Assembly: GCA_050273025.1 (NCBI GenBank) | Contig: CP158635.1 | Coordinates: 12,958,001-13,022,000, forward strand | Direction of reading: 5' to 3' | Source: Cenococcum geophilum | Lineage: Eukaryota | Length of the DNA: 64,000 bases | Shown: piece by piece, positions 1 through 64,000 of the stretch | Layout of the letters: each line of letters starts with the position of its first letter | How positions within the stretch are numbered: position 1 is the first letter of the stretch | Position numbers and translations under genes: made by a program | Notes under the pieces: generated by a model | Seen by the model: only the letters and a program-made list of their open reading frames with translations | Told to the model about the DNA's origin: nothing | Databases searched by the model: none

Positions 1-3000
1 CTTAAGGAGAAAATAGCTAGCCTATTTAGGCTTACAGCTAGATATATAAAGTAGACGGCTTATCTAGCCTAAAACCCTACCCCTAACTCCTTCCTTTATA
101 AAAGAAATCAGCATTATAATAGAAAATCTTATACGGCCCTAGATTAATACTATTTACTAGGCCGATGCTATGCGTAGGGACTAGGCCTTTAAGAAAGATA
201 TATAGCTTAATCCGTAACGGATCTATATACTACGCCGCCCCTAGACTACCTATATTACGCTACCCGTATTAAAGACCTAGGAAGTTAATAATAACCTAGA
301 AAAGCCCCCTATAGAGAGCTTAGGCCCTATACAGCTATAAAGAATAGTAAGGAATATTAAACGCTATACTAAACTAATAGACCGGAGGGATAACTTGCGG
401 AAGATGGAATAGAAGCTAAGAAAGATTATAAACCTTAGACTGTAAAATATAGTCCGGTAAATAGCTGTAAGGAAACCTACGGACCTCCTACTAGTTAATA
501 TCTGCTATATTAGCGCCGTAGGATTCTACTAGAACTTGGTTTAGCCTAATACTATTACTTTTACGACTAGCTTATACGAAATTAACTAGATACTTAAGGA
601 AAAGGAAAGCGAGCTTAGCGGATAGGAAAGTAAGCTTATAGATAAGGAGCTAGTAGAATAGAAACTACCCCATTAATACTAAAAGTTTAAGGATATATTC
701 TCTAAGGCAGTATCTAATATACTTCTACCGCATTAACTATACAACCACAAGATTGAGATTAAGTTAGATAAGGAAAACGCCTTTAGCTATACCCCCCTCT
801 ATAAACAATCTATTACCGAGTTATAGGCTACTAAGCAGTACCTTGTTAATAACCTAGTAAAGGGGTTTATTAAGCCTAGCCAGGCCCCTTTTACCTCCCC
901 TATTCTCTTTGCAAAAAAGCTAAATAAAGGACTTTGTCTCTGCATTAACTACCATAAGCTTAATAATATAACCCGTAAAGACCGTTATCCGCTACCCCTA
1001 CTTAATAAGACACTAGCCCAAATTAATAGAGCTAAGGTATTTATAAAGCTCGATATCCGTTAAGCTTTTTACTAAATTAAAATAGACCCTAGATCTATAG
1101 ATCTTACTATATTTCGGATTTAATATAAATTATATAAATATAAAGTACTTCCTTTTAGACTGACTAATGGACCGGCTACGTACCAACAATATATAAACGA
1201 TATACTCTTTAACTACCTTAACGACTTCTATACGGCCTACCTGGATAATATTATAATTTACTCTAAGAACGAGTTAGAATACAAGGAGCACGTCTATAAA
1301 GTCTTATAATAACTCTATAAAGCTAGCCTCTAGGCCGATATTAAGAAGTTAGAATTTAGTATAAAGTGTATAAAGTACCTAGGGTTTATTATTAGTATAG
1401 ACGGAATTAAGGCTAACCTAGAAAAGACGGCCGTAATTAATTAATGGGAACCACTACGGACTATAAAAGGGATATAGTTATTCTTAGGCTTCTATAACTT
1501 CTACTAACGCTTTATTAAGAACTATAGTAGAATTACTTAGCCCCTTAGCCGCCTTACTATAAAGGACTAGCCCTTTTACTTTAACACCGTATATAAGTAG
1601 GCTTTTAATAAGCTTAAGAAAAGACTGGTCTCCGCTCCCTTACTCGCCTACTTTAACCTAGAACGGCCCTTAATGCTAGAAACAGATGCCTTAGATAGTG
1701 TTATTGCTAGCATTTATTCCTAGAAGTAGATGGACGGAGAATAGCACCCTATTGCTTACTATTTAAAGACTATAATAGATGCTGAGCTAAACTACCCAAT
1801 CTATAATAAAGAAATGTTAGCTATTATTTCTAACTTTTAGCACTGGCGAGTATAGCTAAAAGGGATCCCTAAGCTTATCTAGGTAGTTTCGGATTATAAG
1901 GCCCTAGAATACTTTATAATAACTAAGGCCTTTACGGCCCAGTAAGCGCGCTAGGTAGACGTTCTATTCTAGTTTAACTTCCTAATTATATATAGGCTAG
2001 GCGCTATAAACCGTACGGACGCTTTTATAAGACGTAAACAGGACCTAAATAACTAAATAGCCGCGAAGATCTTATTATAGACCTAGACGCTACTATAACC
2101 AGAGCACCTTAACCCTTAGATATAGGAAGAACTAAGTACTAAATCTTTAAGCGCTAAGATATATCCTATTAACCCTACGGAATTCGACCTTATTAATAAA
2201 TTACTGTAAGTAAACTATATAGACCCTTCTCTATAGGAATACCGCAAAAAGGCAAAGGATATTACTAGCCTATAGTCCCTTAAAAATGGACTACTTAAGC
2301 ACTAAGAATGGCTAGTAGTAGTAAAGGAACGGAATTTATAAACCTGGCTTATTACCAAAGCATATACCTAGGTCTCTACGGCCCACCCTAGAAAAAATAA
2401 GACCTATAAGATTATTAGTAACCGTTACTACTGGCCCGGAATAGTTATAGATATTAACCGTTACGTACGGAACTGCAACAACTGCCGTAGGTTTACAATT
2501 CTACAAGATAAGACCCTAGGACTATTAAAACCTTTCCTAATACCCGACCGCCCCTAGTAGTATATCTCTATAGACCGCAACGGATATAATATAGTTATAA
2601 TTTTAGTTAACCGCTTTAGTAAGCGCCTGTTTTTAATCCCCTGTTATAAGAATATTAATACTAAGGAGGCGGCCTAACTATATATCTACTACGTCTACCG
2701 CATTTATGGACTACTAGATACTATAGTATCTAATTATAGCCCGCAATTTATATCGGCCTTTTAGAATAAGTTTACCTAGATCCTAGGTATTAGGCTAAAG
2801 CTCTCTATAGTATACTACCCCTAAATAGACGGCCAGGCGGAGATTATAAATTAATATTTAGATTAGAGACTCTAGCCTTTTGTTAACTACTTCTAGGATA
2901 ACTAGGGTAAACTATTACCCCTAATAGATTACGCCTAGGCAACCCTACCCTATAACTTTACGGGATTTACACCTATTTAACTAGAAATAGGGTATTTACC

Positions 3001-3370
3001 CTAAATAAGCTTTAACTAGGATAGACCAGAAGGACTACGGACTATACGTAAGAAACTGTCTTATAAGGAAGCCTAGTAGTACGCTAAGTGCTTAGAGGAA
3101 GCCTAGATAGTAGCCCATACAAATCTAAAAAAGGCCTAGAAATTAATAGTATAATAGGTAAATAAGTATAGGCGCGAATCTAACTTTACCGTAGGCGATA
3201 TAGTTTAGGTTATAATAAAGAACTAAAAAACGGAACGGCCTAGCTATAAGCTAGACTATTAGATGGCGGGACTATATAAGGTCCTTAAGAAGATAGGTAA
3301 CTTGTATAAAGTAAAGCTCCCAGATTTAATTAAGGTTTACCCTATTTTCTCGCTAGATAAGCTATAGAAA

Positions 3371-3563
3371 TGTCATAAAACAAGGGCAGTGGCTATAGAG
3401 CGTATGTATTTAAAGAGTCTATAAGACGTTACGCGATCAATTATAAGGGTCGAGGGCGTAAGGAGGTAATATACCTACGCGTAGCTAATATAAGCTGTAC
3501 GTAAGGTATATGCGAGAGTACGGGGCTCTCCTATAGAGGCCCCTGCGGTAGGGTTCCGTAATA
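3371..3563 (-). repeat. 3' LTR of Gypsy B
   Basis: Direct repeat of 13657-13849; differences are transitions; TG...TA (RIP of CA) termini. Confidence 0.95.
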
Positions 3564-3610
3564 TTACCCCCCCTTCTATAGAGGCGGAGCTCCGGCGACG
3601 CTATAGTTAC

Positions 3611-4247
3611 TATATACATAATTTTTTTTTTATATATATATCCAATTGTATTATACTACGTACAATACTACGCATGCAGCCTCTAGGCTATGGCGCTATA
3701 GTCCTATATACATAAATCCTTCCTAGGCAGCTTAACATATACTAGTAACTAAGTGGACACTCTAGTCCGTTTTAAATGCTAGGGGAGTTTTGTCCTGGTA
3801 TTTTGCTCTCTAATATTTAGTTTGCACTAAGGAAATAAAGAAATCCTGGCTCTTTTATCTATTTCTGCTGTATTCTGCCGTTCCTAGAGTAGAAAAAGCG
3901 CTCTAAAAGATAGATTTAGTAACATTTGCATATAAAAACAAAGGGCTCTATATAGTTTGCCAGCTTAGAGACAACTACCAGTTATTCCTATACGACTTTT
4001 TTCGGTAATATAACCTATTCTTCTCCTTGCTTAAGAATAGGTAGGGAATTAGTAATTAATAGCTACTCTCCCTAAAAGTAGGCTACTAATAGTATTTTAG
4101 AAGGGCGAACCTTGCTACATAAACCCACCCTAGTAGGAAAAATTTTCACAAGGTTGTCTGTATAGGGTATAAATACCAATTCCCCTATACACCTTATATT
4201 TTACGTGCTAATGGTAACACAGGCCAGCCCCCTTCCCCTATCCCCTA
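3611..4247 (-). mobile_element. SINE-like non-autonomous retroelement with a LINE-derived 3' tail
   Basis: Poly-T tract at ~3622-3631 (poly-A on minus). 3635-3750 is the reverse complement of the LINE 3' end at ~45685-45795. Flanked by TSD CTATAGTTAC (3601-3610) / CTATAGCTAC (4248-4257). The remainder does not visibly match the LINE. Confidence 0.75.
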
Positions 4248-4364
4248 CTATAGCTACCCTAGCAGTGCATCGTCTGCGGTGCGCCTGCGGTACGCCTGTG
4301 GTACGCCTTCGGTCCTCTATAGTTTGATTGCCTATAGCGCGACAGCCGTAGACTGGTTATAGTA

Positions 4365-5150
4365 GAGGTCGTCTGCAGCACGATGGCTGTAGACTGGATG
4401 TAGGAGGTCGTCTGCTCTGCAGCAGACAGGTTGTAGGAGAGGTCGTCTGCTCTGCAGCAGACGGGTTGTGGAAGAGGTCGTCTGCTCTGCAGCAGACGGG
4501 TTGTGGAGGAGGTCGTCTGCTCTGCAGCAGACGGATTGTAGAAGAGGTCGTCTGCTCTGCAGCAGACGGGTTATAGAGGAGGTCGTCTGCTCTGCAGCAG
4601 ACAGGTTGTAGTGGAATCGTTGGTTGTGGTGGCTGGTCGTCTGCTCTATGGCAGACGGGTTGAGGAGGAGGTCGTCTGCTCTGCAGCAGACAGGTTGTAG
4701 TGGAATCGTTGGTTGTGGTGGCTGGTCGTCTGCTCTATGGCAGACGGGTTGAGGAGGAGGTCGTCTGCTCTGCAGCAGACAGGTTGTAGTGGAATCGTTG
4801 GTTGTGGTGGCTGGTCGTCTGCTCTATGGCAGACGGGTTGAGGAGGAGGTCGTCTGCTCTGCAGCAGACAGGTTGTAGTGGAATCGTTGGTTGTGGTGGC
4901 TGGTCGTCTGCTCTATGGCAGACGGGTTGAGGAGGAGGTCGTCTGCTCTGCAGCAGACAGGTTGTAGTGGAATCGTTGGTTGTGGTGGCTGGTCGTCTGC
5001 TCTATGGCAGACGGGTTGAGGAGGAGGTCGTCCGCTCTGTGGCAGACGGGTTGTAGAGGAGGTCGTCCGCTCTGTGGCAGACGGGTTGTAGAGGAGGTCG
5101 TCCGCTCTGTGGCAGACGGGTTGAGGAGGTCGTCCGCTCTGTGGCAGACT
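4365..5150. repeat. GC-rich tandem array: 35-bp units plus five identical 89-bp higher-order units, each with a GTCTGC-N6-GCAGAC inverted repeat
   Basis: 35-bp units at 4441, 4476, 4511, 4546, 5026, 5061, 5096; 89-bp units at 4581, 4670, 4759, 4848, 4937. Lies in the 3' non-coding region of Gypsy B. Confidence 0.95.
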
Positions 5151-5387
5151 GGTGGTGGTGGCTAGCGTCGTGATGACGCGTCCTCAGGGGGTATATAACC
5201 AGCGGCGCCCCTGAGGCGACGGACGGAGGTCGAAAGGGAGGCGACGGACTATATACATATAAAAGGGACACTTAAGGTATAGAAAAGAAGAAAGGGGGGT
5301 ATCGCTAAAGGCTTAAAACAATATTATATAATAGGGCTTAGCATCTAAAAATCCAACTAATTAGATAACTTTAACCGCCGGTTAAAG

Positions 5388-7682
5388 TGTAAGGCAGTAT
5401 TGCTAGGGTATACGGTAGGGAGCAGGCAAGCCGAGCATAAATCATATAGGGAGTCGATGGAAGAGGACGATATGGTAATAAGGGTAGGTAATAGCCTAAG
5501 TACAGAGACGAACCGATAAGGAGGGAAGGGCTATAAGCCTAAGGTGCTTATAAGGAGGTGCTAAGGGCTAGCCGAAGGCTAGCCTTAGCGACCCCTAAAA
5601 GCCCCTAGGCGATACAGCCGAGTAAGGGACTAAAAGTACCCTTATATTGCCCCCCCCCTTAGTTAGGGCTGGCCCCTAGCCCGTATCCTAATAGATTAAT
5701 TCTATATATAGAAAGGTAAGTAGTGTAGAAGCCTTGCTTATATAGGGGAATAAAGAAATAGGGGAAAAGGACTAGCTAAGCAGCCTTAATAAAAACCTTA
5801 ACCTATAGCTAAAACCTAGTGGGAAAAAGGGCCTATTTTAGGTAGGAAAAGAGCGTCTGCTAGGGTAAGACTTAATTATATACAAACAGTCTTAAAGATA
5901 ATCGCCTACGATTAAGTCTTAACAGCTCTATAGCTGACAGCCAGATAATCTTTACTTAGAGCCGGCTTAATCGCAAAAATATCCATTATATTCCCCCCCC
6001 TTCTTGCGGTTAGCCCCCTCTATTACCTTACGGTAGCGGGAGATTATAGAGGGCTCGTCCCGGAAGGGGTTCGGAGAGATATCGGGTCTTATAAGCTTTT
6101 AAAGTAAGCTAGAGCTCTTAGAGCAACTAAAGCTTTGTAGAGATAATCGCGTAGGATCTTTAAGCTACTACCATTCTCTTAAGTAAACTATAGCTCTTAA
6201 GTAAACTATAGCTCTTAATATAAGCTAGAGCTCTTAGAGCAACCAAAGCTTTATAGGGATAATCGCGTAGAATCTTTAAGCTGCTACTATTCTCTTAGGC
6301 AAGCTATAGCTCTTAATACAGGCTAGAGCTTCTTAGAGCGACTAAAGCCTTATAGGAAGATAATCGCGTACGATCTTTAAGCTGCTGCCATATCTTTTAG
6401 GCAAGCTGTAGCTCTAAGAGATAATCGCCCTACGATTAGGTCTCGGCAGCCCTATAGCTAACAGCCAAAGAGTCTCTAGGTCGATTACGTAGGATCTTTA
6501 AGCCGCCGCCATTCTCTTAGGCAAGCTGTAGCTCTTAATGCAAGCTAGAGCTCTTAAAGCGACCAAAGTCTTATAGAAAGATAATCACGTACGATCTTTA
6601 AGCCATAGCTCTTAAAGCAAGTAGTAGCTTATGAGATTATATAGGATCTCTAAGCTAAAGCTCTTAAGGTAAGCCGTAGCTTAATGAGAGACAACCGCCT
6701 ACGGTTTAATCTCAGCAGCCCTTTAGCTGATTAGGTAGTCGCCCTTAGTTGCATTTAATCTGGAAGCGTATAGTAGTAGCTATAGCTTTAAAAACTAGCC
6801 GTTAGTTCTTTAGGTGACTATTAAATAGCAATTAGATAGCCTCTAGGGTAGCTATATCTCTTTAAGGACGTTTAACCTTCTAATCTCTATTAGTGGGACC
6901 TCTGTAGTGAGTGAACCGCGGTTAGCTATAGAGTATGCAAGCTTAATCGCGTAAGATCCCCCTTAACTCCTGCTAAAAAGCTTTCGGATAGCAATTAAAT
7001 CGCCTTTAGGTCGCCGTTGGAGCAGAGCTATACCGCTGCACTGTTAATTGTATGCGGGTATACTAATCGCGTTAAGAGATGATCGCGTACGATCTAGATA
7101 GCCCCGACCCTTGGCCAGGTGGCTACCATCTCCCTTATCTCCTAATCCATATCTACTACCGTAAGCGGGTGCGATCTGCTAAACGTCTTGCTAGTATAGC
7201 TGCTTTATAGCATACGCGATCGTCCTAGGTAAAGGTAGAGGACCTAATCCGTATTCTAACACTATTATGCGGATGCGATCTGCTAGGCGTCTGCTAGTAT
7301 ACCTACTATGTCGCAGTGAACGCGATCGTCCTAGGTAAAAATAGAGGATTGTGAAATTACTTAAGGGCGCAGCCCTCGGCTTACTGCAGGCTACCACCCA
7401 TAAGGGTGTAGGATCGGTTTAAATGTAAGGCAGTATTACTAGGGTATACAGTAGGGAGCAGGTAAGCCGAGCATAAGTCACATAGGGAGTCGATGGAAGA
7501 GGACGATATAGTAATAAGGGTAGGTAATAGCCTAAGTACAGAGACGAACCGATAAGGAGGGAAGGGCTGCAAGCTTAAGGTGCTTATAAGGAGGTGCCAA
7601 GGGCTAGCCGAAGGCTAGCCTTAGCGACCCCTAAGAGCCCCTAGGCGATGCAGCCGAGTAAGGGACCAAAAGTACCCTTATA
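5388..7682 (-). mobile_element. Non-autonomous LTR element C (TRIM/LARD-like, 2.3 kb)
   Basis: 259-bp LTRs at 5388-5646 and 7424-7682 (TGTAAG...CTTATA), perfect TSD TAAAG, PPT (C-run at ~5650-5658). The interior has no recognisable gag/pol and consists largely of degenerate ~100-bp repeats (GATAATCGCGTAGGATCTTTAAGCT..., ~6080-6720). Confidence 0.9.
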
Positions 7683-7796
7683 TAAAGTTCCTAGACATTT
7701 TAACAATATTCTAGTTATATAATCGCACTTTACCGTAATCTAACGGCAATTTGCCCTTACGTAGTAATGTATAACGGTTTAACTCTATAAGGGCTC

Positions 7797-7979
7797 TGTT
7801 ACGGCACCGTAACAAATCTAGTTAGGGGGCTCTCGCTTAAGCCTTGGCATATGTATATAGACGTGTCCTTTTCCACCTTCTGCTCCTTATCTTGATATCC
7901 GGGTCAATAGACTACCAATTGTACAGGCTTGCATACGTTCTACGGCGCTCGTGCCTCGATTGACTGAGTCGCTGTGACA
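7797..7979 (+). mobile_element. Solo LTR (183 bp) inserted at the end of B pol
   Basis: TGTTAC...GTGACA termini and perfect TSD GGCTC (7792-7796, 7980-7984). Shares a 3' motif with the LTR of A. Confidence 0.9.
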
Positions 7980-10900
7980 GGCTCCTATAGAGGATTAGGT
8001 ATAAAATCTCTACTTAGGCCTAGTTTATATAGGTTTGTATAATAAAAGTCGTTAATTAAATCCTTTGCATTTTTAAGGTCTTCCCATAGTTACTATTCTA
8101 GCTAATTTATATTAAATCCTATATATATAGCTCTATAGTAAAGCCGTCGTCCTCTACCTTTGCCAAAGTATTTAAAGTTAATAATTTATTTAACGGTCCA
8201 CTCCTTATAGTTCTCATCTTCGTTCTTATCTCAGATTAGTACTAGTAGGGGTTTAGGCTATATCTGCCCTAGTAAGGGGTTAGGCTAATAGAGGTGTAAT
8301 AGCTATAGGTAAAATATAGGCTATATCCTACGGGTAGCTAGAGTAGGCGGGAGTTCTAGCTTATATACGGCTCCCCTATTAATAACTCGTTTAATTAAAT
8401 AGGGGCTAAGGTTCTTATAATTAAGTGACTTTATAGGCCTCTATATAGAGATATTATATATATCTAGCTATACCTAGTCGCCAACACGTATCTCTAGTGA
8501 TGGCGTTCTATAACAGTTAGCAAAGTAGGCCTACTTTGCTTAAGCCTAGGCCATTTCTCCCTTATAGTAGTCGAGTAGATTTTTTATACAGTCTGCATAC
8601 TAGTTAGTAAGTAGTATCTTAAGGCGTTTTCTATATAGCAGTTTCTTATTAATAGGTTCTGGTGGCTTTATGCCAGATTAGGGGTAATAACCCTTATTCG
8701 CGAAGAACGGGGTAAGTCCTATAGTAGTTAAGATATAGTTATTCGCTATAAATTTACCTAGTAGGAGGTAATCTACCTAGTTATCTTAACTATAGGCGAC
8801 TACCTATTATACGTACGCTTTTATACTGGCATTAGCGTTTTCCGGTTACCTAGTAGTTTTATAGTAGAAGGATATAGACATCTTAATAGAGATGCTAAGG
8901 CGTTAGCAGATTCGTCTCTATATATCAGAGTAAAATTATATACCTCGGTTAGACGTAATTAAGTTAGGTAACCTATATAGTTAGTAAACTTCGCGAAGAA
9001 AGGCGTTAGTAATATCGCTAACGGCTATACCTTTAGTTAGGACGTAGTGGCGCTCTTTTATAAGTCGGCATATTATTATAAGGATGTTCTTATAGGTATG
9101 GCCGTGTTATTTATAGGGTAGTAGGTTAACAATGAAATCTATAGCAATATCTGCCTATCGTCGTATAGGTACTAGTAGAGGGTATAGTAGTCCTTAGTAC
9201 TTTATATTAAAGGCCTTAGCGCGCTTATAACTATAGTAGGCGCCTATAAAGTATTTAACTAAGTTTATCATTTTTGGCCAAAAGTAGTATCGGCTAAGAA
9301 GCTTGTAGGTTCCTCCTTTGCCTAGGTAGCCGCTTAATTAGAGGTTATAGGCCATTTAGATTAGTTGCCGTTATAGATTTTTTAAGTTAGGGATAAATAG
9401 GCGGCCTCTATAATAGATCCTGTTCTCTTTTACTTTTAAGGCTGCTATATTAATCTAGCCTAAGCTTTAGAGGTTAGTAGGTAGCGTACGGGCGCTAGCG
9501 GTCTTTACGGCAATAAGTTAATATAGTAATAGGTTAATAGAGGTGTTATATACCGTGGTAATAAGCTTATTAATTTTAGGAGGTAACTTTAGTTCTATAG
9601 TATAAAGCTAAGATATAGTTAGCTCTATTATAGGTAGTATACCTAGGGCTAAATTTCGTACTTTTAGGATCGTCTGTTGTTAAAACTAATTATAAGGGTT
9701 ATTTTTAAACTAAGGAAGGCCTTACGAGCGGCGTGTTAGGTTATTAGGTTTAGCACCTTATACTCCTAGTCTATATACAATTTTAAAGTTAAAACTAGAG
9801 AGGAACTCATTCTAGCGTATTTAGCGTTAGTTTAGCTGCTTTATAGTTATAAAGTATTTAAGATTGCAATGGTCCGTAAGGACTTTAGTTAGCTAATTAG
9901 GTTCTACTAAGGAGAGTTCTAGTTAGAATTCCTTAAACGCTTATATAATTATAAGAAGTTCCTTATTATAGATCTTATATTTATACTCTTATAGTATAAG
10001 CTTAGATAAGTAGAATATAACTAGGTAAAGAAGGCCGTTATCACCTATTTAAAAGAGGACGCCTGCGTTAACATGGTCTGAGGAGTTAGTTTTAAGGTAG
10101 AGTTGTTATCCTAGTATAAAGTAAGCTAGGATAGGTGCTTTAGTAAAAGCGGTTTTAAGGTCTTAGAACGCCTTTTTATATTTAGGCGTCTAGGTAAAAT
10201 ATAGGTGCGTTTTTCTTCCTTTTATAGAAAGGCCCTTTGTTTATATTATTGCTATAAGTAGTGCTACTACGCCTAAAAAGTTGTATATAAATTTCTAATA
10301 GAAGTTGGCGAAACTAAGGAAGGCTTATACGTCCTTAATGCAGTTAGGGGCTTACTATTTGGTAATTATATATACTTTCTTAGGGTCCATATGGACACCC
10401 TTAGTAATAATAATTAGTTTAAGGTATTTTACTTCTATAACTAAGAATTTATACTTCTTTAAATTAATATAAAGTCCTACGTTCCTAAGGCGCTCTAGGA
10501 CTTTTTAAATATACTTAGTATGCTTAAAAGGGTTATTACTATAGATAAGTATATTATCCAGGTACGCAGAGTAGAAGTCATTAAGGTAGTCCTATAAGGC
10601 GTTATTAATATAGCTTTAGAAGGTGCCTGGGCCGTTATATACGCTAAAGGGTATAATAGTATATTTAAATTGGCCAAAGCGTAATACGAATACGGTTTTC
10701 CATTTATCACCTTCCCGTATTTAGAGATGGTTAAAGGCGGCGATAATATTAAGCTTAGTATAGATTTTGGCTTAACTAAGCCACTCTAAAGTCTTATATA
10801 TAAGCGGTACGGGGTATTAGTTCTTAATTATAATAGCATTAAGTCCTCTATAGTTAATATAGAATTAAATACCTCCTTCTAGCTTCTTAGTAAGAAGGAT

Positions 10901-13656
10901 AGGGGCGGCTGCTAGGGATATACTAGGGCGGATAAATCCTTTATTAAGGTGTTCGTTAATATACTTTTTTATAACTAGAAGTTCGTCTTTAGACATTAAG
11001 TAAGGTCTCTTATAAGGTAGCATTTTTCCTTATTTAATATTAATGGTATAGTTATTAGGTTAATATAGGGGGAGTATATCTACGCTCTTTTATAAGTATA
11101 TATTAATAAATAAAAATAGTACCTCTTAGGGAGGAGCTTATAGAGTTCCTTATTAGTAAATCCTTTTTTAAGCTTTATAAACTTCTTAAAGTCTAAAGGT
11201 GAAAGTCTATAAAGTTCTACAGAGGCGTTATCTTCTAAAAGGTTAACTATGTCTATTCTATTACTATAGAGGATATAGTCTTATTTTTTATTAAGCTTAT
11301 ATAGTTATAATCAGGAGGCTGTAATAACAGTCTAGCCTTTTCTACGTGCTATGCAGTAAAAGGCCGCGGCACTTATATAGTAGCAGTTAGTTATAGGTAG
11401 GGTAATAAGGGGTTTCTTAGGTTAATATTTTGATAAGTAAATAAAAGCGGCTAGGCTATGTCCTAGGTAAGTCTCTCTACAGTATTTAGAGTTAAATATT
11501 GCTTCTCTCTTTTTCTAGTTAATAGTAGGGTTATATTATTTAAGCTAGCTTATTCCAAGGATAATAGGGTAGTTAGTAAGTAGTATAATATAGGCCTAGA
11601 GCTCTTCCTGGTACCCGTTTATATTTAAGTAAAGTTATACTATATAAGTAATCTTCTATGTAGTAAAACTACCGTTAGCAAGTTATAGGGCGCGGGCTTT
11701 AGTAAGGGGTAAGGTAAGTAGGCTATAAGTGCGCATAAATTAGGTATCTATAAATTTATTAATAGCTCCGCAGTTAATTATAGAACAGCTTTTATATTAT
11801 TTTTCGGCAGAAGTTCCTATTATAGGTAAAACTATCTATTTCTATCCGTTTATCTTTACTAAGTTATCTATTAAGTAGGCCGATATATAGATCCCTCTAT
11901 TATTAGGGCGTCCTAACCCACAACTTAGGGTAGAATCTTAGCGGTTTCCGCTTCCGTATCCAATTTTACTGCTATTACTGCGTCTTTGTCTTATATAGTA
12001 GTGGCGCGTAGTAATATATTTAGTGTTTAGGGTATTAGATTAGGTATTAGGCGGCAAATACTAAACCTAGCTATTAGGCAGTTTAGGTTATTACAATAAC
12101 AGCCTTCTTAACGGCATTTATAGCAGCGTCCTAGTTTCTAAAGTAGCTCGCGCTCTCCATCTAGGAGTTTTTGCGGAAAGGTTAGTATAGAGAGGTTAAT
12201 ATTAGCTCTAGTAGTACTTAAGGTAGTAGGCGTTGGTAGCTTAGTATATATAGGTTTAGTAGGCCTAAAGGGCTTCTATAGAGAGGTCTTTAGGTAAGGG
12301 TTAGTAGTAGCAATCTAATTTAATTATTATTTAATCTTCTATAGGGCTGCTACCATTTTATAGATATTGTTGTAGTTATAGCTAGCGGCTGCGTAACTAA
12401 GGTAATAAGTAACTTTTTTAAGGAAATCCTCCTGGTCTTTAGTATTGTCTTAGGTAAGGGCTTTAGTATATTCCTAGAATTTAATATAAAACTTATTAAA
12501 TAATTTAGTAAGGTTTATCTTTAAGGCTTATAGTTTAGCTCAGTTAGTGGCTAGTAGGTTATAGTCGCGGTATATTAGGTTAAGATTATTAAGGACTTTT
12601 TAGTAAAACTGCCACTTCTAGGGGCTACTAGTCTCCTATTAGGCGAAGAGTCTATTAAATAGTATACCCTTTATTCGCCCGATAATATAGCCAATCTTAG
12701 TATCTTTTATAGGAAAAAGGTAGGCGCTTTAAGTTAGTTTTTTACGGATTTATATCTTCTAGTGGCTATATTCCTTGCGGTCTCCCTAAAAGACTAGCAG
12801 ATTAAGGTAGCGTGTATTAGACTTTATAGTGGCAGTTTAGGTCTAATTATTATAGCTTTTATTATCGCTACTTTAGTAGGGGTTCCTGTTAGGTAAAGCT
12901 GCTTAGCGCTAACCCTTTATTAAGTGTTAAGTAGGTGAAGTTACTGGGGGCGTAGAGACTTAGGTGGCGTTATATATAGTAAAGAGGTGTCTAGCATTAT
13001 TATAAATGTACTCATTAAGCTAAGATTATAAGTATTTAATTGTGCCTTCTTTTTTAGTAATTGTAGCAATTAGTATAATCTTATTCTTCTTTAACTATTA
13101 GACATCGCGTTTAGATACGCGGAGGTTGTCTTTAGTTTCTTAATATATATTGTCGGCGAGCGCCTTATAAGCTTATAGGTCTTAGATAATATCGTAATCT
13201 TAGATAGTATGTATCTTAGCTTGTATAAGTTTTAGGTAGTAGTTCTATAGAAGGCGGTAGTATTTATTAGGGTCTTATGCTACTATTTTTATAAACGTCT
13301 CAGCGTCTTATATTTCAATTTTAATGGGTAATAGCCCTTCCGTTTACTTGTCTATAGTTATATAGTTAATAAAAGATAAGATATTATTGGTGTCTATCTC
13401 TTTAGGGGTTAAGGCTAAGGCTAATAAATTAAATTCTCTTAGGATTAATTAGCGCTATAGGTTAAATATAGGTATTAAATTATTCTTTAGGTTTAATATA
13501 GTAGCTAGTAAGGAATATTATCTTACTATTATGGGTTCCTTAGAAGTATAAAGTAAGGTAATTTATAAATACGCTGCTTTTAGCAGCGCCTGCAGTATTA
13601 TAGAGACGTAGAATTGGTCGTAGGCTAAGCGTTAGTAGTAAAAAGGCGTAATGTAA

Positions 13657-13849
13657 TGTCACGGAACGAGGGCAGTGGCTATAGAGCGTATGTATTTAAG
13701 GAGTCTATAAGACGTTACGCAATTGATCGTAAGGGTTGAGGGCGTAAGGAGGTGATATACCTACGCGTAGCTGATATAAGCTGTACGCGAGGTATATGTA
13801 AGAGCACGGGGCTCTCCTATGGAGGCCCCTGTGGTGGGGTTCTGTGATA
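13657..13849 (-). repeat. 5' LTR of Gypsy B
   Basis: Direct repeat of 3371-3563, followed by TSD GGAAA. Confidence 0.95.
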
Positions 13850-14238
13850 GGAAAGCTATAAACGACCTATTACCTAGATAAAAGAACGAACCTCCCCTAC
13901 TAATTTAAGTTAGTGGCGATAATAAATAGGAGATTAAAGAAGTACTAGCCTATAAACTAGTAAGGAAAACGCTAAAGTACTATATTAGTTAGAAAGGCTA
14001 TAACCTAGACCCTACCTAGTACCCTATATAGAACTTTATTGGCAGTCCCTATAAGCTTTAAGAATTCTATAGCCGTTACCCTAATAAACTAGGACCCCTA
14101 AAGTACCTAGATAAGTAGATAGAGTACTAGTATAGCGAAGACAATAGGCTACCAGAAGAATATAAAGATAAGAACGCCCTGTAGGAGTAATACGGACATA
14201 TAAAGCCTAAGGGCAGGCTTTGCTAAAGGGGGGGGTAA

Positions 14239-14480
14239 TATTACGGAACTTGGCAGAACTTAGATGGCAGAACTTAGCAGAACTTCGCACTGGTAAGTTG
14301 CCACAGATTGCCGTATATTGTGGTTACGTGACGCGAAGATCTTATAAAATATTGAGCGGCGCTGCTCTTCTTTTTCTTTCCTTTCCCTAACTTTAGATTC
14401 TCGTTTATAAACAATCCAATCGCATAGGCTTGCGCGTCCCTCTTACTGTGCTCATGCCTCGATTGACTAAGTCGCTAACA
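14239..14480 (+). repeat. 3' LTR of Gypsy A (~242 bp)
   Basis: Follows the PPT, starts TATTAC (RIP form of TGTTAC) and ends ...GCTAACA. Its 3' end resembles the solo LTR at 7797-7979. Confidence 0.8.
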
Positions 14481-15040
14481 ATATTAATAGAGTTAAGGAT
14501 ATTAATAAGAACGCTAAGGGGGTCTTTTTTTACTATTCTCTAAGGAAACATTCTTTATTCTATATAGTAGAAGTTAATAAATAAGTAAGAAGATAATTTT
14601 TACTTGCTATCTTACCAGTACGTTCTCTTAATTATATTTATACCCGTCTTTATCTTATTTAAATATAATTAACTAAGTAATAAGATTAAGCGTATAAGCT
14701 GCGCACTAAATACGCTAATTATTCTTTTAAAATTAAAGATGGTAGCTAAATAATCTAAGTAGGTATTATTATTTCTAGTATTAATAATAATAAAATAGCT
14801 AAGACTCTCTTTGGTAACTTTAAAATAAGCTAGAACGTCGCCAATTACTACGGCGTATTTAATTTTAATATAGCGGCTAAGTTGCTCTAATAGAGTAATT
14901 AAGTAGTTAATAACTCTACCCTTATAATTAAGACAATAAATATAAACGCTAGTAAGTAAGTGCTTACTGCTGCCTATAGTCTAGCTATTAAATAAGAAGT
15001 AAAGCTTTAAGTAGGCGTTTATAAGTATAAGGGCGCGAAG
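14481..15040 (-). pseudogene. hAT-family DNA transposase fragment, interrupted by Gypsy A
   Basis: Minus translation KLYFLFNS*T (de-RIP KLHFSFDGWT), SYFIIINTRNNNT (GYF.IDNA.NND) and RI*CAAYTLNL (RIRCAAHTLNL): the hAT catalytic D, D and CxxH motifs in the right order. Confidence 0.8.
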
Positions 15041-15538
15041 AGGCTTTAGGGAAGATTTAAAGAAATAATATAAATTCTATCTAAATCTAAGGGTATATAG
15101 CTCTCGCTAAGAACAAGACGTTGCGTAAAGAAGAGAAAGGAATAACAAGAGAATTATATAATTAAATAGTCAGGGGCTTAGTAGTCAATGCGTGCGCATA
15201 TACGCATACGGTCTTCAACAGACTTTAATAAAATTTAATTAGTCTAGCAGAATTTAGTTAAAGCGTCGGAATTTATCTATTAAGTGTTTTACTAAGACAT
15301 TCCTACTATAACTAGGCTAGTCCTATTATAGTACCCCCCCTTTTAGCCAAAGGTCTAAATAATTCAATTTTAGTTAAGACTTATAACTTATCACGTATTA
15401 TATTTTCGCGTTAGGTAGTAGTATAGGGTTTTACCAATTCTATTATTAAATAGGCTAATTAGGATTTTCCATCCCCGGGATAAAAAATCGCTATTAATTT
15501 AGTTAAGGTAGTAAGTAAAACTAATATCTTTATAGTAG

Positions 15539-18500
15539 TGTAACGGAGCCTTGTAGTAGGAACTACGGTAGACTCGTTAATAGGCTAGGTATATAGGTGC
15601 TGTAGGAAGTTAACAACGTAATAACAACTAGTGGAGTGGTTGCCCAATAGATTAACTTTAATTGTATTCTAAGAATCACTATAAGGAAGGAACTATCTAG
15701 GTAGGGACTAAGGGTCCTTAAATATATAACTATACTTCTATGAAATCCTTCTTGTATATAAGGTACGTAAGGTACGTAAAGTATATAAAACGTTCCTTAT
15801 AGATCTTATAGAGCTTATAGAGCTTATTATATAACCTTAGTTACTATTCCTCGTTATATAGTTCTATCGGCTCTATCCTAGACTATGCTTGTATTAACCA
15901 ACTAGCTTCTTTTAACTCCTCTCCTAGTAGTTGTAATATTGTACTTAAAGCGTCTGTAACACTATCTCCCTCCTTTTTATCTTTATCCTTAAAGATACCT
16001 AGTATCTCTAGGTCATTTATTAGAGGTATAATGTCCATCTAATTAATTTGGTTAATATTATTACTTATTATACCTAAGGCTATTCCTTTTTCCTTAGCTA
16101 AGCGTCGGTCTCGTACTGTATCCGTTATATTATTACTAGGTAAGATTATGCCTTCCTATTCTTATTGAGCGAAAGAGGGGTTAGTTTATATTATAATTGT
16201 ATTACCTATTAACTAATAACCGTCCTCTTGTGCTGAGTGTATATAAGCAAATATGCGATCTTCTTGCGATATTCGTTCTGTTTCTAACGCTAAGTGTACG
16301 CGTCTTATTACTCTAAGTAGTCTTTAAGTACCCCTATTAATTGCTGCTAGGGTTTTAGGTTTAATCTACTACTATAAAGCTCAATAATAAATTGTTAGAG
16401 GCGCTAGCTAAGATTTATTAACTTTAATATACTAATAAGCTTTGTCTAACTTATATTTATAATAAGCTTTGTCTAACTTATATTTATAATAAGGAGCGTT
16501 ATATACTGGAGGCTCGTTAAAACGCTTATACTTATCTTCTTTGTCTTAAGAAAGTTTGTAAGAAGGTTCGTTCTAAGGAGTGGAAACTTATAAAATAAGA
16601 TTTACAGGAACTTAGTAATAAAAGAACGGATTCTCTTTTAATAGAGAAGGAAATAACTCTAAGTAGCTTAGTAATTATTCTTCCTATATCCCCCTTAGGT
16701 GGTTCATTTTTTGGCGATCCTTCTTTATTAATACTACTTAACCTTTTTTCTTTTAATACTCCTGTACCTTTTCTATAGCGTTTTTTAAATTTTCTAGTAG
16801 CTCCTAGGTAGTCTCATTATAGCCTATCCACTTTACTTTATACTATATTTTATTATTAACATCCTTATAGCTAATAATCTTTAAAACTTGCTATTTATCC
16901 TCTTCCTGTCCTTTATATATGTTTGCTTTATAGACTAGTAGCTTAATATTCCCGTATGCTAGCTCTAGTATTACGATGTGCTATATAGAATAGATCTTTA
17001 TTTTAGCTAGTAGGTTTAACTTAAACGTAACTAATAAAATTCTTTTTTTAATTTTAAAAGGTCCTAGTCTAACGTAATCTAACTGCTTACTTAGTTATTA
17101 ACTCTTAAAATTTTTATATAGTAGTTATACTTTATCTCCCTTCTTAAGATCTGGTCCCTTAGATCTCCTAGCGTTATAATACTTTTTTATTCTTTACTAT
17201 ACCACCTTTACTATTTCTGTAAGGTTTATATAAAGATTTATTAGTATCTCTATTTTTGCTTAGCTGTGCTACTTATTTTCTTTACTTATTGTGGTAATAG
17301 CGATATTCTTAGCTTATATCTATAATTCGCCTTAAATAGTAATATTCCTATTCCTTCTTAAGGTGTTATATTATATGCGAACTGTATAATTAGTAATAAT
17401 AATACCTAATTATTCTATATATAATTAATATAGTGTTTTAGATACTGTTCTAGTGTTTAATTTAATCTTTCTATTTAACCTTCTGTCTGCGGATAATATA
17501 TAGTAGAAGTTACTGCTTAAACTCCTTATTCCGCTAAGAATACCTTTTAAAATACTGCTATAAATCTTAGATCTCTATCTAATATAATTTTACTTAGTGC
17601 TCTATATCTTATAAATACTTCTTTAATATAAATTTTAGCGATATCTTCCGCTAAGATTTCTTTTGTATATGTTATAAAGTATCCCTACTTTATTAGCTTA
17701 TTTACTATTACTAAGATTGTGTTATAATCTTATTTAGTAATAGGATCTCTTAATTTTAGCAACTTTATAATAAAGTCCTATAATATAACCTCCTATAGTC
17801 TTCCTAGTATTTTAATAAGTTATAGCTTTCTATATAGCTTATATCTCATTAGTTTATTCCTTTAGTAATCTAGATATTTACTTATAACTTATCTTACTAG
17901 TCCCTAGATTTTATTAATAATGTACTTCTTTTAGAGTCTTAACACTAAGCCTATAGCTCTATTATATCCTTAAGTTAGTCCCTTATAAAATGACTTAATA
18001 AACTCTTTTATAATACTTTTAGGCATATACGTTACTTTTTAGTTTTTATACTACTCTAAGTCCTAATCCTCTATCTATATATCTTAGATCTTTTATAACT
18101 AGTTACTTTTTAGTAATTTATAGGTCTAACTAATTTCTCTTATTACTATAATTCTCGGATAATTGTATTTAATTAATCCATTTATATCCTTTTATAGTAA
18201 AGCCCCTAATAGCTTCTCCTTATTTTATAGTTTAGCCTTTCTACTTAGAGTATCTACTTGTGTATTATCTGTACCCTTAGTATACTAAATCTTAAAATGG
18301 TATTCTATAAGCATTTCTGCCTATTTAACTTATCTTTAGTTAAGTTTTTTGTTATTAGAAACCCCGTTACGTTTTTATAATCCGTTTTAACTATAAATAG
18401 CTTTTCTATACCTTATAAGAATGCTCTCTATTTTTAAAGTGTTATAACTATACCTAATAACTCCTTGTTATAGATGTTATAGTTTAGTTCTAATAGTGTT

Positions 18501-18945
18501 ATCTTCTAACTATAATATACTACTAGGTGCTATCCGTCCTTATATTTCTATAGGAAGTATACCCCTAGTATAAAGTTTAATGTATTTATTTTAATCACTG
18601 TCTTTAATTTTAGTTAGTAGATTTTAAGGATTAGGTCTTAAGTAAATAACTCCTTAACCTCCTTAAATAGTTTCCTTTGTTCTTCTCCCTATACTTAAGG
18701 TTCTTCTTTCTTTATTAACCTTATAAATAGCTTAATATTATTTAACTATTAAGTTATAAACCTTCTATAGTAATTATAAAACCCTAGAAATAACCTTAAC
18801 TATATAACGTTCTCTAGTTCTTACTAATTTACTATAGCCTTAATCTTTTTTAGATCTATACTAAGTCGGTTTAGTTTAATAATAAATTTAATAAAATCTG
18901 TCTTCTTAGTAAAGAATTTATATTTCTTAATTACTAGTTAAATAC
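15539..18945 (-). mobile_element. Gypsy/chromovirus D, 3' half only (3' LTR, chromodomain, integrase, RNase H, RT C-terminus), truncated at ~18945
   Basis: LTR 15539-15961 (TGTAAC...GTAACA) with adjacent PPT. Minus frame shows a chromodomain (YKVKWIGY), integrase, RNase H (YNIYNKELL) and the RT tail (IKKYKFFTKKTDF = IEKCEF), which stops abruptly. Confidence 0.88.
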
Positions 18946-19357
18946 ATGTAGTGGTGGGATTGCATCTGTTTTTGGGGGTTATTAGCCGCCGCTTTTAGCA
19001 GCGTTCTTACCTCGCTTAGACCCTATCACATCGCCGCTTTAAAGAAGCTCTGTTCGCTTAAGCACTTCCTATCCCTGCCCCGTCTATTATTCTAAAGGGG
19101 TTAGAAATGGGACACGAGCTTTAGTAAAGCTCGTCAGCGCTTATGTTAATTTAACAATAGCACAGCCTATATAAAAAGGCTAGCGTCTACTTAAAGAAAT
19201 GGCCTGCTTACCCTCTCCCTGCACTCTCTCCCTTTACTACCCTTATTCCACTTCCTCTTTTTTTCCCTTTACTATCCTTATTCTACTTCCTCTCTGGCGA
19301 TTTAATCCTTATCTATAATATTTACCTTACCTATTTAGCAAACTCGCCGTTGCTAGA

Positions 19358-21924
19358 ATAGTAGTACACCTATTAAAGTAGCTGCTCTGGCTTATAGGAC
19401 GGAGAGGAGAAGAGCACTCTACGCCGCCGCCGTTTATTAAAACTTAAATCCACAACTCTAAAGTCTAGACTCGGATATAGATACCAACCTAGATATATAT
19501 ATTCGTTTAGAAGATAGTATAGATTTAAATTCTAAAGAACTAGATATAGAATTAGATGCGGAGTTTAATACAGAGTTAGATGCGGGATTAGATGTGGAAT
19601 TAGACTCTAAAGCTAAGGAAATACTAAAAGACATTACTAAATTAGAAGAGGAGGGACCCGCGAAACTAAACTATACTTCTTATACTAAGAAACTATAAAA
19701 GAGGGAAGGCAAAATCTAGGAGATATAAATTATAAAAATTTCTACTAATTTGTTATTACACCCTCTAATTACTATAAACTAGGTACTGCTTAAAGATTAA
19801 AAAGAAAACCTAAAAAACCGTAGACGACTAGCTGCGTAAATGCGCCCTAATAGTATTTAAAGCATATCTCCGCTAGCGGAAGAGACATTTTTAAATTAAG
19901 AAGGAGAGCTTAATGCGGAGCTATTAGAAACAAATTAGCATATGCTATATAGACCTTATACGCCATAAGATGGACGGTGATGTCTTTAATAATGTTTACA
20001 ATATAAGTTCCTACCCCTCCTTTAAGGTAGGCTAATAGTTATAGAAGTGGATCCCAAGCCTTAAGCTTAATAAGTCTGTAAAGGAAAAGTATGCTATATT
20101 CGTCTAAGACCTTTATACTACCCTTTACGCTCTCTAGATTAACGATACTAAGCCACTCTATAGCTTTATTTAAGTCTAAATTTTGCTTCTTCTTTTACTT
20201 AGTGTAGCTATAGCTACAAGACTAGGCGCTCTAGTGGAAAGCGCTAGTACTAAAGGCAGCAATAAAGCCGTCTGGTTTAAGAATATTAACGTTATAGTTA
20301 TTTATAGTAAGAAACACTCTAATAAGAGTATGGTTATAGTAAATATAAACCTAGAATATATTAATAATATAGAAAAGAATAATAAACCGTAAGCTTTATA
20401 CTATATCTAAATAATATATCCTACTAACTATAAATCTATAAAAAGAAATTTACCTTCCGTCTAGAAGACCTTCCTATATTCTATATTATTTCGCATATCT
20501 TAGCTATTAGCGTTAGTTAAGACGCATTTTAAGATAACTTTACGAGTGTTTAAGATATCTTTAACCTTAAGGTATTGGCGTACCGCGAAGTGCTACGCGT
20601 TGGGTGGAAGGACAAAGTACTAAATTAGCTATTCTTCTGCGACGTTAGCTATATAACTAGGGGTGGCAATATTATAAAAGAAAAGGCCTTTCTATACGCT
20701 AAATACTATAACATATTTGTACGCCTAGGGCTTATTACTAGGTTTAAGGAGGTACTAGAGCTATACCAGCTATAACGGGCTTTAGGTAAAAACATTAACG
20801 GTAGAACCGCTTAATAATTACCTCTGGACCTAGTTATATATTAATTATATAGATAGACACTATTACTTTAGAAGAGCGGAACCAGACCATAGGCTATCTC
20901 GGTAGTAAGTATAAGAAGTATTATATATTAACGCATATTACACGTAATTACTAGAGCATCTATTTTAGAAGTCCTTTATAGGATCTCCTTATTAAATCTA
21001 TTATAAGAGTGGGGCTGTTATAAGATCGGCGAGCGCCTATAGAGCTTAATAATAACCAGCTAGAAGAAGTCCGTAATAACCCTAAGCTTAGAGCGCTTTA
21101 TAATAAACGAGAAGAATATAAAAACCTTATCTATAATAAAGGCCTCTACCCTATTACTAAGGCTAAAGGTACTAAATTATACTAGTAATATAAAGAGACT
21201 AAGTGGAATATTGGTATAATGTATTAAAGGTTATAGAGGGAACGATTAATAACCGCTATTCGCGAATTCTATAACTTAATTAACCTAATTAAGATAGCCA
21301 GTTAGCTTAGTAGGAAGGGCCTAACTAAGGTAGGAATTTAAACTTCTAAAGCGGGCTACTATTGCTAAAATACTCTTTACACCTTTTAAAAATAAAAAAG
21401 CCCGGGTTAAGTTTATTAAAAACCTAGCTTAACTATATTACTAAGAAGAAACAGCTTAATGTAAACCTTTAAAATAAAAGAAAATAGACTTTATTATCTT
21501 TAAAAACGAGAAAATATCTTATATACAAAAGCGAAAGGATATTAGTTTTAAGAGTACCTTAAATTACTAAACTCCTAATTATATGTCTCTAAAGGAAGAG
21601 TCGCCGGATAATAAATATTGTGGGACTATTTAATAAGAGCTTAGCACTTTAGACGCCGCTAAAGCTAAAACTATTTAGTTATATCCTATAAAGCTTCCCT
21701 ACCTAGTATACCTTATTTATATAGGCAATAATAGGTTCTTATATAAAAAACAGATGCGCTATATACTATAAAAAGACGTCCTAAAGAAGCATATAGAAAC
21801 CCACTTTTAACTCCCTAAATATTAGAGAGAGTTTTAATATCGCTACCCTAAATATTCCATTAATCTAAATAGTATAATGTATTTTAAGAGATATATATCT
21901 AATACGTATGGAGTATCTTACTAA
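19358..21924 (+). pseudogene. DUF3435 tyrosine recombinase (Starship captain), multi-exon, RIP-degenerate
   Basis: LLLLLSVAIATRLGALVESASTKGSNKAV (de-RIP TRPGALVES, catalytic R), LELYQL*RALGKNIN (YQLRRASG), ERNQTIGYLGSKYKKYY (MGH...Y), and a C-terminal Cys/His region KDVLKKHIETHF...C.HP.C...HFKRH...HGV. Confidence 0.9.
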
Positions 21925-24900
21925 TACACGCAGACTCCCCTTCTACTAGTATATATCGTAAGAGGAACGCATTATTATTACTATCTCTATATTTAAGATA
22001 ATAAGTAAAAAAAGAGAGGGAAGGGAAGAAGGGAGGAAGGTAGTAATAGGTAGCTCCTTCTCTCTTTAGTAATAGATTATATTATATTAAGAAGTTTTCC
22101 TTTAAAGAGAATTCTTAATTAAAAGAAGTAGTAAAAGAAGTAAGAGAGATAGGGGGTAACTTAGCCGCGAGAGTTTATAATAAGGTCCTCTTTATAGCGA
22201 AAGGTATTAGTATTACCACCTATTTACCGTCTATTCGGCACTTACTTATCGCCTATAATAAGTAGACAGCTTATATATAACGTTTATTACTTATCTAGTT
22301 CTTTATAGGAATTTTAATTGCTAATAAGCCAGTAAACTTAAATATATATTAGAAAGAAGAGCGGATTTATAACATAACTAAAACTAGCCTTATAATTTAA
22401 CGTAAATATATACCGCCCAAATAAGCAGATTGCCTCTTTTACTTTTATCTACTCCATATTCTAATAGCCTTAAATACCTTATAGTTCTTGTTTTAGGTTC
22501 TAGAATATCTTCCCCTTAAACTTTAAAGGACCTATAGATCTTGCTTTACGCCTTTAGCTTATACCACCTTAGCCTTACAGCCCTATACATACTAGGTTAA
22601 GGGATAGTCGCTTATAAATTAGCTTCCAGTTTTTACACTTTAGAAATTCTGTATATAGTTACCTATCCTATATATCTATTATACTAGAGACATATTAGAC
22701 GTATTAATTCGTTAATAGTAGTAATACTCTTACACTATTATAGGTATAATAAATATATAAGAGGGTTTAAGTAGTAGAGAATAGTATAATAAGACACAAT
22801 CTATATATATATATAAAAGAAAAGGGATATAAATATAAATATTTTTTTTAAAAAAAACAAAAGAAAGCAATATTCTAGGCAACCTAGACGGCTTAATAGA
22901 TATAAAAAGATCAACCTAGGGTTCGCTAGAAGGCCATATATACAGTTTATAAAAATCCTATTTAGCTCCAAGTAATAGAAACTAGTCGACACTAATAGAG
23001 GAGTAAGATATTAATTAGAGGCTTAAACTAAGTAGGATAAAGAAAATCTAAAACTTAATAAAACTAGCTAGCAACTATAATAATAGTATAGATTGCTATA
23101 ATAAGAACGCCTTTAAGCCAGTCTATTTTAGTGTTAGTTATAGTAGATTACCTATATAGAAAGGAAAACTTACTAGATTTACTATCCTAAATAAGATAAT
23201 TTACTAAAAGTACGGCAATAAATAAAATAGTAATTAGAAAGGTATTAAAATAAAGTGTTATATAATCCTAGCCTATAATCTAACTAAGTATAATAATAAA
23301 TAGGAGAACTAGAAGAGCGATTTGTATACTAAATCTAATAGTAATATTAATTGCTAGATTTATTTTATCCTTATAAGCTACTATAACCGCTATTACGTAC
23401 TTAGTAGCGTTCCTAATAATTAGAAGTAGGATAAGACCGATAAAAGTAGTAGAGATAGTGCCGCTTGCCATAATATTACTAATGCTATTAACTATAAACT
23501 TGGAATAGAAGGTAACCAATATAGTAGAGATTCTGAGGGTTAATATTACACCCTAGATTATTAATTAGGGCTCCTTAATCTTATTATTTTCCTTTTCTGC
23601 GTTTAAATCCTATATAGGCTGTTCTTAGTTTACTCTACCTCTAGATATAGCCGGTGCTCTAGCGCCGATCTATATAATACTATAGAGAGGTATACCCTAC
23701 TTATAGGAGGACCTACGCTTAGGAGCCCTTTGGCTTAGAGTATTATATATTTTAATATATAACTTTAATTAAAATATAAGGTAGCAAATATATATAATTA
23801 GGAGGATAATAGCTATTCTATAGGAAAGCTCTAGATTAAGTATAGAGCTATTAGGGCTCGTAGCTATATAGGTTAGTACCTATTATAGGTCTAAAGCTAT
23901 TATTAAACTTACTTAATAGCGTAGAGTAGAAGGCGGTTAGAATAATTAAACTACTAATATATAGAGCTAGAAGACCGGTCGTAGTACCTACTACTGTTAT
24001 ATTAAAATGTTATTCTACCTAGTTAATGCCTCTAAAGAAGAAGTATATACTAAGGATAAGGAGTAAGTTCAAAAGTATACTACTAATTAAGGAAGTTTTA
24101 ACAATAGTAATCTAGCCCTTAGTTAGGGCTAAAATAGAGATAATTAATTTAATAGTGTTTCTGCGCTAAATATTAAATAATATTAGGACAAATAAGAAGC
24201 GGAGAAATGTACCTAAAAGTTACGTTTAAAAGACTACCTAATATATTACTAGCGCGGAGCGTAATCTCTTTAGTAGTGTAATTAAGCATTACAATAAGCA
24301 GAATAACGGCAATAAAGTTAACGATAAATATAGTAATACTATTAACGTAAAGATAATTAACTACGAAGCTAACAGGAGCGGTAAGAAGAAGTATATTTAT
24401 CTATAAGCTAAATAAGACGGCATAAACCTAATCCTTAGTAGGTATATTACGCTTTAAAGCTACTTTTAGCCTTTCCTTTTTAATTATTAGCTTAAGATAT
24501 AAGGATCTTTGTAGGACTATACTAGCCTCTTTATTAGGTTATTTATCGTTAGGCCTTATCTAGGCTGCTTAATAGGCTTTTAAGAGTGTTGCTAAATTTA
24601 AATATACTATTATAAGCATAGTTTTTAATTTTTCCTATAAAGAGCATAACGGAGAAGGGCAATTTTATAGTTTAGAGGGTACCCATATATAGTAAAGACT
24701 AAGAAGTCTAATAGTACTTAGGCTAACACTAACACCTTAAATCCACAATAGTGTGTTTAGCTTTTTTTTATAGTTAATTTTACGAGTAAGGATCTAAAGC
24801 AAATTCCAAAATAGTTACTATAGAGGAAAGAAGGATTAATGTTAATAACTAGATAGAACGGCTAGTAAAAAAAAAGAAGGTAGAGTGTTCTAATAGATAA

Positions 24901-24959
24901 ATAATAAGTAAAAAGTAAACTAACTACTTATAGAAATAAGGACGTAGTAAAACATATAA

Positions 24960-26400
24960 ATAAGAGTATAAGTCTATATGCCTAAGTACCGGCTGCTTAA
25001 TATCTTAAATATAAGTCCTCCCTTAACGCAAGGCAGATTAATAGGAGTTATTATACCGCCTGTATAAGGCGGAGCGCTTATAAAGGGCTTAGCTAAAATG
25101 CTAATTAAACCACCCTATAACGCACTAATAGCTCCTTTACTATAGATAGGGAGTAAATATATAAGATTAACTGGCTAAGATAAGTCTACTACTTAAGCAG
25201 TACCCTACTCCGTAAAGGGTAGGCGTTAGGAGTAAATTATATAATGCTATTCCTGCTAGGTAAGGCGTCATTAGGGGGTTATTATTGGCTTCCAGTTCTA
25301 GTTTATAATTTTATATAAACGCCTTTAAACCCTACACTATTGGGGCTATCTAAAAGCTAAATTGCCTATTTACCTTATCTTAACCTTAGGCCTAGCTTAT
25401 CAGCTATTAAGGCGATAGGAAGTTATATTAAGGCGTATAATAGGGCTTAAGTAAAGCCACGCAACTAGATAGGCATTACTGTGCAAAGTAATGCTTAACC
25501 AGCTACCTCTATATCACCGTCTTAGAATAATTAGAAGAAAGGGGTTAATACTAGCCCTTATTGTTTAATATAACCCTCCTATAAAGGCATAGCAAAGGTA
25601 GGTATAAACAGAAAGGATTATACTCCTATTATAGCCATATTATAGCGCATTTATAATACTGTACTAATATCCCTAAGTTAGTAAATTAGCTTAACTTTTA
25701 AGGCATAGTTAAAGCGGAGTCCACCATTAGCTCTCCTATTAGCTAGGTAGTAGAAAGGAGCAGGATATAAAAGGCCTTTATATCCTTTAACTAGACCTAT
25801 ATTAAGTATAGTATCCTTTAAGGAAATCCCTTCTTACTTTCTTATAAAGACACTCAAACTATTAGCTACCTTATTTCTTTAACAATAAGCCACTCAGACG
25901 CCATAATAGAGGATACCACATTATATTAGGCCAAGGTGCGCTCTAAACATTAAATCCTTTGCGGGATACCGCTAACGGAGCTAGGATATACTATATACTT
26001 CTAATCCTAAGGGCTCCGATAAGGCCGTTAATATAGTAGGGCAGGTATATAATAGTTGCTTCCCTATAGTTTTATCTAGTTAGCATTAAAATATAAGAGT
26101 AATTTAGAGAATAATAAGGCTAATATAAAAGGAACTATAAGGAAATACTTACTCCGCACTAATAAAATAAAGAAGTCGTTTTAATATAGTCCGTTTAGTA
26201 ACTCCTTCTAATAAAGCTTACCAACCCCTAGCTTACTCTATTAGGGGCAATAAAGAGACTAAGTAGCTTAGTTAATTAACTTACCTATAGGCTTAGCCAA
26301 CTTAATAGGAGAGTTAGCAGCCTTAAAAAATGCGACCGCTATATTATAAGTTATTTAGGGAAGGTTAACAATTGGATTAACAACCTAAGAAGTAACTGGA
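24960..26400 (-). pseudogene. Unidentified RIP-degenerate cargo gene that includes repeat copy 1
   Basis: Coding-like composition; minus frames readable when TAA/TAG are reverted; no family recognised. Confidence 0.35.
24986..25319. repeat. ~334-bp direct repeat, copy 1 (copy 2 at 30609-30942)
   Basis: Aligns at a constant offset of 5623 bp; differences are mostly transitions. Confidence 0.92.
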
Positions 26401-26951
26401 AAGAGATAAGAGATACTATTAAGCGGCTTTAAAATAAAATCCATACTCTTAAGAGAGGTAGTAATAAAACTTTAGATTATAGAGATAAATGGATTATAAA
26501 GGTAAGAAACAAGGTCACGGCATCTAAGAGAAAAAGGGCACGCTTAGCCTAAGGATGGAGAAGTTCGCAGAATTAAGGAGGAAATTTATTAGCTTAAATA
26601 GTACGCTCTTTAGTCTTATATTGTTTGCTTATTAAAGGAAATTTATATATTAGATTTAAGCTAGACTAGCCCCGCCCTTTATAGCAAGTGTTTACCACAT
26701 TTATATACTTAATTAGCAATAAATTAGCAAATCTAACTAAGCTTGGTGTCTAAAGTAAGCAGAACTATATTCTTCTATTATATATTTAAGTCTAGTTGCT
26801 CTACTAGCGTCTTCTTTACTAGTAGAGGATAGCATTATTCTTAAAATAGAAGTTAGTTTATGGAATAATAGAAAAAAAGGGGGCCTATAAGGGTTTCTAG
26901 GTCTAAAGGCTATAAAAACTATTTAATTTACTAATACGGTAAATACCCTGG

Positions 26952-29394
26952 CTATCTTAACCCGCGGAGTTTTACTATTACCCGTTATATCTCCCGCACA
27001 AATTTATTATAATATCCTCTTGGCTACCTACCTAGACCCTCCTTAGGTACCCGTTTTCTCTTTTAATTTAGTAAAATAACACCTAGCACAGCCCGCGGTT
27101 TTAGAACCTCGGCCCGTTTAAAGTTAATTATTATTACTTTGCTAACCTCTATATTCTAAAGCATATTATAAGGTATTACATCTTAGTGCAAAACTCCTAA
27201 TTAATGGACGGCCTAAATTAAGCGCTTAACCTATTCTATTAGGTATAGCCTATTATTACCGTTAATATATTAAGAGATTAGTTTCCCCCTAAAACTAAAG
27301 AATATTATATAAACAATCTCCGTAATACCGTTATAGAAATATAAACGGTTAAGATTGATATTTCCTAGATATACCGGTATATATATACTCTAGATTGGAC
27401 AGAGGCGCTTGTAGACAGTGGCCTTCTAATTTAGGTGGCTAATAAAGTTAATAATAGTGCATTTCGCGGCTAGGGTATATCTATATAACGTTAACCTAAC
27501 CTTAAATAAAGCCCCGCGTGTTCTATATACGCTTACTAGCTTATAATTAGTATCTAAATCTTTTAAAAGTTGCCGGCGTATAAGATTAAGGAAGGTAGGT
27601 TAGTTAATCTAATAACGGCTTCCGCCGTAATCTTATATATTTAAACACGTCTTGTTAAGTAAACCCCCCTCTACTAAGCTAAGAAGACATTTTTAAGTGT
27701 AATACCACCCACCTTTACCTCTATGGCGGGAATCGCGATTAGATAATAATCTGCTAATAGGGTCTAGGGCTTAGGGCAGAGGCTAGGGTAAGGACCGCTA
27801 AGATAGACAGCTTAGAGTATTAGGATTAAACTTATTATTACTAGGCTCGCTTTAATCCTATAATAGGTAATACTAGGGGGAACTAGTTAACGTTGCTCTA
27901 GGTTAAAGCTGGATAGGTAATATATAAAAAAATTATTTTGCCTAGGTGCCCAGTACTCTAATAAAAGCGTATTATATATAGGAATTGTATCTAGTAGATT
28001 ATTATAGATTACCTCCTAGCTTTTTAGTTAAGCGGCCATATTAGTCCGCCAATTTTAACTTTAAGGCGGCGTCTTTAGCGCCTAAAGGGTAAATACTAGC
28101 ATCTGTCTGACGGCGGTTAAATGTAATTAATTTCCCCTATCTAAATCCAGTGCCCATCCAGTTGTCTCCCTAACGTTACCCTTAGGGATAGATAGGAAGT
28201 AGTAAACTATTTTAGGATTATAGGGCACTTATAGAAAGATAAATACTTCGCTAGTGTAAATGCACCTATACTTTAGTCCAGCCTAGACCATATAAGAAAA
28301 GGCCTAAGTAATAATGGCAGCGACTAGGCGACGGAAGTAGTCCTATAGGCTGTCAATCTTATAGCAATAGACTACTTCCTTAAGTTTTATATTATTAAGA
28401 CCCTTATAGATATAGCCAAGAGTTAGTTTATAGGGAGCCTTATACTTAATAATAAAGGTAGTAATATAATGCTCTGTGTTTTAAGTCTTGCTAGAAGTGT
28501 TATATACGCAGAACTAATCTATATAAGGACGCAATAACCTTACTAATTCTGCTATTGCTGTAGCCGTAGGCTCGGCTAGGCTAGCTAAGCTTATCCGCTT
28601 AGCCTAGGCTTAAAGACGGGGTAACCGCCGTCGTTAGTTCCTAGATATACTTATTTATTATATCCTCCTTTATCCGCTATTCCGGGCTAAGAGTATTAGT
28701 ATAATTTTTCTAACCCTTTTAGGCGGAACTTCCGCCGAAGCGTTGGATTATTATAAAGTTGTTTAATAATTAATAATATATAGTCCTTAACGGTATAGCG
28801 CTAAAAGTAATTTAAGTCTAGCTTAGAACTTATTATCCTCTAGTAGATAGCCTCCCTAGACTCTTTTAATATGTATAGTGAAGTAAAGTGCTATTCTAGT
28901 ATAAAATCTAATCCTATAAGGTCGTTCTAGATGGCTTTCTGCTATACTAGAAAATCTTCTTATACTTAAATCCTTTTAGGGCGAATCTTATTATTCGCAT
29001 TAGTAGGGTCGCCCTATATTAATAACGTCGCATTAGTTTAAATAGTAAGGCCTAAGTAAAGGTAGGTATAACAGGCGTTAAGAAACTTAGGTAGTATTGT
29101 CTTACAGATTTTCCCCTTAGCTTCTTCCCGGGCTTGCTCTTCTTCTTACTATTTATATTATTCTTCTTCCTATACGCGCTCTGCTTCTTCCTATATACGC
29201 TCCACTTCTTCCTATATACGCTCTACTTCTTCCTATACGCGCTCTACTTCTTCCTATACGCGCTCCGCTTCTTCTTATTTATACTACTCTTTTTCTCATC
29301 TACGCTGCTCTTCTTATCGTCCGTATTGCTCTTCTTGCCGTTTACGTTACTCTTTAAGGAAAAGCTGTTTATAATCGGGTGACTGTTAGACCAT
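26952..29394 (-). pseudogene. Spok-like protein (N-terminal coiled coil, PD-(D/E)XK nuclease, Cys cluster, kinase-like domain), RIP-degenerate
   Basis: ATG at 29394. EEAERV.EEE heptad-like repeats, KTILPKFLNACY.YL, GDPTNANNKIRP, D*FCVY, FIIKYKAPYKL (IEYKAPHKL), *AFSYMV, ATVYKRLCPI*.IYIPVYLGNINL, GVLH.D..P.NML, IINFKRA (IDFERA). Domain order matches the Spok family. Confidence 0.85.
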
Positions 29395-30059
29395 ATTATA
29401 GTGGCGATAATAATAATAACGGGAGAGTATATAGGGGAGAGTTTTGTTTATAGCGGATAGGCAATTTAGGCGGAGCGGATTAATAGAAATATTTAAACGG
29501 TTTTACTAATAATCCGGAACCCGTAATAAATAGCTAAGTTAAAAACGGATGCAAATTTTAAGCTCTACGCTAGCGTCCTCTTTAGCCTCGCTATATTTAA
29601 GCCTTATATATTATATACAAATCTATAAAGATCCTAAAACTAAAAATAAAAGAAATATATAAGACCAGCTCTAGAAATATTAAAGAAATTCCCATATAAT
29701 AACTCCTATAAACCTTGTAACGACTTAAAGCCCCCTTATATATACTTAAAGAAGTCCCTATATAAACAGCCCTATAAGCGTAGCTATAAGTCTAAGCCCC
29801 CTTACGTAACCTAACTACCCCTCCCCACCATACTGGAATAGACGAATAACCGCTATATATAGTAAGTAGAGAAATAATTTAAATAAAAAGAAAACACTAT
29901 AAAATAACATATTTATATCCTTAAGGTATAAATCCATAAGAACTGTAGTCTTAAACACAACTAATAGTTGCTAAGGCGGCATATGTTCCAGGTCCATAAG
30001 AAATACAAAAAATCCTAGGTCGCTAGCATAGATTTATATTCTATTATTGCTTTTAAGGT

Positions 30060-30980
30060 AGTAAATAAACTTATCTAAGGGAAGGCATAGATTGTTATAA
30101 ATGCTTTATAGCTTGCTATAAGTCAAGCGGGCAGAGACTTTAGTGGGAATAGTAAAATATTATTTTATTTCGCGATAGGCTAAATAAAGAGAGGCTAAAG
30201 TTTTAACCCTTTTACCAGCTTTTATTAGAACTCTTCTTTGCATTTATATCTTATACTTATAGATTTAGGACTATAAAGCCAAGGCCACCGTATAGCCTCG
30301 TCGCTTAATATCTCTTTATTACTGTCTACCTATATTTCTTAACCTTTAGTACTAAAACGATTTTCTCCGCTATATAATATCTCTACGTCCCATTCTTAAT
30401 CCTCATTACTAGAGTTACTCTCCCAACCAGTTAACGCCTCTACGTTGCCGTTACTATTTCTAAAGTCGATTTCTCTATCTATAAACGCCTACTTACTAGC
30501 TAACGATTTAGGGACGCTATATTTATAGGTACTTAGGGTTACGGGATACCACTTAAAGAGAAATTGTAGTTAATATTGTTGGGATATAGAATAAGCCTGT
30601 GGGCCTCCGTACTAGTTACTTAGCGCCTTAAATATAAGTCCTCCCTTAGCGCAAGGCAGATTAGTAGGAGTTATTATACCGCCTATATAAGGCGGGGTAT
30701 TTATAAAGGGCTTAGCTAGGATACTAACTAAGCCTCCTAGCAGCGCACTAACAGCTCCTTTACCATAGATAGGGAGTCAACATACAAGATTAACTGGCTG
30801 GGGTAAGTCTACTACTTAAGCAGTGTCTTGCTCCGTAAAGGACGGGCGTTAGAAGTAAATTATATAATATTACTCCTACTAAGGGAGGCGTTATTAGGGG
30901 ATTATTATTGCCTTCTAGTTCTAGTTCACAACTTTATATAAATTTCACTAAACTCTGCTAGGGCATGCGGCGTCCATTAG
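30060..30980 (-). pseudogene. Unidentified cargo gene relic that includes repeat copy 2
   Basis: Readable minus frame downstream of the repeat (DREIDFRNSNGNVEALTGWESNSSNED*EWDVEIL). Confidence 0.35.
30609..30942. repeat. ~334-bp direct repeat, copy 2
   Basis: Matches 24986-25319. Confidence 0.92.
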
Positions 30981-31329
30981 GGATCGTTAGTTATTTATAT
31001 TTAGTAACAGCTTAGCTAATAGCTACTTCCTAATAATACCTCACTTATAGATCACCCTAGGCGCCTATAGTCTTGGGTGTAGATAATATATAAGCTAAGA
31101 GTAATCACAGCTACTAAATATTATACCACAGATACTACATAAAGTGGGAGAGGGCGGCTAGTATGCTCTGTCTTTCCCTTCTACCTTCTATCCTAACTCC
31201 GCCCTAGGAGAGAAAATAAAATATAAATATTATACTCCTAGCTCTTATATGCCATTAATTTAACTTACCTTTAAATTTAACCTCTTAACCATATATCCCT
31301 TACCGTCCTTATAAGAATACTAAACATTA

Positions 31330-32312
31330 TATATATTACCTTAACTAAGTTTAGGTACGTTGCTAATATAACCTATAAGTCCTTAATTAGGGAAAAAATC
31401 ACTATATATTATCGTCCCGGAGATAATATACCTAATTACCAACCTACTAGGGACCTTAAATTCTAGAATTGCATCAATAACAAGGACATGGCATCTACTA
31501 GTAGGGAGAAGAAATAATCGCAGCTTTTTAACCCTATGTAAAAATAGATGCCTTATACGCCCACTTAAATACCTAATAAAGTCAATTTTTACGAAAATAA
31601 CAATAATATAAAGGGCGGTACATAAGAGGATACGGTTTAGGAAGGTGTATAAAAAATATACCTTAATTATTTTAGGGGATTAGAAGGCCACGGTAAAGAT
31701 ATGATAGGCTTACCTAAGCTAATAAAGGACCATAGTAAGGCCAAGATAGACTCGCCTTAACTGGCGGATACAGCCACGGTTTTTAAACGTGTTTTGCCGG
31801 TAACTCTAGGTATATTTATAAGACCCCTATATTTATTTAGCAATACTAATAAGTAAGTAAAGAATAGCTTAGCTAATCTTATAACCTTTCTTAGAGTTAC
31901 ATCTCCCCTATTTAAAGTATTAACGATATCTAATGCCACGATTTCGCGCGGATAACTAAAGTATCTTATCTTATAGTTGCCTTCTTATTATATAATAGAG
32001 GACTAAAGACGTCTCTAAAGCCCCAGTTATAAAGCAATTATATCTACATTCGGCCCTGTCGTAGTAATATACTAGTACTCTACCTAGGTTTTAGTTGTGG
32101 ACATACCGCAAGAGAGACTTATAATGTACTATACTAAAAACCCTTATTTCCTCTGTCGTTATACTAAAATATATAAACCGCTTAAAGATGTTATAATAGA
32201 GATAGTTAAGAGGGCGTTAAAGGATTCATTAAAAGAGCTATTAGGGAGAAGGATACGTAAGAGAAAGGCGGTTTATACTAAAGATAGAGGTTCTAAGAAG
32301 CCTAAGAAATAA
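31330..32312 (+). pseudogene. Unidentified cargo gene with a basic, NLS-like C-terminus
   Basis: ORF remnant 32097-32312 ends RRIRKRKAVYTKDRGSKKPKK*; the upstream frame is interrupted by RIP-type stops. Confidence 0.4.
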
Positions 32313-33578
32313 TAAATTTCTTATAAGGAAAGACTTTCGCAATCACGTTAATTTCTTTTAGCATTTATTAAGGATTAAGGCGTTAATTAGGATTTCCTTA
32401 GCTTGGTATTTTGTTTCTATACAGTTGCTTCTATATTAAGAATCTCTCGTTATTATCCGTACGTAAAGAAATAAATTCTTATATATTGGATTAAAGTTGG
32501 AGACTCGCTTATAGCAAGCTAAATAAGTCCTCCACCTTTATATGCTTGGTAGTGATGAGTTAGCCGCCCTATAACTTGCTTAGTCCTTAAGGTCGTCATT
32601 TTCCGATCTAAATACCTTAGAATTAACCTTTATTGACCCATCCTCTTTAACCTAGTCAAAATGTGCTAGAGTCTTCTTAACTAGAACAGGATAGAACCTT
32701 TCCTTTAAAATAGTTAATATATTCTATATAGTAATAGAGAGAAAAGGGCCTACTAGGTCTTATAGGTTTAGAGGCTATAAAGATTAATCTATAGATGTAT
32801 AAATATAAAATCGACCATTGCGCCATATAAGGATATAGCAATCTGCGTCAAAGTGTCGCTTTAATCTATTAGCCTTTTCTAAGAAGGTCCCCTTTTGCTT
32901 TTAAAAATTCTCATTTACGGCTCGCTTTAACCTTAATAGTAATCTTTGCTTTAGACACATAACTATAATAAATAATTAACGGCTTGGTAGCTCTCTGGTG
33001 TTTTTATAGGATAACTAGCGTATAGGTTAACTAAATATTATATTAATAAGATAGGAATGTTAAGAGTAAATATAGGATATATCCCTTAATATTAGCCTAA
33101 GTTGCGGCTTTAAAAACTAAATCTTATTCTAAGGACTGGGTCCAATTCTAAAGACTATATTCTAATTCTAATGACTATATCCCGAGTCTGTTTTTAGGAA
33201 CGGGCCAGTTAACTATTAGGAACCTCTACTAAGCTAAATACACTAAATACGGCTAAAAAGGTAAAGTGGTTAAGCAAGCGGCTTAATAGTCTTAGAAGAG
33301 TAAGCATAGGGCTATTTTTACCCTAGCTTAAATCGCGATCTTAAAACTAAACCTAACCCTAGAAGACAGCTAATTAACTATTATAAAAGGGCACAATCCT
33401 AAAAACTGGATCCGGTTTTAAGAAACTAGATCCTAGTTTTAGGAAATAGGTCGATTAACCGCTATATAAAGAAGTTAACTGTCTGTATTTAACATATTAG
33501 GTTTAGCCTATTTTAAGACCAGCCATATAATTGTCTGTTAGCGCTTATATAACTAACCCCAGGAAACCCACTCTTAGG

Positions 33579-33626
33579 AGCCCTACTATATTAAAGCCTT
33601 ACGCGTTACGGAATAAACTAAAACTA
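33579..33626. repeat. 48-bp direct repeat, left of the ankyrin gene
   Basis: AGCCCTACTATATTAAAGCCTTACGCGTTACGGAATAAACTAAAACTA; second copy at 35593-35640 differs by four transitions. Confidence 0.9.
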
Positions 33627-34313
33627 GTTATCGTAGCTTAGTATTTAACTAAGCCCTACGAAGCCTTAGTCTAAGCCGCGTTAGGTTAGCTTAACTTTTC
33701 TACACCCAATCTTTAATCTTTAGTATTTACTCCCACCTTACTTCCTTCCTTATACTTTTCTCCCTAGTTATTTCCTTATTATAAGACGCGCTTAACGTGT
33801 TCTTAGCCTCCCTATACTTATCTACCATTATACCGTCCTTATATACTAGCCTCTTTAATCTTTCCTCCTTGCCTACCTATCCGCCTGCCATGCGGCCCTC
33901 CTAATATAGCTCTTAGCGCGTTTGCTTATAATAGTAAATCTCTCTAGATTAGAGATAATTAAAACGAAGCCTATTAGGGAAGGACTAAATAACTTTTATA
34001 ATTTATTTAACTTAACTTATTAGGATCTAGGCACCCTAGCTCTCTAGCGTAGTATTATATACACTTAGTTAGATTAACAGTGCACGCCCTCCTACTAAAG
34101 AAATCCTTTTTATTTTCCCGTTTTTTAGTTTTATTTTCGGTTTCCTAAATCCCTAATCCCAACTTTAAAATATCTTTTTATTTAACGTTTAGTAAAAATA
34201 AGTAATAATAGTCTAACAGAATAAATACCTCTTACGCTACCTTCCCCCCATAGACATATTTTAAATCCTTTTACAGTAAAGGGTAATCTACCTCACATTC
34301 GCCAGTTTAAGTT

Positions 34314-35425
34314 ATGGGACTTATATCCTTAAAATATACTTTAAATACTACCATATAGCCAGCTACTTAGATAGTAAGCCTTCTACTACCGGATTTCTAT
34401 TACTTATTTAGATCCTACTAGCATAGAGCTAATATATATGTCTCTCTTCGTCTAGAAATACCACTGCTTTTGTTAATAAACAAATTACCACAGCGCTTTA
34501 AAAGTTTAGCGTTATTACAGGCTGTGGAATATAGATAAGAAGCAGAGTCTTATATTCTACTAGAAGTAGGAGCTAACATCTAAGCAATAGACGATTTTGG
34601 TTGGACGCCGCTGTTACTAGCTATAAGTAATGGTCACGAGGCGGTAGTAAAGATACTTCTTGCACGGGATAACATTAATCCAAACTCCAAGGATAAATTT
34701 AGGGCTACGCCACTGTTATTAGCCGCAGAATATAGAAGTAAGATAGTAGTAGAGCTATTACTTATACGGGATAACGTTAACTTGGTTCCTAAGAGCGCTT
34801 TTAGAGATATACCGCTATTATAGGCCGCAATAAACGGGCATAAGGGGGTAGTAAAGCTACTGCTCGCGTAGGATAGTGTTAGCCTAAACCATAAGGGCTT
34901 CTATAATTAAACACCGCTATTAGTAGCTACAGAACGCGGGTATAAGGTAATAGTAAAGCTACTGCTTATAAAGGATAGTATTAGCCTAAACTCTACCAAT
35001 ATTAAAGGTCGGACTTCGCTCTTATAGGCTATAGAGAGTGGAAAAAAGGGGATAGTAAAGCTACTGCTTACGTAGAAAAGCGTTAACTCTAATTTTAAGG
35101 ATAGTAATAGTCGGACACCACTCTTATAGGCTGCTTAATAGGCACGTAAAACTATAGTAAAACTATTACTTAAGGACGGCGTTGACGCGAAATCTAAGGA
35201 TAAATATAGTGAAACGCCGTTGTAGTGGGCAGCGGAGGGCTAGCATAAGATAAGAGAAATATATTTATCAAATACGCGGCTAGTAGGGTTAATAGATAAG
35301 ATATATAAGCTAGTGGTTTAGCTGCTGCTTAAAAAGGATAACGATGTAGACTTTAACACTATATATACTTAACTTTCCTATAAATTAGAAAACTAGTCAC
35401 CAAGAAAGAGCAAAGGCTATAGTTA
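34314..35425 (+). pseudogene. Ankyrin-repeat protein (about 7-8 repeats), RIP-degenerate
   Basis: GWTPLLLAISNGHEAVVKILL, ATPLLLAAEY, PLL*AAINGHKGVVKLLL, RTPLL*AA, ETPL*WAAEG, spaced ~100 bp apart. Confidence 0.92.
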
Positions 35426-35592
35426 ACTTTCTTATACTAAGTAAACTGTTATCGCTGACTTTAATATTGTTCTCTTTCCTACCTATCTTCATGCTAGCTG
35501 CCTCCCAATTTTGCATCGCTATTAAGTCACGGGGGCGTAGCCTTATCTAAGAGATATCCAGCGATCTCTTAGCAGCCCTAGTAGATCGCGTA

Positions 35593-35640
35593 AGCCCTAC
35601 TATATTAGAGCCTTACGCGTTATAGAACAAACTAAAACTA
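35593..35640. repeat. 48-bp direct repeat, right of the ankyrin gene
   Basis: Matches 33579-33626. Confidence 0.9.
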
Positions 35641-36049
35641 ATAGGTATAATTAGTTATAGACTAGAAAACGCTGCATATCTACACTAATTGTTAAAAAGT
35701 CGCCGTCCATTTCCATTATTCACCACCCCTTTAAAAATTTATTATTTAGTGTCCTTTTTTAAGTAAATTTGCCGCATTTAAGATCCTAATTTATATAGTC
35801 TTAGCGCTTAAAGCAGCACCGAAGGATTAAGCCGTAGCGCCCACATTATTCCCACCTGCGCCCTATACCTTACTGTTTTCGCTAAAACCGGAACAATAGG
35901 GCTTTTTTTTTAAAAAAATTCAGGAAGTTACGCGATGCTATTGCCGCCAATAATTAAACTTTTAAATTTATTGTTTACTGTTTCTTTAAACGTTCCAATA
36001 GCCCTTTTAATAGGCCTTTAATAGGTCTATTTTACCTTCAATTAATAAA

Positions 36050-38033
36050 GGAATTATTATTAGCTCTCTCTATTATCGCCATCTCCTTTAGTTTCTATTT
36101 TTTTTACCTATAGCAGACTGTGCTAACTTTGTAGTTCAACAGCTACCTCTAAACCTTTACTAACTATCCTCTAAAGTGCTTGCTTATTAGATTAAGCCTA
36201 AAGCCTTAACGTCTGCTATTAGAAGACATTTTTTACTTTCTTTAGGCGTAAGATAAATATTCCTATAAGCATCCTTAATCTTGGATTCAATTAGCATTTA
36301 CCCTTTTACTTTTAATTTACTATAGATTACAGGCGACCCACCATTTCCCAAAAGGACTCTACTATTAGGATTTTAGCTTATTTATAACCACGTATTAATA
36401 TAATATACGTTTCCTATTACTATTAAATTATAGTATAAAACCTAAATTAAAAAAGCGATTGGATGAGTAGGTTTACCTAAAATATACCTATATAACTGCT
36501 CCTCACTATAATTAGAGTCACGATAGTGCTTATAGATAATCCATCCAAACAAGATATATGTTCAGTTACCCTTTTTCTAGCCCTTACAATTACTAATAGC
36601 GTTATTAAGGGAATCTAAAGTATATTAAATCTATCTCTACTCTAATCTAATACCTTAAATGGATTCTTCCAATTATCCTTTAACGCGGGTACAGATAAGA
36701 TTCCTATACTGCGACCAACATGCCCTATAGGGAGTATAGCGGCCAACTTTATAATAAAACCAGTAGTGCTATAAGATATAATTAAAGAGCTTATAAAACG
36801 TGGGTGCTATAAGCGCATATTAGCGGCCTTACTAAAGAATAACTATAAAGCCTATAGGAAAGAAGCAAATGCGTGGAAAAGTAAGGCAATATATTATTTG
36901 TGCAGCCCTATACTAACATTTTAAAACCAATAGAAGCTATTAGACAAGCTATTACTAAGCTAGTTGTATTCGTAAGAGGACAAGAAGAGCAAATTTTAAG
37001 CCTTTTATAGTTAAACTTAATTCCTACAGAGGTTACTAGTGCTTAAACTTTTAAAGCTAAGCTTAGGGATATCAAATTGCCTTAAAAACTTAAATATTTA
37101 CTAAAATATAAGCCCTTAAGATATAAAGTTATTTATAGCTTCTATTATAATCAGCATTGTACCCTTAGTAAAATTATTTAACTATTAGTGGAAATAGCAA
37201 ATGGCGCATAATATACCGTTTATTTTCCGGAGGCTAAGCCTAATATTATAGGTTGCTGTCCATAGTACAAAAAGCGCCTACTAAGGTAAGACTTTAGCTT
37301 GGTATAGGAAGGCGTTTACTTATCTTTTAATAAGATTCTAATAAAGTTATATCTACTCTGTTACCGCTAAGAGAGCAAAGCTTTAGCTACTAAGGAAATT
37401 CTAACAGCGTAACTTAAAGACTACGTGCCAAAATACCTTTAGGCTAGCTGCTCTACTTTATTTAAGTATACTAGCATTAATGTCGCCAAATAGGTCGCAT
37501 CCTATATTACCAGCTATTTACTATCTACGGCCCTAGAGTGTTGTTTATGGAATAGGTACCTCCGCCCTATAGAAAACTATATTAAACTTAGCTTACACCT
37601 CTTTTAGGACTATAGTATTCTATATAAGCTAACTTTACTAATAAATGTATATTTCTGTTATAAATGTTCTCTATAGATAGAAATAGACTTAAATTAGGCT
37701 AATTATTGTTCTAGCTACCTTTAAATCCCTCCTATATTCTTCGGCCTTGTATATACTTACGGAATTGTTACTATTACTAGGCGCTGCCTATTTTACTTTA
37801 GCTAATTAGAATATTAATAATTTCCAAAGCCGCGTTACTTTAACGTATATATTAACTAGTATATAAATAAGTTACCTAAGGGGGTAGTAAACTGTTTAGT
37901 GTGTAAGTATACCTCCTAGAACCCTTATAAGTTATAAAATTACTTAGATAAAATTTATAGAGTTTATCCTATAGGTATAGGACAAAGCCTAAAACGTAAA
38001 AGAGAGAGAAGTAACGGAGGAGGAGATATATGA
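36050..38033 (+). pseudogene. Unidentified cargo gene with possible C-terminal C2H2-like fingers and NLS
   Basis: 3' end reads NCLVCKYTS*NPYKL*NYLDKIYRVY (de-RIP C..C...H....H), then KRKRER and a TGA stop. Confidence 0.4.
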
Positions 38034-39249
38034 TTTTACGCTAGCAAGACATAATATTTATTAAACATTTAAATAATATAATGCTATTTTACTTTATAAT
38101 TATTCGCCGTATATCCCTATAGAAACCAAATTATAATAAAAATATATTTATATCCTAGTTTCTAAATTTATTAATTTTATTTTTAGAATACATTCTATAT
38201 ATAAAATCTAGATCCTAGTTAATAAATTTAGAATCTGGTTTCTTAAACGGCTTAACTTTATATATATATCTATTAGTTAAGCCGTTTTTACTAACTTCCT
38301 TATATAACTCCCTTACACCCTTACTCACTTATAAGGCTCCTTTACTTCCTTATAAATTGATCCCCCTTACTCTATTATAAAGCCTCCTTATTTATACAGT
38401 TATTTAGGAAAAATATATATATTTATCTTTATAGGAAGCCCCCTAAACTTTCTTAGACTATAACGCCTATACCCTAAATATAAAAGATGCTACCTTATAT
38501 AATTAACTAACTGGGCGTTTAATTAGGGGGACGAAAATTAGTACACTAACTATTAATTACCTCCGGCGTATTAAAGTGTTCCTTAGGAAAGCCTAACTAA
38601 GCTTAACTTTAACTAATCCTAAGTTAATATAGATAAAGAAGATATTGCTAAATTAGAGCGGCTATGCGATTTAGCTAAAATATCTGTTAATTAAAGCACC
38701 TAGTAAGCTAAAATTCAAGTAACGCAGTTAAAGTGTACTAAGAAATTAACTTAACAGTAGCTAGGATACTCTTACATTACTTTATATAGTAAGATGGAAT
38801 TAATATATCTAAGTAGGAATTATAAAAAAAATCCTTCTTCTCTAATTACCTACTAATATAGGCAATGCACTGTTTCTATGGCTTAGGATAAGTTTTAGAT
38901 AGCCGCACTATAGTAATTAATTATCCTGTATTCTTAAGGCAAGGTAGATAATATATATGTAATAGGACCTAAGCTTTTAGGCGTTTCTAAAGTTAATCCG
39001 GCGTAACTTTCGTAGGGCTCTTCTATATACCTATTTAGTCGTGGTTTACTTTATAATGCTAAACTACGTAACTTTATAAGCCTTAAATCCTAATATGGCA
39101 GACTTATTACGTAATTCTCTTTTATATTGGGTTTCTACTAACCTACTAGAAGTTTTAACTTAACTCTTTAAGCAACTGTATCTTCGTTTACTAAATATAG
39201 ATAAAATGTAGTATATTAAGGTATATATATAATCATTAGATTACATAAA

Positions 39250-42200
39250 AACACTTATTTACCCTAACTAAGTCTATTGCTAGGCCATAGGCCGCTACTA
39301 TATTATAATCACCCGCTAACCTCCTTGTCCTTAAACGATTGTACTATATTATATATACTAAACGCTAGAAAGAGATTAAACAGATACTAAAGGATAGGAC
39401 AATAAATAAGGCTATAGTGGTTATAGCACTTAGCTAACTAAGCTCTTGGAATAGACTTCCTAACTTTAAAGATTCTAACGGTAAGATTGCTGGCTTTAAG
39501 CTTTAAAGTAGGGAGTTACTTAGAGTCCAAATAAACGTAACTTAGCTATTTAGGGAACTTGGTGGCGGGATATCTTATATATCCATTTAGGGAACGGACA
39601 CTGAATAATATAGCCCGTTATAGCTCTATAGTTCCTTGGAGCATTAGTTGGGTTATAAGTACTACTTAAGCTGCGGGTATACCTATGGTTTTAGTTGTAT
39701 ATTAAGGTACTCTCTAAGCGTTGTATACCGCTGTTGTTCTAGTTATATATTAAGGTACTCCCTAAGCATCTGCTATTGTTCTGGTTGTAAAGCGAGGTGC
39801 ATTAACTATAACTCTTAATTGGAGCATATATGCGCTAGGCATTGGGGATCCTTATTATCGGAGTTACCTGTTAGTAGATGCGAGAGGCTAGACATAAGGA
39901 TGTCCGCCTTAATATGCAAAATGTTTAATTAAATATCTATATGCCGTTCCGCTTCCTAATACGGCTATTCCCCTAAAACTCTTAGTAGGTATTCTAACAA
40001 CTATTTTATAGACTTTACTAAAATAGAAACTGCTTTAGTTTAGAAGTAATAAGCTTATAAAGGTGTATATACCTAACAAGTTACCCTAATGTTTATGGTT
40101 TAACTAGAATAAGATTCTAAAAACCGTACTATCTTTACAAAGATATTGTTAAAGGTATAAACCTATTAACTTAGTAGCTAGGGCTAATATTCTAAGGCAG
40201 ATCTTATACTAGGGCATTATATTTACGTATAATAAGAGAATCTTACACTCTTCTCCTAGTAGGGCTGCCCTCTCCCATCTAGAAAAGATTAGTAATTGTA
40301 TTAAACTATGGTAAGACGTTATACTTAATACTTAAATAAGGTCCTAGTCCGATAACTAGACTAAAGTAGAAGTAGTTTAGCTTTTTACTAGCGCTAATAT
40401 ATCGCTTATATTTTGTCTAGTCCGTTTTTCCTAGTATGTCACTCCTAATAATAGCCTTTCTCCTATTTGTCTTCATCTCCTAGTACTTCTCTTAGCAAGT
40501 TATATATTTCTTTAGGCGCGAGAGGAAAGTGTAGATCATTCTGCAGCGTACGTAGTTATCCTTTAAATATTTAATGTCTTTAAATATTAGACGTGCGAGG
40601 TAGGTATCAGTAGTTAGCGGAGATAATTGTTTAGGAAGTATGTCCTAGAAGGTCTATAGCTCTAAATTAAAAGGCTAATAAGATTCCGGATAGAACTCGT
40701 CTATTTATATGCCGACCTTTTCTATAAACTTAAACTTTAACTCTCTATTATTTGCTGCACTATATAGAATTTATATATTATGCAATACTTCTACAAAGAC
40801 TCTAACCTTTTAATACTTATTAAGATATAATAAGTTATCGTACGAGGAAAAGAAGGCCTTAAGTAAGGGATTAGGATTGGCGAGAGCCTTTTCCCGCTTT
40901 TATTTCTAGGTTTTCAACGTTAGCATCTTTATCGCCCTATAAGAGTTTGCTTACCTCTTCACCACCTACTATACGCCTAGGCATACTAAACTTGGGCTAT
41001 AGGACTTAAAAATCCAATATTACGCCGGACTATTTATATAACAATTACCTAGGAGTAGTAGGGTTAGTTATAAAAGCGTTCAGCATAGCAGCTGCGGTGA
41101 ATTCTATGTTAAGCCTAATTAAGAACAACTGGTATAGTTATCCTAGGTAGCGCAAACCGGGCTAAGATATGCAGCTAGCGCCCGCCATATTATGCGGGTG
41201 CAATTGGCTTATTTTCCTATGCAAAGCTGACGCATTTAAGTTCTCCTTCTTATATATCTTTCTGTTTAGTGTTTTATTTGGTGGAATATAAGCCTATACA
41301 TAGTGCTTTAGCCTTTTTAGGGTAGGGAAAGTACCTAAATAGGGCATATATATCTCCTAGGGGAGTTTTTTTCTTAAATAGGCGGGAGAGCATTTGATAA
41401 AGAGTTCGGGCTTATATCTTAAGAGTGGCTCTAGAGGTTTAAGCCAGCTTTTGCTTATTAGCTAATAGAATAAGAGTAGCTATATTATAAATTAAGTGGC
41501 CTAGTAGCGCTCTCCTGAAGCGTGCCCTAATACTATTATTATTTTAAAATGCTGCGGATTTAGAATATAGTCTATACATTCCCTTAAAAATAAGTCTCCT
41601 TAGCGGCCTTATAATAAATGTTCTAGCTATAGCGTGTTTAGAGAACTAGCGTAATAGATACACAACCTTATTACCTATAACACTAATATATACAATACTG
41701 ATATATATAACACCTACGAAACCTATAATATCTAAAACACTTCTATTACCTCTTACGCCTAAAGCACCTTAATAGCTTCCTCTATATTATACGGAATTAG
41801 AAGTAAGTCCTAGCCTAATAACTCTTTTACTGTTGTAATCTTACCTCTAAAAGTGCGTAATCTATTGGGAAGAGCCTAAGGCTTATAATACTAGTTAGTT
41901 AAAAATATTTATTAAATATCCTAGAGCAGAGCGAATAGATGGTCATCTTGTATATAAGGCGTATATTCTTATAAAAGGGAAAAAGAAGTGGAAAATATGG
42001 TTAATATATCCTTACTACTTTAACGTAAAAAGTAGGATAGAGGTATACTCTAATGATATTATATAAAGATAGGGATACTATACAGTAAAGACAATCTATT
42101 ATTTTGTTTAACTACTCTATAGTTCTTGCCTATAGATACGCGACCCTAAACCTTTAGCGAAGGTAGTCCTATTGCATATCCCGTGCTAATACGAAGGTGC

Positions 42201-43200
42201 TATATTCTAGCTTTATTGCTATAGACGCCCGCTAACACCTACTAATAATCTATATCTCCCCTGATTTTCCCTAGAATTGTATAAATGGCACAACCAGCCT
42301 ATAAATAACTGCTGTGTCTGAAGGGGTGGTCCTATCCCGGTAGAACTAGCGGCTAGGTAGTAAACCTTTAAAAGAGGGCAGAAGAACCTTATAGGGTTCG
42401 TATTATACCCACGGATTATAGCGTATTAATACTTTATTTACTTAGGGAAGAATATAGTAGATGTGGAGGTAATAATCTAGTGGGATGTATAATTTTAGAG
42501 GGCTAGCTTTTACTATAAGCTACGCTAGTATATAAGTAAATTTTCATTCTATAAAGCTATAGATTCTTACCTTAATCTTATACAGTTTGTTATATTTGGT
42601 TTTTAAGTATAAATCTAAGTACGAATCGTTATACTTATGCTATAAACTACCGTCGGCTCGCTTCTTAACCGGCGTAAGTATCTACTAAGGGGCTTTCTTT
42701 ATCTGTCTTTATTAGTTTTGGTTTCTTAACGGGTGGATAAAGTTACCTATATCTCCTCCTCTATTACCTCATTAGACTAATAATCTTTAATTTTAGTAAA
42801 GGTAGGGGAAGGGAGGTTAGGAGAAAGGAGAGGAGAAGGGAAGGGAATAGAAAGGAGAGTAGGAGAAGATAAAGCAGAAGAAGACACAGATTTTAATCTC
42901 TAATTAGGTTTAACGGTAACTATGCCGCAAGTAAATCTAAGAGAAGGCTTAGGGCCATTAAATTGGTCTTATAGAGGACCTCTCTCTATACTAGCATTTA
43001 AAATTTCGTTTAAAAGTATAGCGGTAGGTATAGGAGAATATAGGTGAAGAGGATAGTAGATAAGGAGGGATGTGGGCGAGGATTATAAGAACCTATAGAA
43101 GGCGCCTGTAAATCTATATAAGGCGTAAACCCTAAATAGACGTGCATTTGGCACCGTATATTTTTATTAAAGGCTATACTAAATCCATTTTAATAATAGA
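39250..43200 (-). pseudogene. Large unidentified cargo gene relic(s)
   Basis: Long minus-strand stretches broken mainly by TAA/TAG (e.g. LFLRECIDYILNPQHFKIIIVLGHASGERY, LHILARFALPRITIPVVLN); no family recognised. Confidence 0.35.
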
Positions 43201-44546
43201 AGTAGGTAAAGCTAAAATAATTATACCGTTATATCTTAATATATAAGCAACATATTGGGTATAAAAAAGCCGTTAGAAATGGTATATATAGATTTAGTAA
43301 AACATTAACAACTAAAGACACCAAAAGTTTTAATTAAGCGGCGTTAAGCCAAGTGTATACTAATCTCCTTATGTTAAAATTGCCTCTATCCTATCTTGCG
43401 CGTAATAAAAATCTTGGTATATACTAGCCTTTAATAAAGAGTAAGAAAGCTGTAAAGGGCTTATAAGAGCAGTTTAGCTGTTATCCGACTTTTTATAATA
43501 GGAGGGACGAGAGGGTAATAGACCGGCTAGGGTAGTAGAAGGTGCTTACGCTATAATTTGCTAGGGTCTTCTCTAGCTAATACAGGCAATTTAAAACTTT
43601 AGCTAGTTAGCAATAAATTAGACGTACTTTATAAGGAGAAGTTTACCGTTATAAAAGGGATGTTATAGTCCTTATAAGTAGCTGCTAGCCCCGTATACGC
43701 TAGGATAGGGAGTACTATAATAGCGTTTATAAGGACTATTACAGTATACCTTTAGGCAAGGTTATTACTCTCTATAGTAAACAAATAGAGCAATTATTGG
43801 CGGTAGGAGCCGTGATTATATTTAAAACCGCTCTTACTTCTAATGCGGCTTTTAAGGAGAATTAAATATATATAGGTAATAAAGATCTCTTTAAGGCTAA
43901 CGAGGCTAACCTCTAATATAAACCAAAAGTGGGAACTCTCTAAGAGGGGTGTATAGCCTGCTTTAGTAACTAAACTATAGATATAGGTTAGAGGGAGAGG
44001 TTAGGAGAGTATATAGGAAGAACCTATAGTCTAAAGAGTGCTATCCTTAATAAGAACACTACTACCCCAACTCCCGTAAAAATTGGCTTGCCAATTTTAG
44101 CTTTAAAAAGAACTTTATTTAGCGACATATACTATATCCGTTAGCTTTACCCCTCTTTAAATTTACTTTATAAATTACTTTAGCAATTAGAGGAATAGTT
44201 ATAAACCCGTATAAAATAATAAGCGGTAATCTTGCGTCAGCTATAATAAGATATTAGTTCTATTTCTGGCCTAAAAATTAACTATAATTTAACGTATAGC
44301 GTATATAATCCTAAAATGCATTAATAATAACTAAAATAATAGCAGAAATAAATTGGGGTAATAAGAGGAGGGTAGCTAGCACTAAAGCTTATTGTGTTAC
44401 TTTTTGTTTTCTATTATAAAAATAAAGATAAAAGTAGAAACTTAGGTAGATAAATATATAAGCAGTTAAGATATACTAAAGGAGAGTTGTTAATTTTATT
44501 ATAATAGCGGCGAAGAGTATCTATATAAACGAATAAAGGCTGTAAT

Positions 44547-45818
44547 CCCTAGAGTGGGACCTAGTAGATATATACTATACAGATGGCTCTAAAGATAGTA
44601 AATCAAATATAGCTGCCGTATGCAAAATAGGGGAGAGAAATAGGATCAAATATGTAATAAACTGGAATTTAGGACCTTATATGGAAATTATAGACGTAGA
44701 GCTTTATATAGTCTATAGGGCCCTAAAATACCTAAAACAACAAAGACTAGAAGAGAAACAAGTCTATATCTTTATAGATAGCTAAGCGGCTATTAAGAGA
44801 TTGCAGCTTAATTCTCTTATAGGGGGACAAGAGCTAGTCTTTAAAATCACGCAAAGCTATTCCTACTTAGCTAGTAAGGGTATCTCTATTAACTTCTATT
44901 GGGTTCCTAGCTATTTAGGAATCTATGGAAATGAAATAGCAGATAAGCTAGCTAAAAAGGGCCTCTCTAGAAGAAAACTACAATCTTCTTATACTTCTTT
45001 AGCCTACCTAGGGAGACAAGCAAGAGAAAAGATACTAGAACAGTGGAAAGACAATTGGCAACAGAATAAAAGCAAAGGAAAACACTATACTAGAATCTGT
45101 AAAGGAAACTACCCCTTTTCTTTTAAAGCCCCTAAGGATAAATATCCTAAAAGGCTACAATCAGCTCTCTTCCAACTAAAAGTAGGAAAAGGCTTCTTTA
45201 AATCCTTTTCTAAAACAATAGGGAAGGATAAAGAAGGTAGATGCTTTAGGGACTGTACCGCGGTACAAACCCCTACGCATCTATTACTAGAATGCAGACT
45301 ATATTGGGAAGATAGAAAGGAAATGCAAAGACAAATAGGCTCTTCTCTTTCCCTAGAGAAGCTTTTTTGCACAAAAAAAGGAAGAGGGGCGCTTTTTCTA
45401 TTTTTAAGTAGGACAAAAATAGCTACTGGAAAGTGGCTAAGAGCAGCAGGATCTCTAGAAGGAGGTAACTCCTACTAAAGTCCTAGTAGATAGACTATAG
45501 AAAGCAAAAGGACAGAAATAAACTACAAATAGGACAGGGACAGGCGTTAGGATTACTTTTATTTCAATTTTTTTCTACTATTTTCCTACCGTTTTCTTAC
45601 TACCTAATAGTTGCTAGCAACCTAGTATTTACTAGGAAGCTGTAAATCCCTAATTTAGGGATTTATAAACTACTAGGACACAGCTACTAGTACATATTAA
45701 GCTGTCTAGAAAGGATTCATATATATAAAACTATAGCGCCATAGCCTAGAGGCTGCATGCGTAGTATTGTACGTAGTATAATACAATGGATATAAAAAGA
45801 AAAAAAAGAAAAAAAAAA
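44547..45818 (+). mobile_element. 5'-truncated LINE (Tad1-like): RNase H domain, C-terminal CCHC motif, 3' UTR and poly-A
   Basis: YTDGSK...IFIDS*AAI...WVPSYLGIYGNEIADKLAK (RNase H) and C...C...QTPTHLLLEC. A-rich tail at 45794-45818. 16-bp TSD GAATAAAGGCTGTAAT (44531-44546) / GAATAAGGGCCGCGAT (45819-45834), differing only by transitions. Confidence 0.93.
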
Positions 45819-45989
45819 GAATAAGGGCCGCGATATATATATATACGTACGCGGCTAGTATACTTTTAAGATACGGTTTTGCTTTATTTTGCTCCATTAC
45901 TTAGCGCTTAAACTAGACATAGTCGGCTTTGGATAGTGTTTAGTCGGTCCCGCGCGATAAACCTTAGTGGCCTAGCTAGAGAGCATTAT

Positions 45990-46310
45990 ATTTTTAGGGC
46001 GTCTCGTTTTTGGCCTAGATGCTTATGCTTTAGAATTCTTATAGTGGAGCTTAAGTTTTAGATCACTTTTAGTGCCGGAGCCCGTGCTTTAGGATTACTT
46101 TCTATCTAGGCGCCCGTGCTTTATAGGGTTACTTTTTATCCAGGCGCCCGTGCTTTATAGCGTCTCGCTTTTAGTCCTAGTGCCCGTGCGCGCAGACCTA
46201 TTAATTATAGTCGTTATACTTTATAAGACTTAGCGGCTAGACTAGGCTTTTGGGCGTTACGCCTTTAGTCCTAAAGCCCGTGCTTTAGACCTTTAAATTT
46301 TGGTCTCGTT
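45990..46310. repeat. Degenerate ~33-36-bp tandem repeat with core GCCCGTGCTTTA; probably the repetitive 3' end of a minus-strand gene relic (~46000-47500)
   Basis: Core recurs near 46080, 46112, 46146, 46182 and 46277. Confidence 0.6.
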
Positions 46311-48009
46311 TTATTATAGGGCTTAATAATCGGGATTAAATAAGGAACTACCTCTGCTCTGTCTCTAACTCTATATATTAGCTATTAGCATCTAAATCTT
46401 CACATTTTCTACGTAAAAGGTGGTGTTATAATCTATAATTTATCGGAGCAAGCGGGTGACGGCTTTTACCCATATGTAGGATATATTTTAATTTTTTGGT
46501 AATGTATAAAAGCCCTAGTAAACTATTGGTTTTAATTAGTTAGTCTTCTTAACCTAGGCCTAGCTATAACACTTATTATCTATACTAATCCTCCCTTTAG
46601 GCATACTGCTTTAACCGGATAGAACCTATATAAAGTCTTAATAGACCGCTGGAGCTAGGTAGCAAGCTCTAGCATAGATAAAGGCTAAGAAAGTAAATTG
46701 TAGCATTATACTAGGAAGGATGGAAGCGGGGCGTAATGCGCCCTATATAGGCTAATTTGTATATTATAAGGCAAACTTACACCTAAATCTCCTACCTAAG
46801 AGTAAGTACCCTTCTATCGTTTAACACCAGACTCCTCTCTTATTAACTTTAGGAATTCTCCTATTATCCTTTAGCTAATGCTAATAGAATATCTAATCTA
46901 TTTCTAACTAAGCGTGTAATAAGACGACCTGGCTAATAGGCAGGTAAAAATGCCAAAAGCGTTGCTTAGGCTCCCTGTAGCAACTATTACTAAGCTAATA
47001 TATAATTTATTAGAGCTAAAAGTATAAGCTAATAGTAACTTTGGTAGGAACAAATTTACTTAAGCTTAATAACGGTAATAATAGTTCGTCTTTTTTAGAA
47101 GCATTAACGGTTATATGCTAAGATATTAGGCACTAACGTTGTCTAGAGCACTTCTTAGCATTAGTGGCAGAATAATATCCCACACTGCCCCGCGCTAACA
47201 TTTTTTACATTATTTAGAGATAAGTTCTTATTAAGTTAAAATTCTTAAAAAAGATATAGAAAAACCTAATACCTTAGATCTTTCTTAGCCTTCTATATAA
47301 GCTCTTATCCGCTAAACTCTTAAAGATAATAGCTGGCTAGTGTTAAAAAATGTTACGGGCTTAAGGCCGGAAATATTAAGGTAGCAGGTTAAGTAGAACC
47401 TAGTTTAGCTTCCTTTATAAATATTAGTTATAATATAAGCTAACACCTACTAGTATATTTAAAGTATCCTAAGCACCCTAAGCCTGCCTTATAATGGTAA
47501 TTTTATAAGCTCCTATTACGATAACAGAGAGTTCCCTAAGGATTCTAGTTTAATAGTTGGGCGGTTAAAGGACTAGGAGGAACTTGCTAGCAAGACGGAG
47601 GTTATTAAAATTATTTATTGTCATCTTAGGGGAGACTTAACTTAGAAATGGCATATACTTTATAATATAAGTCTTTAGGGTAAGATAATAAATAATATAG
47701 TAAGGATTAAGGCTTATAGGGGAGATACTATTCTTTATAATGGGTGGGTTAGGAGGTTAACTCTAAACCCCGTTAGTAGGGTAGGAAGGGCTATAGTTAT
47801 TTACTATGTTTGGAAGCACTCTTAAATTCGCTATAAATCCCAACTTATTTAATTACTTAGAAAAATTAAAGTACTACTAAACGAAACTCTATGCTTAAAA
47901 TACCGCCTACTATATTAATATAGTCTATATATTAAGCTAAAATACTATATCCAGCAGCCTATTAGGAAAATTATTGCCACTCCTCCCTACCGCTTAAGAA
48001 GTAGCTCCC

Positions 48010-49280
48010 TTAATTAATGCTTGGGTTACTATAACCGCCTAGGTTAAAATTAAAACTAATGGTATTGCCTATAAAAGCGCTATTGGAACCCGCGGGGATA
48101 CTAAAACTAAGCTTACTGGGGTTCCCTATTGCTATTCCGTAAGAGTCTATACTTAACTTAAAATTAGCCGCGTTATATATAAAAGCGCTATTAGAGCCCG
48201 CCAGGGCACTAAAACTAAGCTTATTAAAGTTCCTTATTACCATTCTATAAGGGTCTATATTAAACTTAATATTAGCCGCGTTATATATAAAAGCGCTATT
48301 AGGACTTATAGGGGCACTAAAACCAAGCTCGCTGAGGTTCCTTATTGCCATTCCGTAAGGGTCTATATTAAACTTAATATTAGCCGTGTTATATATAAAA
48401 GCACTATTAGAATCTGCCGGGGCATCAAAACTAAGCTTGTTAAAGTTCCCTATTACCATTCCGTAAGGGTCTATATTAAACTTAATATTAGCTACGTTAT
48501 ATATAAAAGCATAGTTGGAACCCACCGGGGTATTAAAACCGAGCTCGCTAAGGTTCCTTGCTGTTATTCCGCGAGGATCTAAGTTAAACTTAAAACTGGT
48601 AGTAGTGGAACCTAGGGGGGGCTTATTTTAAGGGGTGGCTATAGTATTCTAAGAATAGTATAACCTAGGAGACTCTTTGGCTACGCTTCTTATTAGGGCT
48701 TCTACGTCGGAAGCTGATCTTAAAGTCTTAAAAAATAATGCTAATATTGGCATAAGCGGATTGAATAAAGCTTTTGTAAGGTACTTACCCGGAATAACTC
48801 TTATAAATAGTCTATAAACTTTAATCTAGTACGCAGATATTTTAGGGTAGGACTATTCGTTATAAACCTAGAGACTATTAATGCTGCGGAGATTAATATT
48901 ATATTCTATATAGAAGGTATAAGCAATAGCCTTAGCCTAAATCCTATAGCCTAGGCTAGACGTGTTTTAAATATACCTGCGTAATCTTTTTTTAGATCCA
49001 TATTTTCTACTATAGTTAATAACTAGATAAACCTCGCCTTTACCCCTTTACTTTATAACCCTAGCTTTACCCATATTATTAAATAAAGTACTAACTAGGC
49101 CCTCTAAATATGTAATGCTAATGCTTAATAATTTAATATACTTTGGAATATGCTCTAGCTTATTAGAGTTAAACGGTATTACTTTAGTAAACGGTACTCT
49201 AATGCTCTTCTTAAGGTTGCTAAGCCGCTCTTTAAGAGCCTTAAATATATACTATATACGGGAAAATTAGGAACATCTAT
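48010..49280 (-). pseudogene. Unidentified cargo gene with ~4.5 tandem 40-aa (120-bp) C-terminal repeats
   Basis: ORF 48010-48525 repeats PAGSNSAFIYNAANIKFNIDPYGMAIGN.S.L.F; a 120-bp period is visible in the DNA. Confidence 0.65.
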
Positions 49281-49829
49281 AACTAGGTAATGTTAATATT
49301 TAGGAGAGGAAACTACTCTTTAGTAGTAGGGGGAATAATTTGGCGACTAAGCTGTTTAGGAAGGAGGGTAGAAGATTCCCTTATGCTTGTTATTTTGGAG
49401 TTTAGATAGGAGGTAATAAACGGATTAAGGGCCGTGGAACCATTGCGTATCTATATTACTTAGTTAGTAATCGGACTAAGCCTTTCTTCCCTAGCTTAGC
49501 GATCTCTTAATAGAATATTGCAGCTACGGCCTAGAAGGACCAAAAGCCTATAATAATAACTTTAGGCTATATTTACTAAAAAGCATTTAAAGTAAATGGC
49601 AATAGTAGATAGAGCTAAGAAGTTTATAAAAAAATGATATATATAAGCGTGGGTAGGGTGCTGTTTGGATTTCTATTATAATTTACTAGGATAAATATTT
49701 ACAAGTTAACGATTTAGCAGAAACCAACGCTTTTATTAAAATTTAGGCGACATTAAGTTTATAAGCTTATTAAGGCAATTAAAATGCCGTTAAAATTATA
49801 CAAGATTTTGGCCTAAGTTTGCTGGATTT

Positions 49830-50076
49830 TATTACGGTACTAATAGAAAACGGTAGATTACGGAAGACTGTGGTGGGGGATAGTAGAAAGTAGCAGACAC
49901 GTAATTATAGCACGTAATTAGAGGATATATAAAGCCCGACATTAAGCAGCATAACTATTCTTTTCCTTTCTTTTCCTTTCTTTAGCTTTATATCTTTATT
50001 AATAGATAATCTAATTATATAGGCTTATATATATCCTACTGCCGTACTCGTGCCTTAATTGGCTAAGTTTGTAATA
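49830..50076 (+). mobile_element. Probable degenerate solo LTR related to the LTR of A and the 7797 solo LTR
   Basis: TATTAC...GTAATA termini, pyrimidine tract, shared 3' motif CTCGTGCCTTAATTGGCTAAGT; imperfect TSD GATTT/TATTT. Confidence 0.6.
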
Positions 50077-50249
50077 TATTTTAGGAAAATATAGAATAAA
50101 ATAACCTATAAAAATTAAATAAATTAGGTGAGGTTAAAGTTTATTATTAGGTTTGTCTAAATTACTCTAATTTTTTATAATATTTATAAATATATTTTAA
50201 CTTTTAATATAACTACTATAAGGTGTAGGATTATCCGTAAACTTACGAA

Positions 50250-51720
50250 GAATGCTTAGTATATGGAATATAATAACATCTAAGCTATTTTTAAGGCTGC
50301 TAAAATAACCTAAGAGAACTTTAAACGGGAAATTTAATATTAATGCGAGTTTAATAAGGCTTATTAGTATATCCGTCCCATTAATATCCCAATATACATT
50401 TGGATTTAAGGACGCTTATATATATTATAAGATATAGCTCTTTATATATAGTTATTTGCATAAGACCAGCAGCCTCTATACAATTTGCTTATATCCTATC
50501 TTTACGGCAAACAACAGTATATAAGAAAATCGCCTTCCACTCAGCGGCATCTAGCTACTATAACCAACAGCCCTTAAGCAGTTTTACCTTTATTATATTT
50601 ATATAGGCCACTGATTTTTAACTATTACCCTTTATCTTACTTAATCCTGCTAGCAAGTATAAATATTTCTAGGCGGCCTTAAAACTAATATAAATTACGC
50701 TCTTATATTAGATAGTAGCGAGGAGCATAATAAGCTGTATATAGATGCATATTAGTAATATAACTATAATAGCGGTATAGTAAACTAGAGGGGATCTAGG
50801 AGGGAGAAGTACTAATAATATATAGCCTATTAAGGCAACTACCTCTAATAAGTCTACCTTGCTAGCTATGGGTACTGGGAATATTATACCTAGGCTAGTT
50901 TAGATAGTTATACGCGTGTTATTAGGCATTTAGCTGGTAACCTATATCTCCTATTTAGATATTGTTTTAATTCGCTAGAACGTAATCTATTCCCTATAGG
51001 AATTCGAAATTTTAGGCGTAGCTATAGCCTAGCGGTTTAGGCCGCCAGGTTTATAGTTAGCCGCCTACTTTATCCGTTATAGCTAAAATATCCTAATAGT
51101 TATAGCTTTAACCTAAAGTCTTACAGAAGCCGTATGGAAATTCCCTATTATATCTCGTTTTAGCTTTTCGGCAAGTAGTATAGGCTAATCAATATTATAA
51201 GGTTTTAGTGATATTAACGGAAGTTTCTTAATTATTTAAGGTATTGTAAGCGGCCCTAGTGACGCTTATAGAGGCAAAAACTCCGTTACGGTCCGAGGCG
51301 GCCGGTAAAATAGATTTCTGGCAAATGTCCGTTACTAAACTTAGGGTTGCTATAGGCGAAATTATAGATTAAAAAAGCGCTGCTGGAATACAGGACAGTT
51401 AGCCTTATTAAAATGTTCTTAGTGGCTTTGGAATATTAAGGCTTCGCTAATATACCTTCCGCTTACCTTAAAAAACCATATATGCAGCCCGCTATCCTAT
51501 AATTTATCTAGCTTTATAAGGAAATATTTTATTCCACTAGCCGGTTAATATATCTCTCTAGCTTAGTTAGCTGTGTCCTAGTATCGCGCCCGGCGCTAAG
51601 CTGGGGAAATTATTCTATCTCCGATTCTAGGCTCTAAAATCCTAGGTTAGATAACGGGTTAGGCCGATTAAGGGCTGTAGGAATATATGAGGCTGGTAAG
51701 CCTAGGAGAAGGGTAGGGAT
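50250..51720 (-). pseudogene. Unidentified cargo gene relic
   Basis: Readable minus frame (TFARNLFYRPPRTVTEFLPL*ASLGPLTIP; VGG*L*TWRPKPLGYSYA). Confidence 0.3.
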
Positions 51721-51899
51721 AGAAACCTTAAAAAGCCTTTTAGTCCCTATATAATTATAAAGGAATTATAAAGAGGGCTAGGGAGGGCTAGGGAGGGCTA
51801 AAGTGCCAAGAAGTGCTATATTAAGGAAACTTAAACTTTAAGTCCTGCTTATAATCTATAATAGACTACCCTTTAACTATTATATTAGTATAGGAAATT

Positions 51900-53100
51900 T
51901 AAAGACGGTAGCCTTAATATTTTATTATATAGATTGTTATATAGTACCTAGAGGCTAACCTAGATAGGCCTAAGACTGCACTAAAGAGGATCGACGTCAT
52001 TAACGGAAAGCTTATATTACGGCCCTAGAAAAACAAGCTAGTACCTTACGGGCAAATAAAGCTCTTATATAGCTTTTAGTGGAGAAAAATAGGTAACTAG
52101 TTGCCTTATTAGTAGCTAATAGCATCTCTAAGCACGATATAAATAGATATAAGTTATAAAGTTTATACTATTATAACGGAGAGTTACTAGTGTCGAAGGT
52201 AGAGATTAAAGGCGCCGCCCTATAGCCTATATCTAGCACTGACGTAAATACTAATTTAGAAGATGCCGCTAAGTCGCGAAGGCTTAGTAATACTACGTCT
52301 AGAGCTGCTAAGACTAGGAAATAGTTAAGGGCTAAGTAGGCTTACAACTATTGCCGATACCAAAAGATAAGGTATAACTTTAGTGAAAATAGAGCACTAT
52401 ATACTAACTGCGTAGTGCATAAGTTAGATTATACCATTACCGTTCGCCGTAGGAGGAAACCCGCTATTCGTAGTAAAGATGCTAGAGTTAGCGAAGTTCC
52501 TATAGACTAGAGTAAAGCTTTAAACGATTTTATGGAAGGTACGGAGATCACGGTTAGGGTTAATTAAGAACAGCTTAAGACTAATCTAGCTTAGTAGGCT
52601 TGGAAGGAACCCTTATAAAAAGCGTTTCTAGGGAGGAATATAACACTAATTACTACGTTAGCCTAGAATTAAATAACATAGGAATTATAAAATAAAGGGG
52701 AGAAGAACGTTCTATAAGGTTAGTACTTATACTATATATTAGGAAGAGCGTTACTTATAGGAACTCCACAGCTATTAAGAGTCCCTAATGCAGACATCTT
52801 ACCGCGAAAGCACTTCTTTAGCTCTTAAAATATCTAAAGGCGAGGACCTACCGGGGCTCTACGGAATAAATCCTGCCCTAAATATTAATAACTATAAAAT
52901 GGATTATATATACGGCTTTGCTGTTTAAGGTAGCGTCACTAGTAAACTTTTAGTATATCCTTCCTATTATTAATATGGGTCGTAGATTATACAGCCTCCT
53001 ATCCTCTAAATATTAACGCGCAACTATATCCTACTTTAAATTCTTTAGACTTTCTTAGGAACGCTCCCTATAGCGGCTAAGGATAAGGGTTCTTAAAAGG
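51900..53100 (+). pseudogene. Zn(II)2Cys6 binuclear-cluster protein with an N-terminal coiled-coil-like segment
   Basis: ~52330-52460 reads RAK*AYNYCRYQKIRYN......YTNCVVHKLDYTITVRRRRK; reverting TAY to TGY gives AC..CR.QKIRC......PC.NC......C. Confidence 0.75.
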
Positions 53101-53674
53101 GTTTTTATAGGAGTTAGCAAATATCTAAGCTTGCGAATAATTTTTTAGATAATAACTCTTAATACCTCCCTTTGCTTCCTTCTTTTTAGTGCGGCCCTTA
53201 TAGATCTAAAGAGATCTAATAATCCCTTTAACTTTATATTATACCACACTCCCCTACCTTAGGCTAAAATAATAGTAGAAAATAAAGTAAATAAAAACTA
53301 ACTTATCCTAGCTAGTAAGGCAGAAGAATAACCAGGGTTTTAATTTGCTCGCTTTAATTTCCGTATTAAAAGTTATTACATTAACCCCTCAGTTCTCCTA
53401 ACGTGTTTATTTATACTTAATATTCGGTTTCTACTCTGCGCTATATTACCGCTGCTTCTTCTACGCCATACTAGATGTTTAGAGGTAAAAGGAACACCAT
53501 TAAGGCTAATATAATAACTGTAAGTACAAGATTAACCTAGTCTTAGTTGCATCTGCTTATAGTTTTAGTTTAGTAACTCTAGGACTAAAATATATCTACT
53601 ATTAATTATCGCAATATAAGCGCAGCTTAAAAACATTACAGGTTAATCTTTAAACACTAGGGCAACGAACAGAC

Positions 53675-56600
53675 TGTTACGGCTTATATAAATGCCTTTG
53701 AACCAAAGCTTGTAGAATGCTGTATTACGAAGATACTAAGCTAAAGAGAAGGAAAAGGGGTCGCCAGGACCGATGTAAACAAATATATAGGGTAAGCCGC
53801 CAAGGCGCTAGCTTTGGGCGGGCCAATCACAGGTCGGCAGAATATGGCAGAATTTAGCAGGTAACGTGCGATAGCGCCGTTACATTACCCCCCTCTTTAA
53901 AAGAAAGCCTGCCCTTAGGCTTAGTTAGAAAAAATAGGGTAGCACTAGGCTTATAAATGTAGGATTATAAAAATATAAGATGAGGAGATAAAGGGAACAT
54001 AAGTCCGTCCTAACTAAGTATAAAGGGCGATTATAGGCTAAGTGGAAGTACTAGGCTAGAAAGAGTAGCCGCTAAAAGTCTTAGCATGGATCTAACCAAT
54101 TAGACAACTTTAACCGGCGGTTAAAGTTCCTAAACATCTAAAATTTTATGGTACTAGCAGAAAACGGCAGAATATGGCAGAATTTGGCGGACAGCTGTAT
54201 TAAGGCTTTGGGGCGTTTTTGTCCCTATATTCTTTCGGTAACTTATTATCTTTATTATACTAGCATTCCATCCATTTATCTAGGTACTTTAGGGGTCTAG
54301 GCGTATTAGGGTATTGGTTATAGAATTCTTTAAGCTTCTAGGGGTAGCCTATAAAGTTCCACATAGGGTACCAGGTTGGGTCAGGATTGTAGCCCTTCCA
54401 TTAAACACGGTATTTTAGCGCTCCCCGTACTATCTTATAGGCTAGTATTTTATTAACCTCCTATTCATTATCACCGTTTACTTAAACTAGTAGGGGAAGC
54501 TCATTCTTTTATTTAGGTAATAGGTTGTTTACAGCTTTCCATAACTTATCTAATAAGAAAATAGGGTAAACCCTAATTAAGTCTGGGAGCTTTATCTTAT
54601 ATAAGTTACCTATCTTCTTAAAAACCTTATATAGTCCTGCCATCTAGTAATCTAGCTTACGGCTAGGTTATTTAGTCCTTTAATTCCTTATTATAACCTA
54701 GACCATATCGCTAAGGGCAAAATTAGGCTCTTAACGGTGTTTATTCGCCTACTATTCTATTAACCTCTAAGCTTTTTCTAGGTTCTTGCGGGCTACCGTT
54801 TAGGCATCCTCTAATCATTTAGCGTACTATTAGGCCTTAACATAGAATAGCTTCTCTTATATAGTCTAGGGTTCTTCTAGCCTTTTTTAGTTAAAGCTTA
54901 TACGGGGTAAGTATCCCATTTCCAGCTAAATTGGGGCAAACCCTATAGAGTTATAGGGTAAGGTTGCTTGCGCGTAGTTTATTAAGGGTAGTAGTTTAAA
55001 CTAGTTATCCTAGAAATAGTTAATAAAGGGCCTAAGCCTCTAGTCTAGGTACTAATTTACAATCTTTATCTAACCGTCTATCTGGGGGTAATAAGCTATA
55101 AAAAGCTTTAGCTTAATACCTAGGATTTAGGTAAACTTATTCTAGAAGGCTAATATAAACTATAGCCTATAATCGGATATAATAGTATCTAGTAGTCTAT
55201 AGATTTAGTAAACGTAATAGATATATAGCTAGGCTACCTCTTTAGCATTAATATTCTTATAACATGGAATTAAAAACGGGCGTTTACTAAAGCGGTTAAT
55301 TATAACTATAACTATATTATATCCGTTACGGTCCCTAAGTAGTTTATAAAAGTCTATAGAGATATACTACTAAGGGCGCTCTAGTATTAGGAGTAGCTTA
55401 AGTAGTCCTAGGGTCTTATCCCGTAGGATTATAGCTCTTTAGTAGTCTTTACAGTTCCGTATATATTAATTAATATCCACAACTATTCTCGGCCAGTAGT
55501 AGCGGTAGTTAATAATTTTATAGGTCTTATTCTTGCTAGGGTATACTGTAGAGACTTAGTAATAAGCTTCGCGGATTAGTTTAGTTTATAGATTATTAAC
55601 GTTAGGGACTATAAGCCGCTCCTAGTATAGGAGCAATCCTTCCTCCATCTTAAAATCGGGGTCTTCTTTCGCGGCTTATTCGCGGAGGGCCCTTAGGGCA
55701 TTAGCCGTGCGGTTTATAGTTAGGAGGCGGTCAATTAGCCCTATTAGCTTATCTAAGGACTCCTCTATTAGTACTAGCTTGTTTTACTAGAAGTCTAGCT
55801 CCTTAAGAATCCGTAAGTTAAGCTATTCTAGATAAAAAAGGGCGCGCGTCCAATATTAGGTCTTTAGCTTATCCTAAGGTCCTACATCTTATTCTCTTTA
55901 GGTTAGGGTATTAGCCTTAGAGTTTTACTTACTAGAATAATATATAATTATAAAGAAGAATTAGGAGAGTATTTCGGCCTACTAGGCTTATCGCCCCATA
56001 AGCTGCTTTATAGTCATAAAGTACTCTAGGGCTTTATAATCTATATATATCTTAATCCAGGAGTTTATACCTTTAAGCTCTGCGCGCCATTAAAAGAGTA
56101 ATTAAATAATAGCTAATATTTCTTTATTATATACTTCATAGTTATACTTAGCTAGGTCTATTATCTTTAAGAAGAAAGCTATAGGGTACTATTCGCCATC
56201 TAGATGTAACTGTAATAGGATTCCCGCTATAACCCTATTAAAGGCGTCTATTTCTAGCATTAATTTAAGGTCCGGGTTATAGTAATAAAGGATTAAGGAA
56301 GAGATAAGCTAATTCTTTACCTCTTTAAAGGCCTCCCTATAGCTATTATTAAAGATAAAAGGCGTATTCTTCCTAGTTAGTCATATAAGAGGTTTTGCCA
56401 TAATTCCGTAGTTATAGATAAACCAGTAGTAGAAATTATAAAAACTAAGAAAGGACTAGATTCCTTTTACTATATAAGGGGGCTTCTAGTTACGGATTAC
56501 CTCTACCTTCTTAGGGTTAACCTTAATTCCTTCCGTAGTTACGATAAACCTAAGGTATTTTATACGTTTTACCCTAAACTCGCATTTCTTAATATTAACT

Positions 56601-59600
56601 TATAAGCCCGCGTTCCATAGTCTCTCTAGGACCTTCTTAATATAAACTTAATACTTAAGTTCGTCGTCTAAGTATATAAGAATATCATCTAGGTATACCG
56701 TGCAGAATTCGTTAAGGTAATTAAAAAGAACGTCATTTATATACCTTTAGTACGTAGCTAGTCCGTTTATTAGTCTAAAAGGAAGAACTTTATATTTATA
56801 GGAACCATAGCGGGTATAGAATATTATTAAATCTTTAGATATAGGGTCTATCCTAATTTAGTAGAAAGCTTAGCGGATATTAAGTTTAGTAAAGATCTTT
56901 ACCTGGCTTAGACGTATAAGGGTCTTATTAATTAAAGGAATAGGATACCGGTTCTTTTAAGTAATAGTATTTAGCTTTTAATAGTTAATATAAAAACGAA
57001 GGCCTCTATTAGGCTTTTTTACGAACAGGATAGGGGAAGTAAAAGGGGCTTAACTTAGCTCGATAAACCCTTTATCTAAGTTATTAATTAAGTACTACTT
57101 TATTGCTTTTAGCTTATCCATCAATTAATAGTAGAGGGGGCTATAGCCTAGCAAGTTATTAGCCTCTAATTAAATCTTATAATTATACGTCTAATAGGGG
57201 GGTAACTTGTTTAAGGCCGCCTTTAAGAATGTATCCTTATAGCCTATATAAATAGTAAGAAGAAGGCATTTAACTAGTTTCTTATTAGTTTCCTTATCTG
57301 GCCTTTTCTCTCTATTATTAATAATTCGGTTAATCTTATATAGGCTTATTATAAAGACCTTATTATCCTTCTAGTATATATTAAAGTAGAACGCTACAGC
57401 GCTAATTACGGCGATGTTTATAGTAGGGGGGTTAACTAATAATAGGGGCGTATATAACTTTAGGGACTTCTAGGGTACTAGCGTTATCGTTACTCCTTTT
57501 AGCTCTTATTATATCTTTTAGAGGTTATCCCTTATATCCTATTAATACGTTCTTTTTTATAACGGTTAAATCTATACAATTTAGACGTTATCTATATTAT
57601 TATCTATCCCGCTTCTATATATAGAGTCCTCTTTAAACATAGCGCTTTGGAAGAGTATCTTTATTAATATAGAGTTCTTTCTAGCTTCGCGGTAGGCGTT
57701 CTTTTAAATAAAGGCTAGGTTATAGGCCCAGACATCCTACTAGTAGGTAGAGTTAGCCCTTATAGCTAGTATCTTATAGTTAGTTCAGATCTCCCTAATA
57801 AAGAAGGGTAACCTTAGTCTATCCTCCGGCTAAACAAACCGTCTTTTTTACATATTTAACTAAATATTAAAATAGGACATCCATTTTCGTCTAAGGATTA
57901 TATTATAGGACCCTAGGTCTAGGATACAAAAGGGGATACTATATTAGCGTCGTCCGTTAAAAGCAATATATAACTTTAAGACATAGGTAACAGGCTAACC
58001 GGCTTAGCCGTTATAGCCCTTTACCTAAATAGGCTTCTCTAGTTAGATGGCTTCTATATTTAGAAACTTAGCAACATTATTTATATAGGCAGTATTTATA
58101 AAGGCGAAGCTATTTACTCTAGTATTAATAAGGGCGGTTATATTAACTCTATATCCATTTTAAGATACTATATATAGAACCGTAAAATACTTTCCACCTA
58201 TTAACTAACTAAGATTAATCTCTTCGAGATTAATAGGGTACCCTAGGGGGGAGTCTTTCCTTAGGGTTTTTCTTTTCCTAACTTATCGGACGTTTCTCCT
58301 TCCTCTATTTTCTTAATATCGCCTATATCCTTTAGCTCTAGGCAGGATAAGGTAAAGTAACCTTACTTATTACAGTTAAAGCATATAGCCGAGGCAGGGT
58401 TAATTAGAGTATTACGGCGAATACTAGTTAATGGCGTAGTATATAGCTGGTTAGGCAAGGCTTGTTAGGGCATAGTTATAACCGCCTTTAGTATAAGAGT
58501 AGTTATAACTTATCTTCCTACTCTAGCTCCTATAGGTATAGCTAGCAAGTTCCAATTATTATAGAGTCGCTTCTGCTAATTAGGGTGGGCGTTAATCCGC
58601 TTTAGTTCTAAGTCTAATAATAGGCAACAAGCTATAAGTTTTTTGTGGGTTAGTAGGTTATCTAAGGTTACAGCAATCTTTTCTTATAGCTAGATTGTTA
58701 GCTTATTATATAGGTCTAATTAGTAGTTCTTAAGGGGAACCTAGCCTTCTCCTATAAGGTATAGGAATTAAGTTTAGAATTCAGCAAAGGGTTAGTTCGG
58801 TTTTATTATTAGGTAATTATAGTTATAACAAGCATCCCGTACTTTATTTAGGTTAATATAGATAGCCACTAGGTACCATATTATCTTATTAATAGATATA
58901 AATTAGATAGGGGAGTCATCCTCAAACTTGGCTTAAAGGTGCCGTTAGGCGTCCCTAGTAGTTTAACCAAAGAGGTAGAGCATTTTAGCTTCTTTAAAAA
59001 GGAAATAGTTATAGTTAACGCGGAGCTTTCCTTATACTTAAATCCTCTAATTCTTAAAGGTAGGGTCTATCCTATTAGACAATAGTAGGGGGTTAGGGAG
59101 CTTAACGGACTTTAATTGCTTTATTATTATATCCGTACTCCCTAGTATATCGTATTTAGTAGAGTAAACAGGTCGGCTAGGGCTTTAAAAAGGGGAAGCT
59201 AGGCTATTTCATAGGGCCACAAGGCTTTCTAGGATCTCTTATAGGGTCTCTTATATATTTCTCACTTTAAGACGATTAGCTTCCTAGCTAGCTGCAAGGG
59301 CGCGAATCTACTCGCGTATATCTACGATATTATTATTATCTTCAATTTCTAATCCCAATTAGATCTTAGGTTCCTCTTAGGTAGAGGCAGCTCTCTTAAA
59401 TAAGCTTACTTTAGGTGCCATTATTAGCTTCCTAAGGTTTGTCGGTATTATACGCTTTAGTTTTAATTCTAGGGGTATAGGTCCAGTCCTATCTGGCTTA
59501 TAAGGTAGGATATTATCTAGGCCTTCCCAGGCAATATAAAGTTGTTTTAGTGTCTAAGTATAGTGTATTAATGCGTCGTTGCAGACGAAGTTTCTTTGGG

Positions 59601-59861
59601 GTAGGATATTATTAAGGCCTTCCCAGGCAAGGTAGGGAGAGCTTAGTATAATGTTACGGCTCGTACAAATGCCTCTAAACCGAAGCTTATAGAATGCTGT
59701 ATTACGAAGATACTAAGCTAAAGAGAAGGAAAAGGGGTCGCTAGGACCGATGTAAATAAATATATAGGGTAAGCCGCTAAGGCGCTAGCTTTAGGCGGGC
59801 TAATCGCAGGTCGGCAGAATATGGTAGAATTTGGCAGGTAACATACGATAGCGCCGTTACA
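53675..59861 (-). mobile_element. Full-length Gypsy/chromovirus E (6187 bp), RIP-degenerate, pol related to A
   Basis: 210-bp LTRs at 53675-53884 and 59652-59861 (TGTTAC...GTTACA), perfect TSD CAGAC, PPT next to 53884. Gag with a CCHC knuckle (~58345-58385), protease, RT (YLDDIL ~56690), RNase H, integrase, chromodomain. Confidence 0.96.
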
Positions 59862-59866
59862 CAGAC

Positions 59867-60572
59867 TAGGAAGCGTCGTTATACGAAGAAGGTTATATAG
59901 GCTAAGGATTTTATTCCCTTCTTTACACGGGAATTACAGAACCTCTAAAAACGGGTATCACTTTTAGAAAAGGGAAAATCTAGTAAAAGCGCTACTGAGG
60001 AGCCTAAGAAGCCTAAGGAGCTTAAGAAGCTTAGGGAGCTTAGAGAGCCTAAAAAGTCTAGGAAGCTTAGAAGCGTCAAATTCCTATATCCGCTCTATAC
60101 TAAGGATTTTACTTAGGTAGATAATCTCGCAAGATACCTTAAGAAGAAGCATTAATTTAAATGCAATAATTACTGCAAAATTTATAACAGGCAATTCGGA
60201 GCGTTAGTAATATTTACCCGTCACTTAAAGGGCCATTATCCTAGGTTAGTTTAGGAGAATATTATTAACTAAGGGTCCTATAAGTCTGGACTAGGGCTAC
60301 CTAAGTAATTGCCCTCACAGCTATATAAAGACATTAATGCGACACCTCTTCTATAGCCTTTTAGCGATACATTAGACGAAGCACCTTTAAATTCTCTTGC
60401 TAAGCAAATAACGCAGTATTTTTCACATAATGTTTTGGACATATTTAGTACGGCACCCTTTAATATATTTAGTGCGGCACCCTTTAATCCTCCTAGGGCT
60501 TTTAATATATTTAGTGCAGCACCCTCTAATTCTCCAGTAGAGACGATATACTAGCCGCTCTTAGGAGATTAA
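59867..60572 (+). pseudogene. C2H2 zinc-finger protein (two fingers); its 5' part probably lies left of Gypsy E (~53450-53674)
   Basis: EPKKPKE repeats, then FLYPLYTKDFT*VDNLARYLKKKH and YCKIYNRQFG....FTRHLKGH (de-RIP C..C...F.....L.RH...H); 24-bp repeats near 60430-60530. Confidence 0.7.
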
Positions 60573-61239
60573 GCTATAAATAATATAATACCCGCTAGAC
60601 TTACCTTAAGTAGTAATAATAAAGAGGCATTTATTAAGGATATTATAGTAAGTTAATTAAAGTTCTCTCTTCTATAATACTATGACTAACTAGAAGATGC
60701 TATAGCGTGGATTATTACGCAATTTAGCCTTAGATCTAAGTATTATTAACTAGCTTTTAACATTATCTAGCGGCGCTAAAGTAAGTAAATAACGCATTTT
60801 TTTAAGTTAATTCCTACTCCCTAACTATAGATTAGTACTATTATTTTTAAATAAACGTATAGCGTTAAGGTGCTAGGTTATACTATATACTAGTAGATTT
60901 ATATAAATAGAAATTTTGCTATATAAGGGTATTCTATTTAGATTCTAGCTAACTATACTATAGTAGTCTTAAATTAATTTACTTTACACGCTACTATAAT
61001 AGAGCTTCCCGTTTCTAAATTATATAATTGCTACTATAAAAATAGTTATTTCCGGCCAGCTCTTCAATTTTATTACCTACTTAGTAGTTAATCTTTCCGT
61101 GCCTAGAAAACCCTTTACCTAAGTATAAAACCACAATAGCGTGTATATTAGGAATTGGTTACTTCTTAAGGTAAGGTTTTAAGTGTAATAACTAGTAATA
61201 ACAAATAAAGCTTAATATTGTTAGTAAATGCGACTCTAT

Positions 61240-61990
61240 AAGGTTTCATATCACATATATATTGCCCCCATTTACTCTTACTTCTCCTATCTATCTACTG
61301 TCTACTCTATAAGAAGACCTATTAATCTAAACTATCCACGAAATATCCTAATCTCTACCAAAATGGAAACACCAAGCCCCTATAAGTTCTTTAATTAATA
61401 CCATCTTTTACCATTCTAGATCTTAGCCTATACGTTTACTGCGACCAAATCGGACAGGAAAGCAAGCCGTAATAAAAAAATCGTCGTTTTAAGCCAAGAA
61501 AAGTATCGTTTGGACAGCCTAGACAATATTAGTCCTCCTCTAAAAGTCTCCAGAATATGCTTACTTTATTTAAAACAATATCTCTTTTAACATAGTCTAA
61601 GGAGGCTAGGTATTCCGGCAAAGTAGGCTTAACACTTATAGCTCCTTTAAGGACGAGACACCTATCCTTATAAAGAGCTTGCAAAGCCTTATCAAAATTC
61701 ATTTTTAGAGAGAGCTTTTGCCCGCCGCGCTTAACGACCTTAATATCCATATGCTTATTAGCTGGCCGTATAGCCCTTACTCCAAGGTTATAGTTGTTTT
61801 ATTACTCTAAAATTCGAGCTATATAGGGCAGGTTTGGCGGGGCATAATCATTAACTGGATTCGCTAGCACGTAATGCCTGGTAAGATAGATAAATATAAT
61901 ACACTAAGTCCCACAACAAACTATTAAATTGTAGCGATATCTAATTCAATAATTAGCCCTTAAGGCGTGTGAGCTTATATTCCCTAAGTC
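61240..61990 (-). pseudogene. Unidentified cargo gene relic
   Basis: ORF remnant 61529-61750 continues in frame past a TAA (YCLGCPNDTFLGLKRRFFYYGLLSCPIWSQ). Confidence 0.4.
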
Positions 61991-62309
61991 TTCTTAGCAA
62001 TATATACCAGATCTTTTAAAGCGGATAAGCCTTATAGCTAACCTCTATTAAATAAGTTTAAGGCTATAACATAAGGCTCTAGTAGTAAAGTCTAGGTAAG
62101 TGCTATAAATATAAAAAATGGAAACAACTTTTAGTGCTAAGAGGAGAATTATAAACTAGAGGCTCTATTAGACTTAGAGCAACTAAGTATAGGTTAGGTG
62201 GTAAGGCTTAGAGGGAGAGAATAGGTAGGTTTAATTTCTTAGAAAATAACTTAGATTAAATAACAGTGCCCGCCCTCTAATAAAGAATTATATAGAGGTT
62301 CTATAAAGC

Positions 62310-62375
62310 GGCTAGGAGGGCTAGGGAGGGCTAGGGAGGGCTAGGGAGGACTAGGGAGGACTAGGGAGGGCTAGG
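62310..62375 (+). repeat. (GGCTAGGGAG)n 10-bp tandem repeat, about 6 copies
   Basis: Directly visible; the same unit occurs about 2.5 times at 51775-51800. Confidence 0.9.
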
Positions 62376-62480
62376 ACCCCACAAAGATTAAGGTCCTACT
62401 ACTTTTTCTATTTTTTAACATTAACCGTCTACGCCTTGCCCTATATTTCTTACTATAGCTATCCAAACTTCTTTATAAAA

Positions 62481-64000
62481 ATGCCGCCAATTACCTAATA
62501 AACTTCCTTAGCCTAAAGTCCCATACGCAAGGGGCGAACGCCTACCCGTATACTAAGGTTAACGACTAAAGCCTCCTTTAAAGAGCGAGGTTTATTAAGC
62601 GCGACGCGTAAAGAGGCTGTAAGTAAAGCCATTAGCAAGGGGGGCGTTTGTTTTCCTTATAAGGAGGTTATTAAAACTAGAGCGGGTATCCCTACCTTAA
62701 GCGTAAACTATAATAGCTTTTTATTCCCTTAGCTATGACTTTTTTAATAATACTAACTTCTCTAAGATCTTCCCGGAATAGAAGAACAGCAAAGCTTAGC
62801 TGCTATTACGCACAGTATTACTACGGAGTTAATAGCAATATTACCGCATCTTATTAACCTAAGGATCTTAAATTAAACAGCTTATAACCTTAATTATCTT
62901 ACCTAAGAGAATTACATCTTAATAATAGGGTAATCGGAACCCCCTAGTTTCTAAACACCTAATAATAAAACAAATAGCCTTCCGGATAAAGTTCTTTATC
63001 CTATAATAAAAGTAAAGTTTATACGCAAGTATTATAGCTCTACACTTAGGAACTAATATTTATATAACAGTTGTAAGGGGTCCTACTATAAAGTTTATTT
63101 TAGATTATACAGACAAACAAAACACGGTTAAATAAGATATTATTATAGCTATACAAATTGCCGTTATGCTAAGGGCGCGGGCCTTTCTTCCAAAAAAGCT
63201 CTTACCGCTTATATTAAGCGTTACGATTTAAACCGTTATAAAAGCATTCCAAATAGACCATAAATCCTTCCCTAGTATAGCGCCGCTTTAGAACTAATAA
63301 AATATCTATACCCTTTACTAGGTTATAAAAAGGCTATTAAAATAGGTTTACCTTTAAAAAAGAATCTTTGCGGCTATATTAAAGACCACCACAGCCTTAA
63401 AAGAGTTTATTATCCTTACCAAGATTATAGATAATTAACCGGCCTAGGGCTATCCTCAAAAAAAGCCCTTACCCACCACTTAAAAGATTCCCACAGTTCT
63501 AGAGCATATTTTTGCCATTATGTCACCTATAATTAAGCTAGAGGCTAAGGCCTGCCCTCTAAAGCTACTTTTCGCCGCCATATTAGGGATATTTACGGCG
63601 ATAAAAAGAAATGCCCCTACCCTAACTACAAACAAGCCACTAGCAAAGGCTTTTATAATATATCCTACTTTTACCGCTATATAGACGGACATTCTAAATT
63701 ATATCTTTGCCCTTATATTAGTTGCAAATTCTCTAAAGGCAAAGGGCTAGGTACTAAAGAAGCTCTTTTTATATATAAAAGGAGGGCTTACAGCTCTCTT
63801 TAATTCCACTATAGTATACCTAATTACAAAGAAGCCACTAGAAGAGGGTTATCTTGCAAAAATAGTTTTTAAAATTATATAATAATGGTCCACAGCTCTA
63901 GTTCCTATTATTGCCCTAATATTAACTGCGAATAAGCTACTAGCCAAGGATTTTATTTAGAAAGAACTCTTTAGGGGCATATAAACCGTGTTTACGGCCC
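62481..64000 (+). pseudogene. Poly-C2H2 zinc-finger array protein, runs off the window end
   Basis: From ~63050 there are about 9-10 repeats of ~30 aa, e.g. YYSYTNCRYAKGAGLSSKKALTAYIKRY, YYPYQDYR*LTGLGLSSKKALTHHLKDSH, KCPYPNYKQATSKGFYNISYFYRYIDGH, LCPYISCKFSKGKGLGTKEALFIYKRRAY. Confidence 0.8.

Follow-up and report, generated by a model that had tools for sequence, protein, structure and literature searches.

In the window, that is, the whole stretch of 64,000 nucleotides of the Cenococcum geophilum genome analysed here, a dead gene for a DUF3435 tyrosine recombinase ('captain') stands directly behind a sharp break in a Gypsy retrotransposon. We assign a probability of roughly 0.55 to the reading that a derelict element of Starship type, one of many copies, has its 5' end at this locus, in which the dead captain comes first and the relic of a Ca2+/H+ exchanger gene stands behind it. 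Starship-type elements are an already known kind, of which the locus probably represents another member. Starships are large (tens to hundreds of kb), are bounded by short direct repeats at both ends and sometimes by terminal inverted repeats, and leave empty sites in other individuals. Genes for DUF3723 proteins, ferric reductases, patatin-like proteins and NLR proteins are frequent in them but not obligatory, and many DUF3435 genes lie without a known element around them. Repeat-induced point mutation (RIP) acts on repeated DNA only. The family features used for comparison were taken from four publications (PMC11162782, PMC10104507, PMC8092012, PMC9156397).

The truncated Gypsy element and the break

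The pol relic of the interrupted retrotransposon, here called Gypsy D, occupies positions 15847..18943 on the minus strand and comprises the end of the reverse transcriptase (RT), RNase H, integrase and chromodomain (tblastn, Pfam). Residues 382-1391 of a Gypsy polyprotein of 1392 aa (P0004) were mapped by tblastn to 18937..15847 on the minus strand, and residues 368-977 of a second protein (P0003) map to the same relic; by eye the match was prolonged to P0004 residue 380, which corresponds to nucleotide 18943. The match to P0004 is collinear and follows the RT, RNase H, integrase, chromodomain order of Ty3/Gypsy pol, with RT_RNaseH_2 found by Pfam at ~18404-18685 (E 2.4e-13). In P0004 the RVT_1 domain spans residues 241-401 and the YLDD motif residues 350-353. 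Only the last ~20 residues of the RT are kept in Gypsy D, the cut lying ~30 residues past YLDD, and the initial annotation, which had described this element as cut in the middle of the RT at ~18945, is borne out by the end of pol homology at 18943. YLDD, protease and gag are missing, and the 5' half of the element was found nowhere in the window by tblastn or self-comparison. Its probable 3' LTR (15539..15961, minus strand, coordinates as initially annotated) is without a second copy in the window; contigs of other copies have loose ends at 15562 and joints at 15961/15962, positions that fit the edges of a repeat unit. Elsewhere in the window, another Gypsy element (557-3379 and 13850-14181) has been split cleanly by an insert flanked by a target-site duplication, so that clean nesting does occur in this DNA.

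The break that separates Gypsy D from the captain-led DNA was placed at 18944..18946 from the end of pol homology and from a shift in composition, the GC content being 0.24 to the left (18400-18945) and 0.43 to the right (18946-19460), where (CpA+TpG)/(ApC+GpT) is 0.76. The 197 bp from the break to the captain ATG (18946..19142, plus strand), presumed to hold the element terminus and the promoter, have fewer RIP mutations than their surroundings; one contig covering 19117-19329 has 23 mismatches to the window in its 213 letters. The load of retroelements also differs, with three Gypsy pol relics in 19 kb to the left of the break and one Gypsy element plus one RNase H relic in 45 kb to the right. 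For inverted or direct copies of 18938-19010 within the window, one match was obtained where 1.6 were expected by chance, and neither a terminal inverted repeat nor a second end of the element was seen in the window. A RIP-tolerant IUPAC pattern of 18961-19004 gave no match in the metagenomes and only itself in the window. Regarding a possible 5S rDNA or tRNA target, no Rfam family reached the gathering score and the tRNA scan returned no genes. The contigs of the four public runs are short, and none was seen bridging or skipping the break. Regarding the occurrence of this DNA in 24 runs, the share of sampled words was ~0.6 in four runs, 0.14-0.29 in 16 and <=0.02 in four, the lowest of these values saying nothing on absence.

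The captain, the exchanger and their copies

The captain relic extends over 19143..21924 on the plus strand and was delimited by Pfam and by mapping of two related proteins (P0001 and P0002). It contains 38 in-frame stops among 757 aligned codons and is interrupted by three gaps of 62-64 nt that resemble introns and by a frameshift of 1 nt. When stops were read as X, the Pfam family DUF3435 was matched in two frames with E-values of 5.4e-10 and 8.5e-10 (39.2 and 38.6 bits, against a cut-off of 25.8). P0001, a protein of 815 aa from Zopfia rhizophila (DUF3435, E 3e-78), aligns with residues 93-815 at 19462-21921 and with residues 1-30 at the ATG at 19143; since the alignment stays collinear over the whole gene, M1 to stop codon, the relic is full length. 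Together with P0002 (DUF3435, E 2e-83; tagged 'tyr' in starfish Table S3), which is likewise collinear with the full-length relic, P0001 matches it in five pieces with a summed E of 4e-156. A start codon near 19198 was considered and rejected, because the ATG there (19199) belongs to a different frame; the start codon is the one at 19143. The relic had initially been annotated as an inward-pointing DUF3435 gene ~400 bp past the break, and its identity and orientation hold, the distance being 197 bp. Judged from its sequence, it is the relic of a true DUF3435 (Starship-type) protein and is dead. An alignment of 11 relatives yielded six invariant columns, none of them informative on catalytic residues. 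A scan of the metagenomes with P0001 returned one contig of 1024 bp (L001, 61% identity), which has no flanks. Cenococcum geophilum itself supplies the fragments most similar to the relic, including two annotated protein fragments of strain 1.58 with 84-85% identity to it.

The second gene relic, a Ca2+/H+ exchanger (CAX, Na_Ca_ex) at 23031..24647 on the minus strand, was identified by Pfam (E 8.2e-8) and by mapping over the full length of a relative (P0009, residues 1-385, four pieces, summed E 2.4e-110). It is convergent with the captain and lies 1.1 kb past the captain stop codon. Among its 38 homologues, eight of the top 13 are paralogues from C. geophilum, and these show 43-78% identity among themselves but 33-52% to a Penicillium homologue (P0015), a pattern that points to amplification within the lineage. 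The homologues and the P0009 mapping rule out a composition artefact as the source of the Na_Ca_ex match. Locus-tag numbers of captain and exchanger fragments on one C. geophilum contig were set aside as evidence of adjacency, the numbering possibly not being positional. At least this one cargo-like gene of host type, presumably captured, stands behind the captain; the DNA past it may belong to the same element.

The captain, the exchanger and the whole of 19-33 kb are present in many RIP-diverged copies per genome, as judged from contigs in all four public runs. At the eight captain positions listed, 1-35 distinct contigs per run carried another letter. In one run (X1), the summed depth over 19004-23005 was 1776-3777, as compared with 77-98 for perfectly matching contigs (20-40x). 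Contigs were placed at a likeness threshold of 88%, and such depth does not equal copy number but depends on the RIP divergence of the copies. Of the 2431 kinds of difference listed for X1, 2282 were transitions, TpA/ApT is 1.55-1.85 over the entire window, and pairs of repeats with 82-92% identity become 97-100% identical once transitions are ignored. The existence of the family in many diverged copies explains the destruction of this copy by RIP. At ~23006 the summed depth rises about 2- to 6-fold and it varies by segment and strain; this step could mean that the captain-bearing repeat unit is only ~4 kb long, or equally that RIP divergence is uneven near the 88% threshold.

DNA to the right of the exchanger

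Behind the captain, the initial annotation had seen relics of genes other than those of transposable elements (TEs) up to the end of the window, and it had noted Spok-like and ankyrin/NLR-type genes as frequent in Starships. The exchanger and an ankyrin-repeat gene agree with the description as non-TE relics; a complete Gypsy element, an RNase H relic and stretches empty of Pfam families do not. The ankyrin relic (~34557..35280, plus strand) has about seven repeats and few stops (Pfam Ank_2 E 5.7e-35, Ank E 2.6e-24), an internal periodicity of 102 bp in self-comparison, and no NACHT or NB-ARC domain found by Pfam beside it. The six-frame Pfam scan covered 18001-53702 and 59863-64000, and 1-18000 and 53703-59862 were covered by tblastn with Gypsy pol relatives. 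Within the Pfam-scanned parts, where RIP damage lowers sensitivity, no Spok-like, NACHT/NB-ARC, NLR, DUF3723, ferric reductase (FRE) or patatin-like (PLP) match was obtained at E <= 0.01. Nothing at all was matched in 45601-53702 or 59863-64000, the RIP-mutated DNA at 59862..64000 yielding no family in six frames, and ~30 kb of the presumed cargo are without a recognisable gene.

The complete Gypsy element is nested at 53675..59861 on the minus strand. It has LTRs of 210 bp (53675-53884 and 59652-59861; 92% identical, 100% with transitions ignored), TG..CA ends, a perfect 5-bp target-site duplication (CAGAC) and a pol relic at 57337..54323 (minus strand), and it entered the presumed cargo at a later time. 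The RNase H relic (44570..45478, plus strand; Pfam RNase_H E 2.8e-6, 28 bits) overlaps the open reading frame (ORF) at 44801-45478, one of only two ORFs of at least 150 aa. No RT domain was detected upstream of it by Pfam, and it probably derives from a non-LTR (Tad1-like) retroelement.

Origin of the locus and comparison with known elements

The upstream boundary of Starships was reported to lie at most 7 kb, and usually at most 2 kb, from the captain (PMC11162782). A break 197 bp upstream of a complete captain is thus at the expected position of a Starship 5' end, which supports the reading of the break as a true terminus made by insertion. By analogy with its family, the live recombinase would have excised the element and inserted it, and this copy would have landed inside the RT region of Gypsy D. 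The family is present in many copies, RIP would have destroyed this one, and retroelements would later have inserted into it. The initial annotation as the left end of a Starship in a retrotransposon stands insofar as the captain leads the genes behind a sharp break, is transcribed away from it and has the exchanger beside it; the multi-copy state of 19-33 kb and the later retroelements in the cargo do not fit the same description. Both a length of more than 45 kb and a single element throughout are unproven, as they follow from one observation, the absence of the 5' half of Gypsy D from the window, for which a deletion is an equally good explanation.

The same absence can be read in a second way, namely that the break is the scar of a deletion or ectopic recombination, the captain an orphan whose own ends were lost and the DNA to its right unrelated. 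With 78% TEs and 73% of the genome reported to be RIP-affected, truncated and scrambled elements are expected throughout C. geophilum, a derelict captain alone would be unsurprising in such a genome, and the search for terminal repeats in the window gave no result above chance. Nevertheless, the captain is complete from ATG to stop, and it would take a coincidence for a random deletion to end just 197 bp upstream of it; furthermore, the other Gypsy that is split within the window was parted cleanly by an insertion. We consider such a scar quite unlikely. Depth along the window bears on a different alternative, according to which a compact DUF3435 element of ~4-6 kb, made up of the captain and perhaps the exchanger, is the mobile unit that multiplied like an ordinary transposon, the other ~40 kb are unrelated RIP-mutated repeats, and the other half of Gypsy D was lost or displaced past the window by more nested insertions. 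In X1, the depth is fairly even over the captain region up to 23005, reaches 5479-24127 from 23006 to 26340, falls to 1207-2047 over 27008-29675 and then climbs again; the ratios of segments also vary by strain, as in run X14, where 27008-29008 has a depth of 27-49 versus 450-1185 in the captain region. Tens of copies are usual in small transposons and unusual in Starships, and DUF3435 repeats were at one time filed as Cryptons in repeat libraries (PMC9156397). Against a small unit, depth gives no copy number and hinges on RIP divergence below the 88% threshold, and the exchanger beside the captain is itself amplified, which argues that at least some cargo was carried. Moreover, 21925-24967 shows no end of an element, Gypsy D never resumes within the window, and retroelements are unusually sparse to the right of the break when set against the left. 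The small unit together with the loss or displacement of the other half of Gypsy D is rated as unlikely, and the 5' end of a multi-copy Starship-type element is retained as the preferred reading.

In comparison with Starships such as HEPHAESTUS, Enterprise and Voyager, the likeness consists in a DUF3435 gene (here dead) that comes first, points inward and is close to an upstream boundary, provided that the break is that boundary, in a host-type gene behind the captain, in an AT-rich TE site, and in destruction by RIP after duplication. Insertion into TEs or AT-rich DNA, and duplicated 'derelict' Starships killed by RIP, are documented (PMC11162782, PMC10104507). The differences are that Starships are expected to be low-copy (PMC11162782) whereas tens of diverged variants per run were found here, and that DUF3723, FRE, PLP or NLR genes were not detected within the Pfam-scanned parts. 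Cryptons, which are small and encode a tyrosine recombinase only, resemble the locus in the leading intron-bearing tyrosine recombinase, the multi-copy state and the possible unit of ~4 kb, but here an amplified non-transposon gene stands beside the captain. Published phylogeny also places DUF3435 captains apart, as a clade equally distant from Crypton and bacterial recombinases (PMC9156397).

Should the break prove to be a true terminus, the locus would be a clean case of a Starship-type element that entered a retrotransposon, multiplied and was wiped out by RIP; high copy number would then be reachable in a giant, repeat-rich genome, and a transporter gene would have spread into a family of paralogues. 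It is possible, albeit doubtful, that one Starship-type family burst to tens of copies in C. geophilum (178 Mb), amplified the exchanger gene and was then killed by RIP in all copies. In that event, captain-led elements with cargo would have contributed measurably to the growth of the genome and to a lineage-specific expansion of a gene family, a part that has until now been assigned in the C. geophilum lineage to Ty3, Ty1 and Tad1 retroelements only. Before DNA beside a captain is counted as the cargo of one element, its copy number and nested retroelements should be checked.

The initial claim that automated annotation would miss this captain is doubtful, as starfish called 132 'tyr' genes or gene fragments in C. 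geophilum 1.58; the corresponding part of Table S3 lists 132 'tyr' rows in 106 neighbourhoods, many of which measure a few hundred bp (PMC11162782). These calls look like captains broken by RIP, as here, and such dead captains can be recovered by reading through stops.

Two further repeats were revealed by self-comparison to the right of the break. One, for which no Pfam family was found, is a tandem array of 108-bp units (36 aa) at 48037..48600 that overlaps the ORF at 48010-48525 (minus strand). The other is a pair of direct repeats of 368 bp (24968..25335 and 30591..30958, plus strand), which was rejected as a pair of LTRs, being without TG..CA ends, a target-site duplication, and RT or any other domain between the copies; these are 82% identical, and 97% identical with transitions ignored.

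Gypsy D and the captain relic

Gypsy D is a RIP-damaged Gypsy relic on the - strand, cut off at 18943-18946 (the break). Relatives of its pol were retrieved with stops read as X and mapped back by tblastn, placing residues 382-1391 of the homologous protein P0004 (1392 aa) at 18937..15847 (- strand). Inspection by eye extends the match as far as residue 380 (nt 18943), beyond which the upstream residues have no counterpart. RVT_1 covers residues 241-401 of P0004, with YLDD at 350-353, and the match limit at residue 380 thus puts the end of Gypsy D approximately 30 residues after YLDD. The relic is without RT core, protease and gag. A GC shift from 0.24 to 0.43 coincides with the end of the match. 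The position of ~18945 proposed in the initial annotation was correct. Self-comparison and tblastn found neither the missing part of Gypsy D nor another copy of the LTR presumed to be its own anywhere in the window. On the Gypsy side of the break, positions 18931-18942 (TTACTAGTTAAA) fit TTAC(N7)A, the target consensus of the HEPHAESTUS family (which may not be that of this captain), and end 1-2 bp short of the break. At the density of this motif in the window, 4.1 per kb, a randomly chosen point has a chance of ~4.5% of lying no more than 5 bp from the end of one.

To the right of the break lies the captain relic, a dead DUF3435 tyrosine recombinase gene. The DUF3435 assignment made from sequence reading was borne out by a six-frame scan (stops as X), in which two + strand frames matched, both over the Pfam cut-off. 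A word-based search yielded two full-length relatives, P0001 of Zopfia rhizophila (815 aa) and P0002 of Pyrenochaeta sp. (756 aa), both strong DUF3435 proteins; P0002 is a 'tyr' gene in starfish Table S3 (PMC11162782). The match to residues 93-815 of P0001 spans 19462-21921 and consists of five collinear pieces; between them are three gaps (62-64 nt, with a change of frame) that resemble introns, and one 1-nt shift. Residues 1-30 match the frame starting at ATG 19143 (local score 69 vs 22-25 in other frames). The collinear and N-terminal matches together indicate a complete captain relic at 19143-21924, with 38 stops in 757 aligned codons, reading away from the break. RIP has clearly left fewer mutations in 18946-19460, the stretch with the presumed terminus of the element and the N-terminus of the captain, than in the DNA on either side: GC is 0.43, and (CpA+TpG)/(ApC+GpT) is 0.76 vs 0.20 (left) and 0.38 (right).

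DNA beyond the captain relic

Six-frame Pfam scans of 18001-53702 and 59863-64000 gave only three families beyond the captain relic: Na_Ca_ex (~23067-23546, - strand), ankyrin repeats (~34557-35280, + strand; Ank_2, E 5.7e-35) and RNase_H (~44570-44965, + strand; E 2.8e-6). In the same ranges NACHT, NB-ARC, DUF3723, ferric reductase and patatin were not matched, and there was no sign of Spok. A complete Gypsy at 53675-59861 is a later insertion; its LTRs have TG..CA ends, and it is flanked by a target-site duplication, CAGAC, without mismatch. The direct repeats of 368 bp that start at 24968 and 30591 are without LTR hallmarks. No terminal repeat, 5S rDNA or tRNA was found in the window, and two metagenome scans gave nothing useful. 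About five tandem 108-bp (36-aa) units at 48037-48600, 97% alike ignoring transitions, lie within one of the window's two long ORFs (48010-48525, - strand), where no Pfam family was matched. At ~63300-64000 (+ strand) the read-through translation shows, by eye and with no Pfam match, repeated Cys..Cys...His..His spacings resembling C2H2 zinc fingers, and there is a weak internal repeat (63316-63470 vs 63817-63971).

The Na_Ca_ex match belongs to a Ca2+/H+ exchanger gene, convergent with the captain relic. A composition artefact was ruled out by 38 homologous proteins and by P0009 (385 aa), all of which can be aligned to 24647..23031 (summed E 2.4e-110). Cenococcum geophilum paralogues make up 8 of the 13 top homologues; since they share 43-78% identity with one another vs only 33-52% with the Penicillium homologue P0015, the family appears to have expanded within the lineage. 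These annotated paralogues, at least eight in number (P0007-P0010, P0012-P0014 and P0019; 293-385 aa, shorter than usual), sit on at least five large contigs; it may be that an amplified gene left partly RIP-damaged copies, which were then annotated as genes.

Copy number and nature of the element

The sampled-word share over 24 public runs was ~0.6 in four (one sample), 0.14-0.29 in 16 and at most 0.02 in four. Contigs of four runs were aligned to 13001-33000 at 88% likeness, and depth was present in 30/30 bins in all four. Contig depth does not equal copy number (the tool's own warning). In run X1, perfectly matching contigs had a depth of 77-98, with summed depths of 1776-3777 (19004-23005), 5479-24127 (23006-26340), 1207-2047 (27008-29675) and 7248-31489 (29676-33000). 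The Gypsy part had a summed depth of 53610-1087410. At eight listed captain positions, 1-35 distinct contigs per run carried a different letter, and transitions accounted for 2282 of the 2431 listed kinds of difference in X1. Despite the limits of depth, the contig counts show that the captain, the exchanger gene and the DNA to their right up to 33000 have many diverged paralogues in all four runs. Protein searches support this independently for the captain: an exhaustive search with its read-through translation gave 138 matches, ~31 of them short fragments (38-135 aa, 55-85% identical), two being annotated partial proteins on different scaffolds of C. geophilum 1.58 and a third coming from a newer C. 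geophilum assembly. For C. geophilum 1.58, starfish Table S3 contains 132 rows tagged 'tyr', spread over 106 neighbourhoods, so that the expectation that automated annotation would miss the captain was overstated. Together these matches suggest C. geophilum or a near relative as the source of the window.

With a probability of roughly 55%, we regard the region as the 5' terminus of a Starship-type element, now derelict, that inserted into Gypsy D. Such an element would have landed in Gypsy D carrying at least the exchanger gene, and its family would have risen to tens of copies before RIP killed them. According to the starfish paper (PMC11162782), the captain of known Starships is usually found no more than 2 kb from the upstream boundary, certain families have a preference for AT-rich or TE sites, and RIP-dead copies are termed derelict or degraded; in HEPHAESTUS experiments (PMC10104507), duplicated Starships were killed by RIP. 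That the break is instead a deletion or recombination scar is improbable, as the captain relic, preserved from ATG to stop, begins only 197 bp from it. A mobile unit of only ~4-6 kb, the remainder being neighbouring repeats, is a somewhat doubtful alternative that the steps in contig depth and their variation between strains would allow.

The initial annotation, sound in its observation and its coordinates, had claimed a Starship of >45 kb with >40 kb of cargo. A Starship-type element is plausible at the left end, but its size and cargo were overstated. Besides the exchanger and ankyrin relics, the presumed cargo comprises the later Gypsy insertion, RNase_H and ~30 kb without recognisable content. 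The element is of a known kind, but whereas low copy number is expected of Starships (PMC11162782), it is unusual in its high copy number and amplified transporter gene. The paper on the C. geophilum genome (reported size 178.5 Mb, 78% TEs, 73% RIP-affected) does not, in its available text, discuss such elements; its one use of 'Starship' is among the references, and it contains no instance of 'Crypton', 'DUF3435' or 'tyrosine recombinase'.

RIP and other repeats in the window

The whole window is AT-rich (GC 0.28-0.37 per 2 kb, except 4001-8000) and contains only two ORFs of at least 150 aa. Both RIP indices are extreme throughout, TpA/ApT at 1.55-1.85 and (CpA+TpG)/(ApC+GpT) at 0.32-0.60, with 0.78 in 4001-8000. 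In the self-comparison, for which a shuffled control gave no matches of at least 150 bp, repeat pairs 82-92% identical became 97-100% identical once purines and pyrimidines were merged. Transitions thus make up nearly all of their divergence, which is the signature of repeat-induced point mutation.

A further Gypsy copy (557-3379 and 13850-14181, + strand) is related to the Gypsy at 57358-54209. It was divided cleanly in two by an LTR element of 10.5 kb (3371-13849) with 195-bp LTRs (100% alike ignoring transitions), a target-site duplication AGAAA/GGAAA and an internal Gypsy pol relic (11113-8609). Inside this LTR element lies 4001-8000, the sole GC-richer (0.44-0.50), less RIP-mutated stretch, with tandem repeats at 4326-5160 and 6094-6700. 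It also contains two direct repeats of 271 bp, at 5377-5647 and 7413-7683 (94% identical, 99.6% ignoring transitions).

Follow-up and report, generated by a model that had tools for sequence, protein, structure and literature searches.

No single-gene meiotic drivers of fungi are better understood than the Spok genes, whose connection with Starship transposons and accessory chromosomes is a matter of active study. The Podospora members of the family, Spok1-4 from P. anserina, P. comata and P. pauciseta (Grognet 2014, PMC4022471), are described as single-gene toxin-antidote spore killers in which killing requires the nuclease domain and resistance the kinase domain, with K240 of the nuclease and D667 of the kinase as key residues of SPOK3 (Vogan 2019, PMC6660238). 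Spok homologues are also reported as frequent Starship cargo, on 'numerous Starships' (PMC9156397). Enterprise is a Spok-carrying Starship (PMC8092012), and 33 of 408 Fusarium FuSpoks are given as Starship-borne (PMC12693581).

The window, a stretch of 64,000 nucleotides from Cenococcum geophilum (contig CP158635.1), contains a relic which we compared with Spok1-4 by their published description rather than by sequence alignment. It resembles them in the order of its parts as set out in PMC6660238 (coiled coil with a variable-length repeat, domain 1, disordered linker, PD-(D/E)xK nuclease with QxxxY, Cys/His cluster and kinase), in its length of 811 codons, the full-length relatives found having 720-826 residues or codons, and in that it can be read without introns. 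It differs in that it is dead, in that the closest relatives that bear a name are proteins of Dothideomycetes and lichen fungi, not of Sordariales, and in that killing is known in Podospora and would be a prediction for the clade of the relic. We put the probability that the locus represents a dead Spok-family gene, with the history proposed below in which RIP destroyed it and a Starship-type element may have carried it, at about 85%.

A full-length Spok-family pseudogene

The pseudogene was delimited by tblastn with the relatives P0003, P0007, P0010, P0011 and P0017, and its parts were placed by alignment to relatives as follows.

26952..29394, minus strand: Spok-family pseudogene, whole
28707..29394, minus strand: segment A, 229 codons with 23 stops; start Met, coiled coil and N-terminal domain 1 (aligned to P0003 residues 1-188)
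29163..29278, minus strand: 21-bp tandem repeat, 5.5 copies with 89% matches, encoding EEAERV-type coiled-coil heptads
28659..28709, minus strand: segment B, 17 codons with 1 stop, in a second frame (KNYTNTLSPE... against ENHANTLSPEW...) and bounded by two frame changes
27927..28654, minus strand: segment C, 242 codons with 15 stops; PD-(D/E)xK-type nuclease domain (by alignment)
26955..27923, minus strand: segment D, 323 codons with 22 stops; linker, Cys/His cluster and kinase (by alignment)
27701-27614, minus strand: Cys/His cluster, with the spacing C-x3-C-x13-C-x5-H-x4-H preserved

The limits given by the sequence-only reading are exact, as both the Met codon and the closing TAG fit relatives. 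The Met codon at 29394 pairs in tblastn with Met1 of the closest relative, P0003 (MVxQSPDYK against MTEQSPDYK), and the last frame is ended by TAG at 26954-26952, four codons past the final residue aligned to P0011 (R747 of 751). By the segment and stop counts, the pseudogene consists of four frame segments and this terminal TAG, and the coding region needs no intron. All the Spok parts that had been named from the letters were recovered on the minus strand in Spok order, and the description of the gene as full length but broken by RIP was likewise upheld by its 811 codons, 61 stops and RIP spectrum. The three frame changes, and the K and N that now stand in the nuclease and DFE motifs, go beyond what that reading mentioned.

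A phmmer search against 1.84 billion representatives returned 603 proteins at E<=1e-3, 254 at E<=1e-10 and 36 at E<=1e-30, with P0003 as the best match (E 2.3e-82), a similarity that chance would not produce. The matched proteins P0017 (E 1.2e-39), P0025, P0028 and P0054 carry PF27653, named SPOK2_N by the Atlas, as do 120 of the 120 relatives listed in each of two listings of relatives, among which there was no Podospora Spok. The translation of the relic itself matched no Pfam family in a model set that does not include PF27653, and it is assigned to SPOK2_N indirectly, through its PF27653-bearing relatives. In a phylogeny of 158 full-length homologues and the relic, which comprises no Podospora Spok or Fs_82228 sequences, the relic nests inside the homologues, grouping with P0233 and P0230 (support 0.91) and next with a Glonium stellatum protein, P0225 (support 0.999). 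The domain of the full-length matched proteins and this position in the tree bear out the earlier identification of the gene as a Spok homologue.

The captain relic and the neighborhood

The following features surround the pseudogene.

20455..21312, plus strand: RIP-dead DUF3435 captain-type tyrosine-recombinase relic in two frames (Pfam PF11917)
23066..23546, minus strand: Na/Ca-exchanger (CAX-like) relic between the captain and the Spok relic (Pfam PF01699, E 5.1e-8, 33.5 bits, cut-off 24.9)
24965..25319, plus strand: 355-bp direct repeat flanking the Spok relic, left copy (identity of 82% between the two copies)
30588..30942, plus strand: 355-bp direct repeat, right copy
34557..35256, plus strand: ankyrin-repeat relic (Pfam Ank_2, E 3.4e-37)

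The captain relic matches PF11917 twice, over profile positions 96-210 (E 3.3e-10, 39.9 bits) and 214-363 (E 5.1e-10, 39.3 bits; cut-off 25.8). It lies 5.6 kb from the Spok relic and reads towards it, an arrangement that resembles known Starship-borne Spoks, in which a DUF3435 captain a few kb away reads in the direction of the Spok-family gene. A Starship as defined by Gluck-Thaler 2022 (PMC9156397) has its captain at the 5' end, reading into the element, a place that the captain relic may have held. The locus differs from the known Starship-borne Spoks in that captain and Spok are both RIP-dead and lie in a nest of transposons, and in that the 24 kb scanned yielded no DUF3723, FRE, PLP or NLR core. 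Specifically, no DUF3723, ferric reductase, patatin, NACHT or HET was found at positions 18901-43100 (six frames, E<=1e-3 to 1e-2), where Pfam returned besides DUF3435 only Ank repeats and Na_Ca_ex, with a sensitivity lowered by RIP. Within 1-18900 the scan took in 2-3901 in one plus frame and, on the minus strand, 8001-14000 and 16401-18900. Element ends, a target-site duplication and an empty site were not found either, in runs consisting of short contigs. The claim that the gene was Starship cargo is thus only partly supported: a captain lies nearby, whereas borders, target-site duplication and other hallmark cargo were not recovered.

The locus also resembles the degraded Starships, 'Starship-like' and Derelict regions described in PMC9156397, with a decayed captain beside dead passenger genes in repeat-rich DNA. 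The definition of 'Starship-like' stated there asks for a co-located DUF3723, FRE, PLP or NLR, whereas only ankyrin repeats are present here. The ankyrin relic may once have formed the tail of a gene of the NLR or kinase-ankyrin type; upstream of it, neither a NACHT nor a HET domain was found.

Public contigs show that the relic is one of a multi-copy repeat family, diverged by transitions, which occurs in two related organisms. Between 14802 and 29586 contigs per run have at least 80% likeness to positions 18000-37000, single positions inside the gene lie under 4-18 different contigs per run, and the differences are overwhelmingly transitions (2445 against 196 transversions in run X1). Contig depth is not copy number, and 'tens of copies' is therefore not established. 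Two public fragments, P0022 (81% identical) and P0035 (77%), are partly RIP-like, and no intact copy of the relic was seen in the public contigs. Contig joints from 25050 to 30677 and from 29610 to 35620 have short sides or fall inside repeats, and were left out of the evidence.

The alternative is that captain and Spok are adjacent by accident, the Spok gene having multiplied via segmental duplication or as a unit of about 6 kb between the 355-bp repeats, and transposon nesting having later joined it to an unrelated short multi-copy captain element. We give this only slightly less than an even chance. Consistent with it, the summed contig depth in run X1 is 426-525 in the four bins 26876-29411 that cover the coding region, about twice that over the captain (842-1025) and higher in both flanks (1400-4900), a pattern suggestive of several repeat families combined in a mosaic. 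Pieces of high-copy transposons are found between the two relics and around the gene, a Gypsy relic directly adjoins the captain relic on its left, this relic and a very high-copy repeat both ending at about 19270, and the loci of relatives in metagenome contigs showed no captain within 2-10 kb. The orientation and distance of the captain, on the other hand, suit a cargo position, and Starships are reported to carry Spok homologues repeatedly (PMC9156397, PMC12693581). As for a bounded unit, the 355-bp repeats do flank the Spok relic 5623 bp apart, but the repeat is itself a much higher-copy element (summed contig depth about 4900 in its bins, run X1), and neither TG..CA ends nor a target-site duplication was recognised. 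Since the repeat is high-copy, two independent insertions are as likely as a bounded unit, and LTRs of a unit carrying the Spok gene would be one possible reading of the repeats.

A stronger form of the vehicle-and-cargo reading would have a Spok toxin-antidote gene on a compact high-copy Starship-like element that burst in this lineage before RIP erased drivers and captains alike. We consider this unlikely. If true, nature would here offer an instance in which genome defence disarmed a selfish killer whose vehicle had made it repetitive, and the differently mutated copies in the two related organisms could date both the burst and the silencing.

Domain residues and ancestral function

At the coiled-coil repeat the relic is 42 residues longer than P0003. 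A long helix occupies residues 8-75 in the model of an intact relative, and the coiled coil of the relic was read from its heptads. In the nuclease domain the block ...DQFCVYN...FIIEYKAPHKL...ITQAFSYM is alignable, and the relic reads FIIKYKAPYKL where the family has FIIEYKAPHKL. Asp (28519) and Lys (28441) are kept, Glu has become Lys (28447), and in QxxxY the Gln is a stop at 28306 while the Tyr is kept (28294). The catalytic nuclease set with QxxxY is therefore no longer intact, both changes being RIP-type; such losses are expected of a pseudogene and are no argument against Spok ancestry. The nuclease-domain model of the relative L001 superposes on the BpuSI nuclease domain (Z 6.0, rmsd 3.7, 101 aligned) and on the Vibrio vulnificus HsdR fragment (Z 4.5), the protein named as best HHpred match in Vogan 2019 (PMC6660238). 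The fold evidence is weak because all Z values are below 8, and Foldseek with the nuclease-domain model returned nothing at E<=1e-3.

Two of the three Cys of the Cys/His cluster are kept (27689 and 27647), and the remaining Cys (27701) and both His (27629 and 27614) have become Tyr by RIP-type changes. The spacing in the clade of the relic, with x4 between the two His, differs from the C-x3-C-x13-C-x5-H-x7-H given for SPOK3 in PMC6660238. In the kinase, the relic has VLHxD...N and IINFKRAE against VLHRD...N and IIDFERAE in the family; Lys (27464), the catalytic-loop Asp (27182) and Asn (27167) are kept, and the changes are Glu to Lys at 27425, Asp to Asn in DFE at 27125 and Glu to Lys at 27119. 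The family kinase is Kdo-like, relatives matching Kdo, APH and Pkinase models weakly even when intact. The family profile matches protein kinases in the part that holds the catalytic loop and DFG (E 2.1e-5), and Foldseek returned kinases (E 1.8e-6). The codons for the nuclease Lys and kinase Asp, the two residues that the sequence-only reading had singled out for checking, are both retained.

The earlier suggestion that the element once drove through meiosis may hold for the ancestor of the relic, the sole ground for it being family membership. The ancestor may instead never have been a driver, and have served as a vegetative 'addiction' module stabilising accessory DNA, or as a nuclease-kinase of defence or allorecognition, the relic being silent on drive. 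This is a serious possibility, though distinctly short of an even one. Few homologues outside Podospora have been tested, the family is very large, with SPOK2_N-bearing Atlas clusters of 52, 422 and 2593 members, a role in accessory-chromosome maintenance during vegetative growth is proposed in PMC12693581, and a spok gene is reported to limit the loss of a dispensable chromosome in a 2026 preprint (10.64898/2026.10.04.756499). Against it, the ancestor had the SPOK3 residues for killing and resistance (nuclease Lys and Glu, kinase Asp), and toxin-antidote logic is alike in both roles.

RIP and the loss of coding capacity

RIP signatures extend over the whole window, with TpA/ApT at 1.49-1.90 and (CpA+TpG)/(ApC+GpT) at 0.27-0.85 in every 2-kb bin. 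Relative to P0003, 124 of 166 mismatched codons are explicable by C>T/G>A changes alone and 13 by the reverse changes, and identity rises from 62.8% to 90.6% once RIP-type mismatches are discounted. Relative to the intact open reading frame of L001 there are 440 C>T/G>A changes, 138 reverse transitions and 227 transversions. The RIP-type changes are concentrated at CpA (96 of 185 changed) and TpG (85 of 140), compared with 31 of 151 at CpT and 30 of 137 at CpC. When the gene is divided into 400-nt bins, each of the six full ones has RIP-type changes at 30-41% of its C/G positions; this flat density indicates that the gene itself was targeted and did not merely receive spill-over from its flanks, and it leads us to reject spill-over from flanking repeats as the sole cause.

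We then considered the 116 columns that are at least 90% conserved among the 158 homologues. The relic keeps 79 of them, has changed at 36 and has lost one at a frame change. All 36 changes are RIP-type and none is of reverse or other type, from which it follows that an intact gene was struck. The claim that RIP broke the gene is thus borne out by the spectrum, the CpA/TpG context, the uniform spread and the existence of multiple diverged copies. The Podospora pseudogene Spok-psi-1 is likewise dead, with multiple stop codons (Vogan 2019, PMC6660238), but is described there as having no 5' end and holding a DNA transposon, whereas the relic is full length and uninterrupted, with damage almost purely of RIP type.

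The history we propose starts from a full-length family member, an ancestor with every family-conserved residue, as the conserved columns show. The sequence then became multi-copy, which the public contigs show in part, by a route that may have involved a Starship-type element as the likely vehicle. RIP next struck the whole gene, turning Gln, Trp and Arg codons into the 61 stops, as the spectrum, context and uniform spread show. It also put Lys in place of the nuclease Glu, Asn in place of the Asp of the kinase DFE motif, and Tyr in place of two His and one Cys of the zinc-finger-like cluster. Three small frame changes were added, or they are assembly errors.

The relic shows, residue by residue, an apparently intact Spok member of a multi-copy family destroyed by RIP rather than by slow decay. 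It is evidence for one fate of a driver, in which a vehicle makes the driver repetitive and a RIP-proficient genome kills it. Since dead copies of Spok, and homologues of it borne by Starships, have been reported before, the locus adds an example and no principle.

No open reading frame able to yield a protein remains, since the 811 codons contain 61 in-frame stops (60 TAA/TAG and one TGA) and are interrupted by three frame changes, near 28707, 28656 and 27925. The relic therefore has no killing or protecting activity today. Decay into a pseudogene ahead of RIP, with RIP only adding to the damage and the three existing frame changes as primary lesions, is very improbable, since RIP-type changes suffice at all 36 altered family-conserved positions, the frame changes at about 28707 and 27925 (the two sites read) sit in A5 and T7 homopolymer runs, where late slippage or assembly error is common, and artefacts of read technology are described as mimicking broken Spok genes (PMC12693581).

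We rejected an intron as the explanation for the shift in frame that separates the nuclease from the Cys cluster, because in the new frame the family's FLRMSPxRL block, read by eye, matches right after the T7 run at about 27925. For annotation, RIP-killed Spok genes of this kind escape ORF callers, and two related public 'proteins', P0035 and P0141, appear partly or wholly to be wrong-frame readings; by eye, the relic is matched by P0035, and by P0141 in its later part, in a frame that is wrong for the Cys cluster.

Anatomy and family membership of the Spok relic

An ORF search leaves no long reading frame around the Spok relic, and tblastn with five homologues recovers a single copy within the window, running from 29394 to about 26960 in three reading frames.

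Segments of the Spok relic
29394-28707, minus strand: segment A, 229 codons with 23 stops
28709-28659, minus strand: segment B, 17 codons with 1 stop
28654-27927, minus strand: segment C, 242 codons with 15 stops
27923-26955, minus strand: segment D, 323 codons with 22 stops
26954-26952, minus strand: terminal TAG

Internal stops occupy 61 of the 811 codons (28 TAA, 32 TAG and 1 TGA). The frame changes three times, near 28707, 28656 and 27925; homopolymer runs are present at both of the sites read (A5 at about 28707, T7 at about 27925), and either late slippage or assembly error may account for the changes. With X written at the stops, the coiled-coil, nuclease, Cys-rich and kinase motifs named in the sequence-only reading are visible in the minus-strand translation.

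Homologues were sought with phmmer among 1.84 billion representatives, using a 600-residue frame translation of 28600-26801 that is in frame with the gene only across the nuclease part; it matched 603 proteins at E<=1e-3, 254 at E<=1e-10 and 36 at E<=1e-30, with P0003 on top (E 2.3e-82). Many of these matches are 720-830 residues long and align at their own residues ~230-450. Full-length matches such as P0017, P0025, P0028 and P0054 contain PF27653, which the protein Atlas gives as SPOK2_N and lists together with Kdo, and the domain occurs in 120 of 120 relatives of P0017 and 120 of 120 of P0221, among the matches listed. The Spok-family placement that PF27653 suggests for the relic goes through its relatives, not through a score of the window's own. 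Alternaria and Lentithecium supply the nearest named proteins. By eye, P0035 (JGI, 92 aa) and the later part of P0141 (Logan, 187 aa) match the window in the wrong frame for the Cys-cluster region, and both seem to be artefacts of ORF calling on copies that carry frameshifts or RIP changes.

We used FastTree (LG+gamma, 774 columns, midpoint root) on the window and 158 full-length homologues, comprising every collected protein of 680-850 residues and three metagenome-locus ORFs, with shorter and longer proteins excluded. P0233 and P0230 group with the window (support 0.91), followed by the Glonium stellatum protein (support 0.999). At 0.44 against a median of 0.20, the window branch is roughly double the usual length, which is the effect expected of RIP. 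No Podospora Spok protein was among the homologues listed by the database searches, and the tree places the window relative to homologues other than the experimentally tested killers.

The published SPOK3 domain map (PMC6660238) served as anatomical reference. A 21-bp tandem repeat (5.5 copies, 29163-29278) codes EEAERV-type heptads, where the window is 42 residues longer than P0003; it matches the 'variable length repeat' that Spok genes have in their coiled coil. AlphaFold modelling of one intact relative, the ORF on metagenome contig L001 (798 residues, pLDDT 74.8), gives a helix spanning residues 8-75, disorder in two linkers at 213-276 and 466-551, and a C-terminal domain resembling protein kinases, including Rio2 (Foldseek, E about 2e-6 to 6e-6). 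A 42-homologue profile searched against the PDB likewise found kinases only, with matches that span the catalytic loop and the DFG region (best E 2.1e-5). The nuclease domain, also modelled separately (pLDDT 77.1), gave no Foldseek match at E<=1e-3; with an exhaustive aligner the top match was BpuSI, a type IIG restriction enzyme (Z 6.0), followed by an HsdR fragment of Vibrio vulnificus (Z 4.5), both weak matches. This HsdR protein is the one that Vogan and colleagues (PMC6660238) give as best HHpred hit.

RIP damage and copy number

The window is AT-rich throughout its 64 kb, with GC of 0.25-0.40 in most 1-kb bins (range 0.25-0.53). Across 446 codons aligned to P0003, 280 are identical and 166 differ; C>T/G>A alone explains 124 of the 166, reverse changes explain 13, and identity rises from 62.8% to 90.6% once RIP-type mismatches are set aside. 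The stops pair mostly with Gln, Arg and Trp of P0003.

A metagenome scan recovered four loci with intact, un-RIPped relatives. Compared codon by codon over 2292 nt with the one on L001 (GC 0.47, 826-codon ORF), the relic has undergone 440 changes of the C>T or G>A type, as against 138 transitions in the opposite direction, and differs by 227 transversions. Changed sites number 96/185 at CpA, 85/140 at TpG, 31/151 at CpT and 30/137 at CpC, with 62 and 66 of 147 at CpG. When the gene is divided into 400-nt bins, each of the six full ones has RIP-type changes at 30-41% of its C/G positions, and the gene itself was therefore the target.

At 116 columns where one residue is found in at least 90% of the 158 homologues, the window keeps 79, has changed 36 and lacks 1 at a frame change. 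RIP-type transitions suffice for all 36 changes, none of which needs any other. In the same alignment, the two catalytic residues that the sequence-only reading singled out for checking, the nuclease Lys and the kinase Asp, are kept.

Functional residues in the Spok relic
Nuclease: Asp, Lys and Tyr kept; Glu>Lys and Gln>stop changed
Cys/His cluster: two Cys kept; one Cys>Tyr and two His>Tyr changed
Kinase: Lys, catalytic-loop Asp and Asn kept; Glu>Lys, DFE Asp>Asn and DFE Glu>Lys changed

The earlier description of the gene as RIP-broken is borne out by the C>T/G>A excess, its CpA/TpG context and the exclusively RIP-type conserved changes, of which the simplest reading is that RIP struck a previously intact gene.

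Contigs from four public runs (two coded organisms), placed at >=80% likeness, cover 18000-37000 end to end (14802-29586 contigs per run), with 4-18 different contigs per run over single positions within the gene. In run X1 they differ by 2445 transitions vs 196 transversions. The many, mostly transition-diverged contigs therefore show that the relic belongs to a multi-copy family whose members RIP has made diverge, and RIP acted on it because it is multi-copy. No intact Spok copy was found among the run contigs, which could not prove absence; summed depth does not equal copy number.

Surroundings and the Starship question

Six-frame Pfam scans over 18901-43100, together with repeat comparison, gave the following.

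Features around the Spok relic
20455-21312, plus strand: RIP-dead DUF3435 captain relic in two frames (39.9 and 39.3 bits, cut-off 25.8)
23066-23546, minus strand: Na/Ca-exchanger (CAX-like) relic, after the captain relic (Pfam)
24965-25319 and 30588-30942: 355-bp direct repeat, 82% identical, either side of the Spok relic
34557-35256, plus strand: ankyrin-repeat relic (Ank_2, E 3.4e-37) with comparatively few stops

The scans found no DUF3723, ferric reductase, patatin, NACHT or HET domain in that interval, and no N-terminal domain is recognisable upstream of the ankyrin relic.

The captain relic lies 5.6 kb from the Spok relic and reads toward it, which puts the latter in a cargo position, and Starships are known to carry Spok homologues (PMC9156397 and PMC12693581). 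This much of the proposal that the gene is Starship cargo stands; against it, no element borders were found around captain and Spok, summed contig depths in run X1 are unequal (captain bins 842-1025, Spok bins 426-525, flank bins 1400-4900), and no captain lies within 2-10 kb of the relatives' loci on metagenome contigs. We give cargo status a probability of roughly 0.4. The 355-bp repeat is part of a repeat with a much larger number of copies, having the highest contig depth within the stretch, and its two copies here may be solo LTRs or may mark both ends of a unit. Over 18000-19267, on the upstream side of the captain relic and close to it, summed depth is ~100x the level elsewhere in the stretch (95,000-146,000 vs about 1,000, run X1) and drops sharply at ~19270, where a very high-copy repeat has its edge.

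A dead copy, Spok-psi-1, is already in print (PMC6660238), 'pseudogenized copies exist in many genomes' according to PMC12693581, and Starship-borne homologues have been published (PMC9156397 and PMC12693581). A literature search, judged by the titles listed, found none on a RIP-killed Spok family. The Spok relic adds a well-documented example to the known dead or Starship-borne Spok genes.

Other repeats and loci

On metagenome contig L003, an intact Spok-family gene has an APH-type phosphotransferase gene on one side and a gene with a HET domain on the other (locus intervals 8017-9063, 12905-14806 and 17606-19651), with ankyrin and TPR genes nearby. Neighbours of these types are of the kinds seen in fungal non-self-recognition regions.

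RIP-degraded Gypsy/Ty3 polymerase relics, with RVT_1, RNase H, integrase zinc and Tf2-type SH3 domains, were identified by Pfam.

Gypsy/Ty3 relics
935-3377, plus strand
9235-10858, minus strand
18319-18685, minus strand

By blastn, 786-3370 matches 57147-54536 on the opposite strand, a sign that the window may hold another copy. At ~63000-64000 (plus strand), repeated Cys/His spacing resembles C2H2 zinc fingers by eye; Pfam at E<=1e-4 finds nothing there. A tandem array at 48029-48593 has a period of ~108 nt and 73-81% identity among units. The sole GC-richer part of the window (4350-5161, 5379-5647 and 7415-7683; GC 0.41-0.53 per 1-kb bin, weaker RIP index) has inside it an array of ~90-nt tandem units, as well as two copies of a 269-bp repeat that are 94% identical.
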